Made by a program: the position numbers and the translations under genes. The notes under the pieces were generated by a model. It was not told the origin of the DNA, did no database searches, and saw nothing but the letters and a program-made list of their open reading frames with translations. 59,849 nucleotides of DNA from Alphaproteobacteria bacterium (GTDB lineage Bacteria > Pseudomonadota > Alphaproteobacteria > Rs-D84), in the NCBI GenBank assembly GCA_017631895.1, contig JAGBSK010000003.1, positions 1 through 59,849 of the forward strand, written 5' to 3'. Positions 1 to 59,849 of the stretch are shown here, one piece after another; the first letter of the stretch is position 1, and the number at the start of each line of letters is the position of its first letter.

Positions 1-2
1 CA

Positions 3-425
3 TATGACGCCAAGTATAAAGGTTGGGTTAAATTTATTGATGGTACGGGGCTGGATATTAATCATAAACGTACAGGTTTGTCCAAGGCGGATTGTTCTAA
101 TGCTTCGACGTATGGTAAATATGTTCAAAGTGTGGACAAAAGTTGTAGTTTGAAGTGGACTGATGATAGTTATTGTGTAATAGAAGGTGGTTGCGTTTAT
201 GTTGATAACGAGGTTTTGACTGAAAAAGAGTATAATGGGCGGCAGGGTGCTGCAGCGTCTGCTTCGCAGTATGAACTTTGGGTTGAATATCAAAATTGGT
301 GTGAGAAGACAGCCAATGGTGATTTTAGGTTAGGGGAAAATAATGAACGTGAATGTTGGTGTGGGAAAAATCGTCTGCGTTCTGAATTACAGGTTTGCAA
401 GGATGGACAGATTGCAGATAGGTAA
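3..425 (+). CDS. 3' part of a Cys-rich hypothetical protein, truncated by the window start
   Basis: Frame is open from base 3 (YDAKYKGWVKF...) to TAA at 425; 8 Cys in the last 115 aa. Confidence 0.7.
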   Translation, partial: YDAKYKGWVKFIDGTGLDINHKRTGLSKADCSNASTYGKYVQSVDKSCSLKWTDDSYCVIEGGCVYVDNEVLTEKEYNGRQGAAASASQYELWVEYQNWCEKTANGDFRLGENNERECWCGKNRLRSELQVCKDGQIADR

Positions 426-428
426 AAA

Positions 429-1178
429 ATGAAAAGATTAAAAAATATCTTTGTTGAATTGTTGCTGGTGCTGGTGATTTGTGTGCCGGCGGTGGCGGAC
501 AATGGGTGCGAAAATGACGACAATGATGCAATTGTTGCAGAATTGGCGCTGTGTTCAACGCATGCTTATAACATTGGTGAAACCGAAAATCCAACGGGGG
601 CAGACAAAGAATTGATGCGCGATGTTATCGCGATGAAAACAACCCTTATTACGCAGCAGATGTATCGGCAATATGAACAGATGGATTCTATGTTGCGTCG
701 GTTAAAGACCCAGTTGGAAAAGGCTGTTTTAACCACAGGGCTTGAGGCCAAAGGTGCATCAAGCAGTTCGTCATCATCGTCTGGCGGTTCATCATTCAAA
801 TCTGATGACAGAAATATTCATATGGCAGGGGTTAAGAATTGCCTGAATTATTATCAGGATTCCGAGATATTAAAGTGTTATGAAGATAATCTGAACATGA
901 TTGTAAATATGTCGGGTAATGGTGATAGTGTCAGTTCAGAGTTGAAAAAACAACTGGTTCAGGATTTTTGTAAGTTATCTGATCAACTGATAAATGGCAC
1001 AGCAAATTGTAGTAATGAAAGAAATCGGTTTGAACATTATTGTAAAGTTGAGGGTGCTGAAAGACCGCAGACGTTGGATAAACGCAAATTTCAAAGTATG
1101 ATAGATTCTATGCGGTCGTGTTTGCAGAATCAATATCGTGCATATAACAATTCGCAAAAGCAAATGAAAAAACAATAA
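429..1178 (+). CDS. Secreted hypothetical protein with Ser-rich linker and several Cys
   Basis: 249-aa ORF; signal peptide (MKRLK...VPAVA); poly-Ser linker. Confidence 0.8.
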   Translation: MKRLKNIFVELLLVLVICVPAVADNGCENDDNDAIVAELALCSTHAYNIGETENPTGADKELMRDVIAMKTTLITQQMYRQYEQMDSMLRRLKTQLEKAVLTTGLEAKGASSSSSSSSGGSSFKSDDRNIHMAGVKNCLNYYQDSEILKCYEDNLNMIVNMSGNGDSVSSELKKQLVQDFCKLSDQLINGTANCSNERNRFEHYCKVEGAERPQTLDKRKFQSMIDSMRSCLQNQYRAYNNSQKQMKKQ

Positions 1179-1183
1179 TTTTA

Positions 1184-1206
1184 CACCCGCGGTTGCGGGT
1201 GTTTTT
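1184..1206. terminator. Intrinsic terminator between convergent genes
   Basis: ACACCCGC-GGTT-GCGGGTGT hairpin followed by a T run. Confidence 0.7.
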
Positions 1207-1227
1207 AGCGATTTATGGTGGGGGTGG

Positions 1228-1713
1228 TTATTTCTGGTTTTCGTTTTGTGCGCGGTATAACCAATTGAACATCTGGATTGTGTTGTCGGATGTTGCGATT
1301 TGATTAAGTGTGCGTTTGTGTGCCATTTCAACCAATTCAAAGAATTTTGGCGACAACATGGCAGTACCAATTTGTACGATTAGACGTTGTGTTTTATCAA
1401 AAAAGCGTCCGACATTGTATTTTGTTTCGGCACATGCAATGGTGCGGCCCCCCGTAAGGTTGGCGCCTGTGCCACGTTGTAATTTGATTTCGCCTTGTTT
1501 TTTGTCCATGTCATATGGCGCAAATTTTGAGCGTCTTGGGGCACCGCGTGGAACATAAACTATCAGTTGATATGGGTATTCCGCCAGGCCACGTTTGGTG
1601 AATTTAAACATCATGCTGTCATCGCTGCAAGTTGCGTCGACCGTTGTGTTGCGGTCGGTGATAAATGCTGCAGTGATGTCATAGATTTCGTTGATTGTGC
1701 ATGTTTTTGACAT
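1228..1713 (-). CDS. Hypothetical protein
   Basis: Start set at MSKTC behind an AAAGGA SD; TTGACA/TATACT promoter at 1741-1768 on the - strand. Confidence 0.7.
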   Translation of the reverse strand: MSKTCTINEIYDITAAFITDRNTTVDATCSDDSMMFKFTKRGLAEYPYQLIVYVPRGAPRRSKFAPYDMDKKQGEIKLQRGTGANLTGGRTIACAETKYNVGRFFDKTQRLIVQIGTAMLSPKFFELVEMAHKRTLNQIATSDNTIQMFNWLYRAQNENQK

Positions 1714-1833
1714 GTTAAATCCTTTTTTGTCGTTGTTGTGAGTATAATACAAAACGATATTATGTCAAGTATTTTTGTTCTTTTTTATGTGGCGTAAATA
1801 TGGTATAATTTGATTCAAAAGGAGTTGTTTATT

Positions 1834-3123
1834 ATGAAAAAATCATTGTCTGTTATTGTTGGTTTGTTGGTGTCATTGGGCGCGGTAAGTGCGGATGCGG
1901 CCACAAACTGGGGGACGCGTGCGGGGTCTAGTGCCGATTTATCAAGTGCGCCGGCCACGCGTACACGTGAAAAGGTTAACTATGAAAAATATCAGACGCG
2001 TACGTTGACCAAGACATATGAGTCTAAGGATGCGGGTGATTTGTATTATACAAAACCACAAAATCGCAGCGCGTTGTATAAACAGTACGAAGGGGCAAAT
2101 TCTTCGTCTGCGCGCGCAACAAAAACAACGCAACGTACAACGCGTTCCGAAAAGGTTGTAAATAAAATGCGTCGTAAATATTTCTTGGCGCATCCGTTCT
2201 ATCAGCCATTGGGTGGAATGTTCGGTTCGCATACTGATTTGTCGTATAACAGCAGTTCATATGATTTTACAATTAATCAGACTGTGCCAGTAATTGACCA
2301 GGGGGGTAATGCAAGTTTGGTTTGGAATGGATTGGGCGGTAAATGGGATATGACCGGGTTTTCAGTCAAGGAAGATTTTAGTTATGGTATCACAGACCGT
2401 ATCGCCGTTTTGGGGATGTTGCAGTATGATATGAATGAATACAAATTCGAATGGGATGATGATTCGCCAGATGACAAAATGGACGATGATGGTTTTAATA
2501 TGTTTGGATTGGGCGCACAATGGCGTTTTGCCGATACAACCGAATGGATTGCAACCGCAAGTGCATATTTTCAGCATCAGAAAGATATTTCGAATAATTT
2601 CTTGATTGAATTAAAAGGTGGGTACAAGGTATCAACATCTACAATCTATGGTTTGGCACGTGGTTGGTATATTGACCTGGATGGCAATTCTTATGGAAAT
2701 GGTATCAGCGATAAAAATGCATTGGGTGGTGTGTCCACCATGTATATCCCATATCAGGTTGGCGACAGCAGCGCTATGTACCTGGAAGCGGGATTGGGTG
2801 TGTTTAGTGTGCTGAACGAGGATTGGACGCTGAATGTCGAGGCTGTTTTTGGTGATTATGATTGGCATAATCAGGGAACAATCAAGGGTGCAATTGGTTG
2901 GCAGCCAAATGATTGGTTTGCGTTAAATCTGTATGCAAAAATGGCTTTCTATGACAGTGCGGATGGAAAAAATCTGGGATTCTATTGGATGGAACCAGAT
3001 GCGCAATATCAAGACGCAGAAGGGAATCTGCAATATCTGACGGATTTTACCAAACTGGGTACGGTTGAATTGGAAAATTATGCAGAAACAAAAATTGGTT
3101 TGCAGGTAATGTTCCAGTTTTAA
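1834..3123 (+). CDS. Outer-membrane beta-barrel protein with basic N-terminal extension
   Basis: Signal peptide, AAGGAG SD, alternating aromatic/Gly beta-strands, C-terminal Phe (VMFQF). Confidence 0.75.
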   Translation: MKKSLSVIVGLLVSLGAVSADAATNWGTRAGSSADLSSAPATRTREKVNYEKYQTRTLTKTYESKDAGDLYYTKPQNRSALYKQYEGANSSSARATKTTQRTTRSEKVVNKMRRKYFLAHPFYQPLGGMFGSHTDLSYNSSSYDFTINQTVPVIDQGGNASLVWNGLGGKWDMTGFSVKEDFSYGITDRIAVLGMLQYDMNEYKFEWDDDSPDDKMDDDGFNMFGLGAQWRFADTTEWIATASAYFQHQKDISNNFLIELKGGYKVSTSTIYGLARGWYIDLDGNSYGNGISDKNALGGVSTMYIPYQVGDSSAMYLEAGLGVFSVLNEDWTLNVEAVFGDYDWHNQGTIKGAIGWQPNDWFALNLYAKMAFYDSADGKNLGFYWMEPDAQYQDAEGNLQYLTDFTKLGTVELENYAETKIGLQVMFQF

Positions 3124-3188
3124 TGGTTGACTGTTTTGCCCCCAGGTTCCTGGGGGTATTGGTTTGTGTTTTTTAGGGAGAGGGTATT

Positions 3189-3926
3189 ATGCGTAAGTTT
3201 TTATCTGTATTTTTGTTGTTGGGTATTATGGCGATGCCAATGCATGTGCGTGCGAATGATTTGGCAACCGATACATCTGACCCGTTGTTTTTGCAGGGAA
3301 TAGAGGAAGTTTTATCGACATCGTCAATTTCATATTGGGACCATATAGCGGGGGTGGGGCAGTCGCTGTCGTATGGGATGAACAATCGTTTGGCAATTGG
3401 TGCAAATGTTCGGTATCAACACGATTTTAATGGACCAGAAGATGGATTCGCTGCAATTGATTTAGGTGGTGTGTACCGTATGGGGAATGCGGATGATAAT
3501 GATTCGCATATAATTTCGGATGTATTGTTTGGATTTAAATTCGGGGGCAGTCATCGTGTGCGTACGCCGGATTATGCGGATTCTACGTACTATGTTGGAT
3601 TACGCATGGGGCGTCAATGGGCGGGTGTCACATTGGCAGCAACCGTTAAATCAACCTGGGTTTTTGATGATGAACGTGGCGTTGCGTTTTTGGACTTTAC
3701 GCCCGAGGCTTATTTTCGCACCGCCCCAGATTGGCGTGTTGGGTTGGGCTTGACCGTGCGCAAAGCAACGCATAATGATCTGAAATATGGTATAGACTAT
3801 GACCAGGAATGGTTGCATCTGAAATTGGTACGTCAATATGGGCGCACACAGTATGTTGGGCATGTGGACTATGAGTTTGAATCAGATGATGCACAGGTTG
3901 GGGCACGTGTTAACATCCTGTTCTAA
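3189..3926 (+). CDS. Outer-membrane beta-barrel protein
   Basis: Signal peptide; amphipathic strands; C-terminal VNILF. Confidence 0.7.
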   Translation: MRKFLSVFLLLGIMAMPMHVRANDLATDTSDPLFLQGIEEVLSTSSISYWDHIAGVGQSLSYGMNNRLAIGANVRYQHDFNGPEDGFAAIDLGGVYRMGNADDNDSHIISDVLFGFKFGGSHRVRTPDYADSTYYVGLRMGRQWAGVTLAATVKSTWVFDDERGVAFLDFTPEAYFRTAPDWRVGLGLTVRKATHNDLKYGIDYDQEWLHLKLVRQYGRTQYVGHVDYEFESDDAQVGARVNILF

Positions 3927-3930
3927 AAAA

Positions 3931-4028
3931 TAAATTATAATGACCTATCTGCACGCGGTGCCGACAACTCATGTAGCGTTTGTACATTACGTTGTCGGCA
4001 CTACGTGCATCTAAATCATTCTAATTCA
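3931..4028. repeat. Conserved-core hairpin element, copy 1
   Basis: TAAATTATAATGACCTATCT-GCACGCGGTGCCGACAAC-TCAT-GTAGCGTTTGTACATTAC-GTTGTCGGCACTACGTGC-ATCTAAATCATTCTAATTCA. Confidence 0.9.
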
Positions 4029-4067
4029 TTTTTTACCAAGCAAGGGGTTGGGCAGGGTGGATTTTGT

Positions 4068-4095
4068 TTGACAATATTTTATTTTGTGCTATGCT
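4068..4095 (+). promoter_or_regulatory. Sigma70-like promoter for fabD
   Basis: TTGACA-N16-TATGCT with extended -10 TG. Confidence 0.5.
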
Positions 4096-4104
4096 TTCGT
4101 TGCT

Positions 4105-5070
4105 ATGCAAGAGAAGATAATTTTTGTTTTTCCGGGTCAGGGGGCGCAATATGTTGGTATGGGCGCCGATATTTGTCGTGAATTTGCGTCGGCTTGGTAT
4201 GTTTTTGAACAGGTGTCCGATATTGCAAAACGTGATATGGCGAAAATTTGTTTTGATGGACCCCAGTCTGAACTGAATACGCCGGAAAACACATCGTTGG
4301 CAACTTTTACCCATTCTGTTGCCATTGCCCATGTAATCGAAAACGAATATGGCATGCCATTGCATACACTTGCATATGCTATGGCGGGACATTCAATGGG
4401 GCAATATTCTGCGTTGCACTGTGTGGGCAGCATGAAAATCACGGATGCGGTTCAGATGTTGGCGGCGCGGGCGACCTATATGCAAAATGTCGCGGGCGAA
4501 GGTGGAATGGCCGCAATTGTTGGACTGGGCAAGGATGAAATTGAACAATGTATGGTGGCTGCCGCAGGTCTGGGGTATGCCCAGATTTCAAATCATAATG
4601 CCCGCGACCAGTTTGTTATCAGTGGGCATAATGTGGCGTTGGATGCAATCGTAGAAAATGCACAAAAGCGTGGTGCGCGTATTGCAAAACGTCTGAATGT
4701 TGCGGTGCCGGCACATTGCGCGTTGATGAGTAATGCTGAAAAATTATTGCGTGCACGAATGGATTCAATTTTGTTTGAAGCACCAAAAACAAATTGGTAT
4801 TCAAATCAGACGGCAAATTTTATGTCAAATCCGCGTGATGTACGTGATGCGTTGTGTAATCAGATGACGCATGGTGTGCGATGGGCGGATATTATGGAAA
4901 CTTTTCCAACGTATAACATTACCCGTGCCTATGAGTTGGGGCCGGGGCGTACGTTGACTGGTTTGATTAAGCGTGCAAATGTTGGTTGCGTATCTCGTCA
5001 AACGGATACGGCATCAAATGTGCGGACTGTGTTGCGTGAAATTGGCGATATTTTGATAAAGTCGCGTTAA
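4105..5070 (+). CDS. fabD: Malonyl CoA-ACP transacylase
   Basis: FVFPGQGAQYVGMG, GHSMGQY nucleophile motif, VAVPAHC, ELGPG. Confidence 0.95.
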   Translation: MQEKIIFVFPGQGAQYVGMGADICREFASAWYVFEQVSDIAKRDMAKICFDGPQSELNTPENTSLATFTHSVAIAHVIENEYGMPLHTLAYAMAGHSMGQYSALHCVGSMKITDAVQMLAARATYMQNVAGEGGMAAIVGLGKDEIEQCMVAAAGLGYAQISNHNARDQFVISGHNVALDAIVENAQKRGARIAKRLNVAVPAHCALMSNAEKLLRARMDSILFEAPKTNWYSNQTANFMSNPRDVRDALCNQMTHGVRWADIMETFPTYNITRAYELGPGRTLTGLIKRANVGCVSRQTDTASNVRTVLREIGDILIKSR

Positions 5071-6338
5071 TTGTTTTTATTAATTTTTTTGCGCAAAGTA
5101 TCCCAATATTCCAGTCTTTTTTTGATTTCGCGTTCGAATCCACGTTCAACCGGTTCGTAAAACTTTTTGCGTCCCATGGATTCTGGGAAACAGTTCTGAC
5201 CGGAAAATCCGGTTGTAGTATCCGGGTCATATACATAGCCCGCATTATATCCCAAATTTTTCATCATTTTGGTTGGTGCGTTCAGGATGTTTTTTGGGGG
5301 CATTAAACTGCCTGTTTCGCGGGCGCATGCGTATGCCGCCTTTTGTGCGCGATAATTGCCAATGCTTTTTGGGGCGGTCCCCAGGTATATTACCAATTGC
5401 GTCAGGGCAAGGTCGCCTTCGGGGCTGCCCAATCTTTCATATGCCTGCCATGCGGCAATTGCGATTTGCAATGCGTTTGGGTCGGCCAGGCCCACATCTT
5501 CGACCGCAAATCGCGTCAGGCGACGGAATATGTACATTGGGTCCTGGCCCGATGTCATCATGCGGGCGGTCCAATAAAGGGCGGCGTCTGTATCACTTGC
5601 GCGCAGGGATTTGTGCACCGCGGATATTAAATTATAGTGTTCGTCGCCATGTTTGTCTGATAATGGTGCGCGTTTCTGTACGGCGGAATCCAGGGCGTCG
5701 GGTGATAATGGTTTCTTGAAATTTGCATTAAACAGATATTCAACCGTGTTCAGTAAAAAGCGTGCGTCGCCGTCCGCCATCTGGGCCAGGTGTGTTCGCG
5801 TTTCATTTTCTAGTGGTAATTTTTTATCAATAAATTCTTCGGCGCGCCCCATTAATGTCAACAGGTCTTCTGTGGACAATGGTTGCAGAACACCAATATG
5901 ACAACGTGATAATAATGCGTTGTTCAAATTAAAACTGGGGTTTTCGGTTGTGGCACCAATGAATACGACTGTGCCATCTTCCAAATATGGCAGCAGGGTG
6001 TCCTGTTGCGTTTTGTTAAATCGGTGGATTTCGTCTATGAATAATAATGTTGCGCGTCCAATGTCGCGGTTCATGCGGGCGGCATCCATTGCCTTTTTAA
6101 TGTCGGCGGTGCCAGAAAAGACCGCGGACATTGGCACAAAGTCCATGTCAACAGAATTAGCCAATGCGCGTGCAATTGTGGTCTTGCCACACCCGGGCGG
6201 TCCCCATAAAATCAAATTAGATAACTTTTTATTGTCAACCATACGACGGACCAGACCGTTTTCGCCCAACAGGGTGGTTTGCCCGATAACTTCGTCTATT
6301 GTGTTTGGGCGCATTAAATCGGCAAGTGGTCGTGTCAT
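5067..6338 (-). CDS. rarA: Replication-associated recombination protein A (MgsA family AAA+ ATPase)
   Basis: RPLADLMRP, GPPGCGKTT, IDEIHRFNKTQQD, ATTENPSF, ISAVHKSLR. Confidence 0.95.
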   Translation of the reverse strand: MTRPLADLMRPNTIDEVIGQTTLLGENGLVRRMVDNKKLSNLILWGPPGCGKTTIARALANSVDMDFVPMSAVFSGTADIKKAMDAARMNRDIGRATLLFIDEIHRFNKTQQDTLLPYLEDGTVVFIGATTENPSFNLNNALLSRCHIGVLQPLSTEDLLTLMGRAEEFIDKKLPLENETRTHLAQMADGDARFLLNTVEYLFNANFKKPLSPDALDSAVQKRAPLSDKHGDEHYNLISAVHKSLRASDTDAALYWTARMMTSGQDPMYIFRRLTRFAVEDVGLADPNALQIAIAAWQAYERLGSPEGDLALTQLVIYLGTAPKSIGNYRAQKAAYACARETGSLMPPKNILNAPTKMMKNLGYNAGYVYDPDTTTGFSGQNCFPESMGRKKFYEPVERGFEREIKKRLEYWDTLRKKINKNN

Positions 6339-6408
6339 TTTACTTGGCTTTTATTTAGTGTTCATTTGTGGTATAATTATATTATTAAATTATAAAGGAA
6401 TTGGCAAG

Positions 6409-6765
6409 TTGGTAAATAAAAATTCTGAATTTACGCTGGCGGTTGCTAATCTGGCGGCGGCGGCGATAAATGCAAATCCAAAGTTGACTATGGAGCAGGC
6501 GGTTAAAAACGCGCGCGAGATTTTACGCGGTACGTCCGTCACGCCACAGCAAATCGAAGATTCTGTGATGCCAGATAAAATTCAATGTCTGGAAGATGGT
6601 ACGTGGCATGTAATGTTGCGACGCTATATCAAGCGCAGATTTAATCTGACCCCGCAACAGTATCGTGAAAAGTGGGGATTGCCTGATGATTATCCGTTTG
6701 TGGCACCTGCGTATGCGCGCAAGCGGTCAAAAATTGCAAAAAAAACAGGATTGGGGAAAAAATAA
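6409..6765 (+). CDS. MucR/Ros family transcriptional regulator
   Basis: CLEDG...LTPQQYREKWGLPDDYPFVAPAYARKRSKIAKKTGLG; probable TTG start behind AAAGGA. Confidence 0.85.
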   Translation: MVNKNSEFTLAVANLAAAAINANPKLTMEQAVKNAREILRGTSVTPQQIEDSVMPDKIQCLEDGTWHVMLRRYIKRRFNLTPQQYREKWGLPDDYPFVAPAYARKRSKIAKKTGLGKK

Positions 6766-6766
6766 A

Positions 6767-8644
6767 ATGGCAGAAAAATTTAAAAAAATTGTAAATTTTC
6801 CACACAAGGCTTTTGGGCGTGCAAGCCAGGCAATCATGCGTATGCACCCAGATAAATGGTATGGGAAAGTAGCCAAGGGGGCGGGGTTGACCATGACGGG
6901 TTTGGCTCAGTTTTTATTCTGGGCGACGAAATATATTACGTTGGACAATCATGCGTTGCGTGCGGGCGAGAAAAAACTGCGTAATATGCAGGTTGGTAAA
7001 AATAAAAAAGGCGAAAATAAAAAATTACAGGAATTTATGAAACGATATCCGAATTTTTCGTCGCATATGATTTACTATATGTTAATCGCATCAATCGCGG
7101 GTGGAATCAAGGCGGGGGTGGAAATTTCTGATTTAGTTGAACAGGTAAAAATAGAACGCGAAGCCGAACGTGCAAAACGGGGTACGTATGCAGAATACCT
7201 GGATAAAATGCGGGGGGCGTTGCCGTATTTGGTGGCGGACCTGATTGCCAAAGAAGGGGTGCGTGTTAACGAGCAGGGAATGCATATTCCATATCTGGAT
7301 GGACGTGGGGTTTGGACAATTGGTTTTGGTTCGACTATGTTAAAGGACAAGACCAGTGTTACGCCCGATACGCCACCAATCACAACCCAAGAGGCATACG
7401 AGTTGGCTTGTTGGCATATTATGGAAAATGAAACTTTGTTCAGGCTGTATTGTTATGATGTGGCGTTTTCTGATGTTGATATAAGTCGGGTGGGGGAACT
7501 GATTGCGTTATCGTCGGCGACATATAATGTTGGTACTGATTTAATAGAACAACCAAAGATTAATGGGAAAAGAAATCGTAAATACGAGGAACGTTTTGCA
7601 GAACTGGATAAACTGCATGCGCAGTATGGTAATGCAATTACAAATGATATGGTGCGGGAAGTGTTTGCAAAATATCCCGTCCTGCATATGACGTCGGTTG
7701 GCGAAGCTTGGTTAAAAGGGGGGGGTGAAGATGAAGTCGCCAATAGTTTAGGGAACTATTTGAAAGGTGGGAATGGTTTAAAATGGCGCAGATGGCTGGA
7801 AGCCCAGGTTATGAAAGGAAACATACAACCAGAAGTTTTTTTGAATATTCCCGTTGGTGGGTTCTATGAATTTTACAAGATTGTTGGTGATAAACGTGAA
7901 AACTGGTTCGTTGAAAAGAATGGTAAACGTACAGTCAATGATGAAACCTTGGTGCGTTTTAATCAGTGGCTTGCAAATCCAGTAGATAAATATGGGCATC
8001 CGTTGGTCGGTAATAACTGGAAACATGTGTCCGATTGGTTGCCGGCGGACATTGCACAGCAATGTTTGGCGGGTAAATGTGAAATCGGTGCGCCAAGTAT
8101 TTGGGACAAGGTATTAAAGTCTGATAAGAAAAAGAAAGAGGCTGAACAGGTTGAAATTAAAACCTATGTTATTGGTTATGATGAATTATATGCTGATGCG
8201 CTTGGTGCGTATCGGGCGGGGGATTTTAATGCAGCCGCGGAAAAATATCAGAATATGATTGCGCAATACCCAGATAATGCTTTGTTGCGTAATGATTTGG
8301 CGGCGACATATAATAAACTGGGTAAATATAATGAAGCAATTGCCCAGGCACGCGAAGTGGTTCAGCGTATTGGTGATAAATCTCAGTATGGTGCCGCACA
8401 ATATAATGCGGGTTTTGCGTATGAACAATTGGGAAATTTACAAAAGGCGCTGGCGAATTATAAATTGGCACTGGCAAATGGAAATCGACGAGTTCAGGCA
8501 GATATTACACGTGTTTCTGAAAAGTTGAAACAGGTTGGTAATAAAAAGATGGCGTTTAATGCAGGGGTAAAACAAATTCATCAGAAAAATGCAAAAAAGG
8601 ATTTGTTGCTGTATGGGCAGGAATTCAAGGGAAATATGGCATAG
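6767..8644 (+). CDS. Membrane-anchored GH24 (phage-type) lysozyme with C-terminal TPRs
   Basis: KEG...PYLDGRGVWTIGFGS, TYNVG and GLKWRRWLEA lysozyme motifs; N-terminal hydrophobic segments; TPR-like repeats near the C-terminus. Confidence 0.75.
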   Translation: MAEKFKKIVNFPHKAFGRASQAIMRMHPDKWYGKVAKGAGLTMTGLAQFLFWATKYITLDNHALRAGEKKLRNMQVGKNKKGENKKLQEFMKRYPNFSSHMIYYMLIASIAGGIKAGVEISDLVEQVKIEREAERAKRGTYAEYLDKMRGALPYLVADLIAKEGVRVNEQGMHIPYLDGRGVWTIGFGSTMLKDKTSVTPDTPPITTQEAYELACWHIMENETLFRLYCYDVAFSDVDISRVGELIALSSATYNVGTDLIEQPKINGKRNRKYEERFAELDKLHAQYGNAITNDMVREVFAKYPVLHMTSVGEAWLKGGGEDEVANSLGNYLKGGNGLKWRRWLEAQVMKGNIQPEVFLNIPVGGFYEFYKIVGDKRENWFVEKNGKRTVNDETLVRFNQWLANPVDKYGHPLVGNNWKHVSDWLPADIAQQCLAGKCEIGAPSIWDKVLKSDKKKKEAEQVEIKTYVIGYDELYADALGAYRAGDFNAAAEKYQNMIAQYPDNALLRNDLAATYNKLGKYNEAIAQAREVVQRIGDKSQYGAAQYNAGFAYEQLGNLQKALANYKLALANGNRRVQADITRVSEKLKQVGNKKMAFNAGVKQIHQKNAKKDLLLYGQEFKGNMA

Positions 8645-8670
8645 GTTCCTGAGGAAAAGGATAAAAAAGT

Positions 8671-10671
8671 ATGAAAGCATATATTGATATTCATGATAAA
8701 CGTTGGGGACGGCAAAAAATCGATTTTGAAAAAATCGTAAATATGGTTGTTGGTGCCAAATATAAAAATGCCGAGGTGTCAATCATATTGACTGATGATG
8801 CGGAAATTCATGAAATCAACAGGACATATCGCAATATAGATAAACCAACGAATGTATTGTCTTTTGAATTGGGCGATGATGTTTTGTTGGGTGATATTTA
8901 TATATCGTACGATACAGTTAAAAAAGAAGCGCGCGAGCAGGGAATTTCGTTCCATGACCATGTGGCGCATATGGTTGTGCATGGTATGTTTCATCTGTTG
9001 GGGTATGACCATTTGACGGATGAAGAGGCGGTCTTGATGGAAATGCGAGAAATAAAGGTGCTGAAAAAAATGGGAATAAAAAATCCATATGTTGATGACG
9101 AGGTTGCTTCTTGTAAGGATGGAAGTTGTTGTCCGGGTGGTGGCATAATTCAATTTTTCAAGCGTTTCAAAATCCGCGAAAATGGTTTTTGGCAATACGC
9201 GCTGTACGCACTGTTTGGTGGGGTTGCAAGTTTTGGGTTCGCGCCGTTTTATCAATGGTGGTGGACAATTGCTGGCGTTATGGGGGCGTATTGGTTGACC
9301 GTTCGGAATCAAAATATCGGCGGATTTTGGAAATCATTATTGCGCGTGTCGCCATTTGGGGCGATGTATGCCGTGGCAAGTTTTTGGTGGGTTTTACATT
9401 CTATTTATGTGGTGCCTGAATTGGCACAACAGTTTGCTGTTTGGACAATCCCGGGTGTTGTTGGATTGGCGATTGCGGGTGCGTTGATATTTTCGTGGCC
9501 GTTTGTTGCGGTGGCGTGTCGGCGTATGAATGGGGCGGGGCGTGCGATATTGTTTGCATGTGTGTGGGTGTTGGTTTTGTGGACGCGTGAATGGATGTTC
9601 ACGGGGTTCCCATGGAATCCGATTGCAAATATTGCTATGCCTTGGACGCACCTTGCAAATTCTATGTCGCTGTGGGGTGCGATTGGTTTAACTTTTGTTT
9701 TAGTTGGATTTTGTGCCGCCTTGGTTGAAGTGTTGCGAAACAGAAAATGCAAGTCGTGTTGGATTGTTTGGTTGATGTTTTGTGCGCTGGGGATTTTTGG
9801 CTCGTTTGTGGGACGCGCAAATATGCAACGTGCGGATGTTGGGGCGGACGCGCCGGGACAAATGATACGCGTTGTGCAACCTGGGCATTCTCAGTTGCAA
9901 AAGGCAACGCACAGTCGTGCCGAGGCATTGCAACGCGCCGAATACAATTTGCAAAATCTGATGGTGTTGGCAATGCAATCTGGCAATCCTGATATTATTG
10001 TGTTGCCTGAAACCACTTATCCTTTTGCGGTAATGCCGAATGATGATTTTGAATTTGTGCGTATGCTGGGGCGACCCGTTATTATGGGGGCGAATACAAT
10101 TGGGAATTTTGGTGTTTCAAATTCTATGGTTGTTGTTGGGGCGGATGGCGCTATTCAAAAAATTTATAGTAAATCGCATCTGGTACCGTTTGGGGAATAT
10201 AGACCATTGGGGATTTTGCCCGCACCGGTTGATTTGGTGCCGGGTGGTGGGGCGGAAATAATTGAGGTTGGTGATTTTAAGTTTGCGCCCGCCATTTGTT
10301 ATGAAGTGATTTTTTCGGATTCGTTGTTGCCACGTCATGTTAATGACGTTGCCGCGATTGTTAATTTAACCAACGATAATTGGTTTGGAAATACGCCGGG
10401 AACGTATCAGCATTTGGATATGGTGCGTCGATATGCGATTGAATCTGGGTTGCCAATTGTGCGTGCAAATTATTCGGGTGTCAGTGCATTTGTTGGGGCG
10501 GATGGCGTAATTATTTCTTATTTGCCGGTGGGGGCGACGGGGGTGCTGGACGGATTTGTCTGGGGCGCGCATGAAACGCCATATCGCGCGATTGGACTGA
10601 ATGGGTGGATGATAATTATTTTGATTGTGTCAATTGTTGGAATTGGGATAATTGATAGAAAGAATAATTAA
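8671..10671 (+). CDS. ybeY-lnt: Fused YbeY endoribonuclease / apolipoprotein N-acyltransferase Lnt
   Basis: YRNIDKPTNVLSF and HGMFHLLGYDH (YbeY) in frame with TGFPWN, LPET, YSKSHLVPFGEY and ICYE (Lnt). Confidence 0.92.
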   Translation: MKAYIDIHDKRWGRQKIDFEKIVNMVVGAKYKNAEVSIILTDDAEIHEINRTYRNIDKPTNVLSFELGDDVLLGDIYISYDTVKKEAREQGISFHDHVAHMVVHGMFHLLGYDHLTDEEAVLMEMREIKVLKKMGIKNPYVDDEVASCKDGSCCPGGGIIQFFKRFKIRENGFWQYALYALFGGVASFGFAPFYQWWWTIAGVMGAYWLTVRNQNIGGFWKSLLRVSPFGAMYAVASFWWVLHSIYVVPELAQQFAVWTIPGVVGLAIAGALIFSWPFVAVACRRMNGAGRAILFACVWVLVLWTREWMFTGFPWNPIANIAMPWTHLANSMSLWGAIGLTFVLVGFCAALVEVLRNRKCKSCWIVWLMFCALGIFGSFVGRANMQRADVGADAPGQMIRVVQPGHSQLQKATHSRAEALQRAEYNLQNLMVLAMQSGNPDIIVLPETTYPFAVMPNDDFEFVRMLGRPVIMGANTIGNFGVSNSMVVVGADGAIQKIYSKSHLVPFGEYRPLGILPAPVDLVPGGGAEIIEVGDFKFAPAICYEVIFSDSLLPRHVNDVAAIVNLTNDNWFGNTPGTYQHLDMVRRYAIESGLPIVRANYSGVSAFVGADGVIISYLPVGATGVLDGFVWGAHETPYRAIGLNGWMIIILIVSIVGIGIIDRKNN

Positions 10672-10886
10672 TTGTCGCCCAGGCGTAAAATCATCTGATT
10701 TAATACCCAAACGCGGACCGCAGATGATAAATTTATATCGGGGGTGCGTGCGCCGTCAATTTCATTTATGATTTGGGCGACCGGTTTGCCGTGGCGTACC
10801 GCCAATGCATGCAGGGCGTCAATAAATTCAGGTTCCAATGTGATACTGGTTTGATGACCCGATAAAGAAACTGATAATTTTTTCAT
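10668..10886 (-). CDS. Ribbon-helix-helix DNA-binding protein (RHH_4-like)
   Basis: SVSLSGHQTSITLEPEF...NLSSAVRVWVL. Confidence 0.85.
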   Translation of the reverse strand: MKKLSVSLSGHQTSITLEPEFIDALHALAVRHGKPVAQIINEIDGARTPDINLSSAVRVWVLNQMILRLGDN

Positions 10887-10890
10887 GTTT

Positions 10891-11325
10891 TTATATTTTG
10901 CCCCCCATTAAGCAATCTATTAAAGCGCGGTGTGGGTCATCATAGCGACGCAGGGGGGATAATGTCAAGTTGTCCAACATATAGCAAACGCCAAATGCGT
11001 CAAATGCAAACCAGAATAAATCGTTGCGACCGAATATAGTTTTGCCAACTGTTTGGGGTATGTTGGAAAAATCTTCGTTTGTTTTTATAATTGTTGGTAC
11101 GGGGAACCGCAGTCCCTGGGGGATTTCGTTTGGTCCAAATATGTAGCCGTTGCCCAAAATTATGCCGCCCGTTTTGGTGTAAAGGTCAGATATAAATGCA
11201 GGCAACATCGCGCGACGACGTTGCTGTAATGCGGTGTTCGTTAATGCAATTTGGTTTGGTGCAATCGGGGTGGCAAGGTATGCCCCGCGGGATTTTATAT
11301 ATGATAAAAATTCGTCGTTTGTCAT
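10891..11325 (-). CDS. SMI1/KNR4 (SUKH)-like protein
   Basis: LPAFISDLYTKTGG motif followed by IFG and aromatic beta-strands. Confidence 0.5.
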   Translation of the reverse strand: MTNDEFLSYIKSRGAYLATPIAPNQIALTNTALQQRRRAMLPAFISDLYTKTGGIILGNGYIFGPNEIPQGLRFPVPTIIKTNEDFSNIPQTVGKTIFGRNDLFWFAFDAFGVCYMLDNLTLSPLRRYDDPHRALIDCLMGGKI

Positions 11326-11342
11326 ATCGTTTTCCCCCGGAT

Positions 11343-11846
11343 TTAGATGTCGCGTTCCGCCGCAATTTGTGCACTAATTTGTGCCAATCTGTCTTCGGTT
11401 GCGTTACCACCATCGCCACCACCGGTTGTGTGCGCCGGCAGGTAAATCTTTTTCGCGGGATTTGGCATCCATATGGTTTGTGCGCCAGATTGGGATATTA
11501 TGAATCGATCCATGTTGTATGAGTGTGGAAATGTCCAGCACATGAATAAATTGTCTATTTCCAGTTTCCCGCCCCATACCAATGGTATGCGAAAACGAAA
11601 CGAGATGTTTTGTGGCACGCCACGCCCCATGATGATGTTCATGAATTCGTCTTGCGATAGATTCATAAAGGCCAATGTTTCAGCAGAATCTGTTAGTGAT
11701 GCCATAAATTCGTGGCATAGTTGTTTATATTTGGAAAACCAATCGGGTGCAACCGCAGTTGGCGTTGGTCGAATTTCAACCAGGGGTAGGTCTGACATAC
11801 CCATATCTGAAATTAATTTTTCTGCGGTGCCTGCGTTCAGTTGCAT
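11343..11846 (-). CDS. Hypothetical protein with degenerate HNH-like motif
   Basis: RFRIPLVWGGKLEIDNLFMCWTFPH resembles HxxPLxxGGxxxxxNL..H. Confidence 0.6.
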   Translation of the reverse strand: MQLNAGTAEKLISDMGMSDLPLVEIRPTPTAVAPDWFSKYKQLCHEFMASLTDSAETLAFMNLSQDEFMNIIMGRGVPQNISFRFRIPLVWGGKLEIDNLFMCWTFPHSYNMDRFIISQSGAQTIWMPNPAKKIYLPAHTTGGGDGGNATEDRLAQISAQIAAERDI

Positions 11847-12715
11847 TAAATTTTACCCAAGTAATCAATTACTGTTGATATATAGGCAGAAAATGCTTCA
11901 AAGTTTTCATTGTCATCTTCGCCCAGTGGTGGATTCTTGTGTTCGTTCATATATTGGCGCAAGGCGTCGATGTTGTCAAATGTTAATATGTCTGGTGCGC
12001 CAGGGGCGTTGGCATCTGGTGCCGAGATAATAAAGCCGTCTACGTTTATAATTATGTCATCCAGTGTGTCGGAAAATATCTGATTTACCGTATCGATTGC
12101 ACGTTGCAGGGCGGTGGTCGGAATGCCAACGGCGCCAATCCATAAAACCTCGTTCGTGCCGATTGCAAACAGTTCGGTTTGTACCGTGCCAATACGTGGG
12201 TTGTTTTTGACCGTATAACCGGCACCTTCAAAAATTTCACGCAGTTCGGATGCCATGGATGGTGTTTGAATTGGTTGTTGTGGTAATGGCACATTGTGCA
12301 ATTGTGGGGTAACGGCAATATTTAATCGTGGTGGACGTGTTAGCATTGGTTCCGTTGCCACGGGTGTGGGTGTTGCCGTTGGTGTTTGTGTTGGGGCGGG
12401 TTGTGGTGCACTTGGTTGCGTTTGAATGTTTTGTACGGGTTTGGACACGTCGCGAACAGGAATTTTGAATTTTCTGAAACGCGGGCGCACCAGCAGATAC
12501 AGCCCACAAATAATCACAACCACTGATATGACCATTGAAATATAGAAAGCGGGACTGACCGGGTTTTGGGACGCCTGCATATATGCCAGGTGGTGCCAGT
12601 GGGCAGATGAAAATATGTTAAACCCAAAGCGAATGTTAAACCAAAAGCATACCCCCAGTGTTGATGCCAGTAGCCACAGGGTTGCAAGTAAAAAGTTGTC
12701 TAATTTATCCCTCAT
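11846..12715 (-). CDS. Membrane protein with Pro/Thr linker and a C-terminal domain resembling the restriction-endonuclease fold
   Basis: Two TM helices; PQPAPTQTPTATPTP linker; LREIFEGAGYTV...ELFAIG..VLWIG. Confidence 0.65.
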   Translation of the reverse strand: MRDKLDNFLLATLWLLASTLGVCFWFNIRFGFNIFSSAHWHHLAYMQASQNPVSPAFYISMVISVVVIICGLYLLVRPRFRKFKIPVRDVSKPVQNIQTQPSAPQPAPTQTPTATPTPVATEPMLTRPPRLNIAVTPQLHNVPLPQQPIQTPSMASELREIFEGAGYTVKNNPRIGTVQTELFAIGTNEVLWIGAVGIPTTALQRAIDTVNQIFSDTLDDIIINVDGFIISAPDANAPGAPDILTFDNIDALRQYMNEHKNPPLGEDDNENFEAFSAYISTVIDYLGKI

Positions 12716-12759
12716 AACGTTTTTAATTGTATCATATTTATGATAAACTAAAAAGTGTT

Positions 12760-13434
12760 ATGATTGATAAAAGTGTGATTTTTGATTTGGTTGGAACAAA
12801 AGCGGGACTGTGGTGTGGGGCAGATATGGACGCCACAGATTTGGCGGATGCGGTGCATGTTGCTGATGTACAAAAATTGTCGGTTGTTTCTGTCGCGCCA
12901 AACATGGTGCAGACCGTGTGGCCCTGGGTCGAGGGTAATAATATTAAAATAATGTCGCGATTTTATTTTGGTGGTAAGAAAATTACAGAAGAACAAATTT
13001 CTGATATCACGGTGCGGATTAATACAAGTTTGCGCCAGGGTGCAAATGGCGCCCAGATATTCTTATCTTATAATGCGTTGGCTGGATTGGTTGAACAGAC
13101 GCATGTTGTGCGTGATGATTTATTCTTTAACAAAGATTTGGCAATTGGAATGGATATAAATGAAATTGGTCCGTTTGATTGGGGGGATGTGTTCGAAAAT
13201 TTGCGAAAAATAAATGCTTCGTCTGTGATATTTGTATTCGCACGTGATGCGGGTGATAAATCAGATTTTGTTGGGCGGTTGTATGGCATGCTGAATGCGT
13301 GGGACGCGGCAAATAAATTCAGTCTGCAATTTGCATTCGGTCCAAATTTAGTGCGTATGGAACAAACTATGCGTTTGGTGCGACAGATGCGGCCCGATTT
13401 AATGACAGGATTGCGGTTTTGGGTTAATTTTTAA
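12760..13434 (+). CDS. Hypothetical protein, possibly a DeoC/aldolase-like TIM barrel
   Basis: Alternating beta/alpha pattern; VVSVAPNMV and SLRQGANGAQIF resemble DeoC motifs. Confidence 0.55.
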   Translation: MIDKSVIFDLVGTKAGLWCGADMDATDLADAVHVADVQKLSVVSVAPNMVQTVWPWVEGNNIKIMSRFYFGGKKITEEQISDITVRINTSLRQGANGAQIFLSYNALAGLVEQTHVVRDDLFFNKDLAIGMDINEIGPFDWGDVFENLRKINASSVIFVFARDAGDKSDFVGRLYGMLNAWDAANKFSLQFAFGPNLVRMEQTMRLVRQMRPDLMTGLRFWVNF

Positions 13435-14044
13435 GTATCAGGTATTTTGGTGCGTCTGTGCCGGCCTTGTTTTTATGCTGGTACCGGGTTTGAATTATTT
13501 CCATGTCTGGGATTGTGGCGGTTAAATCTGTCGATTTAATCTGTTCGCAAATCCAATCAAAATATTCCCAATGGTCGGTGCCGATAATAATTTCGCCGTC
13601 GGGGGTTAAATATTTTGATAATGTATTCAAAAATTCCGCAGATAACAGGCGACGTTTTTCATGTCGGGCCTTGGGCCAGGGGTCGGGGTGTAATACCCAG
13701 ATTTGTTCAAATTTAGAACGGGTTTTGCGCAGAAAATCACGTACGTCGTCCGCCCAGATTCGAATGCCACGATATTCGTCCAGAACCCGATTCGTTTGTT
13801 CGTTCGTTATTGCGGACAATAAACTTGCCACCCCATTCATAAAAGGTTCGGCGCCGATAATGATTTTGTCTGGGTTCGTGCGTGCCAGGTCGCGTACGTG
13901 TTCACCCGCGCCAAAGCCGATTTCCAAAATGTCGCCGTGTGTTGGTTTTAATGTTGGCAACAGTTCATCAATCAATGTCTGTTGACGGGCAGATAATTTT
14001 TTGCCGTGGCGGCGACCAAATGTTCTTATTTCTTGTTTTTCCAT
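13424..14044 (-). CDS. trmB: tRNA (guanine-N7)-methyltransferase
   Basis: LEIGFGAGEH, GAEPFMNG, HPDPWPKARHEKRRL, GTD. Confidence 0.95.
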   Translation of the reverse strand: MEKQEIRTFGRRHGKKLSARQQTLIDELLPTLKPTHGDILEIGFGAGEHVRDLARTNPDKIIIGAEPFMNGVASLLSAITNEQTNRVLDEYRGIRIWADDVRDFLRKTRSKFEQIWVLHPDPWPKARHEKRRLLSAEFLNTLSKYLTPDGEIIIGTDHWEYFDWICEQIKSTDLTATIPDMEIIQTRYQHKNKAGTDAPKYLILKN

Positions 14045-14092
14045 GTTTTTAGTATAGAATTGAGTTTTATAAAACACAAGGAATATATAGAT

Positions 14093-14659
14093 ATGGCTGA
14101 GTATCCCAGAGAAATAAGTGTCAAAAAACCAAATTTTTCTTTGCGTAAACCAGAACTTGGTTTTTCTGTGGCGCGTGATTTGTTTTTGGCTGTGGACAAG
14201 AATCGTAATTTCTTTCGCCCGTGGTTGGGTTGGGTGGATTTTGTAAAAAGTCCCGAAGATGAATTTGAAGTGGCAAAATCTGTGGCGCAAAATGATACGT
14301 GTAAGTATTTTGTTTACTGGTATATGTGTTTGGTTGGTATGGTCGGGGTTGTGCGTGAAGATAAGTCCAGTCGTACGATGGAGGTCGGGTACTGGCTGGG
14401 GCAAGATGTGAATGGTAATGGTGTTATGACCCAGGCGGTAGAGCAGGTTCAGAATTTGTGCTTTGAACGTGGTGGCGCCAATCGGGTTGAAATTCGTTGT
14501 GCGACAGAAAATAAAAAATCACGTGCAATACCGGAAAGATTAAATTTTAAATTGGATGGTGTTTTACGTCAGGCGGAAATTTTACCAAGCGGTATAATTC
14601 ATGATGTCGCAGTGTATTCAAAATTAAAATCAGAATGGGAAAAGGGAAAACAAAAATGA
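14093..14659 (+). CDS. RimJ/RimL family GNAT N-acetyltransferase
   Basis: EVGYWLG...GNGVMT; NKKSRAIPERLNFKLDGVLRQ. Confidence 0.88.
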   Translation: MAEYPREISVKKPNFSLRKPELGFSVARDLFLAVDKNRNFFRPWLGWVDFVKSPEDEFEVAKSVAQNDTCKYFVYWYMCLVGMVGVVREDKSSRTMEVGYWLGQDVNGNGVMTQAVEQVQNLCFERGGANRVEIRCATENKKSRAIPERLNFKLDGVLRQAEILPSGIIHDVAVYSKLKSEWEKGKQK

Positions 14660-16233
14660 GAAATGGTTTATCAAAGGATTTAATTGCACGCGTGTTGGGT
14701 GCGGCGCCAAAATATACATTGGCAGAATTGGAAGAAAAATTCCCAATGCGTAATTTGCCAGAGGGTGCAATGGTGACGCGTTTTGCCCCCAGTCCAACAG
14801 GCTATATGCATATCGGTGGTTTGTATGGTGCGTTGATAGACTGTAAATTAGCCCAGCAATCGGGTGGTGTGTTTATGTTGCGTATCGAAGATACAGACAC
14901 CAAGCGCGAGGTTGCAGATGCCGTTCAGATTATTAATGAATCTATGGACCGATTCGGTTTGAAATATAACAACGTTCCAGAATATGGGCCGTATTATCAA
15001 TCACAGCGCAAAGATATTTATCATAGTGTTGTCGCGCACTTGTTGGAAAATGGGTTGGCGTATCCGTGCTTTTTAAGTGCAACAGATATGGAAGAAATTC
15101 GCGAAAATCAAAAGGCGGCGGGTTTCCCAACCGGTATCTATGGTGAATTTGCGCGCGACAGAAATTTAACCGAAGAAGAAATTATTGCGAATCTTGATAA
15201 AGGTTTAGTGCCAACAATTCGTTTGTATTCAAATGGGAATCCTGAACAAAGAATTTTCTGTAAAGATGCGGTGCGTGGCTCAATCGGGTTCCCGGAAAAT
15301 AACGAAGATATAGTTCTTATCAAATCTAATGACGGTTTGCCAACATATCATTTTGCGCACTTGTGCGATGATCACTTTATGCGTACAACACATGTTATTC
15401 GTGGCGAAGAATGGTTGCCGTCGTTGCCTTTGCATGTGCAATTGTTCCGTATGATGGGGTGGAATGCGCCACTGTATATTCATACGTCAACCATTGATAA
15501 GATTGATGAAGAAACAGGTAAGCAACGCAAACTTTCCAAACGCAAAGACCCCGAGGCAAATGTTGCATTCTTTTTGCAGGCGGGTTGGCCGGTTGAATCT
15601 GTAATTGAATATTTGGGGAATATTGCAGCATCGGGTTATGAAGAAGCAAAAATGAAAGGGCAGGTTAAAACATTCTGGGATTATGAAATGCGTGCAAAAA
15701 AGATTCCTATGTCAGGTGCGTTGTTTGATATGAAAAAACTGGAATGGTGGGCCAAGGAATTTATTGGGGCGTTGCCTGTGCCGGAATTGGTTGCGCGCGT
15801 AACCCAATGGGCAAATGAATATGGGACAGACGTGAACAAAAAGCAGGTCGAAGATGTTGAATACTTGACCGGTGTGTTGGGAATTGAACGTGATAATCCA
15901 AAGCGTGTACGTAAAGATTTTATTACATGGTCCCAGACGTTGGAAAATGTTGCGTTTTTCTGGGATGAATTGTTCCAGGCTGACACAGAATATGAATTTA
16001 ATCGGGATGTTTTGCGTGCGTTCTTGGAAACGTATAGCGAATCGGATGACAAGGATACTTGGTGGGCAAAAATTGTTGCGGTTGCGGAATCATCAGGCGT
16101 TAAAAATGGCGATGTTGCGATGAATTTGCGTGTGGCTTTGTCGGGGCGTACAAATACGCCGGACCTGTATTCGATTATGTCGGTTATGGGTGGTGAACGC
16201 GTAATTAAACGAATCGAAGGGGCGATAAAATGA
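14656..16233 (+). CDS. gltX: Glutamate--tRNA ligase
   Basis: TRFAPSPTGYMHIGG, LRIEDTD, PTYHFAH..DDH, RGEEW, KLSKR. Confidence 0.96.
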   Translation: MRNGLSKDLIARVLGAAPKYTLAELEEKFPMRNLPEGAMVTRFAPSPTGYMHIGGLYGALIDCKLAQQSGGVFMLRIEDTDTKREVADAVQIINESMDRFGLKYNNVPEYGPYYQSQRKDIYHSVVAHLLENGLAYPCFLSATDMEEIRENQKAAGFPTGIYGEFARDRNLTEEEIIANLDKGLVPTIRLYSNGNPEQRIFCKDAVRGSIGFPENNEDIVLIKSNDGLPTYHFAHLCDDHFMRTTHVIRGEEWLPSLPLHVQLFRMMGWNAPLYIHTSTIDKIDEETGKQRKLSKRKDPEANVAFFLQAGWPVESVIEYLGNIAASGYEEAKMKGQVKTFWDYEMRAKKIPMSGALFDMKKLEWWAKEFIGALPVPELVARVTQWANEYGTDVNKKQVEDVEYLTGVLGIERDNPKRVRKDFITWSQTLENVAFFWDELFQADTEYEFNRDVLRAFLETYSESDDKDTWWAKIVAVAESSGVKNGDVAMNLRVALSGRTNTPDLYSIMSVMGGERVIKRIEGAIK

Positions 16234-16967
16234 CAAAACAGAAGCGGGCGCGGGTCCGCGCGGTAAAAAAAGATGAACATGCGTCGAAATTATTAAAAGT
16301 TCTGCGTGCGACGGGGTTGTTCCGCTGGGAAAAACCGTCAACGCATGCCGAAGAGGTTGTAAATATTTTGACACATGGTATTGGTATTGGATTGGCGGTT
16401 GCGGCATTGACGCTGTTGGTTGTGTTCGCAGGGATGCGCGGCGATGCGTGGGCGATTGTGTCGTGTGCGATTTTTGGTATCACAATGATAACGCTGTATT
16501 TTGGTTCAACAATGTGCCATGCAACAATTGGTAAAAAGCATGAATGTTTTTTCGAAGTGTGGGACAGCGTTGCGATTTATGCGTTGATTGCGGGGACATA
16601 TACGCCGTTTTTGTAGGTAAATTTGCGCGGATTTATTGGCTGGACTGTGTTTGCGATTCTGTGGGGAATTGTATTGTTTGGGTCGTACATGAAGATTAAA
16701 AATCCACTTCAACAGCCAAAATGGATGGTTGCGTTGTTTGTTGCGATGGGGAGGACGATATTGTTCATTCTGCCCGCGATGATTCGCAGTATTCCGACGC
16801 GCGGTTTGTGGTTTATTTTGGCGGGTGGATTGGCATACACGATTGGGGTTATATTCTATTTGTGGCGGAAAATGAAATTCTCGCACGCGGTATGGCATCT
16901 ATTCGTAATTGGGGGTAGCGTGTGCTTCTTCTTTGCCGTTTTGTTTGGTTGTATTTTTGACTTATAA
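16230..16967 (+). pseudogene. Hemolysin III / PAQR family membrane protein interrupted by an in-frame TAG (16614-16616)
   Basis: EE..N.LTHG, D..AIY.LIAGTYTPF before the stop; same frame continues with GGLAYTIG and HAVWHLFV. Confidence 0.8.
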
Positions 16968-16969
16968 AT

Positions 16970-17000
16970 AAAAATCCCACCGCTTGGTGGGATTTTTTTT
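16970..17000. terminator. Bidirectional intrinsic terminator
   Basis: AAAAATCCCACC-GCTT-GGTGGGATTTTT between convergent genes. Confidence 0.85.
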
Positions 17001-17002
17001 GT

Positions 17003-17437
17003 TTAGCCTTTGCGGGCCTCGTATTCTTCTTGTTCTTCGACCGTCATGGTGGCAAGTGGACGCGCCATCATACGTCCGATCCCAATTTCTTCGCCAGATA
17101 CAACGCTGAAACCATATGTGCCGTTTTCGATTCTCTCAAGGGCCGCATTAACCTTTTGCAACAGTTTGTTGTTGCGGTCAGACATGCGCAGGTCCATTGT
17201 GATGTCCTGGTTGTATGTTGCGTTATCCGATTCGTCACCGACGCCAACAGCCTCGGTCTTGTCAGCCAGGCGAATCGCATTCAGTACAGAATCGCTGTTG
17301 CTTTGTAATTCTTCGCGTTGGGCATTTAATATACGATAGAAATATGCCAATTGGTCGGGGCACATATACGGTTCCGATTTTTTTGGCTTGTAATTTGCAG
17401 GCAGTTCCAACGTCTTGTAATCTTCTGTGTTTGCCAT
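17003..17437 (-). CDS. dksA: DksA/TraR family RNA polymerase-binding protein
   Basis: YM...QL.YF, DESD coiled-coil tip, AL.RI..GTYG...GEEIG..RM.ARP.AT. Confidence 0.88.
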   Translation of the reverse strand: MANTEDYKTLELPANYKPKKSEPYMCPDQLAYFYRILNAQREELQSNSDSVLNAIRLADKTEAVGVGDESDNATYNQDITMDLRMSDRNNKLLQKVNAALERIENGTYGFSVVSGEEIGIGRMMARPLATMTVEEQEEYEARKG

Positions 17438-17441
17438 TTTG

Positions 17442-17759
17442 TTATCCCTTTAATTCTTGTATCCACGAAAGTACTGTTTCTTCGTCCATCAGACCGGTGC
17501 GTGCCTCGACCAATTCACCGTTCTTGAATGCCAAGACGGATGGAATGCTGCGAATGCCATATTTCGCAGGGGTACGTCGATTCGCTTCGTCAATTTCGAA
17601 TTTTACAAATTTAGCGTCAGATGTTTTTTCAGATGCAGATTCAAAAATTGGTCCAAACATACGACATGGACCGCACCATGATGCCCAAAAATCAACCAAT
17701 GTGATACCGTCGCCAATAAATGTATCAATTGTCGCATCGTTTGCGTGTGTGATTGCCAT
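17442..17759 (-). CDS. trxA: Thioredoxin
   Basis: VDFWASWCGPC, YGIRSIP; AAAGGAG SD. Confidence 0.95.
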   Translation of the reverse strand: MAITHANDATIDTFIGDGITLVDFWASWCGPCRMFGPIFESASEKTSDAKFVKFEIDEANRRTPAKYGIRSIPSVLAFKNGELVEARTGLMDEETVLSWIQELKG

Positions 17760-17833
17760 GTTTTTCTCCTTTCTGTTATTGATATTCGGCGGAATTGTAT
17801 TATAATCCACCCAAAATGCAAGAGAAATCATAA

Positions 17834-18922
17834 ATGAATAAAATCATATACTTAGACGCGGCGGCGACGTATCAAAAAACAGATGCTGTGATTAACGCAC
17901 AGGTTGATTTTTTGCGTAATCATTATGCCAATGCTGGGCGTGGTATTTGTGCGCGTGCGGCATATGTTGATGATATGATACGGGCGGCACGGCAACATGT
18001 GGCGCGCTTTATGGGGGCGCATGAAAGCCAAATTGTTTTCACGTCTGGAACGACTGGGGGCATGAATATGAATGCGCGCATGTTGGATTTAAGCCCAGAA
18101 AAAATTGTCGCGGTATCTGATTTAGATCATCATAGTGCGCGTTTGCCATTTGAAAAAAGTTTGGCGCAAACCGTTGTTATGCCGTTGGATGCGGATTTTA
18201 ATATTGATACAAATCAGGTTCCGTATGCAGATGTGATGATAATTACTGCTATGTCGAATGTGTTGGGGCGTGTGCAAAATGTGGCGGAAATAGTGCGTAG
18301 GGCGCGTGATAAAAATCCAAATGTGATTGTTGTGGTGGATGCGGCGCAATACGTTGTGCATGATAAAATTAATGTGGGTAAATGGGGGGCTGATTTTGTT
18401 GTGTGGTCCGCACATAAAATTGGTGCGGATACGGGACTGGGGGTAATGTATATCAAAAATCCAGATGATTTTCGTCCTGTGAACTTTGGTGGTGGAATGG
18501 TTGCCAAAATCGTTGGGGATGATTTAGTGTTGGCAAACGGTCCCGAACGGTTCGAGGCAGGAACAATGCCGTTGACGCAGATTGCGGGATTAAATGTCGC
18601 GATTGATGATATTGAAAAAAATCGTCCTGATTTGAATTTAATTAAATATATGTATGATGAATTAAAAACGGTCCCACGAATTAAAATTTTATCGTCGCGT
18701 GATTCCGCTATGTTAACTTTTGTGGTTGATGATATGCATGTGTTGGATTTTGGGGCGTTCGTTGGTGCGCGTGGGATTTGTCTGCGTGTGGGAAATATGT
18801 GTGCAACGTGGGTGCATCGTGCGTTGGGCGTCTCGGGGTCGATTCGTTTGTCGGTGGGTGCGTATAACACAATGGATGATGTGCGTCGGGCGGTTCAAAT
18901 AATAAAAGACGTTATAAAATGA
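17834..18922 (+). CDS. sufS: SufS-like cysteine desulfurase (class V aminotransferase)
   Basis: YLDAAAT, DHHS, SNVLG, VDAAQ, SAHK (PLP Lys), FEAGT, RVGNMCA. Confidence 0.88.
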   Translation: MNKIIYLDAAATYQKTDAVINAQVDFLRNHYANAGRGICARAAYVDDMIRAARQHVARFMGAHESQIVFTSGTTGGMNMNARMLDLSPEKIVAVSDLDHHSARLPFEKSLAQTVVMPLDADFNIDTNQVPYADVMIITAMSNVLGRVQNVAEIVRRARDKNPNVIVVVDAAQYVVHDKINVGKWGADFVVWSAHKIGADTGLGVMYIKNPDDFRPVNFGGGMVAKIVGDDLVLANGPERFEAGTMPLTQIAGLNVAIDDIEKNRPDLNLIKYMYDELKTVPRIKILSSRDSAMLTFVVDDMHVLDFGAFVGARGICLRVGNMCATWVHRALGVSGSIRLSVGAYNTMDDVRRAVQIIKDVIK

Positions 18923-19233
18923 CATTTACCAAAGACGATATTATAGGTGCATTAAAAACCATTTTTGACCCAGAAATTCCAGTTAATATTTGGGATATGG
19001 GGTTGATTTATGGCATTGATATTAGTGATGTGGCGGTTGTTATTAAAATGACTTTTACCAGTCCCACGTGTCCCATGATGGAAGAATTGTTAGAGCAGGT
19101 ACGCGCAACAGTTCAGTCGGTTGCGGGTGATATTCCCGTACGTGTTGATTTGGTATGGGACCCGCCATGGGATTTGTCGCGTATGTCTGATGCGGCACGT
19201 CTTGAATTAGATTTAACAAACGAAGGATGGTAA
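18919..19233 (+). CDS. DUF59/SufT Fe-S cluster assembly protein
   Basis: DPEIPVNIWDMGLIY, TSPTCP, LVWDPPW, MSDAARLEL. Confidence 0.9.
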   Translation: MTFTKDDIIGALKTIFDPEIPVNIWDMGLIYGIDISDVAVVIKMTFTSPTCPMMEELLEQVRATVQSVAGDIPVRVDLVWDPPWDLSRMSDAARLELDLTNEGW

Positions 19234-19237
19234 TGCC

Positions 19238-19600
19238 ATGACATATGATGATATGAAGAATATGTTAATGATGGTGGATGATGATGCGGTGCGTCTGGAA
19301 ATATTGATGGATTTTGGACGGAATTTAGAACCTGTGCCAGATGGGGCGGAGTGCAGCGAAATTGTTGGGTGTACTTCGTTCGTTCAGATTTGCAGAAAAG
19401 AAAACCAATTCTTTGGTGTGGCGGATTCGGCATTGGTGCGTGGAATTGTGGCAATTATGTTGGCGTTGGTGAATGGAAAAACTGCAGCGCAGATAAAACA
19501 AATGGATTTGGTGGGGGAATTTGCGTCGTTAAAACTGAATCTGGGGGCGGGGCGGTTAAATGGCGTGAATTCTATGATTCGTTTTTTGCAGAATTTATGA
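19238..19600 (+). CDS. sufE: SufE family sulfur acceptor
   Basis: VGCTS, DSALVRG, RLNG; operonic with sufS. Confidence 0.85.
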   Translation: MTYDDMKNMLMMVDDDAVRLEILMDFGRNLEPVPDGAECSEIVGCTSFVQICRKENQFFGVADSALVRGIVAIMLALVNGKTAAQIKQMDLVGEFASLKLNLGAGRLNGVNSMIRFLQNL

Positions 19601-19639
19601 TAAAATGCCGTTGAAGCATATTTGAATGGGGGGCGACGT

Positions 19640-19933
19640 ATGCAAGACGATGAAAAAATGTTTCAGATTGGCGTGTGGTCCGTTGGGGTTGTGTTGCTGA
19701 TGTCAGTAATATTACAGGTGGCGTTTCGCACACAGAATCGTCAGTTAAATCGTGTCAGACGGGAAATTGTCGCAACTCAGCAGCAGATTGCGGTCGCCGA
19801 GGCAAACTTTGCATCGTATGTGCGTCCCGAAATTTTGCGTAATTTGGTGGTAAGTATTGCACCAAAATCAGAAGTGGTCAGTTTCAAGAAATCGGTTGCG
19901 GTTAATGAAATAGAATTCAAAAAAGAATTGTAA
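19640..19933 (+). CDS. ftsL: Cell division protein, FtsL-like
   Basis: Single TM plus coiled coil, EANFASYVRPE; directly upstream of ftsI. Confidence 0.65.
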   Translation: MQDDEKMFQIGVWSVGVVLLMSVILQVAFRTQNRQLNRVRREIVATQQQIAVAEANFASYVRPEILRNLVVSIAPKSEVVSFKKSVAVNEIEFKKEL

Positions 19934-21565
19934 ATGTTCGAAGTTGGCAAAGATATTTTTAAGCATGGTTTTTCGGGCGTTCGTGGCGAGGCAACGGGAC
20001 GCAAGCGTTTGCGTGTTATGTACACCGTGTTTTTAATTGCGTTTATGATATTTATTGGGCGAACATTACAGTTAGGGATTCAGGGGACAGACCGTGCACG
20101 CCTGGCGGGGGCGGATGGAGAATGGAATGTGCAACGCGCCGATATAGTTGACAGAAATGGTGATATTTTGGCGAAAAATGTCGCGTCGGGGCATATTATT
20201 TTGCGTAATCGTGCGGTACGCCCCCAGGACAGGGAAGCGGTTGCACAGACAATACATCAGGCGTTGCCGTATGAATATTCTTTGGCTGATGCGATTGCAC
20301 TGGTCAATTCGGACAGACGGTTTATTAGACTGAAAAAATATGCAAGTGATAGTCAGCGTGAAATTATTCAAAAGGCGCGGTTGGAGGGATTAGAGGTCGA
20401 AAAAATTCAGACGCGAAAGTATCCAAAACGCAGATTGTTTTCACATGTTGTTGGGTTCGTTGGTGCCGAAGGACGTGGGTTAGAGGGGGCAGAGAGAATC
20501 TATGAAGAATATTTGACTGAAAACAAAGACCCGTTGCGGTTGTCGGTTGATTCACGTGTCCAATCGGTGTTCTATGACCAGTTGTCGTTTGCGATGCAAA
20601 AATATGGAACGCGTGCGGCGATGGGAATGCTGATGAATTCACGTACAGGCGAAATTATCGCGATGGTGTCTTTGCCAGACTATGACCCAGAAAATTTGGC
20701 GGCGGACCCGGTCGGAAATCGTTTGTTCAAGCCAATGCGCAGCGTGTTTGAATTGGGGTCAATATTTAAGGTATTTAATACCGCGTTGGCGTTGGAAAAC
20801 GGAATTAACAAAGAATACTATGTAAAAGAACCTTTTATTATTCCTGATAAATTTGGGCGTATGGCTGCAAAAATTACCGATATTCGCAGTTTCAAACCAC
20901 CGCGTCCGCATTTGACGGTTGAAGAAATTATGGTTCATTCGTGCAATGTGGGCAGTGCGCAAATTGCACTGGATTTACCAGATGGGGCACAGAAAGATTT
21001 CTTTGAACGACTGCATTTTGACGAAGCGTTAAATCTGGAATTTGGACGTACGGAAAAGCCATTGTTGCCAAATAAGTGGGGACCAGTGGAACGTGCAACG
21101 CGTGCGTATGGGCATGGAATATCGGTGACGCCGATGCATTTAATGTTGGCGGTGAACGCGGTGACCAACGGGGGGATTTATATTTATCCGACCTTGCAAA
21201 AACGTAGTGTTGGTGTGGTCAAGGGTGAACGTGTTTTGGCAGATGAAATTTCGGCTAAATTGCGCCCCATTATGTTGCGTGTTGCCGAAGAAACCAGCGG
21301 TAAGCAGGCGCGTGTCGCAGGTATTCAGATTGGGGGTAAAACTGCAACGGCTGTTAAGTACACTAATGGCAAGGTTGATCATAAACGTAATGTGACGGCG
21401 TTTGTTGGGGTGTTCCCGATTAATGCGCCCCAGTACACAATTTTGGTGGTGTTGGATGAACCCCAGGGAACCAAGGAATCGTGGGGTTGGCGTACGGCTG
21501 CGTGGAATGCTGTGCCGACAACGGGAAAAATTCTGGATGGCATACTGCCGTTGCTATTTGAATAA
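19934..21565 (+). CDS. ftsI: Class B penicillin-binding protein (FtsI/PBP3)
   Basis: RADIVDRNG, GLEGAE, ELGSIFK (SxxK), SCN (SxN), GGKTAT. Confidence 0.88.
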   Translation: MFEVGKDIFKHGFSGVRGEATGRKRLRVMYTVFLIAFMIFIGRTLQLGIQGTDRARLAGADGEWNVQRADIVDRNGDILAKNVASGHIILRNRAVRPQDREAVAQTIHQALPYEYSLADAIALVNSDRRFIRLKKYASDSQREIIQKARLEGLEVEKIQTRKYPKRRLFSHVVGFVGAEGRGLEGAERIYEEYLTENKDPLRLSVDSRVQSVFYDQLSFAMQKYGTRAAMGMLMNSRTGEIIAMVSLPDYDPENLAADPVGNRLFKPMRSVFELGSIFKVFNTALALENGINKEYYVKEPFIIPDKFGRMAAKITDIRSFKPPRPHLTVEEIMVHSCNVGSAQIALDLPDGAQKDFFERLHFDEALNLEFGRTEKPLLPNKWGPVERATRAYGHGISVTPMHLMLAVNAVTNGGIYIYPTLQKRSVGVVKGERVLADEISAKLRPIMLRVAEETSGKQARVAGIQIGGKTATAVKYTNGKVDHKRNVTAFVGVFPINAPQYTILVVLDEPQGTKESWGWRTAAWNAVPTTGKILDGILPLLFE

Positions 21566-21567
21566 AT

Positions 21568-23346
21568 TTGAATTATAATGCACTTGATAATAAAAAAAAG
21601 AGAAGTGCGTTGAGTAGTAGAATAGTAGAGAAATCCATGCTGGGCAAAGCATGGGTGTTGGCAGATGGTATAGATAATGTAAATTCAGATGATCTGGTCA
21701 AAAAAATTTTGGCCGGGCGTGGTGTTTCTGGTGAAGCCGAGGTAAAAAAATTTCTTAATCCGTCAATCAAAGAATATATGCCAAATCCGTCCGTCTTGAC
21801 GGATATGGACGTGGCCGCGCGTATAATTGCAGATGCGGTGCAGAGACGTGAAAAAATTGCAATTTATGGCGACTATGATGTTGATGGTATTACATCAACT
21901 GCAATTTTTGTGAAATATTTACGTTCGGTTAACGCTGATGTTATTTGGCACCTGCCCACGCGTGAGGGCGAGGGGTATGGGCTGAATAACGACGCGATAG
22001 ATGAAATTGCAAACAGTGGTGCGCGGTTATTGATTACTGTTGATTGTGGTATCAGTGGCGTGGACGAGGTTGCGTATGCGCATACGCGTGGATTGCGTGT
22101 CGTGGTGACGGACCATCATTCGCCTGATAATGTTTTGCCAGATGCGGATGCTGTTGTGAATCCAAAACGTGCGGATGATACGTCGGAGTTGACATATCTG
22201 GCGGGGGTTGGTGTTGCGTTCTTGACATTGGTTGCGTTGAACCGCGAATTGAAAAATCGTGGGTTGGGGGTTGATAATTCCGAATTGATGAACTTTATGG
22301 ATTTAGTGGCGTTGGGTACAATTTGCGACACTATGTCATTGATTGGGCTTAATCGTGCATTTGTTGCAACGGGGTTAAAGGTTCTGGGGTTGCGACAAAA
22401 TCTAGGGTTGCGTGTGTTGATGGATGTCGCGGGAATTAAGCAGCCGTCTGTTTATGCGGCGGGGTTTGCGTTGGGACCACGATTGAATGCGGCGGGGCGT
22501 TTGGATTCGGCGGCACCTGCGTTGGAATTGCTGCTGACAGATAATCCCCTGATTGCCAATGATTTGGCAAATAAATTGCATGTCATGAACCAGGAACGTA
22601 TCGATATTCAAAATGCAATTATGTTGCGGGCATGCGAAATGGCCGAAGAATATTGTGCCGCGGGACGCGTCAGTTTGTTTGTCTGTGGTGAAAATTGGCA
22701 CGGTGGTGTTATGGGAATTATCGCCGGGCGATTAAAGGATAAATATAATTTACCATCGTGTGTTGCAACAAAATCAGACGGTGTGATAAATGGTTCGGGA
22801 CGCTCAATTGCGGGGGTTGATCTGGGAAAAATAATTCATGATGCGTTGGCGGCGGGTATTGTAAGCGAAGGCGGCGGTCATGCCGCGGCGGCGGGATTTT
22901 CGTTGGCAGAAGAAAATGAGAATGCGTTCTGTGAATTTTTGGAAAATGCAGTCAAGGAACAGTTGAATGGGGAAATGCCATCGCCAGAGTTAATTGTGGA
23001 TGCCCAGGTTGACGCAGGGGCGGCGAATATGCGCCTGGTAAAAAAAATGGCGGGGTTGGCACCGTTTGGTCAGGGTAATCCGGAACCGACATTGGTTTTG
23101 CATGGTGGGGTATTGCGATATGCGTCTGTGATGGGGGGCGGTGCACATTTGCGGGGAAGTATTTCAACCAGTACAGGGACACAATTGTCTTTTGTTGGGT
23201 TTAATTTAGTAGGAACGCCGGTTGGTGATTTTTTGCTGGACGATGTGAATGTAAATACTAAAATAAAGTTGTTGGGAAAGTTGAAAGAAAACGAATATAA
23301 CGGTCGCGTTAGTGCACAATTCTTTGTAGAAGATGTGGCGATATAA
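21568..23346 (+). CDS. recJ: ssDNA exonuclease RecJ
   Basis: GDYDVDG, TVDCG, TDHH, PRLNAAGR, GSGRS, GGGHAAAAG, PFGQGNPEP; start codon uncertain. Confidence 0.95.
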   Translation: MNYNALDNKKKRSALSSRIVEKSMLGKAWVLADGIDNVNSDDLVKKILAGRGVSGEAEVKKFLNPSIKEYMPNPSVLTDMDVAARIIADAVQRREKIAIYGDYDVDGITSTAIFVKYLRSVNADVIWHLPTREGEGYGLNNDAIDEIANSGARLLITVDCGISGVDEVAYAHTRGLRVVVTDHHSPDNVLPDADAVVNPKRADDTSELTYLAGVGVAFLTLVALNRELKNRGLGVDNSELMNFMDLVALGTICDTMSLIGLNRAFVATGLKVLGLRQNLGLRVLMDVAGIKQPSVYAAGFALGPRLNAAGRLDSAAPALELLLTDNPLIANDLANKLHVMNQERIDIQNAIMLRACEMAEEYCAAGRVSLFVCGENWHGGVMGIIAGRLKDKYNLPSCVATKSDGVINGSGRSIAGVDLGKIIHDALAAGIVSEGGGHAAAAGFSLAEENENAFCEFLENAVKEQLNGEMPSPELIVDAQVDAGAANMRLVKKMAGLAPFGQGNPEPTLVLHGGVLRYASVMGGGAHLRGSISTSTGTQLSFVGFNLVGTPVGDFLLDDVNVNTKIKLLGKLKENEYNGRVSAQFFVEDVAI

Positions 23347-23358
23347 AGATAGGTTGTT

Positions 23359-24309
23359 ATGGAAAATAAAATACAGGAATTTTTAGAACGTGTGCGTGGG
23401 GCAAAGTCTATTGCCATTATGGGACATAAAAATCCCGATGGCGATTCGTTGTGTAGCGTTTTAGCATTGGCGCATTTGATTGAAGAGAATTTTGGAGTTA
23501 GTCCTGTTTGTATGTATGATGGTAATATTCCAGAAAATCTGTCTGAGGTTCCGTTGCGCACGCGAATCAAATATTTTGAACGCGTAGATTTGTCAGAAGT
23601 TTATGATTTGGCAATTGTTATGGATTATGGAAATCCTGTTCATATTGGGGGACCGCGACCCGTGGTTGATAATGCAAAATTTGTTGTTGAAATCGATCAT
23701 CATAAAAATGAAAACCCAATCGGTCAGTTGTGTATAAATGATGATACGGCGGCGGCAACGGCTGTGATAGTATATAGGATTATGCGTGCGGGTGGATTGA
23801 TGATGGATTCGCGTACGGCTGATTTGTTGGCGTTGGCGATTTTTACCGATACTGGGAATTTCAAGTTTGTGCGCAATGGTGATGCATTGCGTATTATGGC
23901 AGACTTGGTTGATGCTGGTGTCAATATTCGCAATTTAATTGAATTGATGAATAATAAACCACGCAAGGCCGTGCAGTTAGAGGCACGTACGGCGGCGAAT
24001 GCAGAATTTTTCTATCATGGGCGTTTGGCGTTGGCGACCATCCAGAAAAAGGATTACAAGTATCTGGACGGACGTGGGGAAACGGTGCTAAGTTTGTTGG
24101 GACAGATTTCGGGTGTGGAATATGTTGTGTTGTTAAAGGAACAAAAGCCCGAACAGATTGGCATATCAATTCGCAGTCGTAAAAAACCGATTGATAAAAT
24201 TGCGGTGGCACTTGGGGGCGGGGGGCATGAACGCGCCGCCGGTGCGATTGTGCGTGATACGATGGAAAATGTTCGTGCGCGTGTTCTGGAATTATTCAAG
24301 GGGGAATAG
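23359..24309 (+). CDS. DHH/DHHA1 phosphoesterase (NrnA / Pde2-like)
   Basis: HKNPDGD, IDHH, DTGNF, SIRS, GGGGHERAAG. Confidence 0.9.
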   Translation: MENKIQEFLERVRGAKSIAIMGHKNPDGDSLCSVLALAHLIEENFGVSPVCMYDGNIPENLSEVPLRTRIKYFERVDLSEVYDLAIVMDYGNPVHIGGPRPVVDNAKFVVEIDHHKNENPIGQLCINDDTAAATAVIVYRIMRAGGLMMDSRTADLLALAIFTDTGNFKFVRNGDALRIMADLVDAGVNIRNLIELMNNKPRKAVQLEARTAANAEFFYHGRLALATIQKKDYKYLDGRGETVLSLLGQISGVEYVVLLKEQKPEQIGISIRSRKKPIDKIAVALGGGGHERAAGAIVRDTMENVRARVLELFKGE

Positions 24310-24313
24310 GGGT

Positions 24314-24928
24314 ATGAGAAAGATTTTGTTTGCAATATTTATGTGTTTGTTTTCTGTGGCGTCGTATGCCACGGTTGATACAGAGCTGGTAAAGCAGGCG
24401 GAAAAATATCTGAATTCTATTACTGGGTTGACTGGGACTTTTGTCCAGACCGCAAATGGAAAACAGCAAAATGGGGATTTTTCTATGTTGCGACCGGGGC
24501 GCGTGCGTTTGGACTATGATGATATGCCGGTGCAGTTAATTTCAGATGGGGCTGATTTATATTTCTTTGATAAGGCGTTGGACCAGATTACAACTGTGCC
24601 AATTACCAGTACGCCCGCAGGGATTTTGGTCAGAAAAAATATCGATTTACAAAATGCGGATATTAATGTGGTGGAAACAACGGATTGGAAAAATTCGTTT
24701 GCGTTAAAAATGAATCTGAAAGGCCAGGAAGGTTTGGGAAATATGACGGTGGTTTTTGATAAATCGCCCGTGAAATTAAATTCTTGGTCTGTTGTTGATG
24801 CAACAGGTGCCAAAACAGATGTAGCGTTTCGTGGGTTAAAAGAAAAAACAAATTTTGGCAAGAATTATTTTCAGATTTCGCGACACAAGACGGTTAGCAC
24901 CAGTGGTGGTGATGATTATTATGACTAA
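24314..24928 (+). CDS. lolA: Outer-membrane lipoprotein carrier LolA
   Basis: Signal peptide; FVQ, RPGRVRLDY, ISDG, TPAGIL. Confidence 0.85.
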   Translation: MRKILFAIFMCLFSVASYATVDTELVKQAEKYLNSITGLTGTFVQTANGKQQNGDFSMLRPGRVRLDYDDMPVQLISDGADLYFFDKALDQITTVPITSTPAGILVRKNIDLQNADINVVETTDWKNSFALKMNLKGQEGLGNMTVVFDKSPVKLNSWSVVDATGAKTDVAFRGLKEKTNFGKNYFQISRHKTVSTSGGDDYYD

Positions 24929-24935
24929 ATAGAAT

Positions 24936-25226
24936 ATGTTTGGAATCAGTTGGGCTGAATTTTTTGTGATTATTTTGGTTGGTGTCATTGTGATACCGGC
25001 ACGCATGTGGCCAGATGTGGCGCGATTCTTGGCGCGGGGGGTCAGGTTCGTGCGTGGAATTATCTGGAAAATTACAGATGCGTCTGAAAATATTAAAACC
25101 CAGATTGAATTAGAAAAACCAATTGATGATTTAATTCAAAATACGACAAATGATGTGTTGGATACGATTTCAATCGCAATAAAAAAACCAAAGAAAACGA
25201 ATCGCAAGCGGGGACAGAAAAAATGA
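24936..25226 (+). CDS. tatB: Twin-arginine translocase subunit TatB (TatA/B family)
   Basis: MFGISWAEF TM helix plus amphipathic helix; overlaps the tatC start. Confidence 0.75.
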   Translation: MFGISWAEFFVIILVGVIVIPARMWPDVARFLARGVRFVRGIIWKITDASENIKTQIELEKPIDDLIQNTTNDVLDTISIAIKKPKKTNRKRGQKK

Positions 25227-25930
25227 AGCAGATGACGTTGATGCAACATTTTTCTGAATTGCGTCGTCGCATTTTGTGGGTGGCGTTAATTTTTGCATGT
25301 GCGTTTGTATGTGGGTGGTATGTTGCGCCCATGCTGCAAGAATTTTTGACCGCACCTTTGTTGTCTGTGTGGGGTGATGGGGCGTTGATTTATACGGGAC
25401 TGACCGATGGGTTGATGATTCAGTTTTCGTTGGCGACATTATTTGCTTTGGTTGTGATTGCGCCGGTGGTGCTGTGGCATGTTTGGGCCTTTGTTGCGCC
25501 GGGGTTAAAGCAAAATGAACGTGGTTTTATTTTGCCAATACTGATTATGTCACCAGTTTTGTTTTTGTTGGGGGTGGGGTTTGCGTTTTATTTTCTGTTT
25601 CCGATTGTGTTCAAATTCTTTGTGGAATTAAATAAATTGGCACCTGTGCCGGCGGTATTGTTGCCCGCAGCGCGCGATTATTTGACGTTTGCAATTGGAT
25701 TGTTAAAGGTTTTTGGGATTACATTTCAATTGCCGTTGCTGTTAATTTTGCTAAATCGTGTTGGTGTATTGCCGCGTGCGCGTGTGCTGAAAATGCGGCG
25801 ATATGCGATTGTCTTTATTATAATAGCGGCGGCGATTTTGACGCCACCAGATGTGGTAAGCCAGATTTTATTGGCGTTGCCGATGTGGGCTTTGTTTGAG
25901 ATAAGCATTTTATTTATGCGTCGCGACTGA
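25223..25930 (+). CDS. tatC: Twin-arginine translocase subunit TatC
   Basis: HFSELRRR, WAFVAPGL..NE, FQLP, AAILTPPD. Confidence 0.95.
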   Translation: MKQMTLMQHFSELRRRILWVALIFACAFVCGWYVAPMLQEFLTAPLLSVWGDGALIYTGLTDGLMIQFSLATLFALVVIAPVVLWHVWAFVAPGLKQNERGFILPILIMSPVLFLLGVGFAFYFLFPIVFKFFVELNKLAPVPAVLLPAARDYLTFAIGLLKVFGITFQLPLLLILLNRVGVLPRARVLKMRRYAIVFIIIAAAILTPPDVVSQILLALPMWALFEISILFMRRD

Positions 25931-25952
25931 TTTGTGGTATAATAAGCATATC

Positions 25953-27131
25953 GTGAAAAAAATCATATTGATTTTTGTTGGGGTGTTGTTGACGCAAACT
26001 GGGTGTGATTTGCAACCACGTGTGTTGTCGTTGCCTGATTCGGTGGGGGAATTTATTTCCGCACGGTATCCTGCGTTGTTGGCGGACCCGGACAAGTTTC
26101 CAGAAATTTATAATTCTGCGGCAACTGATTATGGTGTGTATGCCGCGCCTGAGTTATATGGGACGGATGCATCGAATGACTATGTAATGTATGCGTCGGT
26201 TGATGACTATATTGTTCCGCCCCAGATAACAAGTGTTGATATGGGACCAGAGATTGTTGAACAAGATATCGCGGTTGCAACGGTTGATGATTATATCTTG
26301 GTGCCAATGTATGGGGATGTGGGTGCGCAGCGTGCGGAAATTAAGACGGATGATGTGCTGACCATTCGCAAGCCAAATGTTGGCGCGCAACAAACAACCC
26401 GTGTTGATTTGACAGAAGTGGTGGTGGCAAGTGGTGATACGTTATATTCTTTGTCGCGCAAGTATTCGGTGCCGGTTAATGATTTAGCCGTGATGAACAA
26501 GTTATCGCCTCCATTTAATTTGAAGGTTGGACAAAAGATTCGTGTGCCAAATTTGGCACGTGTGGCGGTTGAACCAACGGGTAAGACGACGGTCAAGGTT
26601 GTTGAAAAATCCCAGAATTCAAGCGTAGAGAACAAGTCTGCGCAACAAAAAATGGATGACAAAAAGTCCGAGGTTAAGATTACAACCGCGCAGTCTGAAC
26701 AAAAGATTTCATCTGACCCGTCCAAGAAGTTGCCAAAGATTAATGCGCGTTCTTCGTCTAAGTTTTCATGGCCTGTGCGTGGTAAAATATTGTCAAATTA
26801 TGGCGCGAAAAATAATGGGCTGTTTAATGATGGGGTAAATATAGGTGCAACGCGTGGTGCGGTGGTGGGGGCTGCGGAAAATGGTGTTGTGGCATACGCC
26901 GGGAACGAGGTTAAGGGTATGGGAAACTTGATTATCATTCAGCATGATGATGGGTGGATGACGGTTTATGCACATATGGATTCGATGGTTGTGCGTCGCG
27001 GTGCGCGTGTTAGTGTGGGACAAAAAATAGGCACGGTTGGTAAAACAGGCAAGGTGGATTCGCCCCAATTGCACTTTGAAATCCGCAAGGGGACCAAGGC
27101 TTATAATCCGATGCAATACTTGAAGAAATAA
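25953..27131 (+). CDS. LysM / M23 peptidase-domain lipoprotein (NlpD/DipM-like)
   Basis: Lipobox-like QTGC; LysM GDTLYSLS; M23 WPVRG, NDGVNI, YAH, LHFEIR. Confidence 0.88.
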   Translation: MKKIILIFVGVLLTQTGCDLQPRVLSLPDSVGEFISARYPALLADPDKFPEIYNSAATDYGVYAAPELYGTDASNDYVMYASVDDYIVPPQITSVDMGPEIVEQDIAVATVDDYILVPMYGDVGAQRAEIKTDDVLTIRKPNVGAQQTTRVDLTEVVVASGDTLYSLSRKYSVPVNDLAVMNKLSPPFNLKVGQKIRVPNLARVAVEPTGKTTVKVVEKSQNSSVENKSAQQKMDDKKSEVKITTAQSEQKISSDPSKKLPKINARSSSKFSWPVRGKILSNYGAKNNGLFNDGVNIGATRGAVVGAAENGVVAYAGNEVKGMGNLIIIQHDDGWMTVYAHMDSMVVRRGARVSVGQKIGTVGKTGKVDSPQLHFEIRKGTKAYNPMQYLKK

Positions 27132-27224
27132 TTAACGCCACATTTGTGGCGTTTTTGTGTGTGAATATTGTCAAATCAGATTTTTTTATTGGTTCTGATA
27201 TTTTGAATAAAAAAAGGAGAGCCG

Positions 27225-28409
27225 ATGAAAAAAATTATTTTTATTTTATCTGTGATTTTGGTGGTCTTGTTGATTATATGGTTGGTGGGGCGAACGCATC
27301 GGCAAACCGTGCCCAATGGTAATGGGTATCAGGCGTCAACCCGGGATGAAAAAATTAAAATTTATGATATCGATGACTTAGAGCAACAAGTTGCTAAAAT
27401 TATTCCAATTGGTGGTTTTGACTATATTCGTGGTGGTGCAGAAACCGAAAATACTATGCGACGGAATGAAACTGCATTTGATGACGCGGATATTTATCCG
27501 CGTGTGATGACGGGTGTGGATAATCCTGATACGCGAACGAAAATATTGGGAATTGATATTTCTATGCCAATTATTGCGGCGCCCGCTGCGGCGCATGGTT
27601 TGGCGCATGTGTCCGCCGAGGCGGGCAGCGCGCGCGGTGTGGCGGCCGCCGGTACCATTATGTCAGTCAGTACCTATGCCAGTTCAACATTGGCGGAAAT
27701 AGCAGGGGCGGGTAATGGTGCACCACAATGGTTTCAATTGTATTTAAGCAAGGATGATGCAGTGAATCGGGCGTTGGTAAAGTTAGCCGAAAATCTGGGA
27801 TATCGGGCGATAATATTGACCGTCGATGCGCCGATTGGCGGTAATCGTGTTCGTGATGTGCTTAATGATTTTAAGTTCCCGTTGGATTTGCCAAATGTGC
27901 CACGTTCAGGTGGGCGTGGAATTGGTGCTATTTTTGCCGCGGCACAAAATAATCTGATGCCGTATGATATTATGCGGGTAAAATCCTTGACGCGTTTGCC
28001 GGTGATAGTAAAGGGCATTCAGCACCCCGATGATGCCGAAATCGCAATTGCCGCCGGGGCGGATGCGATATGGGTGTCTAATCATGGTGGACGGCAACTG
28101 GATGGTGCGCCCGCCGCGTTCGAGGTTTTGCCAGAAATAGCCGCACGTGTAAATAAACGTGTTCCTATTATTTTTGACAGTGGTATTCGGCGTGGGCAAC
28201 ATATATTCAAAGCGATTGCCAGTGGGGCAGATGTCGTGGCAATTGGTCGGCCCGTGATATATGGGTTGGCGTTGGGCGGATGGCGCGGTGTCGAATCTGT
28301 GTTTGAGTATTTGCGGGCGGATTTGCAACGTGTTATGTGGTTGGCGGGTGCCCAGACGGTGGATGATATAAAGAATACAGAACTGCGCCCACGGTGCAAG
28401 ATTGAGTAA
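27225..28409 (+). CDS. FMN-dependent alpha-hydroxy-acid oxidase (L-lactate oxidase-like) with N-terminal membrane anchor
   Basis: DYIRGGA, AHGLAH, WFQLY, LTVD, VKGI, VSNHGGRQLD, DSGIRRG. Confidence 0.9.
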   Translation: MKKIIFILSVILVVLLIIWLVGRTHRQTVPNGNGYQASTRDEKIKIYDIDDLEQQVAKIIPIGGFDYIRGGAETENTMRRNETAFDDADIYPRVMTGVDNPDTRTKILGIDISMPIIAAPAAAHGLAHVSAEAGSARGVAAAGTIMSVSTYASSTLAEIAGAGNGAPQWFQLYLSKDDAVNRALVKLAENLGYRAIILTVDAPIGGNRVRDVLNDFKFPLDLPNVPRSGGRGIGAIFAAAQNNLMPYDIMRVKSLTRLPVIVKGIQHPDDAEIAIAAGADAIWVSNHGGRQLDGAPAAFEVLPEIAARVNKRVPIIFDSGIRRGQHIFKAIASGADVVAIGRPVIYGLALGGWRGVESVFEYLRADLQRVMWLAGAQTVDDIKNTELRPRCKIE

Positions 28410-28420
28410 TAAACAAAAAC

Positions 28421-28449
28421 TTGCATTTTGTGGATTTTATGTCTATAAT
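28421..28449 (+). promoter_or_regulatory. Sigma70 promoter of tRNA-Lys
   Basis: TTGCAT-N17-TATAAT. Confidence 0.7.
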
Positions 28450-28466
28450 ATGCCCCGTTCAGTTCT

Positions 28467-28542
28467 GGATGCGTAGCTCAGTTGGTAGAGCAACTGACTC
28501 TTAATCAGTGGGTCCAGGGTTCGAGTCCCTGCGCGTCCACCA
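28467..28542 (+). tRNA. tRNA-Lys (CTT)
   Basis: 76-nt cloverleaf; anticodon arm ACTGA-CTCTTAA-TCAGT; GGTTCGAGTCC T-arm; encoded CCA. Confidence 0.97.
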
Positions 28543-28692
28543 GATATAGGCGACCACAAATGTGGTCGTTTTTTTATTTGTTTTTGATTTTTTCCCCAGG
28601 GATTCATACCTATGTAAATATTTATACTGTCTTGATAGAATATGGGTGTTGACATGGAACTTTGAAACACAAAAAACACAAAAGGAGAGAAA

Positions 28693-29304
28693 ATGAAAAA
28701 ATTAGCAATTTCAACACTAGCGGTGCTGATTGCGTGTCCTGCGTTCGCGATGAATCATCCAGACCAGGGTAGCAGTTGGACCATGTGGGGGTTGGATCCA
28801 TATGTTGGATTAAGAGGCGGTATGAGTTATACCAATCTGAACTATAAATACGAGGGTGACAAGGAATCTATGACAGATTATATTTTCCAGGGTCGTGCCG
28901 CATTAGGTTTGGAAGTTTGTGATACTGTTCGTTCTGAAATCGAATGGTCTTATTTTGGTAAATTGTCAGACCAGCAGAATTTTGGTTCCTTTGGTGCAAT
29001 TGATGTGGAAACAAAATTGCAGACTTTGTTGTGGAATTCTTATTGGGAATACAGCGCGTACAAGGTTGTTCGACCTTTCGTAGGCGCAGGTGTTGGTATG
29101 GCGTTTGCAGATGTTAAACGTCATGGCGACTTGATTCCACACCACAGCGAAAGCAAAACCCGTGTTGCAGCACAGGCATCTTTGGGTATGACATTTGATA
29201 TGGAACGCTTTGCGGTTGATGTCGCGGCGCGTTATACTTATGTTGATATTCAATCTGGGTTGCATAACTTTGGTGGTGATGTCGGTATTAGATTTATGTT
29301 CTAA
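28693..29304 (+). CDS. Small outer-membrane beta-barrel (OmpA-TM/opacity-like)
   Basis: Signal peptide; RPFVGAGVG; C-terminal GIRFMF. Confidence 0.85.
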   Translation: MKKLAISTLAVLIACPAFAMNHPDQGSSWTMWGLDPYVGLRGGMSYTNLNYKYEGDKESMTDYIFQGRAALGLEVCDTVRSEIEWSYFGKLSDQQNFGSFGAIDVETKLQTLLWNSYWEYSAYKVVRPFVGAGVGMAFADVKRHGDLIPHHSESKTRVAAQASLGMTFDMERFAVDVAARYTYVDIQSGLHNFGGDVGIRFMF

Positions 29305-29309
29305 TATGC

Positions 29310-29337
29310 AAAAATCCCGCGAGAGCGGGATTTTTTT
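29310..29337. terminator. Intrinsic terminator
   Basis: AAAAATCCCGC-GAGA-GCGGGATTTTT. Confidence 0.85.
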
Positions 29338-29458
29338 AATGCATGAGATAAATAGATGAATGTTTGATATATCCAGATTATAGTGTCCAGTATTAACAAA
29401 TCCCCCTATGTCCACCCACGCAAACATTTGTTTGTGCGGGGCCCGGGTGGGGGATTTG

Positions 29459-29815
29459 TTAGGCTAATTTTGCAAGGGCAAGTTTGTTTAGAAAACCGTC
29501 TTCGATGCCGCTAAGTAATGAATTTAAACCTTCGTTTGTTTCGCCGTCGGTTTGTAATTCTTCCAGGTGTGATATTATAATCATGCACATTTTTTCTAAA
29601 TCGCGGTTGATTAATTTTGGATTCAGGATGTCTGGTTTGAAAACTTTTTTATTGTCGTCCGCCATAAAATAATTTTCTGCAATCGAATCGACCCAGGTGT
29701 CAATATCTTCGGTCAGACGGTCGAATAACAGGTGTTTAGAATAATTGTCTGTGGACCAGTGGTTTATCTTGCATGCGTATTTGAACGCGATTAAATGCTG
29801 CATTAATATGTACAT
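29459..29815 (-). CDS. Small ferritin/Dps-like four-helix protein
   Basis: HW....Y..H..FD.L.E.I...VD.IAE pattern. Confidence 0.7.
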   Translation of the reverse strand: MYILMQHLIAFKYACKINHWSTDNYSKHLLFDRLTEDIDTWVDSIAENYFMADDNKKVFKPDILNPKLINRDLEKMCMIIISHLEELQTDGETNEGLNSLLSGIEDGFLNKLALAKLA

Positions 29816-30007
29816 TGTTTTTCCCCTTTGATTTGTTGTGTGTGTTGAAAATATCACAAAGTTTTTTGTGTTGTTATAGGAGTGATTTCAAATCTTGCTG
29901 TACGCACTGTTTCCGCCAATTCCTGGGAAATCAAACCTGGGGTAAATAGTGTTTTTTTATAGTATGCTGGTGTTGTGTAAATACACGGAACAAAAGGAGA
30001 AAATAAT

Positions 30008-30565
30008 ATGAAAAACTTAACCAAAAAATTATTTATGTTTGCATCTGTTTTGGGTGCGGCGGTACTGTTGTCTGGGTGTATGATGGACTGTCCAAATAAA
30101 AAAGCATACCATCATAAGTCTGCCCAGCGTGTTCAGCCTGTGGCAATTGTAGAAGAAACGGACGCCATTGTTGTTTATCAGACCTATGAAGATGCCGATG
30201 TAAATCACGTTTATGCAAAAATGTACACACACAGCAGTCGTGGTGGTGAATCAAAAATGGGGCACATCAAATTCAAAGATACTGATAATGGTTTGAAGAT
30301 GACTGTGGATCTGAAAGATTTGCGTCCAGGCGTGCCATACACAGTAAAAATGTATCAGTGTAGCGCGTGCTATAATGATGCAGCATGTTGCAATAATTCT
30401 AAACAGATAAATGTCCAGTTGCCTATGTTGCAAGCCGGGACAAGCCGTCATTTGAATCAGACCTATATGATTCAGGGCTTAAGTGCCGCACAGTTAAATG
30501 GCGCAAATATCTATCTGGAACGTGATGGTGGTTATAAAGCCGGATGGGGCAAATTGGAAAAATAA
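30008..30565 (+). CDS. Lipoprotein with a Cu/Zn-SOD-like beta-sandwich lacking His ligands
   Basis: Lipobox LSGC; GHIKFKDTDNGLKMTVDLKDLRPG resembles the SodC N-terminal strands. Confidence 0.6.
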   Translation: MKNLTKKLFMFASVLGAAVLLSGCMMDCPNKKAYHHKSAQRVQPVAIVEETDAIVVYQTYEDADVNHVYAKMYTHSSRGGESKMGHIKFKDTDNGLKMTVDLKDLRPGVPYTVKMYQCSACYNDAACCNNSKQINVQLPMLQAGTSRHLNQTYMIQGLSAAQLNGANIYLERDGGYKAGWGKLEK

Positions 30566-30671
30566 TTTTGTATAAATAACAGGTGTCCAGCCCCGGTGAA
30601 ATACCGGGGTGTTTTTATATTTTGGCTTTGGGAATATATGCCTGTGTGCTAAGGTTGGGTCAAGGTGGTAA

Positions 30672-32204
30672 ATGAGAAAGATTTCCGTTGTTTTATGTTT
30701 GTGGTGTACGTGCATGTTTGGCGCGGTTGCCGATTCGTTTATGGGTGATGAATTTAGTGCGGTTGTTAATTTAACGATGGATAGCGTGGTCTATGAAAAC
30801 GTATTGTTTCAACCAGGGGGAGTAAATGTTGATGATAACATTGACTTTATAAATAATGGTCGCGTTCATAGCACTTTTTCGGTTTGTGATGGGTGCGAAA
30901 TTTTTATTTATAACCGTGGTGATTTTGTTGCGGACTTTGATTTGGGAAATAATGCAAGGGTTGTTCAGGTTGTGTCCAATGCAACGGAATGGAATCCAAT
31001 AGAAACAGATGTCAAATATACCCTGGTGATTGACGGGGTTAAAAATTTTGGGACAAATGGTGTTTTTAATGGTGGTGCGTTAGAAAATGTTATTTTGAAA
31101 GATTCTGTGTTAAGGATGTCTGATATTGATTTCGTTGACGGAACGCAAGTATATTTGCGTGGCGATATTGTATTTATCGTCGATGATTTAAGCGGACTGT
31201 ATGATGGGCCGATAATGGATAATGTGTCTGGTGATGGACGTGTGCGGATTCAGAATAATAGCGCAAATCCACTGTATGCAGATGTTGGGTATTTGTTGGA
31301 TGGTCAATTATTTGTAAAGCGGGTTCGCGAAACAGACTATAGAAAGATTTTTAATAACGATATGGGGGTGTTTCTGAATGGGTTGCGTGATAAAAATTCT
31401 GATGACGGATTGTTGCGCGCATTGGATGTGGCGACGGACATGGATTCGATACATGATATTATGGCGCGGTCTGTGCGTATGAATCGAGATTTGCTGTTGA
31501 GGTCGGTGCGCGTGCTGGGTGAATTTAATAAATTTTCGTCTGATATTAGAACTGGCGTTGGTGCGAATTTTGATGTTGTGTTTTCTGATAATTTTTATTC
31601 GTATGATGTTGGTGCTCGCTTTGAAGGGGATTTTGATAGGCTTAGAATTGGGTTAGGCTTGCATTTTGGTAATGTAGAATACGAATCCGATTTGGATGTT
31701 TTTAATGGGGTGTATTATGGGCTGAATCTGGGGGTGGATTATTTGATGAAAAATAATCTGTTTATGCGTGGTATGGCAAATGTATTGCGTGTTGATTTTG
31801 ATATGGGTGATGTATTTTATAATGGTGAAATTATCAATAATCCGTCTGCAGTTTATGTTGGTGGCGTGGCGGATTTTGGGTATAGGTGTGAATTTGCCGA
31901 TTCGTTTTATGTCGCACCATTTGCCGGGTTGGATGTGGTTGGAACCGTTGTTGCAGATATTTCCGATATTGATGTTCGTGGTCGGGCTGGGGCGGATGCG
32001 GGTTATGTGTATCAAATGTTAGGAATAAGTTATGATTATGGCGTCGGTATTAACATAAATTCAGATAATGAAATTATGGCAAATGCGCGTGTTGGGGTTT
32101 GGTCGGAACATGACGGGGCAGGGGCAAATATAGGTTTTGCCGTATCGCATATGTTTGATATTTATTCGTATAAAATATCAATTGGTGGTCGGGTCTGGTT
32201 TTAA
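30672..32204 (+). CDS. Autotransporter-like outer-membrane protein
   Basis: Signal peptide, beta-rich passenger, C-terminal barrel strands ending GGRVWF. Confidence 0.65.
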   Translation: MRKISVVLCLWCTCMFGAVADSFMGDEFSAVVNLTMDSVVYENVLFQPGGVNVDDNIDFINNGRVHSTFSVCDGCEIFIYNRGDFVADFDLGNNARVVQVVSNATEWNPIETDVKYTLVIDGVKNFGTNGVFNGGALENVILKDSVLRMSDIDFVDGTQVYLRGDIVFIVDDLSGLYDGPIMDNVSGDGRVRIQNNSANPLYADVGYLLDGQLFVKRVRETDYRKIFNNDMGVFLNGLRDKNSDDGLLRALDVATDMDSIHDIMARSVRMNRDLLLRSVRVLGEFNKFSSDIRTGVGANFDVVFSDNFYSYDVGARFEGDFDRLRIGLGLHFGNVEYESDLDVFNGVYYGLNLGVDYLMKNNLFMRGMANVLRVDFDMGDVFYNGEIINNPSAVYVGGVADFGYRCEFADSFYVAPFAGLDVVGTVVADISDIDVRGRAGADAGYVYQMLGISYDYGVGININSDNEIMANARVGVWSEHDGAGANIGFAVSHMFDIYSYKISIGGRVWF

Positions 32205-32205
32205 T

Positions 32206-33504
32206 TTAATCAATAAATTTGCCACGCAGGGACGCCTTGTTCGCAGCAGTAATTTTTATGTCGGTCAATTCTGGTGCATTATCACGATATTCCACGATGC
32301 ATTGTTGCATAAATGGCGTGCGATATACCAAATGACGACCGGTTTTATCTGTGCCTTCTAACAGGCAGGATAATGTTTTATCAATGCAACCTTCGTTAAA
32401 TTCACGTTGGACTTCGTTCAAATATGTGTCCAGTTTCGCAAGGCGCGCGGCCTTGATGTTTTCTGGAATCTGGTCCTGCATTAATGCCGCCGCCGTATGT
32501 GGGCGTGGTGAATATTTGAACGAGTATGAATTTATATATTTTATTTGTTTGGCGATTTCCATTGTCTGTTCAAAATCCGAATCGGTTTCGCCGGGGAATC
32601 CAACAATAAAGTCTGATGAAATTTGAATGTCTGGACGTGCAATTTTTAATTTGCGAATGATGTCGGTGTATAGTTCCAGACTGTAAGGACGGTTCATTCG
32701 CGTCAAAATATTTTGAGAACCACTTTGAATTGGCATGTTCAAAAATGGCAACAATTTTGGTTCGATTGAAAACATGTCAATCAGGTCGTCTGTCATTTCG
32801 GTTGGATAACTGGATGTAAAGCGTATACGCATGATTTCTGGGATTTTTGCGGTTTCGCGAATCAAGTCAGACAGACGATATAGTGTGCCGTTTTCGTCAA
32901 TAAATTTGTATCCATTTACGTTTTGACCCAAAAAGCAAATTTCAATTGCGCCTGTTTTTGCAGCGTGCAAAGTTTCCGCCATAACCGATTCGAATGAACG
33001 TGAAATTTCGCGTCCACGGGTGTATGGAACAATGCAATATGTGCATACGTGGTTGCAACCTTCTTGGATTGGGATGTATGCGACACGTGGGCTGCGTTCC
33101 ATTTGTGGCAATTCATCGAATTTTTCAAGACCACCTAAATCAATATTCAACAGGCGGGAGTCTGGGTTTTCAAGAATTTGAGGTAATTTGTGATACGATT
33201 GCGGTCCCAAAACAAAATTCAAATCGGGGATTCGACGAAATGCGTCTGCACCCGATTCACGCGCGACACAACCAACAATGCCGAACAGAGCGTTTGGTTT
33301 TTTTGCACGACGAATACGACCCAATGCGGAAAAGACTTTATCCGTTGCCTTGGCACGTACCGCGCAGGTGTTTAATATGATTATGTCTGCGTCGGGAATC
33401 GCGTCTGTACGCACGAATCCGTGGTGTTCCAGCAGACTGGCGATTCGCCACCCGTCATAGACGTTCATTTGACAGCCAAAGGTTTGGATAAAGAACTTTT
33501 TCAT
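32206..33504 (-). CDS. miaB: tRNA-2-methylthio-N6-isopentenyladenosine synthase
   Basis: TFGCQMN, NTCAVR, GCVA, CNHVCTYC radical-SAM motif, SDFIVGFPGET. Confidence 0.95.
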   Translation of the reverse strand: MKKFFIQTFGCQMNVYDGWRIASLLEHHGFVRTDAIPDADIIILNTCAVRAKATDKVFSALGRIRRAKKPNALFGIVGCVARESGADAFRRIPDLNFVLGPQSYHKLPQILENPDSRLLNIDLGGLEKFDELPQMERSPRVAYIPIQEGCNHVCTYCIVPYTRGREISRSFESVMAETLHAAKTGAIEICFLGQNVNGYKFIDENGTLYRLSDLIRETAKIPEIMRIRFTSSYPTEMTDDLIDMFSIEPKLLPFLNMPIQSGSQNILTRMNRPYSLELYTDIIRKLKIARPDIQISSDFIVGFPGETDSDFEQTMEIAKQIKYINSYSFKYSPRPHTAAALMQDQIPENIKAARLAKLDTYLNEVQREFNEGCIDKTLSCLLEGTDKTGRHLVYRTPFMQQCIVEYRDNAPELTDIKITAANKASLRGKFID

Positions 33505-33513
33505 TTTTGTATT

Positions 33514-33684
33514 TTATTTATGTTTTGTTCGTTCGTTGCGCAGACGCTTTAATTGGCGATTGATTGCGGTGTCGTATGCACGACGGCATGCACGCATGCG
33601 TTCGGTCCATTCTGCTTGATGGATTTTAGACTTGGCTTCGGATATTGCCATTTCGCGCAAGATGCGCTTTATAGAAGAGTACAT
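33514..33684 (-). CDS. 56-aa basic small protein, not in the ORF track
   Basis: Manual translation MYSSIKRILREMAISEAKSKIHQAEWTERMRACRRAYDTAINRQLKRLRNERTKHK; fills the gap between the upstream small ORF and miaB. Confidence 0.6.
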   Translation of the reverse strand: MYSSIKRILREMAISEAKSKIHQAEWTERMRACRRAYDTAINRQLKRLRNERTKHK

Positions 33685-33686
33685 TT

Positions 33687-33869
33687 TTATTTGTTCTTGG
33701 TTCTTTCACCGCGTATTTTCTTGGTGCGTGCAGATTGTATTTTGGCACGCGCAGAGTCGTAAGCGGATTTTGCGGTTTCAATTGTAGATGTGTTATCAGC
33801 AACTTCAACTGTGCCGTATTTTACGCCTGTGATATGATTATTTTCAATTATAGCAATTACTTTTGTCAT
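33687..33869 (-). CDS. 60-aa basic small protein
   Basis: MTKVIAII... behind an AAAGGA SD; C-terminus resembles that of the next ORF. Confidence 0.65.
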   Translation of the reverse strand: MTKVIAIIENNHITGVKYGTVEVADNTSTIETAKSAYDSARAKIQSARTKKIRGERTKNK

Positions 33870-33885
33870 TTTGTTTCCTTTTAGT

Positions 33886-35406
33886 TTATGCAAGTTTGTT
33901 TCTTAAAATTTCATTTACAACGGCTGGGTTTGCGGTTCCACCTGTTTTCTTCATTACATTACCAACAAAGAAACCAAGCAAGCCGACTTTACCGGATTTA
34001 TATTGTTCAACCTGGGATGGATTGGCGGCGATGACCTCGTCAACAATGGCTTCGATTGCGCCGGTGTCGGTCATTTGTTTCATGCCAAATTTATCGGCAA
34101 TTTCACGTGGTGTTCCCGATTCGCCGTCCAGCATTTTGATAAAGATTTCTTTGGCCTGTTTGCCGTTGATTGCGTTTTCTGCCAACATGTCAACCAATTC
34201 AGCCAGGTCGGATGGTGTGATAATACGCATTTCATCAACAATGCCAGATTTTTCATTTTTTACATCCCAATTTTCTGGGTGTGCAAACAATTCAGAAATC
34301 ATCCAGTTGGCAACAGATTTTGCGCGTTTTGCATTGCCGGCCACCGCGGTGTCAAACCATTTTGAAATGTCTGTTGTTTCTGTTAAACGTGCCGCGTCAT
34401 AGTCGGAAAGCCCGAAATCATGCGTATAGCGCGCGCGGGTCGCGGATGGTAATTCCGGCATAGTGCGACGGATGCGCTCGATTTGTTCATCAGAAATTTC
34501 AATTGGCAACAGATCTGGGTCTGGGAAATAACGGTAATCCAATGCGTCTTCTTTGCTGCGCATTACAGATGTTGTGCCATCGTCCTGGTGAAAGCGCATT
34601 GTGTCCTGGGATACCGAACCACCGTTTTCATAGGCCTCGATTTGGCGACGTGCCTCGTACTCGATTGCGGTTTTGATAAATTTGAACGATACCATGTTTT
34701 TGGTTTCTGTGCGGGTGCGGAATTCGTTTGAACCCACGGGACGCACGGAAACATTCACGTCTGCGCGCATAGAGCCTTCTTCCATATTTGCGCGTGAGAC
34801 ACCCAAAGCGCGGGCGATTTCACGAATTTCACGCAGATAACGTTCGGCTTCGTCCGGGGATGAAATGTATGAATTGTTTTCTGGATTTTTTGTGTCCAGG
34901 AATGTGACGATTTCCAGCAGGGCAACGCCTGTGCGGTTATAGTCTGCAAAGGATTTTGTTGGATGGACGTCGTGTTTTAATTTGCCTGCGTCCTGTTCCA
35001 GGTGTGCGCGTTCGATAAAGATTTTTTTAGGGTTGCCGTCGTCGCCCATAATTTCAACCCAGCCACGACCAACAACTGGTGGTTCGTCCGCGGGTTGCGA
35101 AATCTGGTACCCCTGGGGCAGGTCAGGGTAAAAATATTGTTTGCGGGCAAAACGACTGTGGCGTGATATTTCTGCGTTCAGCCCCAGTCCCATTTTAATT
35201 GCCTGTTCAACACAGTATTTGTTTAATACTGGCAACATGCCGGGCATGGCCACGTCAACCATAGATACCTGGGGGTTGGGGGCGATGGTTGGGTTATAGT
35301 CCGCTGATGCGCCGCTGAATAATTTCGATTCGGACAGTACTTCGATATGTGTTTCCAGCCCGATTACCAGTTCCCAATCACATGTTTTGCCTTTTATCGT
35401 GAACAT
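33886..35406 (-). CDS. gatB: Asp/Glu-tRNA amidotransferase subunit B
   Basis: IGLETH, YFYPDLP, HLEQDAGK, MRADVNVS, DYRYFPDPDL. Confidence 0.97.
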   Translation of the reverse strand: MFTIKGKTCDWELVIGLETHIEVLSESKLFSGASADYNPTIAPNPQVSMVDVAMPGMLPVLNKYCVEQAIKMGLGLNAEISRHSRFARKQYFYPDLPQGYQISQPADEPPVVGRGWVEIMGDDGNPKKIFIERAHLEQDAGKLKHDVHPTKSFADYNRTGVALLEIVTFLDTKNPENNSYISSPDEAERYLREIREIARALGVSRANMEEGSMRADVNVSVRPVGSNEFRTRTETKNMVSFKFIKTAIEYEARRQIEAYENGGSVSQDTMRFHQDDGTTSVMRSKEDALDYRYFPDPDLLPIEISDEQIERIRRTMPELPSATRARYTHDFGLSDYDAARLTETTDISKWFDTAVAGNAKRAKSVANWMISELFAHPENWDVKNEKSGIVDEMRIITPSDLAELVDMLAENAINGKQAKEIFIKMLDGESGTPREIADKFGMKQMTDTGAIEAIVDEVIAANPSQVEQYKSGKVGLLGFFVGNVMKKTGGTANPAVVNEILRNKLA

Positions 35407-35461
35407 TTTGTCTTTTTCCCTTGCTTTTTTGTTTTTCGTATCTTATTATTGTCCTCGCGTT

Positions 35462-35537
35462 GGCTAGGTAGCTCAGTTGGTAGAGCAAGGGACTGAAAAT
35501 CCCTGTGTCGGCGGTTCGATTCCGTCCCTAGCCACCA
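35462..35537 (+). tRNA. tRNA-Phe (GAA)
   Basis: 76-nt cloverleaf; anticodon arm AGGGA-CTGAAAA-TCCCT; GGTTCGATTCC; encoded CCA. Confidence 0.97.
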
Positions 35538-35605
35538 TCTCCTTTCTGAATTCGACCGTGTGGTCGATTTTTTTATTGCAGAAAGGTGTGGACGTTACTT
35601 TCATT

Positions 35606-37072
35606 TTATTTTCCCATAATCGTTGTTGGGCGGTTGTCAATCCCCGCCGCGGTTTCGATATGCTTTGCCAATTGCAGAACGCGTTTGTCGTCAAAGCGTG
35701 GCCCAACAACCTGCATGCCCAATGGCAGACCGTTTTGTGCCAGACCACATGGTACGCTGCATGCCGGAACACCCGCCAGATTCATAGCAACCGTGAACAA
35801 ATCCAATGCATAATATTCCAATGGACTTAGGTCTGAATCCAATGGCATTGCAGTGCCGGCAGATGATGGGCATACAATTAAATCACATTGTTCGAATGCG
35901 GTGTTAAAACTGTCCGCAAGCATGCGACGAACGCGGGCCGCCTGCATGAAATAAACGTCATAGGATTCGCTGGATAAAACGGCTGTGCCAATAATCATAC
36001 GGCGTTGCACTTCGTCCCCAAAGCCGGCGGCACGGGTCTTTTTATATGTGTCGATTAAATCTGAACCTTCGACGCGCAGACCATAGCGCATGCCGTCATA
36101 GCGCGCCAGGTTTGATGATGCCTCGGCTGGGGCGATGATATAATATGCCGCCAATGCGTCCAGAATGTTTGGAATGGATACTTCGACAATTTCTGCGCCC
36201 ATAGATTTCAAATCGGCAATGCGTTTTTCGAACAATGCCTTCATGTCGTCTGAAATTTTAACATCATTAAATTCACGGATAACACCAACACGTAATTTTT
36301 TGCCGTCGCCCAGAATTGGTTCCAATGGTGCGTTGCAGATAAATCCGTTTGGTGCGCTGGTTGAATCCAGTGGGTCGTGTCCCGCCATGGCGGTCAGCAT
36401 TAATGCCGCGTCATCGACCGTGCGTGTGATGGGGCCCGGCGTGTCCAAAGAAGATGCAAATGCAACACAGCCCCAGCGTGAGCATAGACCGTATGTAGGC
36501 TTCATACCGACCATGCCGGTAATTGCCGCAGGGAAACGGATTGAGCCGCCTGTGTCGGTGCCCGTTGCGGCGATGGCAAGCCCGCCCGCCACCGCGGATG
36601 TGGAACCGCCCGATGAACCACCAGCAGTCAATTTTTGTTCCATTTGCCATGGGTTGATTGGCGCGCCAAAGTATGATGTCTTGCTGAATGTTCCCATGGC
36701 GAATTCGTCCAGATTTGCCTTGCCCAATAAAACTGTGCCGGCGTTGATTAAATTCTGGGAAACGGTTGATTCGTATTCTGGGACAAAGTTTTCCAGCATA
36801 CGTGATGCCGCCGTTGTGCGAATGCCACGTGTTGCGAATAAATCCTTCATCGCGATTGGCAATCCATCCAAGGGCAGGGCATTACCCGCCGCGCGACGTG
36901 CATCAGATGCCGCAGCATCGGCCATGGCGCGTTCGGGGGTTGTTGTAATATAGCAATTCAAATCCGCGCCATATTTTTCAATGCGGTCAAGGTATGCGCG
37001 TGTCAGTTCAACCGCGGAAATTTCACCGCTGTTCAGTTTCTGTAATGCTTCGGTTAAGGTTAGGTTTATCAT
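35606..37072 (-). CDS. gatA: Asp/Glu-tRNA amidotransferase subunit A
   Basis: KD, GGSSGGS, GTDTGGSIR, SSNLARYDG. Confidence 0.97.
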   Translation of the reverse strand: MINLTLTEALQKLNSGEISAVELTRAYLDRIEKYGADLNCYITTTPERAMADAAASDARRAAGNALPLDGLPIAMKDLFATRGIRTTAASRMLENFVPEYESTVSQNLINAGTVLLGKANLDEFAMGTFSKTSYFGAPINPWQMEQKLTAGGSSGGSTSAVAGGLAIAATGTDTGGSIRFPAAITGMVGMKPTYGLCSRWGCVAFASSLDTPGPITRTVDDAALMLTAMAGHDPLDSTSAPNGFICNAPLEPILGDGKKLRVGVIREFNDVKISDDMKALFEKRIADLKSMGAEIVEVSIPNILDALAAYYIIAPAEASSNLARYDGMRYGLRVEGSDLIDTYKKTRAAGFGDEVQRRMIIGTAVLSSESYDVYFMQAARVRRMLADSFNTAFEQCDLIVCPSSAGTAMPLDSDLSPLEYYALDLFTVAMNLAGVPACSVPCGLAQNGLPLGMQVVGPRFDDKRVLQLAKHIETAAGIDNRPTTIMGK

Positions 37073-37076
37073 ATCT

Positions 37077-37373
37077 TTATTCTCCGTCCATAACTTTTGG
37101 TACTGCGAAATATCCGCGGGATGTACCGGCGTTGTCGGGTGTGTTTGCCAAGACTAAATCACGAATGTTGCCGTCGGTGACCACGTCGTCGCGCATTGGT
37201 AATTTGTGTTCCGATGGGTTCAGTAATGGTTTAACACCTGTTGTGTCAATTTTTTGTAATTTGTCCAGCCATTCAACAACCGAATCAATATTCATTTGGG
37301 CCAATTTTTCATCGGAAATTTCAATGCGTATCAGGTTCGCGAATTTTTGTAATTGTTGCTTGCTAAATGCCAT
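37077..37373 (-). CDS. gatC: Asp/Glu-tRNA amidotransferase subunit C
   Basis: DTTGVKP, MRDDVV, YFAVPKV; upstream of gatA. Confidence 0.92.
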   Translation of the reverse strand: MAFSKQQLQKFANLIRIEISDEKLAQMNIDSVVEWLDKLQKIDTTGVKPLLNPSEHKLPMRDDVVTDGNIRDLVLANTPDNAGTSRGYFAVPKVMDGE

Positions 37374-37410
37374 TTTCAATCCTATATTTATAAAGTAAAG
37401 GAATTATACA

Positions 37411-37860
37411 ATGATTTTGCCAGATTTCAAGGCTTTTCCGCGTGCTGGGCGCATTTTAGGGGTTGATTGGGGATTGCGTCGAATTGGGGTTGCTGTGTCA
37501 GACCCAACGCATGAATTTGTGTTTGTACGCGATGTTATTTCTGTGCCACGTGGTGCCACGTCGCATGCACGAATGGTTGCGGATGTTGCACGTGCTGAAA
37601 ATGCCGTTGGGATTGTTGTTGGTTTGCCTGTGCGTGGGGACGGGACCGATTCCGATACAACACAGATGGTTCGGAAATTTGTCGCGGATTTAGAAACTAA
37701 AATAGATTTGCCTATCTGTTTGATAGAAGAAAATCTAACGTCCGCTGTTGCCCAGGAAAATATGGGGCGTGTTCGTGTGCGGGATTTGAAGGAAAAATTG
37801 GATTCTGAATCCGCACGTGTAATTTTGGAAAATGCAATTGCGATGATAAATCGGGCTTAA
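37411..37860 (+). CDS. ruvX: RuvX/YqgF family nuclease
   Basis: ILGVDWGLRRIGVAVSD, VVGLP, EENLTS, DSESA. Confidence 0.9.
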   Translation: MILPDFKAFPRAGRILGVDWGLRRIGVAVSDPTHEFVFVRDVISVPRGATSHARMVADVARAENAVGIVVGLPVRGDGTDSDTTQMVRKFVADLETKIDLPICLIEENLTSAVAQENMGRVRVRDLKEKLDSESARVILENAIAMINRA

Positions 37861-37892
37861 AAAAGCCCGGTTTTTATGCGTATAGCGCGTTT

Positions 37893-38921
37893 TTATTCGT
37901 CGTCTTTATCGGGGATTTGTCCATCTGCGGACAGCAACACGGCGACCCAACGTGTTGAATCAAACTGGGCACAGATGATATATATTGCAACCAATAATGG
38001 TACGCTGAAAAACATGCCGGCGATACCCCAAATCATTCCCCATACAACCAGGTTTATCAAGATTGCCAGGGTTGACAGGTTTAATGTTTTGCCCGTCAGT
38101 CTTGGTTCGATGATATTGCCGAATAATATTTGCAAGGTGATTAAACCAACGGCGGTTAAAATTGGTTGCTGTAATGTTGGGGCGGATACCAATGAATACA
38201 ATATTGGTAATGAACATGCAACAATGGCACCGATTGTTGGAATATAACTGGTGATAAATACTATAAATGCCCAGACGCCCGCAAATTCCACGCCGATAAG
38301 TTGCAACCATATAAATGACGCGACGCCTGTTATCGCAGAAATTGCCGTTTTAACAAACAGGTATTTTTTCATGTTGGTGTCGATACTGTCCAGAATATAG
38401 CGGAATTTTTTTGACTGACGTTTGCCCGGGAACATGGCGTTGAATTTTTTGTTAAATGTGCTTTGTTCAACAAACATGAATATTAGATACACTAATACCA
38501 TACCAAACGAAGTAGCGATGCCCGCGACCGATGCGCCGATGTTGGTGGCGATCTTGGTCAGGTTGGGGATCATGTTGGCGTCAAAGTGCAGACCAACCGA
38601 TTCTGATAAGTATGTGCCCAGGTTTGTTAACTTTTCCTGAATTGTGGGTAATGCGCTTGTTAATTCCGAGAACATAGGACTGACTTGGGTTGAAAACAAA
38701 TACCCGATTAAAAGTACTGTTGCCAATGTGCCGATATATGAAATGCCATTGTATAAATGGTTCAGAAATTTGTTGTCCGGGTGTGGTAATGCGCGACGAT
38801 AGTAATCTGATATCGCGTTCATAAGGTACCATAAAAATGCTGCAACCAGCAGCGGGATTAATATAGAACGGGCAATCCAAAGAAAGAAAATTATCGCTGT
38901 AAAAATTATTATTCCGTGCAT
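37893..38921 (-). CDS. AI-2E family transporter
   Basis: Multi-TM; YIPTIG, GNIIEPRLTG, WGMIWGIAGMFFSVP. Confidence 0.9.
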   Translation of the reverse strand: MHGIIIFTAIIFFLWIARSILIPLLVAAFLWYLMNAISDYYRRALPHPDNKFLNHLYNGISYIGTLATVLLIGYLFSTQVSPMFSELTSALPTIQEKLTNLGTYLSESVGLHFDANMIPNLTKIATNIGASVAGIATSFGMVLVYLIFMFVEQSTFNKKFNAMFPGKRQSKKFRYILDSIDTNMKKYLFVKTAISAITGVASFIWLQLIGVEFAGVWAFIVFITSYIPTIGAIVACSLPILYSLVSAPTLQQPILTAVGLITLQILFGNIIEPRLTGKTLNLSTLAILINLVVWGMIWGIAGMFFSVPLLVAIYIICAQFDSTRWVAVLLSADGQIPDKDDE

Positions 38922-38966
38922 GTGTGTTTCCTTTGTGTGCCAATAAATCGTGCGTATAGCACGTTT

Positions 38967-39893
38967 TTATTGTTGTTGAATTTCGATAATTTCTGTGTCG
39001 GAAATTGTCAGTTGTACATCCTGGGTCGTTGTTGGCATAAATGCATAAAACCCTATAAACAATATTATCAATGCCAAATTAAATATAACGGCCGATAGTG
39101 CATATTTCCCAGGAATCTTTTTTATAAATGTTTTGGTGCCACTTTGCAAGGCCCAAATTCCAAAGATTAATGCCAGCGAGAACGTTAACAACACCGCATT
39201 AAAACCGAAAAAGAATCCCGACAATATGGTAATCATAATGAATGTTGCGATTGTGTGTGCGGGACGTGATATAACCCAATTGGTTGCACGCTTTAACAAT
39301 TGTGCGCGTGGCGCAAAGGTTGCTTTTTTTACTGTGCCAGAATCCAGAATGTAACCAGGTGTCCACAGGGCGGCAAATCCGAATGGCATACTGAAAATAA
39401 TCTTCCAAGTTGGGATGTTTAATTCGCGGGCACGACGGAACTTTGCATAAATGTTTGCAAACAATAATCCTAATAAATACAGATAAAATATCAGAGATGC
39501 CGTCAATGTAATAAGAAATGTCGCAGAAATGCGCGTTTCCATTATTAATAAATAAAATATAATTTGCTGGGCATAGCGAACCAGCATATAGGATGAAGCA
39601 ATAAACAATACTGACAATATTATTGTCTGGGTGTTGTGTATCGCAATAAATGATGTGCGGTCCATTTTATCGCGTGGCAAATGTTTTACCTGGATTGCAA
39701 TCGCGCCAGTAAAACCAATCAACAGTAAAGTTATCAGGGGTGTTTGTGGTATTGGGGCGGGGGTGTAAATTGCGCCCGCAATCAGGCTGTATATAAATGC
39801 GGTTGTTATCATTATTCCGAACGAAATTGCCGCAAACTTTAATGGCGACCACAGTGTCCATATAGAAAATTTTGTAGCGTTGTTGTTTTCCAT
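38967..39893 (-). CDS. Polytopic membrane protein of unknown function
   Basis: About 8 hydrophobic segments; AAAGGA SD. Confidence 0.75.
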   Translation of the reverse strand: MENNNATKFSIWTLWSPLKFAAISFGIMITTAFIYSLIAGAIYTPAPIPQTPLITLLLIGFTGAIAIQVKHLPRDKMDRTSFIAIHNTQTIILSVLFIASSYMLVRYAQQIIFYLLIMETRISATFLITLTASLIFYLYLLGLLFANIYAKFRRARELNIPTWKIIFSMPFGFAALWTPGYILDSGTVKKATFAPRAQLLKRATNWVISRPAHTIATFIMITILSGFFFGFNAVLLTFSLALIFGIWALQSGTKTFIKKIPGKYALSAVIFNLALIILFIGFYAFMPTTTQDVQLTISDTEIIEIQQQ

Positions 39894-39918
39894 TTTCTTT
39901 TCCTTTCCCGTGTTTTAA

Positions 39919-40596
39919 CTATTTTATCATAATTTTCCCGTTTGATAAAGTTGTGGTATGCGTTGGGTGTATCATTTTTGTGAATGTGTCCTGGTGGCTG
40001 ATGAATAAAAACGTTGTGTCGGGCATTTGGGCGACAGTGTCGGCAATCAGTTTTTGGGTGTCAGTATCTGCACCAGAATCGGGTTCGTCCAGAATTGCCA
40101 AGCGTGGGTTTGTTAAAATTAATCGCAATAACATTAGGCGTTTGCGTTCGCCACCGGAAAATCCGACGTTAATGCTGCGGTTCAACCATTCGCGTGGGAT
40201 GCCCAGGCGTTCGCGTGCAGATTCCAAGTTCTGTAAAAATTCGCCCATTGACAGGTCGCGCCCCGTTTGAAAATGCACGTGTGCAGAAATGGAATGTTTC
40301 AGGAAACTGATAACCGTCAGGCCCGGGATTTCGGGCACATGCTGGGCGCCCAGGAAAATGCCCAGTAGACTGCGTGTGGTTGCGTTTTCGTTTGTTATAT
40401 CGCGACCGTCAAAAATAATTTTGCCAGATGTGATGTGGTATTCTGGGTTGCCGGCAATTGTTTGTGCCAGCGTTGATTTGCCGGAACCGTTGTGCCCCGA
40501 TATCAGGTGGCGCGTGCCATGTGATACAGTCAGATTTATGTCCGATAATAATTCTTTGTCGCCAAAAGATACACTTAAATTTTTTATTTCCAGCAT
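39919..40596 (-). CDS. sufC: Fe-S cluster assembly ATPase SufC
   Basis: GHNGSGKST, NVGFSGGERKR, ILDEPDSG. Confidence 0.92.
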   Translation of the reverse strand: MLEIKNLSVSFGDKELLSDINLTVSHGTRHLISGHNGSGKSTLAQTIAGNPEYHITSGKIIFDGRDITNENATTRSLLGIFLGAQHVPEIPGLTVISFLKHSISAHVHFQTGRDLSMGEFLQNLESARERLGIPREWLNRSINVGFSGGERKRLMLLRLILTNPRLAILDEPDSGADTDTQKLIADTVAQMPDTTFLFISHQDTFTKMIHPTHTTTLSNGKIMIK

Positions 40597-40599
40597 GTC

Positions 40600-41928
40600 T
40601 TAATCCTTGGATAGTGCCATTTGTATTAACTGTTTTGATTCAACCAAAAATTCCATCGGCAGGCGCGACAGGACCGGGGTGGCGCTGGCACCAATAATTA
40701 GTGCGATTGCCGTGTCTGTTTCAATTCCCGCCATGTTAAGGTAATTTAATGTGGCGGTATCGATTGTGCCGGTTGTGGCCTCGTGCGATTGGGCGTTGCG
40801 GTGTCCGTTGTGTATAATTCGGGGTATGGTGTTCGCCGTGGCATGGTTGCCAATAATACGACTGTCGCACTTAGATGCGTTGGTGCAGTCGTTGCCGGTA
40901 AATGATACCAGACTGCGAAATGTTTGGGATGATGCGTCAGTTGCGACGCCGTATGATACGATATTTGATATGCTGTGGTCGCCGATGTGTATCATTTTTG
41001 TGCCTGTGTCCGCCATCTGTGCACCACGTGTAATGGACAGGGAATAAAAGTCGCTGTACGCATGATTTCCGCGCAAAATTGTAGATGGGTATTTCCAGGT
41101 TAGGGCACTGCCAACCTCCATCTGGGTCCAAAGTAGTTTTGCGTTGTCGTGGCACAGGCCGCGCTTGGTAACAAAGTTCAAAATGCCACCATTGTTTCTT
41201 GTTCCGTCAAAGTCGCCGGAAAACCAGTTTTGTACAGTTGCATATTTGACGGTTGCGTTGTCCATAACGACAATTTCAACAACGCCACTGTGTAATTGAT
41301 GGTTGGGGCGGCGGGGGGCACTGCAGCCCTCCATATAACTAAGTTCTGCACCATGGTCGACAATAATTAGTGTGCGTTCGAATTGGCCGATTTTTGCGGT
41401 TTCGATTCTGAAATAACTGGCCAGGTCAATTGGGCATTTTGTGTTGGGGGGTATATAGACGAATGTGCCGTCTGAAAATACGGCGGCATTTAACGCCGCA
41501 AAAAAGTTGTCGGTGCTGGGGACGACCGTACCCAGATATTTTTTTACCAGGTCTGGGTGTTTTACAACTGCGTCCGAGAATGGTAAGAATATTATTCCCT
41601 GTTTTTCCAGTTCGGCGGTATATGATGTGTGTACGGAGCGACTGTCGATGACTGTATCGGTTGCCATGCCCATTAAGGCACGTTTTTCGCTGTCGGGCAG
41701 GCCCATTTTGTCGTATACGGATTCAAGGTCGCTGTTATCTATTTCGCCAGGTTCGTTATAGTAGTTCAACGCGTCATAGTCGATTGGCGTGTATTCAACA
41801 TCCGCCCAATGGGGTTCGGTCATGTTTTGCCATGTGCGATATGCATCTAGACGCCATTGAAGCAGCCAGTCTGGTTCGTTTCGTTTGGCGGATATTTCAC
41901 GAATAAGATCTGTAGATAGTTTCGCCAT
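40600..41928 (-). CDS. sufB: Fe-S cluster assembly protein SufB
   Basis: EPDWLLQWR, FAALNAAVFSDG, GQFERTLI, YMEGCSAP, TWKYPS, ADTGTKMIH. Confidence 0.93.
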   Translation of the reverse strand: MAKLSTDLIREISAKRNEPDWLLQWRLDAYRTWQNMTEPHWADVEYTPIDYDALNYYNEPGEIDNSDLESVYDKMGLPDSEKRALMGMATDTVIDSRSVHTSYTAELEKQGIIFLPFSDAVVKHPDLVKKYLGTVVPSTDNFFAALNAAVFSDGTFVYIPPNTKCPIDLASYFRIETAKIGQFERTLIIVDHGAELSYMEGCSAPRRPNHQLHSGVVEIVVMDNATVKYATVQNWFSGDFDGTRNNGGILNFVTKRGLCHDNAKLLWTQMEVGSALTWKYPSTILRGNHAYSDFYSLSITRGAQMADTGTKMIHIGDHSISNIVSYGVATDASSQTFRSLVSFTGNDCTNASKCDSRIIGNHATANTIPRIIHNGHRNAQSHEATTGTIDTATLNYLNMAGIETDTAIALIIGASATPVLSRLPMEFLVESKQLIQMALSKD

Positions 41929-41931
41929 GTG

Positions 41932-42474
41932 TTAATTGCTTTGGGTTGCTAACTGTTTTGCCTGGGCAAAAAAGGTTAGAGATTGCCCCAGCAGGCCGTC
42001 TGTGAATGTGTTAGATAGCAGACCGTCTGGTTCGGTTGTTGTTAGGTGATGCAGGAAATTGTCTGCGCGACGCATATAGTTGTCTATGCTGCGGGCAACT
42101 TCGGAATCAAGTTTGATTGCACGGCGCAATTTTTCCAAAGCAAATGGGTTTTTTGCGTATTCGTCCATAATGCCGCCCAGTGCGCGCCACAGGGCGTGTT
42201 CCGGCGTATTGCGGGGCATGATGTCAATTGCCGCCATAATTGGAATCAGGTTTTGCAACAGGTCTTGGTAAATCATTTCTGCGTTTTCTGCGACCGCGTT
42301 GGTTGCAGATTTGTTTTTCAGGACAGATTGAATTTTTACAATCAGGGCATATTGGTGTTCCTGTGTTTTGCCAATGTCGCCAATGCGGTTGTTAATGCGG
42401 TAAATATACAGCGAAATTCCGCCAATTAATAAAACGATAATGCCAAGCAGTCCAAAAATAATAATGTTTTCCAT
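41932..42474 (-). CDS. Single-TM hypothetical protein
   Basis: N-terminal TM helix followed by a helical domain; upstream of sufB. Confidence 0.7.
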   Translation of the reverse strand: MENIIIFGLLGIIVLLIGGISLYIYRINNRIGDIGKTQEHQYALIVKIQSVLKNKSATNAVAENAEMIYQDLLQNLIPIMAAIDIMPRNTPEHALWRALGGIMDEYAKNPFALEKLRRAIKLDSEVARSIDNYMRRADNFLHHLTTTEPDGLLSNTFTDGLLGQSLTFFAQAKQLATQSN

Positions 42475-42660
42475 AAATGCCCCCTGAAAATACTGGTTTG
42501 TTCGGGGACAGTATAACATCTTTTGTCGATTCGTGCGATTTATATGCGTAATTAATTTTTTTTGATTGATTTATGTGTGTTTTAGGTCTTGCACAGATTC
42601 GGTCAAATTGTTATAATAATTATTAATTAAGGAAGAATGTCTAAGGAAAGGAAGGTTCTG

Positions 42661-43554
42661 ATGTTCCGTAAAATTTTGATTATTGCCATGTTTGCAACGG
42701 CGGCGGGCTATTGTTTTGCTGCGGAATCTTTGCCCCAGGTCGTCACGTCCGAGGTGTTCTATGAGCAGGACAGAATTGTTGACGAAGGTGCGTACCAGCA
42801 GGTGGATGTGATGCAGATGAATGTGCCTGCGTGGCCGTTGGCGGGGTCTGATGCAGACGTAGAAGTTGCGTGCGAGGGGGCATTGTGTTCCAAGACCAAA
42901 CAGGAAGATAATATTCGTATTGTTTCCAAGATTGGTGCTGATTTGGTTGTTGAAAATAACTTTAATTTGGGTGCGCGTGGTGAATTTACTGGCTGGTCTG
43001 GTGGTGCGAATATGTTGCATGGTGCCCAGATTCCAGTTGGTTTTGATGATGAATGTGATGGTTCGGAAATGTCGTTGTTGCATCGCGAGGTGTTAGAGGA
43101 TGACGGCGGTAATGTTCTGGCAGTATCACGCAGTGGACGTAAAAATTGCGGTAAATATGCCGACGGGTACGAAGCCTTTGCGGTGCGTAATGGTATGAAG
43201 GTTGAAAGTGTGGAAAGTGGGACCGAGATTGTCGAAGAAGAAACTGAAATCGCAGTTGATGTTTCTGCCGATGCCGAGGCTCCGATTAATTTAACCGATC
43301 AGGTTCGTTCATGGGTCGTTGCGAATGGTCAGACCCTGCGCGAGGTTTTGCAATCTTGGTGTGATAAAGAGGGATGGGACCTGGTTTGGACTACGGCGCG
43401 TGAATATCCGATAGAGGCCAGTGCGGTATTCAAGGGGCGTTTTGTTGATGTGGCGTCGGCCCTGGTGCGAAATTTTGGGCGTGCGACACCAATCCCATAT
43501 GCAAAGTTTTATAAAGGTAATAGAGTGTTGGTAATTTCGACCGATGGCGAATAA
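42661..43554 (+). CDS. Secreted protein with C-terminal TcpQ-like domain
   Basis: W....GQTLREVLQSW...GWDLVW....YPI....F.G.F..., YKGNRVLVI; adjacent to a secretin. Confidence 0.75.
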   Translation: MFRKILIIAMFATAAGYCFAAESLPQVVTSEVFYEQDRIVDEGAYQQVDVMQMNVPAWPLAGSDADVEVACEGALCSKTKQEDNIRIVSKIGADLVVENNFNLGARGEFTGWSGGANMLHGAQIPVGFDDECDGSEMSLLHREVLEDDGGNVLAVSRSGRKNCGKYADGYEAFAVRNGMKVESVESGTEIVEEETEIAVDVSADAEAPINLTDQVRSWVVANGQTLREVLQSWCDKEGWDLVWTTAREYPIEASAVFKGRFVDVASALVRNFGRATPIPYAKFYKGNRVLVISTDGE

Positions 43555-43586
43555 TTTTCCAGACAGATGGCGTAGGAGATTAAAGT

Positions 43587-45215
43587 ATGAGAAAGTCATT
43601 AAAATTTTTAGTTCTGTGCGGTGTGATTTTGGCATCCCTGACAGGTTGTGCCAAGCGTGAGTCTGCCAAGGTTGCGGCATCTGTAGATCAGGATTTTATT
43701 AATGCATATGATGCGTTTGAAATGGCAAAAAATCCACGTGCCAAGGTGGCAAGTGGCGATACCGTTTCTATGTCCGAGGGTATTTGGTTGGGAAATAAAT
43801 CGATGGTGTTGGAACATCGTAATAACCTGCCGGCTAAATTTGAAACGGACACGGGTGTTACCATTTTGTTAAATGAACCTGTGTCTTTACAGGTTTTGGC
43901 AAATGATATTTATTCAATTACGGGTATTCCTGTCAAAATTGATGGTCAGGTATCGTCTGATAAATTAAAGAAATTGGTTAATGTTGCATATACAGGTAAA
44001 TTGTCAGGACTGTTAAGTCAGGTCGCGACGGATTTAGATTTGCTGTGGTATTATGATAAAAGTTCGATTGTTTTCTATGAAACAGAAACCAAGACATTTA
44101 CTTTGTACGCCCTGGGGACCGAGGTTGCGTATCAGACATCTGTGTCCACAGATAACTCAAACGAAGTATCATTGGAATCTACATTAAAAGAATGGGACGA
44201 GGTTGAAAGTGCTATAGAATCTATTATTGGCAAGGCCGATAATGCAGATTTTACTGTGTCGCGCAGTTTGGGAACAATTACTGTGACCGCATCGCCATCG
44301 ATTTTGGCGCGTGTTGGTGATTATATTGAACGTCAAAATAAACGTCTAAGCCAATTGATTACAATTGATGTCAAGGTTTTACAGGTTACAATTTCAAATG
44401 ATTCTGCGTTTGGTTTGAATCTGGCGGCGGCTATTAATTCTACGTCGGGACTGAATATTGTTGCAAATCCAAAGAACAACCTTGCGTCGACCGAGGCAAG
44501 TTCGATGAATATTGCCGTGTTGTCGAATACTGTGTCTGCCCTGACCGGTGCGACACATATGGAAGGCAATTCTGTGGTTGATGGTGCGTACACAAACGAC
44601 CAAATTATGAATGGGTCCTTGTCTGGTGCTGCGGGCAGTAATGCATTGATAGAAGCATTGGCAAAGCAGGGCAAGGTATCGTTGGTTACAAATGTTGGTG
44701 TGACCACACGTTCAAATCGTGTTGCACCGGTCAGCAATACACGTACAACGGGCTATATCAAACGTTTTGAATCGCGCAACTTTACAACTGTTGAATCCAG
44801 TACGGTTGATCAGGATGACTTGGAAACAGGATTCACAATGCAGTTGTTGCCGAATGTTCTGGAAAATGGAAAAATCTTGCTGTTGTTCCGTATGTCGGTG
44901 CGCGAATTGTTGCGTATGTCAACCCAGACAATCGGTGAAGTAACCCTGCAGTTGCCCGAGGTTGAAGAACGTTCTTTCATGCAAGAAGTAATTATGGAAT
45001 CTGGTCAGATGTTGGTTGTTTCAGGCTTTGAAAAGCAGACCAGCGAAGATACCCGATATGGTTTGGGCGATCCTGACTTTATGGCGTTGTCGGGTTCCCG
45101 TGAAACATCGGCCACGCGTGAGGTTTTGGTTGTTATCTTGACGCCTCAGGTTTTGGTCAGCCCGATGGATGTTGAGAGGAGTATTCAGCAGCACTGGGGT
45201 GCGCCTCTAAATTAA
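43587..45215 (+). CDS. Lipidated secretin, type IVb pilus PilN/BfpB/TcpC-like
   Basis: Lipobox LTGC; GTITVTASP, IDVKVLQV, G.TMQLLP, SGQMLVVSGFE, VILTP. Confidence 0.85.
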   Translation: MRKSLKFLVLCGVILASLTGCAKRESAKVAASVDQDFINAYDAFEMAKNPRAKVASGDTVSMSEGIWLGNKSMVLEHRNNLPAKFETDTGVTILLNEPVSLQVLANDIYSITGIPVKIDGQVSSDKLKKLVNVAYTGKLSGLLSQVATDLDLLWYYDKSSIVFYETETKTFTLYALGTEVAYQTSVSTDNSNEVSLESTLKEWDEVESAIESIIGKADNADFTVSRSLGTITVTASPSILARVGDYIERQNKRLSQLITIDVKVLQVTISNDSAFGLNLAAAINSTSGLNIVANPKNNLASTEASSMNIAVLSNTVSALTGATHMEGNSVVDGAYTNDQIMNGSLSGAAGSNALIEALAKQGKVSLVTNVGVTTRSNRVAPVSNTRTTGYIKRFESRNFTTVESSTVDQDDLETGFTMQLLPNVLENGKILLLFRMSVRELLRMSTQTIGEVTLQLPEVEERSFMQEVIMESGQMLVVSGFEKQTSEDTRYGLGDPDFMALSGSRETSATREVLVVILTPQVLVSPMDVERSIQQHWGAPLN

Positions 45216-45310
45216 ATCTTACGGCATATCTAAAGCGAATTGTGGGTGTCTCATGTAGCGTTTGTACACTACGACACCCACAATTCGTTTATCTATACCG
45301 TCATCTTTAA
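45212..45310. repeat. Conserved-core hairpin element, copy 2 (overlaps the secretin stop)
   Basis: TTAAATCTTACGGCATATCT-AAAGCGAATTGTGGGTGTC-TCAT-GTAGCGTTTGTACACTAC-GACACCCACAATTCGTTT-ATCTATACCGTCATCTTTAA. Confidence 0.9.
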
Positions 45311-45409
45311 TTTAACTTAAAGTGTACGCGGGTTTGTATGCATCTATACCTTTAATTTTTTATTTGACAGAATTTGATTTTGGTCTAAAATTACCTAAAA
45401 GGATTTTGT

Positions 45410-45844
45410 GTGAAACTGAAATATAATTTAACACCAGAACAGGCACGGCGTTTTGAACAATTGCGTCGTATGTCGCCGAATGCGTATGAAAAAATATGTA
45501 AGGGATGCGGTTTGTGTTGTTTGTGTAAAACAGGGACAGAGACGATAACCCTTTATACGCGGTTGTCTTGCAATTGTCTTGATTTGAAAACGCGACGCTG
45601 TACGGATTATAATAATCGATTGAAAGTACGGGAAAACGAATGTGTTAAGCTGACGCCAGAATTGGCGTTGCGGGGTGATTTGCTGCCTCGGACATGCGGG
45701 TATGTAGAATATATTTATGGGCCGGGGACACCGATAGATTTTGATTGGTCGTGTGTGAGGCCTGTGGGTAAATTGGATTTGGATAATATGATGGATGTGA
45801 TTCCAAATATAATTATAGGTTCTGTTAATTGGAAGCACAGATAA
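45410..45844 (+). CDS. YcgN family CxxCxxCC protein
   Basis: CKGCGLCCLCK, C..LD....C..Y..R....C..L, LP.TCGY. Confidence 0.82.
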   Translation: MKLKYNLTPEQARRFEQLRRMSPNAYEKICKGCGLCCLCKTGTETITLYTRLSCNCLDLKTRRCTDYNNRLKVRENECVKLTPELALRGDLLPRTCGYVEYIYGPGTPIDFDWSCVRPVGKLDLDNMMDVIPNIIIGSVNWKHR

Positions 45845-45878
45845 AAATCCCCCGATTTTTTCGGGGGGGGATTTTTTT
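45843..45878. terminator. Bidirectional intrinsic terminator
   Basis: AAAAATCCCCCGA...TCGGGGGGGGATTTTTTT between convergent genes. Confidence 0.75.
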
Positions 45879-46383
45879 ACTGTTGATTTTGTGTTTGTTT
45901 TGCCATGAATTCATTAATTAAACGTTCGCGCAGGGCGATTTGTTTTTGTAAATCACGACGCGAAGCATGATTCAGACGTGTCATATAATTTTCTTCATAT
46001 CCGTCAAATACATGCATCATTTCTGGGAAAACTTGAACAACGGGTTTACCGGTTTCTTTGTCCAGATATTCGATAATTTGAGTTGAGATTTTATCGCCCA
46101 TAATTTCACGCAAGACGGTGTGCTTTTTTGCCATGTCGCATGCACAAGGATTAGGGAATTCGGTGCATTTTAACCAGCCTGTATTTTCCTGGACCTGTTT
46201 GCCGTTCAATACAACGACGGCCAAAGGTGTTGCCTTGCACATGCAGAAAAAGTGTGCAGGCGCAAGGGTGGAAAACTGAATCTGGTATGTGTTTTTCTTT
46301 TTCTTGGATACGTGGTTTTCTGGGATTGTTGCGACGGTTGGCATTGCAACTGGTTTGTGTTCTTTCTTGCCAAATAAATTCAT
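45877..46383 (-). CDS. Hypothetical protein
   Basis: Start set at MNLFG behind an AGAGGA SD; TTGACA promoter at 46442-46447 on the - strand. Confidence 0.7.
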   Translation of the reverse strand: MNLFGKKEHKPVAMPTVATIPENHVSKKKKNTYQIQFSTLAPAHFFCMCKATPLAVVVLNGKQVQENTGWLKCTEFPNPCACDMAKKHTVLREIMGDKISTQIIEYLDKETGKPVVQVFPEMMHVFDGYEENYMTRLNHASRRDLQKQIALRERLINEFMAKQTQNQQ

Positions 46384-46495
46384 GGTGTGTTTCCTCTTTG
46401 TTTTATATTTGTTGCTTAGTATATAATACAAAAACGCAAGTTGTCAATGGTGGTGCGTGAAAAATAACATCGGGAAAAATCCCCGATGTTTTTAT

Positions 46496-48475
46496 TTATA
46501 CAAATAAATCTTTTACAAATTGGGCGTGTTCGGTTATGAATTTAAATCGAAATTCCGGTTTTTTGCCCATCAGTTCGGAAACAATCGTGCGGGTTTTTTC
46601 CGTGTCTTCGGCACCTTCTTCGGTACGTGGGGGCAGGTCAACACGGATTAAACGACGTGTCTTGGGCGACATAGTCGTTTCCCGCAATTGGTTTGGCATC
46701 ATTTCGCCCAACCCCTTGAATCGAGAGATTTCAACGCGTTTATTTTTGTATTTTGTTGCCTTTAATTGTTCCAGTTCTTCGTCTGTATCGACATAGATTG
46801 ATTCTGTGCCGCATGTTAATTTATACAATGGTGGACATGACAGATACAAATGTCCGCCATAAATCAATTGAGGCATGTATTGATAAAAGAATGCCATTAA
46901 CAAGGACGCGATATGGCTGCCGTCAACGTCGGCATCGGTCATGACAATGATTTTTTCATAACGCAATTTGTCTTCGTTCCAATCTTTGACCGTGCCTGCG
47001 CCGATGATGTCAATCAGTTCGTTTAATTCCTTGTTCGCGCCAAAGCGTTCGTCAGAATTGGATACAACGTTCAAAACCTTGCCACGCAGGGGCATGATTG
47101 CCTGGGTTGCGCGATCGCGCGCCTGTTTTGCTGTACCGCCCGCCGATTCCCCCTCGACAATAAATAATTCTGTGCCGGCGATGCCGTGTTTGGAACAGTC
47201 CGCCAGTTTCGCAGGCATGCGGATGCGTTTCGTCGGGGTTTTGCGTGCGACATCTTTGACCTGTTTTGTTTTTATACGTGCGTTTGCCAAATTGATTACA
47301 AAGTCCAGTAATGCATTCGCTGTTTTTGGGTCGGACGCCAAGAACATTTCCCATGGGTCGCGCAGGGCGTTTTCGGTGAAACGTGCAACCTCGGGATTAG
47401 AGAGTTTTTCTTTGGTCTGGCCCAGGAATTGTGGTGTTTTATAGAACACAGACACGATTGCGGCGACGGAATCAAAAACGTCTTCGCCAATAATAGATGT
47501 GGCGGATTTGTTGTTAACCTTTTCGCCGTATGCCTTAATCCCCTTGGTTATTGCGGATTTGAAACCGGTTTCGTGTGTGCCACCGTCAATTGTCGCAATT
47601 GTGTTGCAGTATGACGAAAAGAAACCATCATCAGACGCCGCGCCGTTTTCATCTGTTAAAAATGTTAACGCCCATTCAACACGACCACAGTCGTCTGGGA
47701 AATCGACGCTGCCGCTGAAAATGCGTGGCAAAATACGGGGTTTAGAATCCGTCTTTTCCGCCAGGAAATCCGCCACGCCATTTGGATAAAAGAATGTTGT
47801 TGTGGCGGGGATATTCATATCGTCCGTCAATAATTCTGGGTTGCAACGCCATTCGATTTTGACCCCACGGGACAGGAATGCCTTGGCCCGGGCCATGCGA
47901 TAGATTTTTATGGGTTTGAATACTGCGTTTGCACCAAAGATTTCATCGTCGATTGTAAATCTGATTTTGGTGCCATGGCCCCGTGTTGCGTCGCCACGTG
48001 TCATTGGGGATGTGGTCAGACCACGTGAAAATGTCTGGTGCCAGTTATAGCCGTCGCGTGCAATATCAACAATCATTTCTGATGACAATGCGTTCACAAC
48101 CGCAGAACCAACGCCGTGCAGACCACCACTGGTTTTATAAACATTGTTATTAAATTTACCGCCTGAATGCAGGGTGGTTAAAATAACCTCTAGCGCGGAT
48201 TTGCCGGGGTATTTTGGGTGTTCGTCCACCGGAATACCGCGACCATCGTCGGCGATTTCAATTGTTTTTGAATCGATTAAATTTACTGTGATTTTCTTGG
48301 CAAAGCCAGCGACGGCTTCGTCAATAGAATTATCCATAATTTCAATCGGCAGGTGGTGCCACGCCTTTTCATCGGTGCCACCAATATACATGCCGGGACG
48401 CAGGCGGACGGGTTCCAATCCTTCTAGAACCTGGATGTCCGACGCGTCGTATGTGTGTGTAGTTTTATCTGTCAT
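46496..48475 (-). CDS. parE: DNA topoisomerase IV subunit B
   Basis: EGLEPVRLRPGMYIG, DNSIDE, GGLHGVG, VEGESAGG, PLRGK, MTDADVDG; short C-terminus LMGKKPEFRFKFI. Confidence 0.88.
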   Translation of the reverse strand: MTDKTTHTYDASDIQVLEGLEPVRLRPGMYIGGTDEKAWHHLPIEIMDNSIDEAVAGFAKKITVNLIDSKTIEIADDGRGIPVDEHPKYPGKSALEVILTTLHSGGKFNNNVYKTSGGLHGVGSAVVNALSSEMIVDIARDGYNWHQTFSRGLTTSPMTRGDATRGHGTKIRFTIDDEIFGANAVFKPIKIYRMARAKAFLSRGVKIEWRCNPELLTDDMNIPATTTFFYPNGVADFLAEKTDSKPRILPRIFSGSVDFPDDCGRVEWALTFLTDENGAASDDGFFSSYCNTIATIDGGTHETGFKSAITKGIKAYGEKVNNKSATSIIGEDVFDSVAAIVSVFYKTPQFLGQTKEKLSNPEVARFTENALRDPWEMFLASDPKTANALLDFVINLANARIKTKQVKDVARKTPTKRIRMPAKLADCSKHGIAGTELFIVEGESAGGTAKQARDRATQAIMPLRGKVLNVVSNSDERFGANKELNELIDIIGAGTVKDWNEDKLRYEKIIVMTDADVDGSHIASLLMAFFYQYMPQLIYGGHLYLSCPPLYKLTCGTESIYVDTDEELEQLKATKYKNKRVEISRFKGLGEMMPNQLRETTMSPKTRRLIRVDLPPRTEEGAEDTEKTRTIVSELMGKKPEFRFKFITEHAQFVKDLFV

Positions 48476-48609
48476 AATGTTAGTATTATTAAAACATTTT
48501 TCAATTTTTCGCAAGCCCAAAGAATTTCAACCTAAAGCATATTTTGGGGTTGAATTTTTGGTGGGCTGTTCTATATATTTGATAACGAATAATTATATGG
48601 ACATATAAA

Positions 48610-49740
48610 ATGAATAAAAACCCGTACGAAGTTTTGGGTGTCGCGCGTGATGCGTCTGATGCCGATATTAAAAAGGCTTATCATAAACTGGTGATGAAAT
48701 ATCACCCAGACAGAAATCCTGATAACAAAGACGCAGAAGAAAAGTTTAAGGAAGTGAACAATGCCTTTGATATTCTGAAAGATCCGCAAAAACGTGCGGC
48801 ATATGATCGCTTTGGTGATGCGGCGTTTGCGGGCGGTAATGCGTCGGGTGCAGGATTTGGTGGCGGCAATCCGTTCGGTAATGGTGCATTCCATTTTAAT
48901 ATGGGTGGTGGCGCCGGCATGGAAGACATATTGCGCGAGGCTATGCGTGGATTTGGATTTGGCGATTTTGGGGGCGGTCCCCAACGCGGTGCGCCACAAC
49001 GTGGTGGGCGCGATTTGCTGGACGAAGTGGTCATTGATTTACGTGATGCGTACTTTGGTAAAACACACACCGTTAAATTTTCCAGCAATGTAGAATGTGA
49101 AAAATGCCATGGACATGGTACGGCGGATGGTAAGCCTGCGCCGGTATGTCCGCGATGTGGGGGCAGTGGTTTTATTCAAACACGCCAGGGATTTTTTGCG
49201 ATGGAGGCCCCGTGTCCAGAATGTAATGGCCTGGGGCGCAAGATTGATAAAAAGTGTTCGATGTGTAATGGTACGGGTACCGAACATAAACAACGTACGT
49301 TAGAGGTTAAGATTCCAGCAGGTATCGAAGATGGTGCGCGTCTGCGCCTTGCGGGGCAGGGTGAAGCCGGTGCAAATGGTGGACCCGCGGGTGATTTCTA
49401 TCTGGATGTTCGTGTGCGTCCCGATAAACGTTTTGAGCGTGCGGGTAATGATTTAATTGCGCGTATGGATGTCCCGTTTGCGACACTTGCGCTGGGGGGC
49501 GAGATTGAGGTTGAAACCATTGACGATAAAAAGTTGTCGGTCAAGGTACCAGCCGGTACCCAGGTTGGTGAAAAACTTCGCGTGCGTGGACATGGTATGC
49601 CGTCGGCACGTCGCGGTGGTACATTTGGGGATTTGTACATAGAAATTGCAATTAAAATTCCGACAAAACTGACGGACAAGCAAAAGAAGTTGTTAAGCGA
49701 ATTTGCCGGAACCAAAACAGATAAAAAAGGATGGTTCTAA
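48610..49740 (+). CDS. dnaJ: Chaperone DnaJ
   Basis: J domain with HPD, G/F region, four CxxCxGxG repeats. Confidence 0.97.
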
Positions 49741-49741
49741 T

Positions 49742-49771
49742 AAAAATCCCCGCCACCCGGCGGGGATTTTT
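49742..49771. terminator. Bidirectional intrinsic terminator
   Basis: AAAAATCCCCGCC-ACCC-GGCGGGGATTTTT. Confidence 0.85.
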
Positions 49772-49788
49772 GTCTTTCCATCATCTGA

Positions 49789-51555
49789 TTATTGGATACC
49801 GACGCGGAACTGGTCGCCCCATTCGGCAACATTTTGACCGCCGATGGTACATTTGATGTCTTCAAATCCGTTTTCTATCTGATTCTTTTTTACTACATGA
49901 CTGGTTATTAAACCACCAGCCGTCCCCAATACAACACCGGCAATACTGTCAGATGCAAGACGCGCTGTGTTAAAATTACCCTCGGCATCTTTCCATACGC
50001 TTTTCTTGTCGCGGAACGTGTTGTGAATCGCTGTCAACTGACTGTAGGCATTGTTGATATTTTGAGACACGGTAAAACTTGCGCTTGCAACACAGGCCGT
50101 GCGTTCGGGGTTAATTTCCTGATTTGCATTTTGACATTTGCATTCATTATTAACCCAATGCGCACCCGTAATTTTGTCGCAGTCCGCAATATCTGTTTTT
50201 AATTGGCATTTCTTGGCGCGCCATTCATGCTGTGGGTTTTCACATTTACATTCGTTATCTTGCCAGTATGCACCAGTACTTGCGGCCGCTTCACAGTCTT
50301 TCTTTTCCTGGGCGATATCGGTCAACACGCATTGGTCACCACTACGTTTGTAATTTTCGTTTGTACATACGCATTCACCATTGGACAAGCGCAGATTTTT
50401 TGATGCACTGCATGTGCACTTGCCACCCGACCAAGTGCCACCCGAATTTGTGCATTTTATTCGTGCTTTTGCGGCTGCATTTTGCTGATTTTGTTTTTGA
50501 CGTTGTGCGTTTTGATCTCGATTTACCGCCTCAATAGACTTTGCACATTTACGATTGGTTTTATCCCATATAAAATCATCTCCTGCGCTGCATTTACAAG
50601 TTCTGTTATTGTCCGCAGGCACAAGTCCTAAAACATCTTTGCATACACACTTTCCTTGCTGATACTCGCCACCATTTTCGGTGCAATACGCTTGATAGTC
50701 AGAATCATACTCACATTTTCCATTTTTCTCTTTATAGCCCTTAGATGTATCACAACTCCACCGCACACACGGCTCTGCGTTCATAACCAAAAAGGAACTT
50801 GCATTATTATGTGAAGTACTGAGGTCTGGATTTTCAACAATTGGTGCCAACGCACGTCCTGCCTGATATTCTTTTGACAAATCCACAGAACCTGGGCATA
50901 TCGCAATATCGCGTGCCGTCCATTTTTTATTTGCCGCATTACATGTCCAAATCTTATTGCGTTTTAATTCTGTACTATTACCTATATACCCCAACCTCAT
51001 GAACACTCTATTCCCATTTGCACAACTACCATTTTCTTTTTGGTCGCACACATAACAACCATGTCCACCTTCTTCCGTTAAATAACGTGCGTCAGACTTA
51101 CACTTATTGGCATTTAACTGAGTACAAGATTGAGAATGTGCATTTTCACACTCTTGATCTTCCACATCAAATTGATATCCCTGAGGACAAAAATAGCACG
51201 CATGCTGTTTGCCTGAATAATCCGACAAGATATAATTTTGACCCTTGCCATTACTATTACTTTCCTTTACAAAAACAGAATTATCAATGCACAACCTTCT
51301 GTGGTCTTTGGCATTCATCGCCTTTTCCGTACCCAACAAACAAGCATTTGCATTTTGACAGAAATCAATTGCCTGGCCATTTTCCAAGTCGTTTGTATCT
51401 CCATCGCTTACACATCTGTATGCGGTGTACTTGGTTCCTTTGTCACGCAAAACAAATTGCCCAAGCGTTGCATCAAAATCATCACATCTTTCATCCGCAA
51501 CAGCTGGCAAAATAAACAAACTGCATAAGAATGCAAAAAAACAAGTCTTTTTCAT
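49789..51555 (-). CDS. Secreted Cys-rich repeat protein
   Basis: Signal peptide; repeated C...GxW...CxC modules; C-terminal Gly-rich hydrophobic helix (SIAGVVLGTAGGLI). Confidence 0.8.
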   Translation of the reverse strand: MKKTCFFAFLCSLFILPAVADERCDDFDATLGQFVLRDKGTKYTAYRCVSDGDTNDLENGQAIDFCQNANACLLGTEKAMNAKDHRRLCIDNSVFVKESNSNGKGQNYILSDYSGKQHACYFCPQGYQFDVEDQECENAHSQSCTQLNANKCKSDARYLTEEGGHGCYVCDQKENGSCANGNRVFMRLGYIGNSTELKRNKIWTCNAANKKWTARDIAICPGSVDLSKEYQAGRALAPIVENPDLSTSHNNASSFLVMNAEPCVRWSCDTSKGYKEKNGKCEYDSDYQAYCTENGGEYQQGKCVCKDVLGLVPADNNRTCKCSAGDDFIWDKTNRKCAKSIEAVNRDQNAQRQKQNQQNAAAKARIKCTNSGGTWSGGKCTCSASKNLRLSNGECVCTNENYKRSGDQCVLTDIAQEKKDCEAAASTGAYWQDNECKCENPQHEWRAKKCQLKTDIADCDKITGAHWVNNECKCQNANQEINPERTACVASASFTVSQNINNAYSQLTAIHNTFRDKKSVWKDAEGNFNTARLASDSIAGVVLGTAGGLITSHVVKKNQIENGFEDIKCTIGGQNVAEWGDQFRVGIQ

Positions 51556-51660
51556 GGAATAACTCTCCTTTTTACAATGTTGAATCTTGTTGATTCAACG
51601 AATGTTCCTCTTTATGATTATATGTCATTTTATCATATTTTTTGTGTCTTTCCAAGAATA

Positions 51661-51687
51661 AAAAAAACCGCCGGATGGCGGTTTTTT
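51661..51687. terminator. Intrinsic terminator of pgsA
   Basis: AAAAAACCGCC-GGAT-GGCGGTTTTTT. Confidence 0.8.
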
Positions 51688-51697
51688 GATTTATTTT

Positions 51698-52309
51698 TTA
51701 TTTCTTTTTCTTGTTCAATGTTTTCATGTGGCCCAGGAATGTTTTTGTGTACTGGGTTGCGGACCAAATGGACGCCACCAATGAAAACCACAAGCCCCAA
51801 ATGCCAATTTGTGGCAAGATATAAATCAGGTACATTAATGTACGACTGTCGGTTGCGGGTGTGATTAATGTGCCAATTGCAAAGATTAATAAAAATGCCG
51901 CAATTGAAATCATCTGCAGGGTTGTTTTTATTTTGCCCATGGAAAAGCGTGCCTTGGGTACCGGCATTTCAATCTTTTGTGTGCCCAAGAATTCGCGCAG
52001 ACCAGAAATGTACAATTCGCGTGCAATCATCAATATGACGGGTACAACAACAAACCAGACCGGCATCATAACAGACAGCATGATTAAAGTATTCACGACC
52101 AGTAATTTATCGCCAATGTGATCCATTACGCCGCCAATCTTGCTGCATACATCATATTTGCGTGCCAGATATCCGTCAAACCAATCGGATATCGCCGCCA
52201 GAACGTACAGCACGAATGTTGTCCAGTACATTTGGAACATCAATGTTGGAATAATTGCAAATGATGCCGCGATGCGGAACGCGGATAAAAAGTTAACAAA
52301 GAATTTCAT
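51698..52309 (-). CDS. pgsA: CDP-alcohol phosphatidyltransferase (PgsA)
   Basis: DWFDGYLAR....S..G..MD..GDK, RELYISGLR, GKIKT. Confidence 0.88.
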   Translation of the reverse strand: MKFFVNFLSAFRIAASFAIIPTLMFQMYWTTFVLYVLAAISDWFDGYLARKYDVCSKIGGVMDHIGDKLLVVNTLIMLSVMMPVWFVVVPVILMIARELYISGLREFLGTQKIEMPVPKARFSMGKIKTTLQMISIAAFLLIFAIGTLITPATDSRTLMYLIYILPQIGIWGLWFSLVASIWSATQYTKTFLGHMKTLNKKKK

Positions 52310-52359
52310 ATAGTTTCTCCTTTGGTTAAATAAATATATGAATAAGCATATTATATCAC

Positions 52360-53778
52360 TTATTGATGAAAATGGGCATATATTTTTTCAGCGGCATTTT
52401 TTCCCAGACCCGGGACGTGTTTAAGTGCATCTATGTCTGCGTCCATAATTGCGCGGACAGAACCAAAATGTTGCATCAATGCCCGCTTGCGCGTTGGGCC
52501 GATGCCGTCGATTTCATCCAAAACCGATGCGGTCATTTGTTTTGCGCGAACGTTGCGATGGTATGTGATTACGAATCGGTGCGCTTCGTCGCGTACGGCG
52601 CGCAACATTAAAAACAGCGGGCTGTCCTTGGGCAGGTCGCGGTGTATTGTGCCGTCGGGTAATATAAAGTGTTCGTCGCCGTCGCGAACCGCACCCTTGG
52701 TGACGCCAAAAACGGGTGTGTCGCCCGCCGCGCGTTTGGCTATATGCCATTGTGCCATACCCCCGTCAACGATTATTAAATCCAGTTTTGGACCGTGTTC
52801 AACGGCGCGACGTACAAATTCCGACATCATGGCGATATCGTTGCCGGCGCGTGATTTGTCAATTAATTTGAAATGTCGATAGCCTGATTTTTCAAAGCCG
52901 TTGTGTCCAAATGTTATCATTGCGCCAACGGGTTGTTTTCCAAACAAATGTGAGTTGTCAAACACACCCGCCAGTTCTATTTTTATGTTCAACCATTTTT
53001 CCAAATCAGATACGTTTTTATTCCAGTCTGAAATCGCGCTGTACGCATTGTTTTGGCGTTTTCCGCGATTTGATGTGTGTGTAAGTGCCGCAATTTTATC
53101 GCGGACAATTGCTGCGTTTTCAAAATCCATGTTTGCGGAAAGTTCGCGCATTTGTTGTGTTAAGTCCGCGATTATGGGGCGGCTGTCCCCGGTAAGTATT
53201 TTTCGCGCTGTACGCACGTTTTCTGCGTATTTTTGTTTGTCTGGGTTTGTGCATGGTGCACAGCATCGGCCAATTTGATGCAACAGACATGGGCGCGTTC
53301 GGTTATGCATTTGTGTGTCGGTACAGGTGCGAATTTGGCATACGCGCTGAATCGTTTTAATTGTTTCGTTTAATGCGGACACAGATGGATATGGTCCGTA
53401 TACATCGCGACGCTGGGATATTTTGCCGCGGAATTTTAACAGACGCGGAAAGTCGCCCGATGTCAATGCCAACATTGGGTACATTTTTCCATCGGTCAGC
53501 ATAATGTTATATTTTGGTTTTTGGGTTTTTATCAATTCCTGTTCGTGCAACAAGGCGTCTGATTCGGTTGGGACGGTTTCCCAATCGACGCGCGCGACCA
53601 ATGTGCGCATAACTTGTTTATGTAATTCCAGTTTGGATATGTCCAGATACTGGTGCAGACGGTTGGACAGGTTTTTCGCCTTGCCCACGTACAGCAGGTT
53701 ATTTTCTGCATCATACATTTTATACACGCCGGGGGCGTGTGGGGCGTTTTCTATTAAATCAGAAAATTGAATATTCAT
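52360..53778 (-). CDS. uvrC: Excinuclease ABC subunit C (compact)
   Basis: PGVY, LYVGKAKNL, PKYNI, FDNSH, IVDGG, RDEAHRF, HhH repeats. Confidence 0.93.
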   Translation of the reverse strand: MNIQFSDLIENAPHAPGVYKMYDAENNLLYVGKAKNLSNRLHQYLDISKLELHKQVMRTLVARVDWETVPTESDALLHEQELIKTQKPKYNIMLTDGKMYPMLALTSGDFPRLLKFRGKISQRRDVYGPYPSVSALNETIKTIQRVCQIRTCTDTQMHNRTRPCLLHQIGRCCAPCTNPDKQKYAENVRTARKILTGDSRPIIADLTQQMRELSANMDFENAAIVRDKIAALTHTSNRGKRQNNAYSAISDWNKNVSDLEKWLNIKIELAGVFDNSHLFGKQPVGAMITFGHNGFEKSGYRHFKLIDKSRAGNDIAMMSEFVRRAVEHGPKLDLIIVDGGMAQWHIAKRAAGDTPVFGVTKGAVRDGDEHFILPDGTIHRDLPKDSPLFLMLRAVRDEAHRFVITYHRNVRAKQMTASVLDEIDGIGPTRKRALMQHFGSVRAIMDADIDALKHVPGLGKNAAEKIYAHFHQ

Positions 53779-53829
53779 AATCTTTATGATAGAATATAAT
53801 ATATTAAATAGCAAATAAGAGGTTTTTCA

Positions 53830-54294
53830 ATGAATCAAGAATCAGGTCGTTCTATGATTGAAATGTTGGGTGTGTTGGCAATTATGGGGGTTATTACCGT
53901 TGGTGCAATCGGTATGATTTCAACAGCAATGCGTACACAGAAATTGACAAGTGTTAATGACCAAGTGGTTCAGATGGTGACTATGGTGCGCAATATTCAT
54001 GGCGAATATGATGATTTTTCTAATATGAATGGGACTACGATTTTTGGTGCAATTGGTATGAGTAATAAGAATCCATATGGTGGTAATTATACTTTGTCGG
54101 TTGATCCGTCTAATCCACGTCAATTTATTGTTGGTATTGATGGTTTGGGGCAAAGTGAATGCGAATCGCTGGTGGCCAAGGCGTGGTCTGATTCAGTTGG
54201 GTATCAATTGTCTGGGGGCAAGCAGGGTGGTGCCACAGGTTCGTGCAAGGGGACGAATGGAACTAATTCTGTTCAGATTGTTTATGGCGAATAA
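53830..54294 (+). CDS. Type IV prepilin-like protein
   Basis: MNQESG/RSMIEMLGVLAIMGVITVG: Gly at -1, Glu at +5, hydrophobic helix; NPYGG; C-terminal Cys pair. Confidence 0.8.
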   Translation: MNQESGRSMIEMLGVLAIMGVITVGAIGMISTAMRTQKLTSVNDQVVQMVTMVRNIHGEYDDFSNMNGTTIFGAIGMSNKNPYGGNYTLSVDPSNPRQFIVGIDGLGQSECESLVAKAWSDSVGYQLSGGKQGGATGSCKGTNGTNSVQIVYGE

Positions 54295-54324
54295 TTTGTG
54301 ATTTTATGCCAAGTGGGGGCGCAG

Positions 54325-55296
54325 ATGGCAGATTTTATTACTGTTTCCAAAGTAGAAGATGGGACGCGTTTGTTGCGGTGGTTTTTGCGCCAGTTTCCGT
54401 CTATGCCACAACGGGAATTTTACAAGTTGTGTCGTGGTGGACAGATACGCGTTAATTCCAAGCGTGTAAGGGGAACAGAAATTCTGCGCGAGGGTGATGC
54501 GGTGCGTGTGCCACCAACCATTGTGGGCTATGCGAATGCGGGACCAAAGAAAACAGAAAGTGGCGAACATTTTTCTTTGGCTGATCTGGAAGAGTTGCGT
54601 AAGTGTATCATTCACAATGACGCGGATGTTGTGGTATTTAACAAGCCCGCCGGACTTGCGGTGCAGGGCGGAACCGGTATCAGAAAGTCAATTGATAAAA
54701 TGGCGGCGGCATTGTTCCCGTATGATAAGATTGCGTTGGTGCATCGATTGGACCGCGAAACAAGTGGAATCTTGGTCGTTGCGAAAAATCAGCGGGCGGC
54801 ACAGAATCTGGCGGCGCAATTTCAAAATAAAACCGCACACAAGGAATATTTGGCACTGTTAAATGGTGATGTTAATCCACGCAGTGGTGTGATTGATAAC
54901 TTTATGTTAAAGGGGCAGGTGTTCGATAATCCGACGCGTTTGAATAATGGAACGGGGCCGCGTCCGCAACGTGCAATTACGGAATATAGCCTGTTGTCAA
55001 ATGCTGCGGGTTGTGTGTCGTGGGTGCGATTTTCGCCGAAAACCGGGCGTACACATCAGTTGCGCCTGCATAGTGCGTTTTCGTTAAATGCGCCGATTGT
55101 TGGTGATAATTTGTATGGCGGGCGTTGTATGGTTGATGGTCCGCTGGGCAGTGTGTTGAAAACAAATAACTTGTTTTTGTTTGCGTATAAGTTAACATTC
55201 CAACACCCTGCAACGGGTCGTATGATAACATTGCGGGCGACGGTACCGGAATTTATGGTGCCTGTGATGCGGTTCTTGGAATTTAAGTTGCCATGA
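54325..55296 (+). CDS. RluA/RluC family pseudouridine synthase
   Basis: S4-like N-terminus; NKPAGLAVQGG, VHRLDRETSG, TGRTHQLR. Confidence 0.92.
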   Translation: MADFITVSKVEDGTRLLRWFLRQFPSMPQREFYKLCRGGQIRVNSKRVRGTEILREGDAVRVPPTIVGYANAGPKKTESGEHFSLADLEELRKCIIHNDADVVVFNKPAGLAVQGGTGIRKSIDKMAAALFPYDKIALVHRLDRETSGILVVAKNQRAAQNLAAQFQNKTAHKEYLALLNGDVNPRSGVIDNFMLKGQVFDNPTRLNNGTGPRPQRAITEYSLLSNAAGCVSWVRFSPKTGRTHQLRLHSAFSLNAPIVGDNLYGGRCMVDGPLGSVLKTNNLFLFAYKLTFQHPATGRMITLRATVPEFMVPVMRFLEFKLP

Positions 55297-57359
55297 AGGT
55301 AAGAAAAAGTATTTTTTTTCCAATTGTTAGAATCCTGGGGTTGTTCGTCATAGGGTTGGTGGTGGCTATTGTTGTAGCGTTCAGCCAGATAAACTTGGAA
55401 TCTTTGCGCGGGAATTTGTTATCTATTTTACGTGATGCGACGGGAATGCCTGTTGAAATTGATGGTGCCGTTTCTTGGAAGTTTTCATTGCGGCCGCATG
55501 TTGAATTGAATCAGGTGCGTATTGCAAATGAGTCTTGGGCAAAAAATAAATATGCGTTTAGTGCGGAAAAAATTGATGTGCGGTTGAATTTAATATCGCT
55601 GTTTCGGGACAGACCAACAATTCAAAATGTCAAAGTTTATGATGCAAAAATTAATATAGAAAAAAATTCCGCGGGTCAGTATTCTGTGACGTCGTTGGCA
55701 AAGAAAGCGGACGAGGCAAAGACCGAAAATTCGGTACCTGATAAGTATCCATTCAAGGATGCAGGTCTGGGTGGGGTAGAGGTAAAAAATCTGAGTGCAA
55801 ATATTTTAGATGAAAAATATTCATTGGCGGGATTTCATATAAGGTCGATGCCACGTAAAGTGGGGCGTGAATATTCGGGTTGGGTTAAGGCTGATAAAGA
55901 TGTGTTGCCCTTTATTTTGCAATTTGGTGAATATAATTCAGAGCGAAAAATTTATCCGGTTCAGGTGGCTTTGTCCACAGGGGGGGACGCGTTAATTGCA
56001 AATATTGCGTTGGAAGGTACCAGCAAAGCCCCAATTGATTTTATTATCAAGGGTGATATTCCAAAGCCATCAATAATTGGCGAAATATTTGGGTTGGATT
56101 TGCGTGATGTGCCGTCGTTGCGATTGAATGTTGCGGGTGGATTTGATTGGAAAAAGATAACATTGCGGAAATCGGTCGTGCGTGTGAATAATACAGAATT
56201 TACAGTTTCAGGTGATTGGGATTGGGCTAAGGTAGGTGGCGCGCTGAATGTAAATATTAAATCGCCAAATGTTGATTTGGTGGATTTGTTCCCGGGGCTT
56301 TATGCGGGGACGGGTGTGCGCGAAAATCGCGAATTAAATGTATTCAAAGATATTCCGCTGTTTGGCAAATATTTATATGGACGCACGGTCAATGCGCATG
56401 TGCGTCTGGGCAAGTTGGTAATGTATCGGGATTTCAGTTTGGATGATTTGGATTTGGTCGCATCCTTGCGTGATAATCGTGCGCGGATTGATATTGATAC
56501 AGGTATCGCCCAGGGGAATATAGAAATAGGCATTGATGCCGATTTAGAACAAAATGGGCAAATCACATTGCAGGCGGCGGCAATTGGTGAACGGATTTAT
56601 GTTGGTGAAATCTTGCGCGCGGTGCACAAGACCGATTTCTTGTCTGAATTGCCAGTTAATGTGGAATTCTATGTTCGTGCAAATGGGGAAAATCTGTCCC
56701 AGGTTATGCAGACCATAACGGGGCCTGTTTATGTGTATTCTGTGGCGCCGGGGTATGCGCATTCTGCGCTGGTGTCGTATATGTATGGGACTGATTTTTT
56801 AACGTCCCTGCGGCATAGTGTTCAGGATTTGTTCAGTTCAGAAAAAAAGTATAATCAGATTAAAATTTCATGTGTGGCGGTTAATGTTAATCTGCGTGAT
56901 GGGTTGATAGAAACGCAGAATGGTGTGGCGATTGAAACAAATGCGATTAACGTTCGTTTGGCGGGTATGTTGGATTTGGGTGATGAAGAAATGAAATTGG
57001 CATTGACGACCGTGCCGGTTCGTGGGTTGAAATTGTCTTTGACAGGGAATGTTGTAAATTCGATTGAGTTGACAGGAAATCTGGCCGAACCGACCGTGCG
57101 TATTAGTGGTGCCGCCGTTGCGGGCAAGGTTGCGTCTGCCACCGGGTTGGGATTGTTGTTGGCGCCGTTTACGGGTGGTATTGGACTGGTCGCGGGGACG
57201 GGTATTGGTTTGGTTGCGGGGGATTTGTTGGAAAATTGGTTGGCGGATGGGAATCCGTGCGAAACGGCAATGGAACGTGGTGCGCCACTGTATCGTGATG
57301 ACCCGGAATGGATGGCGGTGCCAATGGCGGATTTGGTTAATTCTGTTTTAAAAAAATAA
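55293..57359 (+). CDS. AsmA family protein
   Basis: N-terminal TM anchor; ATGMPVEIDG; extended beta pattern; LTGNLAEP near the C-terminus. Confidence 0.78.
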   Translation: MKVRKSIFFPIVRILGLFVIGLVVAIVVAFSQINLESLRGNLLSILRDATGMPVEIDGAVSWKFSLRPHVELNQVRIANESWAKNKYAFSAEKIDVRLNLISLFRDRPTIQNVKVYDAKINIEKNSAGQYSVTSLAKKADEAKTENSVPDKYPFKDAGLGGVEVKNLSANILDEKYSLAGFHIRSMPRKVGREYSGWVKADKDVLPFILQFGEYNSERKIYPVQVALSTGGDALIANIALEGTSKAPIDFIIKGDIPKPSIIGEIFGLDLRDVPSLRLNVAGGFDWKKITLRKSVVRVNNTEFTVSGDWDWAKVGGALNVNIKSPNVDLVDLFPGLYAGTGVRENRELNVFKDIPLFGKYLYGRTVNAHVRLGKLVMYRDFSLDDLDLVASLRDNRARIDIDTGIAQGNIEIGIDADLEQNGQITLQAAAIGERIYVGEILRAVHKTDFLSELPVNVEFYVRANGENLSQVMQTITGPVYVYSVAPGYAHSALVSYMYGTDFLTSLRHSVQDLFSSEKKYNQIKISCVAVNVNLRDGLIETQNGVAIETNAINVRLAGMLDLGDEEMKLALTTVPVRGLKLSLTGNVVNSIELTGNLAEPTVRISGAAVAGKVASATGLGLLLAPFTGGIGLVAGTGIGLVAGDLLENWLADGNPCETAMERGAPLYRDDPEWMAVPMADLVNSVLKK

Positions 57360-57374
57360 GTAGGGGAAAAAAAT

Positions 57375-58133
57375 ATGTTTGATTGGGTTGGAATGGTGCA
57401 AATTCTAATTATTGCGGTATTGATGTATATGTTTTATCGCAGTTTTATTCAGAATACCCAGTCTGAAAAACTGGTGCGTGGGTTGTTGGGGTGGGCGGGG
57501 CTCTGGGTGCTTAGTTTTGTGTTGCCGTTGGTTCATTTGAATTTGCTTGCAACATTTATGCATTATACGGCATTGTTCTTGTCGTTAAGTTTGATTGTTG
57601 TTTTTCAGCCTGAATTGCGCAAATTTATGGCGTTGATGGGCAATGTTCAGGGGTTGCGTCGTATGCTGAAAGCGGGCGCGAATCGCAAACAGGATACGAA
57701 ATCTTTGGATGCGATTGTAAGTGCGGTTGAATATATGTCGGGTAAGCATACGGGGGCTTTGATTGTTTTTCCAACCAGTCTGGATGAAAGTGCAATTGAT
57801 AAAAAGGGTGTTGCAATTGATGCAAAAATCAGCAGCGAGTTGTTGTTGACGATTTTCTTTAATAAAACACCATTGCATGATGGGGCGGTAATAATTGAAA
57901 ACAATCGTATCGCGTATGCGGGTGGGATTTTGCCACTCTCGCAAAATAATTTGAACTGGAAATATGGTACACGTCATCGTGCCGCCTTGGGACTGAGTGA
58001 GGTTTCCAGTGCGGTGGTTCTGGTTGTGTCCGAAGAAAGTTGCGATATTTCCATTGCAGAACGCGGTAAGATTACAAAATATGATGATATTAAAAAGTTG
58101 CGCGCCAAATTAGAAAAGGTTTTGTATAAATAA
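57375..58133 (+). CDS. cdaA: Diadenylate cyclase (CdaA/DacA type)
   Basis: Three TM helices; VVFQPELR, GALIV, TPLHDGA, GTRHRAALG, VVSEE. Confidence 0.92.
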   Translation: MFDWVGMVQILIIAVLMYMFYRSFIQNTQSEKLVRGLLGWAGLWVLSFVLPLVHLNLLATFMHYTALFLSLSLIVVFQPELRKFMALMGNVQGLRRMLKAGANRKQDTKSLDAIVSAVEYMSGKHTGALIVFPTSLDESAIDKKGVAIDAKISSELLLTIFFNKTPLHDGAVIIENNRIAYAGGILPLSQNNLNWKYGTRHRAALGLSEVSSAVVLVVSEESCDISIAERGKITKYDDIKKLRAKLEKVLYK

Positions 58134-58229
58134 ATTATAATAATCAATCTACGAACGAACCCGCAACCTCATGTAGCAATTTGTACACTACGGTTGCGGG
58201 TTCGTGCGTATCTTAATCATTCTAATTTA
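58131..58229. repeat. Conserved-core hairpin element, copy 3 (begins at the cdaA stop)
   Basis: TAAATTATAATAATCAATCT-ACGAACGAACCCGCAACC-TCAT-GTAGCAATTTGTACACTAC-GGTTGCGGGTTCGTGCGT-ATCTTAATCATTCTAATTTA. Confidence 0.9.
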
Positions 58230-58279
58230 TTTCTACTCTACTGCTAGGAGTATGGGGGGCGATTTTATCTTTTTTTGTT

Positions 58280-58348
58280 TGTTCTTTTGGTCTTGCACCG
58301 AATCGGGGTTTTTTGGTAAAGTGGGAACAAAAGAGTGTAGGATACACA
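58280..58348 (+). promoter_or_regulatory. Promoter/leader of dnaN, duplicated at 59781-59849
   Basis: TTGCAC-N18-TAAAGT; identical 39-nt and 22-nt blocks recur 1501 bp downstream. Confidence 0.7.
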
Positions 58349-58377
58349 AATACATATAAGGAAACAGGAGTCTTATA

Positions 58378-59496
58378 ATGGAATTTTCAGTGTTTCGTCA
58401 GGTTTTGATACGTGCGCTGGGGCATATGCAGTCGATTATGGAAAAGCGCGCGACATTGCCCATTTTGATGAATGTTAAGATAGAAGCCGCAGATGATTTG
58501 ATTCTGTCTGCGACAAATGTGGATTTGGAATTGGTTGAACATGTTGCTGCCGATATTACCCTGGGGGGCAAAATTACCGTTCCTGTTCAGATGCTGTATG
58601 ATATCGTTCGTAAATTGCCAGATGATGCGGAAATTTCATTTAAACAGTCTGGCGACCAATTGGTTGTGTCAAGTGGTCGTGCAGTATTCCGTTTGCCAAC
58701 ATTGCCGGCGGAAAATTTCCCAGCTATGGCGGGCAGCAATCTGACCACAAAATTCCAGATGACAACGGGTGATTTGGCGCATTTGATTAATCAGACCAAA
58801 TTTGCAATTCCAACGGATGATGTGCGTTATCATTTGGGCGGTATTTATTTCCATATCGCAGAAGAGGGTGAAGAAAAGAAATTGACCGCTGTTGCAACGG
58901 ATGCCCAGCGTATGGCGCTGTGTGCGATGCCGGCCCCAGCGGGCAGTGCAGATATGCCATCTGTTATTTTGCCGCGTCGTGTGATTGGTGAATTGTCCAA
59001 GTTGTTGGAAGATGCCAATGTTGATGATGTTTTGGTTGAATTGTCTGATACCAAGGCGCGTTTTACAGTCGGTTCTGCAACATTGACCAGCAAATTGGTT
59101 GATGCGCAATATCCAAACTATCGCGTCGTGATTCCAAAGGGTAATGATAAAATCGCAATCCTGGACAGAAAACAGTTTATTAATGCGGTGGACTTGGTGT
59201 CCGTTGCAAGTGTTGATAAAACAAAGTCTGTTCAGTTGACGTTCAGTATGAATAAATTGGTTATTAATGCGTCTAGCCCAGATGCCGGTACCGCGACCCA
59301 GGAATTGGATATTGAATACAATGGTGATGCGTCGTTTACGGTTGTGTTTAATGTAAAGTTCTTGTTGGATGTCGCCGGTCAGGTCGAAGGCGAAAAGTTC
59401 CAGATGGAAATGCAGGACCCATTGGCGCCAACGAAAATCAATTCGGTCGACAAAGATACGGATGCATTGTATGTGTTAATGCCAATGAGAATGTAA
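58378..59496 (+). CDS. dnaN: DNA polymerase III beta sliding clamp
   Basis: TLPILMNV, SATNVDL, VATDAQRMA, SKLVDAQYPNY, YVLMPMRM. Confidence 0.96.
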   Translation: MEFSVFRQVLIRALGHMQSIMEKRATLPILMNVKIEAADDLILSATNVDLELVEHVAADITLGGKITVPVQMLYDIVRKLPDDAEISFKQSGDQLVVSSGRAVFRLPTLPAENFPAMAGSNLTTKFQMTTGDLAHLINQTKFAIPTDDVRYHLGGIYFHIAEEGEEKKLTAVATDAQRMALCAMPAPAGSADMPSVILPRRVIGELSKLLEDANVDDVLVELSDTKARFTVGSATLTSKLVDAQYPNYRVVIPKGNDKIAILDRKQFINAVDLVSVASVDKTKSVQLTFSMNKLVINASSPDAGTATQELDIEYNGDASFTVVFNVKFLLDVAGQVEGEKFQMEMQDPLAPTKINSVDKDTDALYVLMPMRM

Positions 59497-59500
59497 AAAA

Positions 59501-59598
59501 TAATTTATAATAATTCATCTAAAATCAAATCGGGCATCTAATGTAGCGTCTGTACACTACGATGCCCGATTTGGTTTTTTCTAAATCATTTTAATTTA
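59501..59598. repeat. Conserved-core hairpin element, copy 4
   Basis: TAATTTATAATAATTCATCT-AAAATCAAATCGGGCATC-TAAT-GTAGCGTCTGTACACTAC-GATGCCCGATTTGGTTTT-TTCTAAATCATTTTAATTTA. Confidence 0.9.
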
Positions 59599-59603
59599 TT
59601 TCA

Positions 59604-59702
59604 TAAAATCTAATGGCATATCTGCGGGCGGTATCGTCTCCTCATGTAGCGGTATGTACACTACTGGGACGGCGCTACGTACATCTATATCATTATGATT
59701 TG
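59604..59702. repeat. Conserved-core hairpin element, copy 5 (tandem with copy 4, degenerate stem)
   Basis: TAAAATCTAATGGCATATCT-GCGGGCGGTATCGTCTCC-TCAT-GTAGCGGTATGTACACTAC-TGGGACGGCGCTACGTAC-ATCTATATCATTATGATTTG. Confidence 0.85.
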
Positions 59703-59780
59703 TTTCTGCCCCGCTGATGCTGGGGGTGGAGTTTTTTTTCTGGCCCGTTGCTAGGAGTTGGGAGAAGGTGTTTTTTTTGC

Positions 59781-59849
59781 TGTTCTTTTGGTCTTGCACC
59801 GAATCGGGGTTTTTTGGTATGCTTAGGACAAAAGAGTGTAGGATACACA
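59781..59849 (+). repeat. Second copy of the dnaN promoter/leader block, running to the window end
   Basis: TGTTCTTTTGGTCTTGCACCGAATCGGGGTTTTTTGGTA and ACAAAAGAGTGTAGGATACACA are identical to 58280-58348; -10 is TATGCT here. Confidence 0.9.

Follow-up and report, generated by a model that had tools for sequence, protein, structure and literature searches.

Background

Palindromic repeats of about 100 to 150 bp populate small or host-associated genomes, and among them the Correia/NEMIS elements of Neisseria, ERIC, RUP and the Rickettsia palindromic elements are co-transcribed with their neighbours and form long RNA hairpins. These families are defined by their conserved ends, and the Rickettsia elements often lie inside genes. 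We know of no mover for the Rickettsia elements, nor, in any of the four families, of an absolute strand rule or a systematic placement on stop codons. The attC sites of integrons are defined by structure, follow gene ends and undergo recombination as folded single strands; their orientation relative to replication matters.

Single-stranded, strand-aware biology is likewise to be expected of the RAYT enzyme family, going by the accounts drawn on here (10.1101/279083, PMC3116915). IS608 and ISDra2 are described as inserting into, and excising from, the lagging-strand template by means of hairpin recognition (10.1101/279083), and RepB of pMV158 as nicking 5'-TACTACG/AC-3' on the loop of the IR-I hairpin (PMC1851628).

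Here we compare with these systems a hairpin family from the genus Candidatus Enterousia, starting from one 59,849-nt stretch of DNA, analyzed whole and called the window below. An earlier note, made from the letters of the window, had described five copies and their fold; the position at stop codons and terminators, the orientation with GC skew and the confinement to a single chromosomal zone go beyond that reading and are new here.

Results

Copies in the window and in the genus

The elements of the window, with covariance-model scores, and the DNA that follows them are:

3923..4036, + strand: copy 1, full length, type I-like outer arms, core 3971-3990, 122.8 bits; 5' end directly after the TAA (3924-3926) of a 245-aa ORF (3189-3926)
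45204..45318, + strand: copy 2, full length, type II outer arms, core 45253-45272, 106.8 bits; the TAA of a secretin-domain gene (43587-45215) lies within its initial bases
58123..58237, + strand: copy 3, full length, type I, core 58171-58191, 111.6 bits; 5' arm overlapped by the last codon and TAA of a CdaA-like gene (57375-58133)
59493..59606, + strand: copy 4, full length, type I, core 59541-59560, 108.8 bits; begins 2 nt past the TAA of dnaN (58378-59496)
59607..59699, + strand: copy 5, type II, core 59644-59664, 60.8 bits over model positions 12-103
59712..59849, + strand: non-element DNA in which the dnaN promoter/leader region occurs again (cf. 58240-58330)

The core pattern ATGTAGC-N3-5-TGTACAYTAC has five matches in the window, all on the + strand, and none in 100 dinucleotide-preserving shuffles. 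With filters off, the covariance model returns the same five elements and no others, copies 1 to 4 at full length (107-123 bits) and copy 5 as a partial match (61 bits), and scores the sense strand about 60 bits above the antisense. Pattern search and model thus agree that the five elements first reported are real and correctly placed. As RNA, copies 1 to 4 fold into a single long hairpin (-33.6 to -45.3 kcal/mol), while copy 5 pairs more poorly (-25.0 kcal/mol). Copy 5 stands in tandem with copy 4, its left outer arm truncated and its inner stem poorly paired; the contig end that carries it looks like a repeat-mediated join, with a loose end at 59601, and its placement is uncertain because that end is possibly chimeric. 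The segment at 59712..59849 is the version of the dnaN leader found in relatives (compared with L130 and L131) and points to a duplication or to an assembly join made through repeats. One RNA-library contig, 608 nt long, covers the 3' part of cdaA and all of copy 3; it is a contig only, for which DNA carry-over is possible.

The source genome (G000; 686 kb, 66% complete) holds some 18-29 family copies, 13 of them recovered by the exact core and 18 by profile. The genus, a group of gut alphaproteobacteria with genomes of about 1 Mb, has covariance-model matches in 102 of 121 genomes; matches are weak in sister genera and absent from all 19 genomes of a neighbouring family (f3) in the same order. 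No Rfam family fits, in keeping with the earlier note's failure to recognize one, and blastn of copy 1 against phage and plasmid collections gave no match. It is plausible, if a little short of probable, that the family is a lineage-restricted, non-autonomous palindromic element of about 105 nt per unit.

Fold and covariation

From the outside in, each unit consists of AT-rich pairing outer arms, a small internal loop, an inner stem of 18-19 bp and an asymmetric, near-invariant apex. The outer arms pair like terminal inverted repeats. In two of three arm types the internal loop sets ATCT opposite ATCT, so that the layout once taken to be common to all copies holds for those two and fails for a third type, which lacks ATCT (examples are G000 C16:11056-11163, L030, L123 and L156). 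In the apex, TGTA pairs with TACA as a mini-stem, the loop has 7 nt, and TCA and, on the 3' side, CTAC(G) form bulges. An apical pairing of GTAG with CTAC was rejected: the variants GTAAC and GTATC..CACATC map to loop or bulge, and TGTA/TACA is for that reason the best supported pairing.

Among 104 copies, paired cells amount to 95.2%, against 76.1% after shuffling (0 of 500 shuffles as high) and 39-45% in slid controls, and double changes are found at 17 of 17 inner-stem pairs. Mean pairwise identity is 0.92 in the core, 0.79-0.81 in the outer arms and 0.48-0.49 in the inner arms. The pairing values and double changes bear out the earlier proposal that fold, spacing and apical core are conserved while the stem changes with compensation; the arm length of 18, at times 19, likewise extends across the whole alignment. 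The ruler that the earlier note read into this spacing is putative: the constancy may be a matter of inheritance, indels having been lost because they bulge the stem. The accompanying claim that the 18-nt arms are unrelated and free does not survive, as related sublineages run through the 104 copies and three copies in G000 (copy 2, C35:7079-7185 and C35:12848-12954) have an identical inner hairpin. Inner-stem mismatches of G.U and A.C type stand at 78:43, or at 48:42 minus one lineage-specific column, a ratio that leaves selection on RNA and on DNA unseparated.

Exchange between copies

Chimeric elements with non-pairing arms are present, their breakpoints lying at the conserved core, as are tandem arrays in which left arms are truncated. 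At one site common to G000 and G024 the basal 10 bp are the same and the apical 8 bp have been swapped in both arms. The earlier note had argued that a recently copied MITE would not show such variation; the sublineages, identical intragenomic copies, arrays, chimeras and core-centred block swaps contradict that argument, so that a large part of the seemingly free variation goes back to old divergence of lineages combined with exchange between copies.

Strand and chromosomal zone

Element orientation agrees with the sign of the local GC skew in 171 cases (112 loci), disagrees in none and is ambiguous in two, although these are not 171 independent events, because most sites are orthologous and lie within one zone. 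In G000, a sense core follows within 130 nt downstream of 14 of 235 leading-strand genes and of 0 of 162 lagging-strand genes; co-orientation of genes on the element-bearing contigs is merely 112:87. One model match, G064:C16:157252-157367, lies on the other strand from the remaining matches listed for its contig.

Genome G123 carries 17 copies within C2:31-221 kb, one on C3 and none on the 489-kb C1. Six of the seven element-bearing contigs of G000 map to its C2 or C3, and C35 to the first 34 kb of C1. For other species, 140 of 165 elements map to the G123 zone, 136 of the 140 in the same orientation. A second strongly skewed zone of G123 (C1:0-200 kb) and the whole of the other arm are free of copies. 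A purely fork-coupled, genome-wide mechanism would not predict these empty zones, and local hopping is an added assumption. The absolute strand rule (171:0) speaks for the earlier suggestion that the active form is a folded single strand; this would be single-stranded DNA, with a putative coupling to the replication fork.

Stop codons and the terminator slot

For 88 of 95 lead elements, a co-oriented frame of at least 80 aa ends between -12 and +3 nt of the 5' end, and TAA is the stop in 87 of these 88 genes; a convergent stop comes equally near the 3' end in only 13 of the 95. The neighbouring genes, cdaA, dnaN and the secretin gene, are of conserved housekeeping type. The sites lie in, or slightly ahead of, the slot of the intrinsic terminator. 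Downstream of dnaN, elements occupy 15 of 30 orthologous loci, and most of the 15 element-free loci have a GC stem and T run at the same spot, directly past the stop. Junction offsets at this site vary among lineages, and L156 has an element of arm type III there, which indicates repeated independent insertion. Downstream of cdaA, a small native hairpin with its T run is retained behind the element in G060 and G024 and has decayed in G000; the element was therefore truly inserted, and the old terminator was lost later. Several loci show no further hairpin and T run between the element and the next promoter. The elements may act as terminators of transcription. The ordinary terminators of the genome, AAAAATCCCGC-N3-4-GCGGGATTTTT, are symmetric and serve both strands. 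No target-site duplication could be established around the elements, and the flanks of 44 isolated copies are unconserved.

Search for a mover

The earlier note saw no cognate enzyme in the window, and no cognate enzyme emerged there or in whole genomes from the families searched. PF01797 (Y1/RAYT) is present in 1 of 61 genus genomes. TnpB, IS110, rve, DDE_3 (IS630-type) and Rep_OBD (RepB-type) each gave 0 of 5 in searches of five high-copy, 96-98% complete genomes; a search for IS91 also gave 0 of 5 high-copy genomes, a zero that carries no weight, as its control likewise returned no match. Tyrosine recombinase matches in five genomes resemble Xer pairs and phage integrases. A 201-aa protein of four transposase-type helix-turn-helix motifs has strong matches in 23 genomes, 22 of which belong to the 37 genomes that carry 14 or more elements, an association confounded by relatedness; with this query the protein is missing from 15 of the 37, and its long relatives have no catalytic domain. 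We tentatively infer a nuclease or host factor that would recognize the apex.

Discussion

Our tentative preference, held at slightly less than even confidence, is for a strand-specific palindromic mobile element orphaned of its enzyme, akin to a REPIN or MITE and tolerated or used as a terminator. Such an element would move, or would formerly have moved, as a folded single DNA strand with the apex as the recognized feature. Entry would be restricted to the G-rich strand, the lagging-strand template, from which a fixed orientation and a bias towards short hops along one replication arm would follow. Surviving insertions would be those between the TAA of a co-directional gene and its intrinsic terminator, a placement that would work because the first bases carry TAA in three frames and the A- and T-rich ends mimic a terminator. 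The old terminator may then decay, leaving the element as the 3' hairpin of the transcript. Later evolution would proceed by exchange between copies, with conversion tracts centred on the core and unequal exchange producing arrays, and by changes that preserve arm complementarity. Overall, the earlier interpretation is upheld in part: it holds for fold, spacing, core, Rfam, REP and enzyme, its folded single strand is favoured, and it gives way in its argument about recent MITEs.

Spread may instead have been free of enzymes, with no dedicated transposase at any time: nascent strands would switch template at lagging-template hairpins, from terminator position to terminator position, guided by microhomology in A/T tracts and followed by homologous exchange, and quasi-palindrome correction, one arm templating the other, would keep the arms complementary. 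The failure to find the tested enzyme families, save one Y1 gene in 61 genomes, would then be natural, as would elements exactly at the sites of native terminator hairpins, ends that blend into A- and T-rich tracts, a single orientation, clustering in one zone, chimeras broken at the core and tandem arrays with truncated left arms; near equality of G.U and A.C mismatches (48:42 without one column) is expected if pairing is restored mechanically. However, a genus-wide apex identity of 0.92 despite drifting stems is left unexplained, switching at symmetric native terminators on both strands should also hit lagging-strand genes, whereas 88 of 95 elements abut a co-oriented stop, and at cdaA the unit did not replace the native terminator, which stayed intact, but was added ahead of it. 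We regard this account as unlikely, if well worth keeping in view. The probability is also low, though appreciable, that the element acts chiefly at the RNA level, as a 3'-UTR module selected in each host gene, its mobility secondary or extinct, in which the hairpin would terminate transcription or protect the message, and loop and bulges would bind a protein such as a ribonuclease or RNA chaperone. Invariable sense orientation directly past the stop codon argues for it, together with the terminator position, at several loci without another hairpin and T run before the next promoter, strong covariation, and orthologous sites that keep fold and core while types and stems exchange; the 608-nt RNA-library contig over copy 3, where DNA carry-over is possible, is a weak hint. 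Yet an RNA function does not explain why 0 of 162 lagging-strand genes carry a sense copy or why the elements keep to one zone, 19 of 121 genus genomes have no element and bear ordinary terminators at the same sites, G.U is not in excess over A.C with one column set aside, and units with non-pairing arms persist in arrays.

The conservation peak at the centre rather than the ends makes a classical MITE of a TA-targeting, IS630/mariner-like cut-and-paste DDE transposon very improbable, as do an absolute orientation unexpected for such an element, the lack of a conserved TA in the flanks of 44 isolated copies, and DDE_3 and rve each at 0 of 5 high-copy genomes. The outer arms would be its terminal inverted repeats, the TA of TAA stops its target and the central hairpin a passenger; the two or three types of outer arm do act as inverted repeats and show paired changes, a TA can be read by eye on both sides of window copies 1 to 4, and 87 of 88 stops are TAA. 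The helix-turn-helix protein, 22 of whose 23 strong-match genomes are among the 37 with at least 14 elements, could speak for it too, but its long relatives have no catalytic domain, this query misses it in 15 of the 37, and relatedness confounds the link.

Comparison with known systems

REP and REPIN sequences, as described in the sources cited, are likewise short extragenic palindromes in many copies, single or clustered, with intragenomic sublineages, a GTAG tetranucleotide and compensatory changes that keep the hairpin (10.1101/279083, PMC3116915). The GTAG of a REP lies 0-2 nt 5' of a basal stem of 7-20 bp, whereas that of the element is apical and, on the opposite strand, precedes just a 4-bp mini-hairpin. 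A REPIN consists of two inverted REPs with conserved feet, the element of a single long hairpin, roughly 50 bp, whose loop is conserved. As GTAG does not lie at the base of a 7-20 bp stem and Y1 occurs in one of 61 genus genomes, the earlier separation from REP/RAYT is upheld. IS200/IS605 elements and their miniature derivatives, in the accounts drawn on here, resemble the family in being hairpin-dependent, with an orientation tied to the lagging-strand template, and in needing no obvious target duplication; insertion beside a short motif would fit the adjacency to TAA. They differ in having two different subterminal hairpins at their ends, where the element has one apical motif in a near-perfect palindrome, and Y1 occurs in 1 of 61 genus genomes and TnpB in 0 of 5 high-copy genomes. 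Rolling-circle origins are similar in that the hairpin tip holds a conserved, unpaired motif and the stem need only pair, and CACTACG on the 3' side of the apex agrees with six of the seven bases that precede the pMV158 nick in the source cited, which could be chance (PMC1851628). The elements differ in being chromosomal, dispersed and without an adjacent rep gene, and Rep_OBD is at 0 of 5 high-copy genomes.

From the Correia, ERIC, RUP and Rickettsia families, as generally described, the element is set apart by having its centre most conserved. Like attC sites it is structure-defined, at gene ends and orientation-bound relative to replication; unlike them it forms no cassette arrays, and the earlier note reports the attC end motifs absent from the window elements. 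Intrinsic terminators differ in lacking a conserved 24-nt apex, a single orientation and a restriction to leading-strand genes, and the element is five times longer, with an outer, AT-rich helix that separates its GC-rich stem from the T run. The two are nevertheless alike in starting a few bases past the stop and in their succession of A-rich 5' flank, hairpin and T-rich 3' flank, and at half of the orthologous dnaN loci the element stands in place of the ordinary terminator.

Hairpin elements in the window

The window carries five copies of a hairpin repeat of approximately 105 nt, in which AT-rich outer arms enclose a variable inner stem of 18-19 bp and a conserved apex, or core:

3923-4036, plus strand, copy 1
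45204-45318, plus strand, copy 2
58123-58237, plus strand, copy 3
59493-59606, plus strand, copy 4
59607-59699, plus strand, copy 5 (partial)

The five elements that the earlier note had described from the sequence alone were recovered in full. The core pattern matches the window five times, always on the plus strand, and never in 100 shuffles, while a covariance model built from element copies and run with its filters off returns exactly these five, four of them full-length at 107-123 bits and the fifth partial at 61 bits. The antisense score lies about 60 bits below the sense score, and each copy folds into one long hairpin. Upstream, copy 1 has an unknown ORF of 245 aa, copy 2 the gene for a secretin-domain protein, copy 3 that for a CdaA-like cyclase, and copy 4 dnaN.

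The end of the window calls for caution. Past copy 4, the stretch 59604-59849 holds copy 5 and then, in the last 140 bases of the window, a second dnaN promoter/leader (compare 58240-58330) that follows the sequence version of two relatives, G006 and G024; what comes after the dnaN element in relatives is the promoter of the next gene. A contig from RNA-library run X7 departs from the window at 59601, after copy 4, and continues into sequence matching that after the dnaN element in G024 (locus L130). Given this departure and the second leader of the relatives' version, the contig end may be a repeat-mediated join; the window end after copy 4 probably reflects either a mixture of strains or a contig end made chimeric through the repeat. 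No contig covers 59696-59849 in the two best DNA runs, which is evidence neither way, and the joints from 58232/58235 to 59507/59533 are repeat-induced. Copy 3 is spanned by one RNA-library contig, a record from which transcription and 3' ends cannot be read.

Fold, covariation and exchange among copies

An alignment of 104 distinct copies, comprising the five from the window and 99 of 100 unique full-length copies from fetched loci (the remaining, shorter copy from L073 was excluded), yields a consensus fold of four helices and 32 pairs. Paired cells reach 95.2%, against 76.1% in column shuffles (0/500 as high) and 39-45% when the partners are slid. Double changes occur in 17/17 inner-helix pairs and in 7/11 outer-arm pairs. 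The outer helices, which have the form of the terminal inverted repeats of a miniature inverted-repeat transposable element (MITE), are 97.6% and 98.4% paired and show paired changes between arm types. In pairwise comparison the core (25 columns) averages 0.92 identity, the outer arms 0.79-0.81 and the inner arms 0.48-0.49, and the apical 4-bp helix TGTA/TACA is invariant.

Several structural claims of the earlier note need revision on this larger sample. An apical pairing of GTAG with CTAC is not the preferred one, since TGTA/TACA stays unbroken in the loop variants GTAAC-TTC and GTATC...CACATC. The internal loop of ATCT opposite ATCT holds for two of three outer-arm types and is lacking in the third. 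Nor do the inner stems vary freely, as had been proposed: they fall into sublineages common to several species, in which the base of the stem shows compensatory differences of a graded kind, and the same inner hairpin is found in three copies of the source genome.

Some units combine arms of different sublineages that are unable to pair, and in tandem arrays a full unit comes first and those behind it lack the left outer arm. At the site orthologous to copy 1, the source genome and G024 have the basal 10 bp of the stem in common and differ in the apical 8 bp of both arms, a swap that a core-centred conversion tract would produce. Mismatches of the G.U and A.C types stand at 48:42 with one column removed, a near-equal ratio that separates neither RNA-level from DNA-level selection nor selection on pairing from the templating of one arm by the other.

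A short G-rich motif with GCAAGG(G/A)G occurs just 5' of secondary array units and after some single elements (L082 735-760, L098 5953-5975, L132, L138 and window 4034-4060); it may be a remnant of native terminator hairpins or a second repeat module.

Distribution among genomes

The source assembly (686 kb in 46 contigs, 66% complete) contains 13 exact-core copies, 18 profile matches and 27-29 model matches, partial units included. A core-pattern scan of species-representative genomes found at least 116 stretches; among the 80 matches listed, nearly all belong to Candidatus Enterousia or to uncultured Alphaproteobacteria/Rickettsiales records, from animal and human guts. Within the genus, 102/121 genomes have a model match, with 1 to at least 30 copies each, the per-genome counts being lower bounds; some of the 19 genomes without a match are 96-100% complete. 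A model search at the level of the order was positive for 30/36 genus genomes. It gave only weak matches in three sister genera of the same family (2, 7 and 1), one marginal match in a second family and none in the 19 genomes of a third, neighbouring family.

Four outlier genomes (Gracilibacillus, Reichenbachiella, a Chloroflexia MAG and a Saprospiraceae MAG) and five viral contigs carry the bare core with no model match and were dismissed as chance matches. Phage and plasmid collections gave no blastn match to copy 1. The main text of a study of reduced Enterousia genomes (PMC12306168) does not mention repeats, palindromes, transposition or terminators.

Placement behind stop codons

Position was assessed with 95 full-length units from the fetched loci, each isolated or first in its array, using gene calls from simple ORF heuristics. 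In 88/95, a co-oriented open frame of at least 80 aa has a stop ending between 12 nt inside and 3 nt before the first conserved base, and that stop is TAA in 87/88. Any frame running into the element must stop, because its first bases hold TAA in three frames; the informative part of this adjacency is that a gene reaches the 5' end of the element and not its 3' end, where a convergent stop lies equally near in only 13/95.

Downstream of dnaN, 15/30 orthologous loci carry one to three units, and most of the other 15 have an ordinary GC stem and T run directly past the stop, in the same place. Junction offsets at this site vary by lineage and one distant relative has the third arm type, so insertion there took place more than once. 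The cdaA-dnaN interval holds units in 4/18 loci, G006 having three units; those of G060 and G024 have like outer arms and unlike inner stems. In these last two genomes a small native hairpin and T run persists after the unit, and its left arm is gone in the source genome. The unit thus inserts between stop and terminator, the old terminator then being free to decay. The position of the element and its A/T-tract architecture fit an intrinsic terminator.

Ordinary terminators of the source genome are stereotyped, AAAAATCCCGC-N3-4-GCGGGATTTTT. They serve genes on both strands, often begin right at the stop codon and are shared by convergent gene pairs. Examples are:

C43:3580, source genome, ordinary terminator
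C16:7230, source genome, ordinary terminator
C5:6399, source genome, ordinary terminator
29304-29345, window, ordinary terminator

A second dispersed intergenic repeat, composed of GAGATATGAGA-like short direct repeats followed by a AAATAAAAGTTTA motif, was seen in all zones of a near-complete relative (G123). It often stands just past an ordinary terminator, for example downstream of C1:426512-428911 and of C2:76035.

Strand rule and chromosomal zone

Replication direction is taken here by proxy, from GC skew and gene strand. In the source genome, 18/18 elements run along the G-rich strand of their own contig, where genes are co-oriented in a ratio of only 112:87. A sense core lies within 130 nt downstream of 14/235 leading-strand genes versus 0/162 lagging-strand genes. 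Five lagging-strand genes have an antisense core downstream; the cases checked are mostly convergent partners of a leading-strand gene, with C35:12848 as an exception. Across 112 loci of many species, 171 elements agree with the sign of the local skew, none disagrees and two are ambiguous, figures that do not count independent events, as neither the elements nor the relatives are independent. The skew is not merely transcriptional, since in the window it remains positive through a block of minus-strand genes. One model match in G064 (C16:157252-157367, E 2.6e-15) may break the orientation rule, as it lies on the strand opposite to the other matches listed on its contig.

G123, fetched whole in three contigs, has 17/18 of its elements in C2:31-221 kb and one in C3, all in a single orientation and in strongly negative skew. 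Its 489-kb C1 has no elements, though the first 200 kb are equally strongly skewed. Judging by the switches in gene strand, the origin may lie near C2:240 kb and the terminus near C1:200 kb; the elements would then occupy the part of one arm closest to the origin. Six of the seven element-bearing contigs of the source genome map to C2 or C3 of G123; the seventh, C35, carries two elements and matches the initial 34 kb of C1. Among the elements of other species, 140 of the 165 mapped fall in the G123 zone, 136/140 in the same orientation.

The skew itself is uneven, about half of the genome having |skew| of 0.13-0.29 and the other half being near 0 (in G123, C1:200-489 kb and C2:240-370 kb). The contigs of the source genome amount to 330 kb with |skew| of at least 0.1 and 356 kb below, and both skew signs occur on each of the five contigs of G127, a copy-free relative.

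Search for a cognate enzyme

The Y1/RAYT transposase family (PF01797) was found in 1/61 genus genomes, with a control positive in 6/14 reference genomes. The sole gene is:

G044 C6:33971-34330 (L127), IS200/IS605-type Y1 transposase

No model match lies near this gene and no hairpin element occurs in the 3.4 kb fetched around it. Searches for TnpB, IS110, rve, IS630-type DDE_3 and RepB-type Rep_OBD, run on five high-copy, 96-98% complete genomes per search, each gave 0/5. A search for IS91 (Y2) likewise gave 0/5 and is uninformative, as its control found nothing anywhere. Tyrosine recombinases are present in all five, as expected for Xer and prophage integrases.

Reverse transcriptases were considered as the mover and rejected: their genes occur in 4/5 high-copy genomes with no element near, are absent from G123, which has 18-34 copies, and were not found in the source genome by tblastn. 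Those of the relatives look like diversity-generating retroelement or defence types. Three of them (L158 1261-2334, minus strand, L159 and L160) have lengths of about 345-360 aa and are directly preceded by a small ORF, and a pair of 148-nt repeats with 88.5% identity in L160 (3037-3184 and 3396-3543) has the look of a template repeat and a variable repeat, as in diversity-generating retroelements.

Comparison of G123, with many copies, against G127, with none, left 138 of 831 G123 ORFs with no G127 match, 58 of which are present in the source genome. We annotated the 25 of these 58 that have at least 150 aa and a near-full-length, well conserved match in the source genome; 11 have no Pfam family. 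The sole nucleic-acid-related protein among them has 201 aa and four transposase-type helix-turn-helix (HTH) motifs:

C2:10742-11335, source genome, four-HTH protein
C1:277681-278283 (L209:17678-18283), G123, four-HTH protein
C19:31779-33599 (L280), G064, four-HTH protein

It has matches in 30/121 genus genomes, 23 of them strong, and 22 of the 23 fall among the 37 genomes with at least 14 elements, with almost none in the other 84, a link to copy number that is confounded by relatedness. Fifteen high-copy genomes lack the protein, and its longer relatives consist of helix-turn-helix repeats throughout, with no catalytic domain. We treat it as a lead, nothing more. Low-copy genomes carry relatives with more repeats (341-383 aa). 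In G064 the gene is present as three tandem paralogues, and in G060 it adjoins a Mg-chelatase/ComM-like gene.

Proposed nature of the element

Mobility and termination are here readings from sequence comparison. What fits best is a non-autonomous palindromic element that would act as a folded single strand. This reading draws on the asymmetric conserved tip set on a stem that needs only to pair, the single orientation along the G-rich strand, the clustering on one arm, and insertion by a short A-rich motif with no clear duplication. The element would enter the lagging-strand template in the manner of IS200/IS605, lacking the enzyme of that family, and would survive only where it is harmless, between the TAA stop and the terminator of a co-directional gene. 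There its A-rich and T-rich ends and long hairpin could replace the terminator. After insertion, copies exchange segments, and the complementarity of the arms is held either by selection or by one arm templating the other.

As to what moves the strand, a tentative and rather improbable proposal is that the apex is where an as yet unrecognised nuclease or recombinase acting on single-stranded DNA, or else a host replication protein recruited to the role, recognises its target and cuts. The whole hairpin would then be moved by peel-and-paste at the replication fork, precisely into the TAA stops of co-directional genes, its own terminator brought along; that the four-HTH protein is the DNA-binding partner of such a factor is a side possibility. 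Enzyme-free spread by template switching at hairpins would account for the missing enzyme and for the chimeric units, but it leaves the conserved tip and the sense-only placement unexplained, and we think it unlikely. The sense placement and the fold would also follow if the repeat were primarily an RNA-level 3'-UTR module, a doubtful explanation that gives no reason for its absence behind lagging-strand genes or for its regional limit.

Least probable, and by our estimate very unlikely, is a TA-targeting DDE MITE. The arms do resemble inverted repeats, and TA can be read, by eye only, at window copies 1-4. The ends are A/T-rich, and across the flanks of 44 isolated elements no dinucleotide is conserved; a TA duplication is not general. 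The single orientation is a misfit, and no parent with the same ends and a transposase was found, rve and DDE_3 being at 0/5 each and the source genome having no half-matches of the element flanking an ORF.

To our knowledge, small palindromic repeats are common, yet outside REP/RAYT few families have a known mover or a known reason for their placement. The genomes of the present family are very small, about 900 genes, and the rules it obeys are unusually clean: a tip conserved on a pairing-only stem, insertion at stop codons, absolute orientation, confinement to one arm, and usual transposases that were not found. The search space for the responsible factor is therefore small. If the element moves as folded single-stranded DNA with no Y1 enzyme, this points to an enzyme of a new kind or to a host replication factor serving as transposase; should the apex-factor proposal be true, the transposition system would have a new class of enzyme and harmlessness built in. 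If the element is immobile, it clearly exemplifies how a selfish or recruited hairpin can take over from terminators, and how arms can stay complementary with no obvious RNA-type selection. The element is also a practical marker of strand and replication direction in fragmented Enterousia assemblies.

Comparison with known repeat families

The earlier note had not recognised the family and had named Rfam as a place to look. At gathering thresholds nothing there fits the element, and the only matches in the window are two tRNA genes:

28467-28539, plus strand, tRNA gene
35462-35534, plus strand, tRNA gene

At E<=1 the only further matches are plant miRNA-precursor hairpin models, which reach 25-34 bits where 160-211 are needed, and a Leptospira sRNA model, which reaches 25.7 bits where 197 are needed. 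The element presumably resembles the Correia or Rickettsia-type palindromic repeats. Integron attC sites have conserved end sites and extrahelical bases and come with an IntI integrase and an array of cassettes, whereas the neighbours here are conserved housekeeping genes.

HUH enzymes cut unpaired motifs at hairpin tips. The RepB protein of pMV158 has its nick sequence borne on a loop, and in CACTACG, on the 3' side of the tip of the element, 6/7 bases before the pMV158 nick are identical (PMC1851628); the six-base match may be due to chance.

REP sequences are defined by GTAG or GTGG placed 0-2 nt 5' of a fully paired basal stem of 7-20 nt (10.1101/279083). The element is extragenic, palindromic and multi-copy, with clusters, as REPs and REPINs are, but its GTAG is not at the foot of the hairpin: on the plus strand it sits in the apex, between the 18-bp stem and the loop, and on the minus strand it is directly 5' of only the 4-bp TGTA/TACA mini-hairpin. 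With GTAG misplaced and a cognate Y1 transposase in 1/61 genus genomes, RAYT/REP membership was rejected. The IS200/IS605 family enters the lagging-strand template (10.1101/279083), and the element shows the same orientation bias, with skew as the proxy; of the enzymes of that family, Y1 TnpA is in 1/61 genus genomes and TnpB in 0/5 high-copy ones. By analogy, the element would work most like REPINs or the single-strand elements of the IS200/IS605 type, and we file it as an enzyme-orphan, strand-polar hairpin repeat in the terminator slot.
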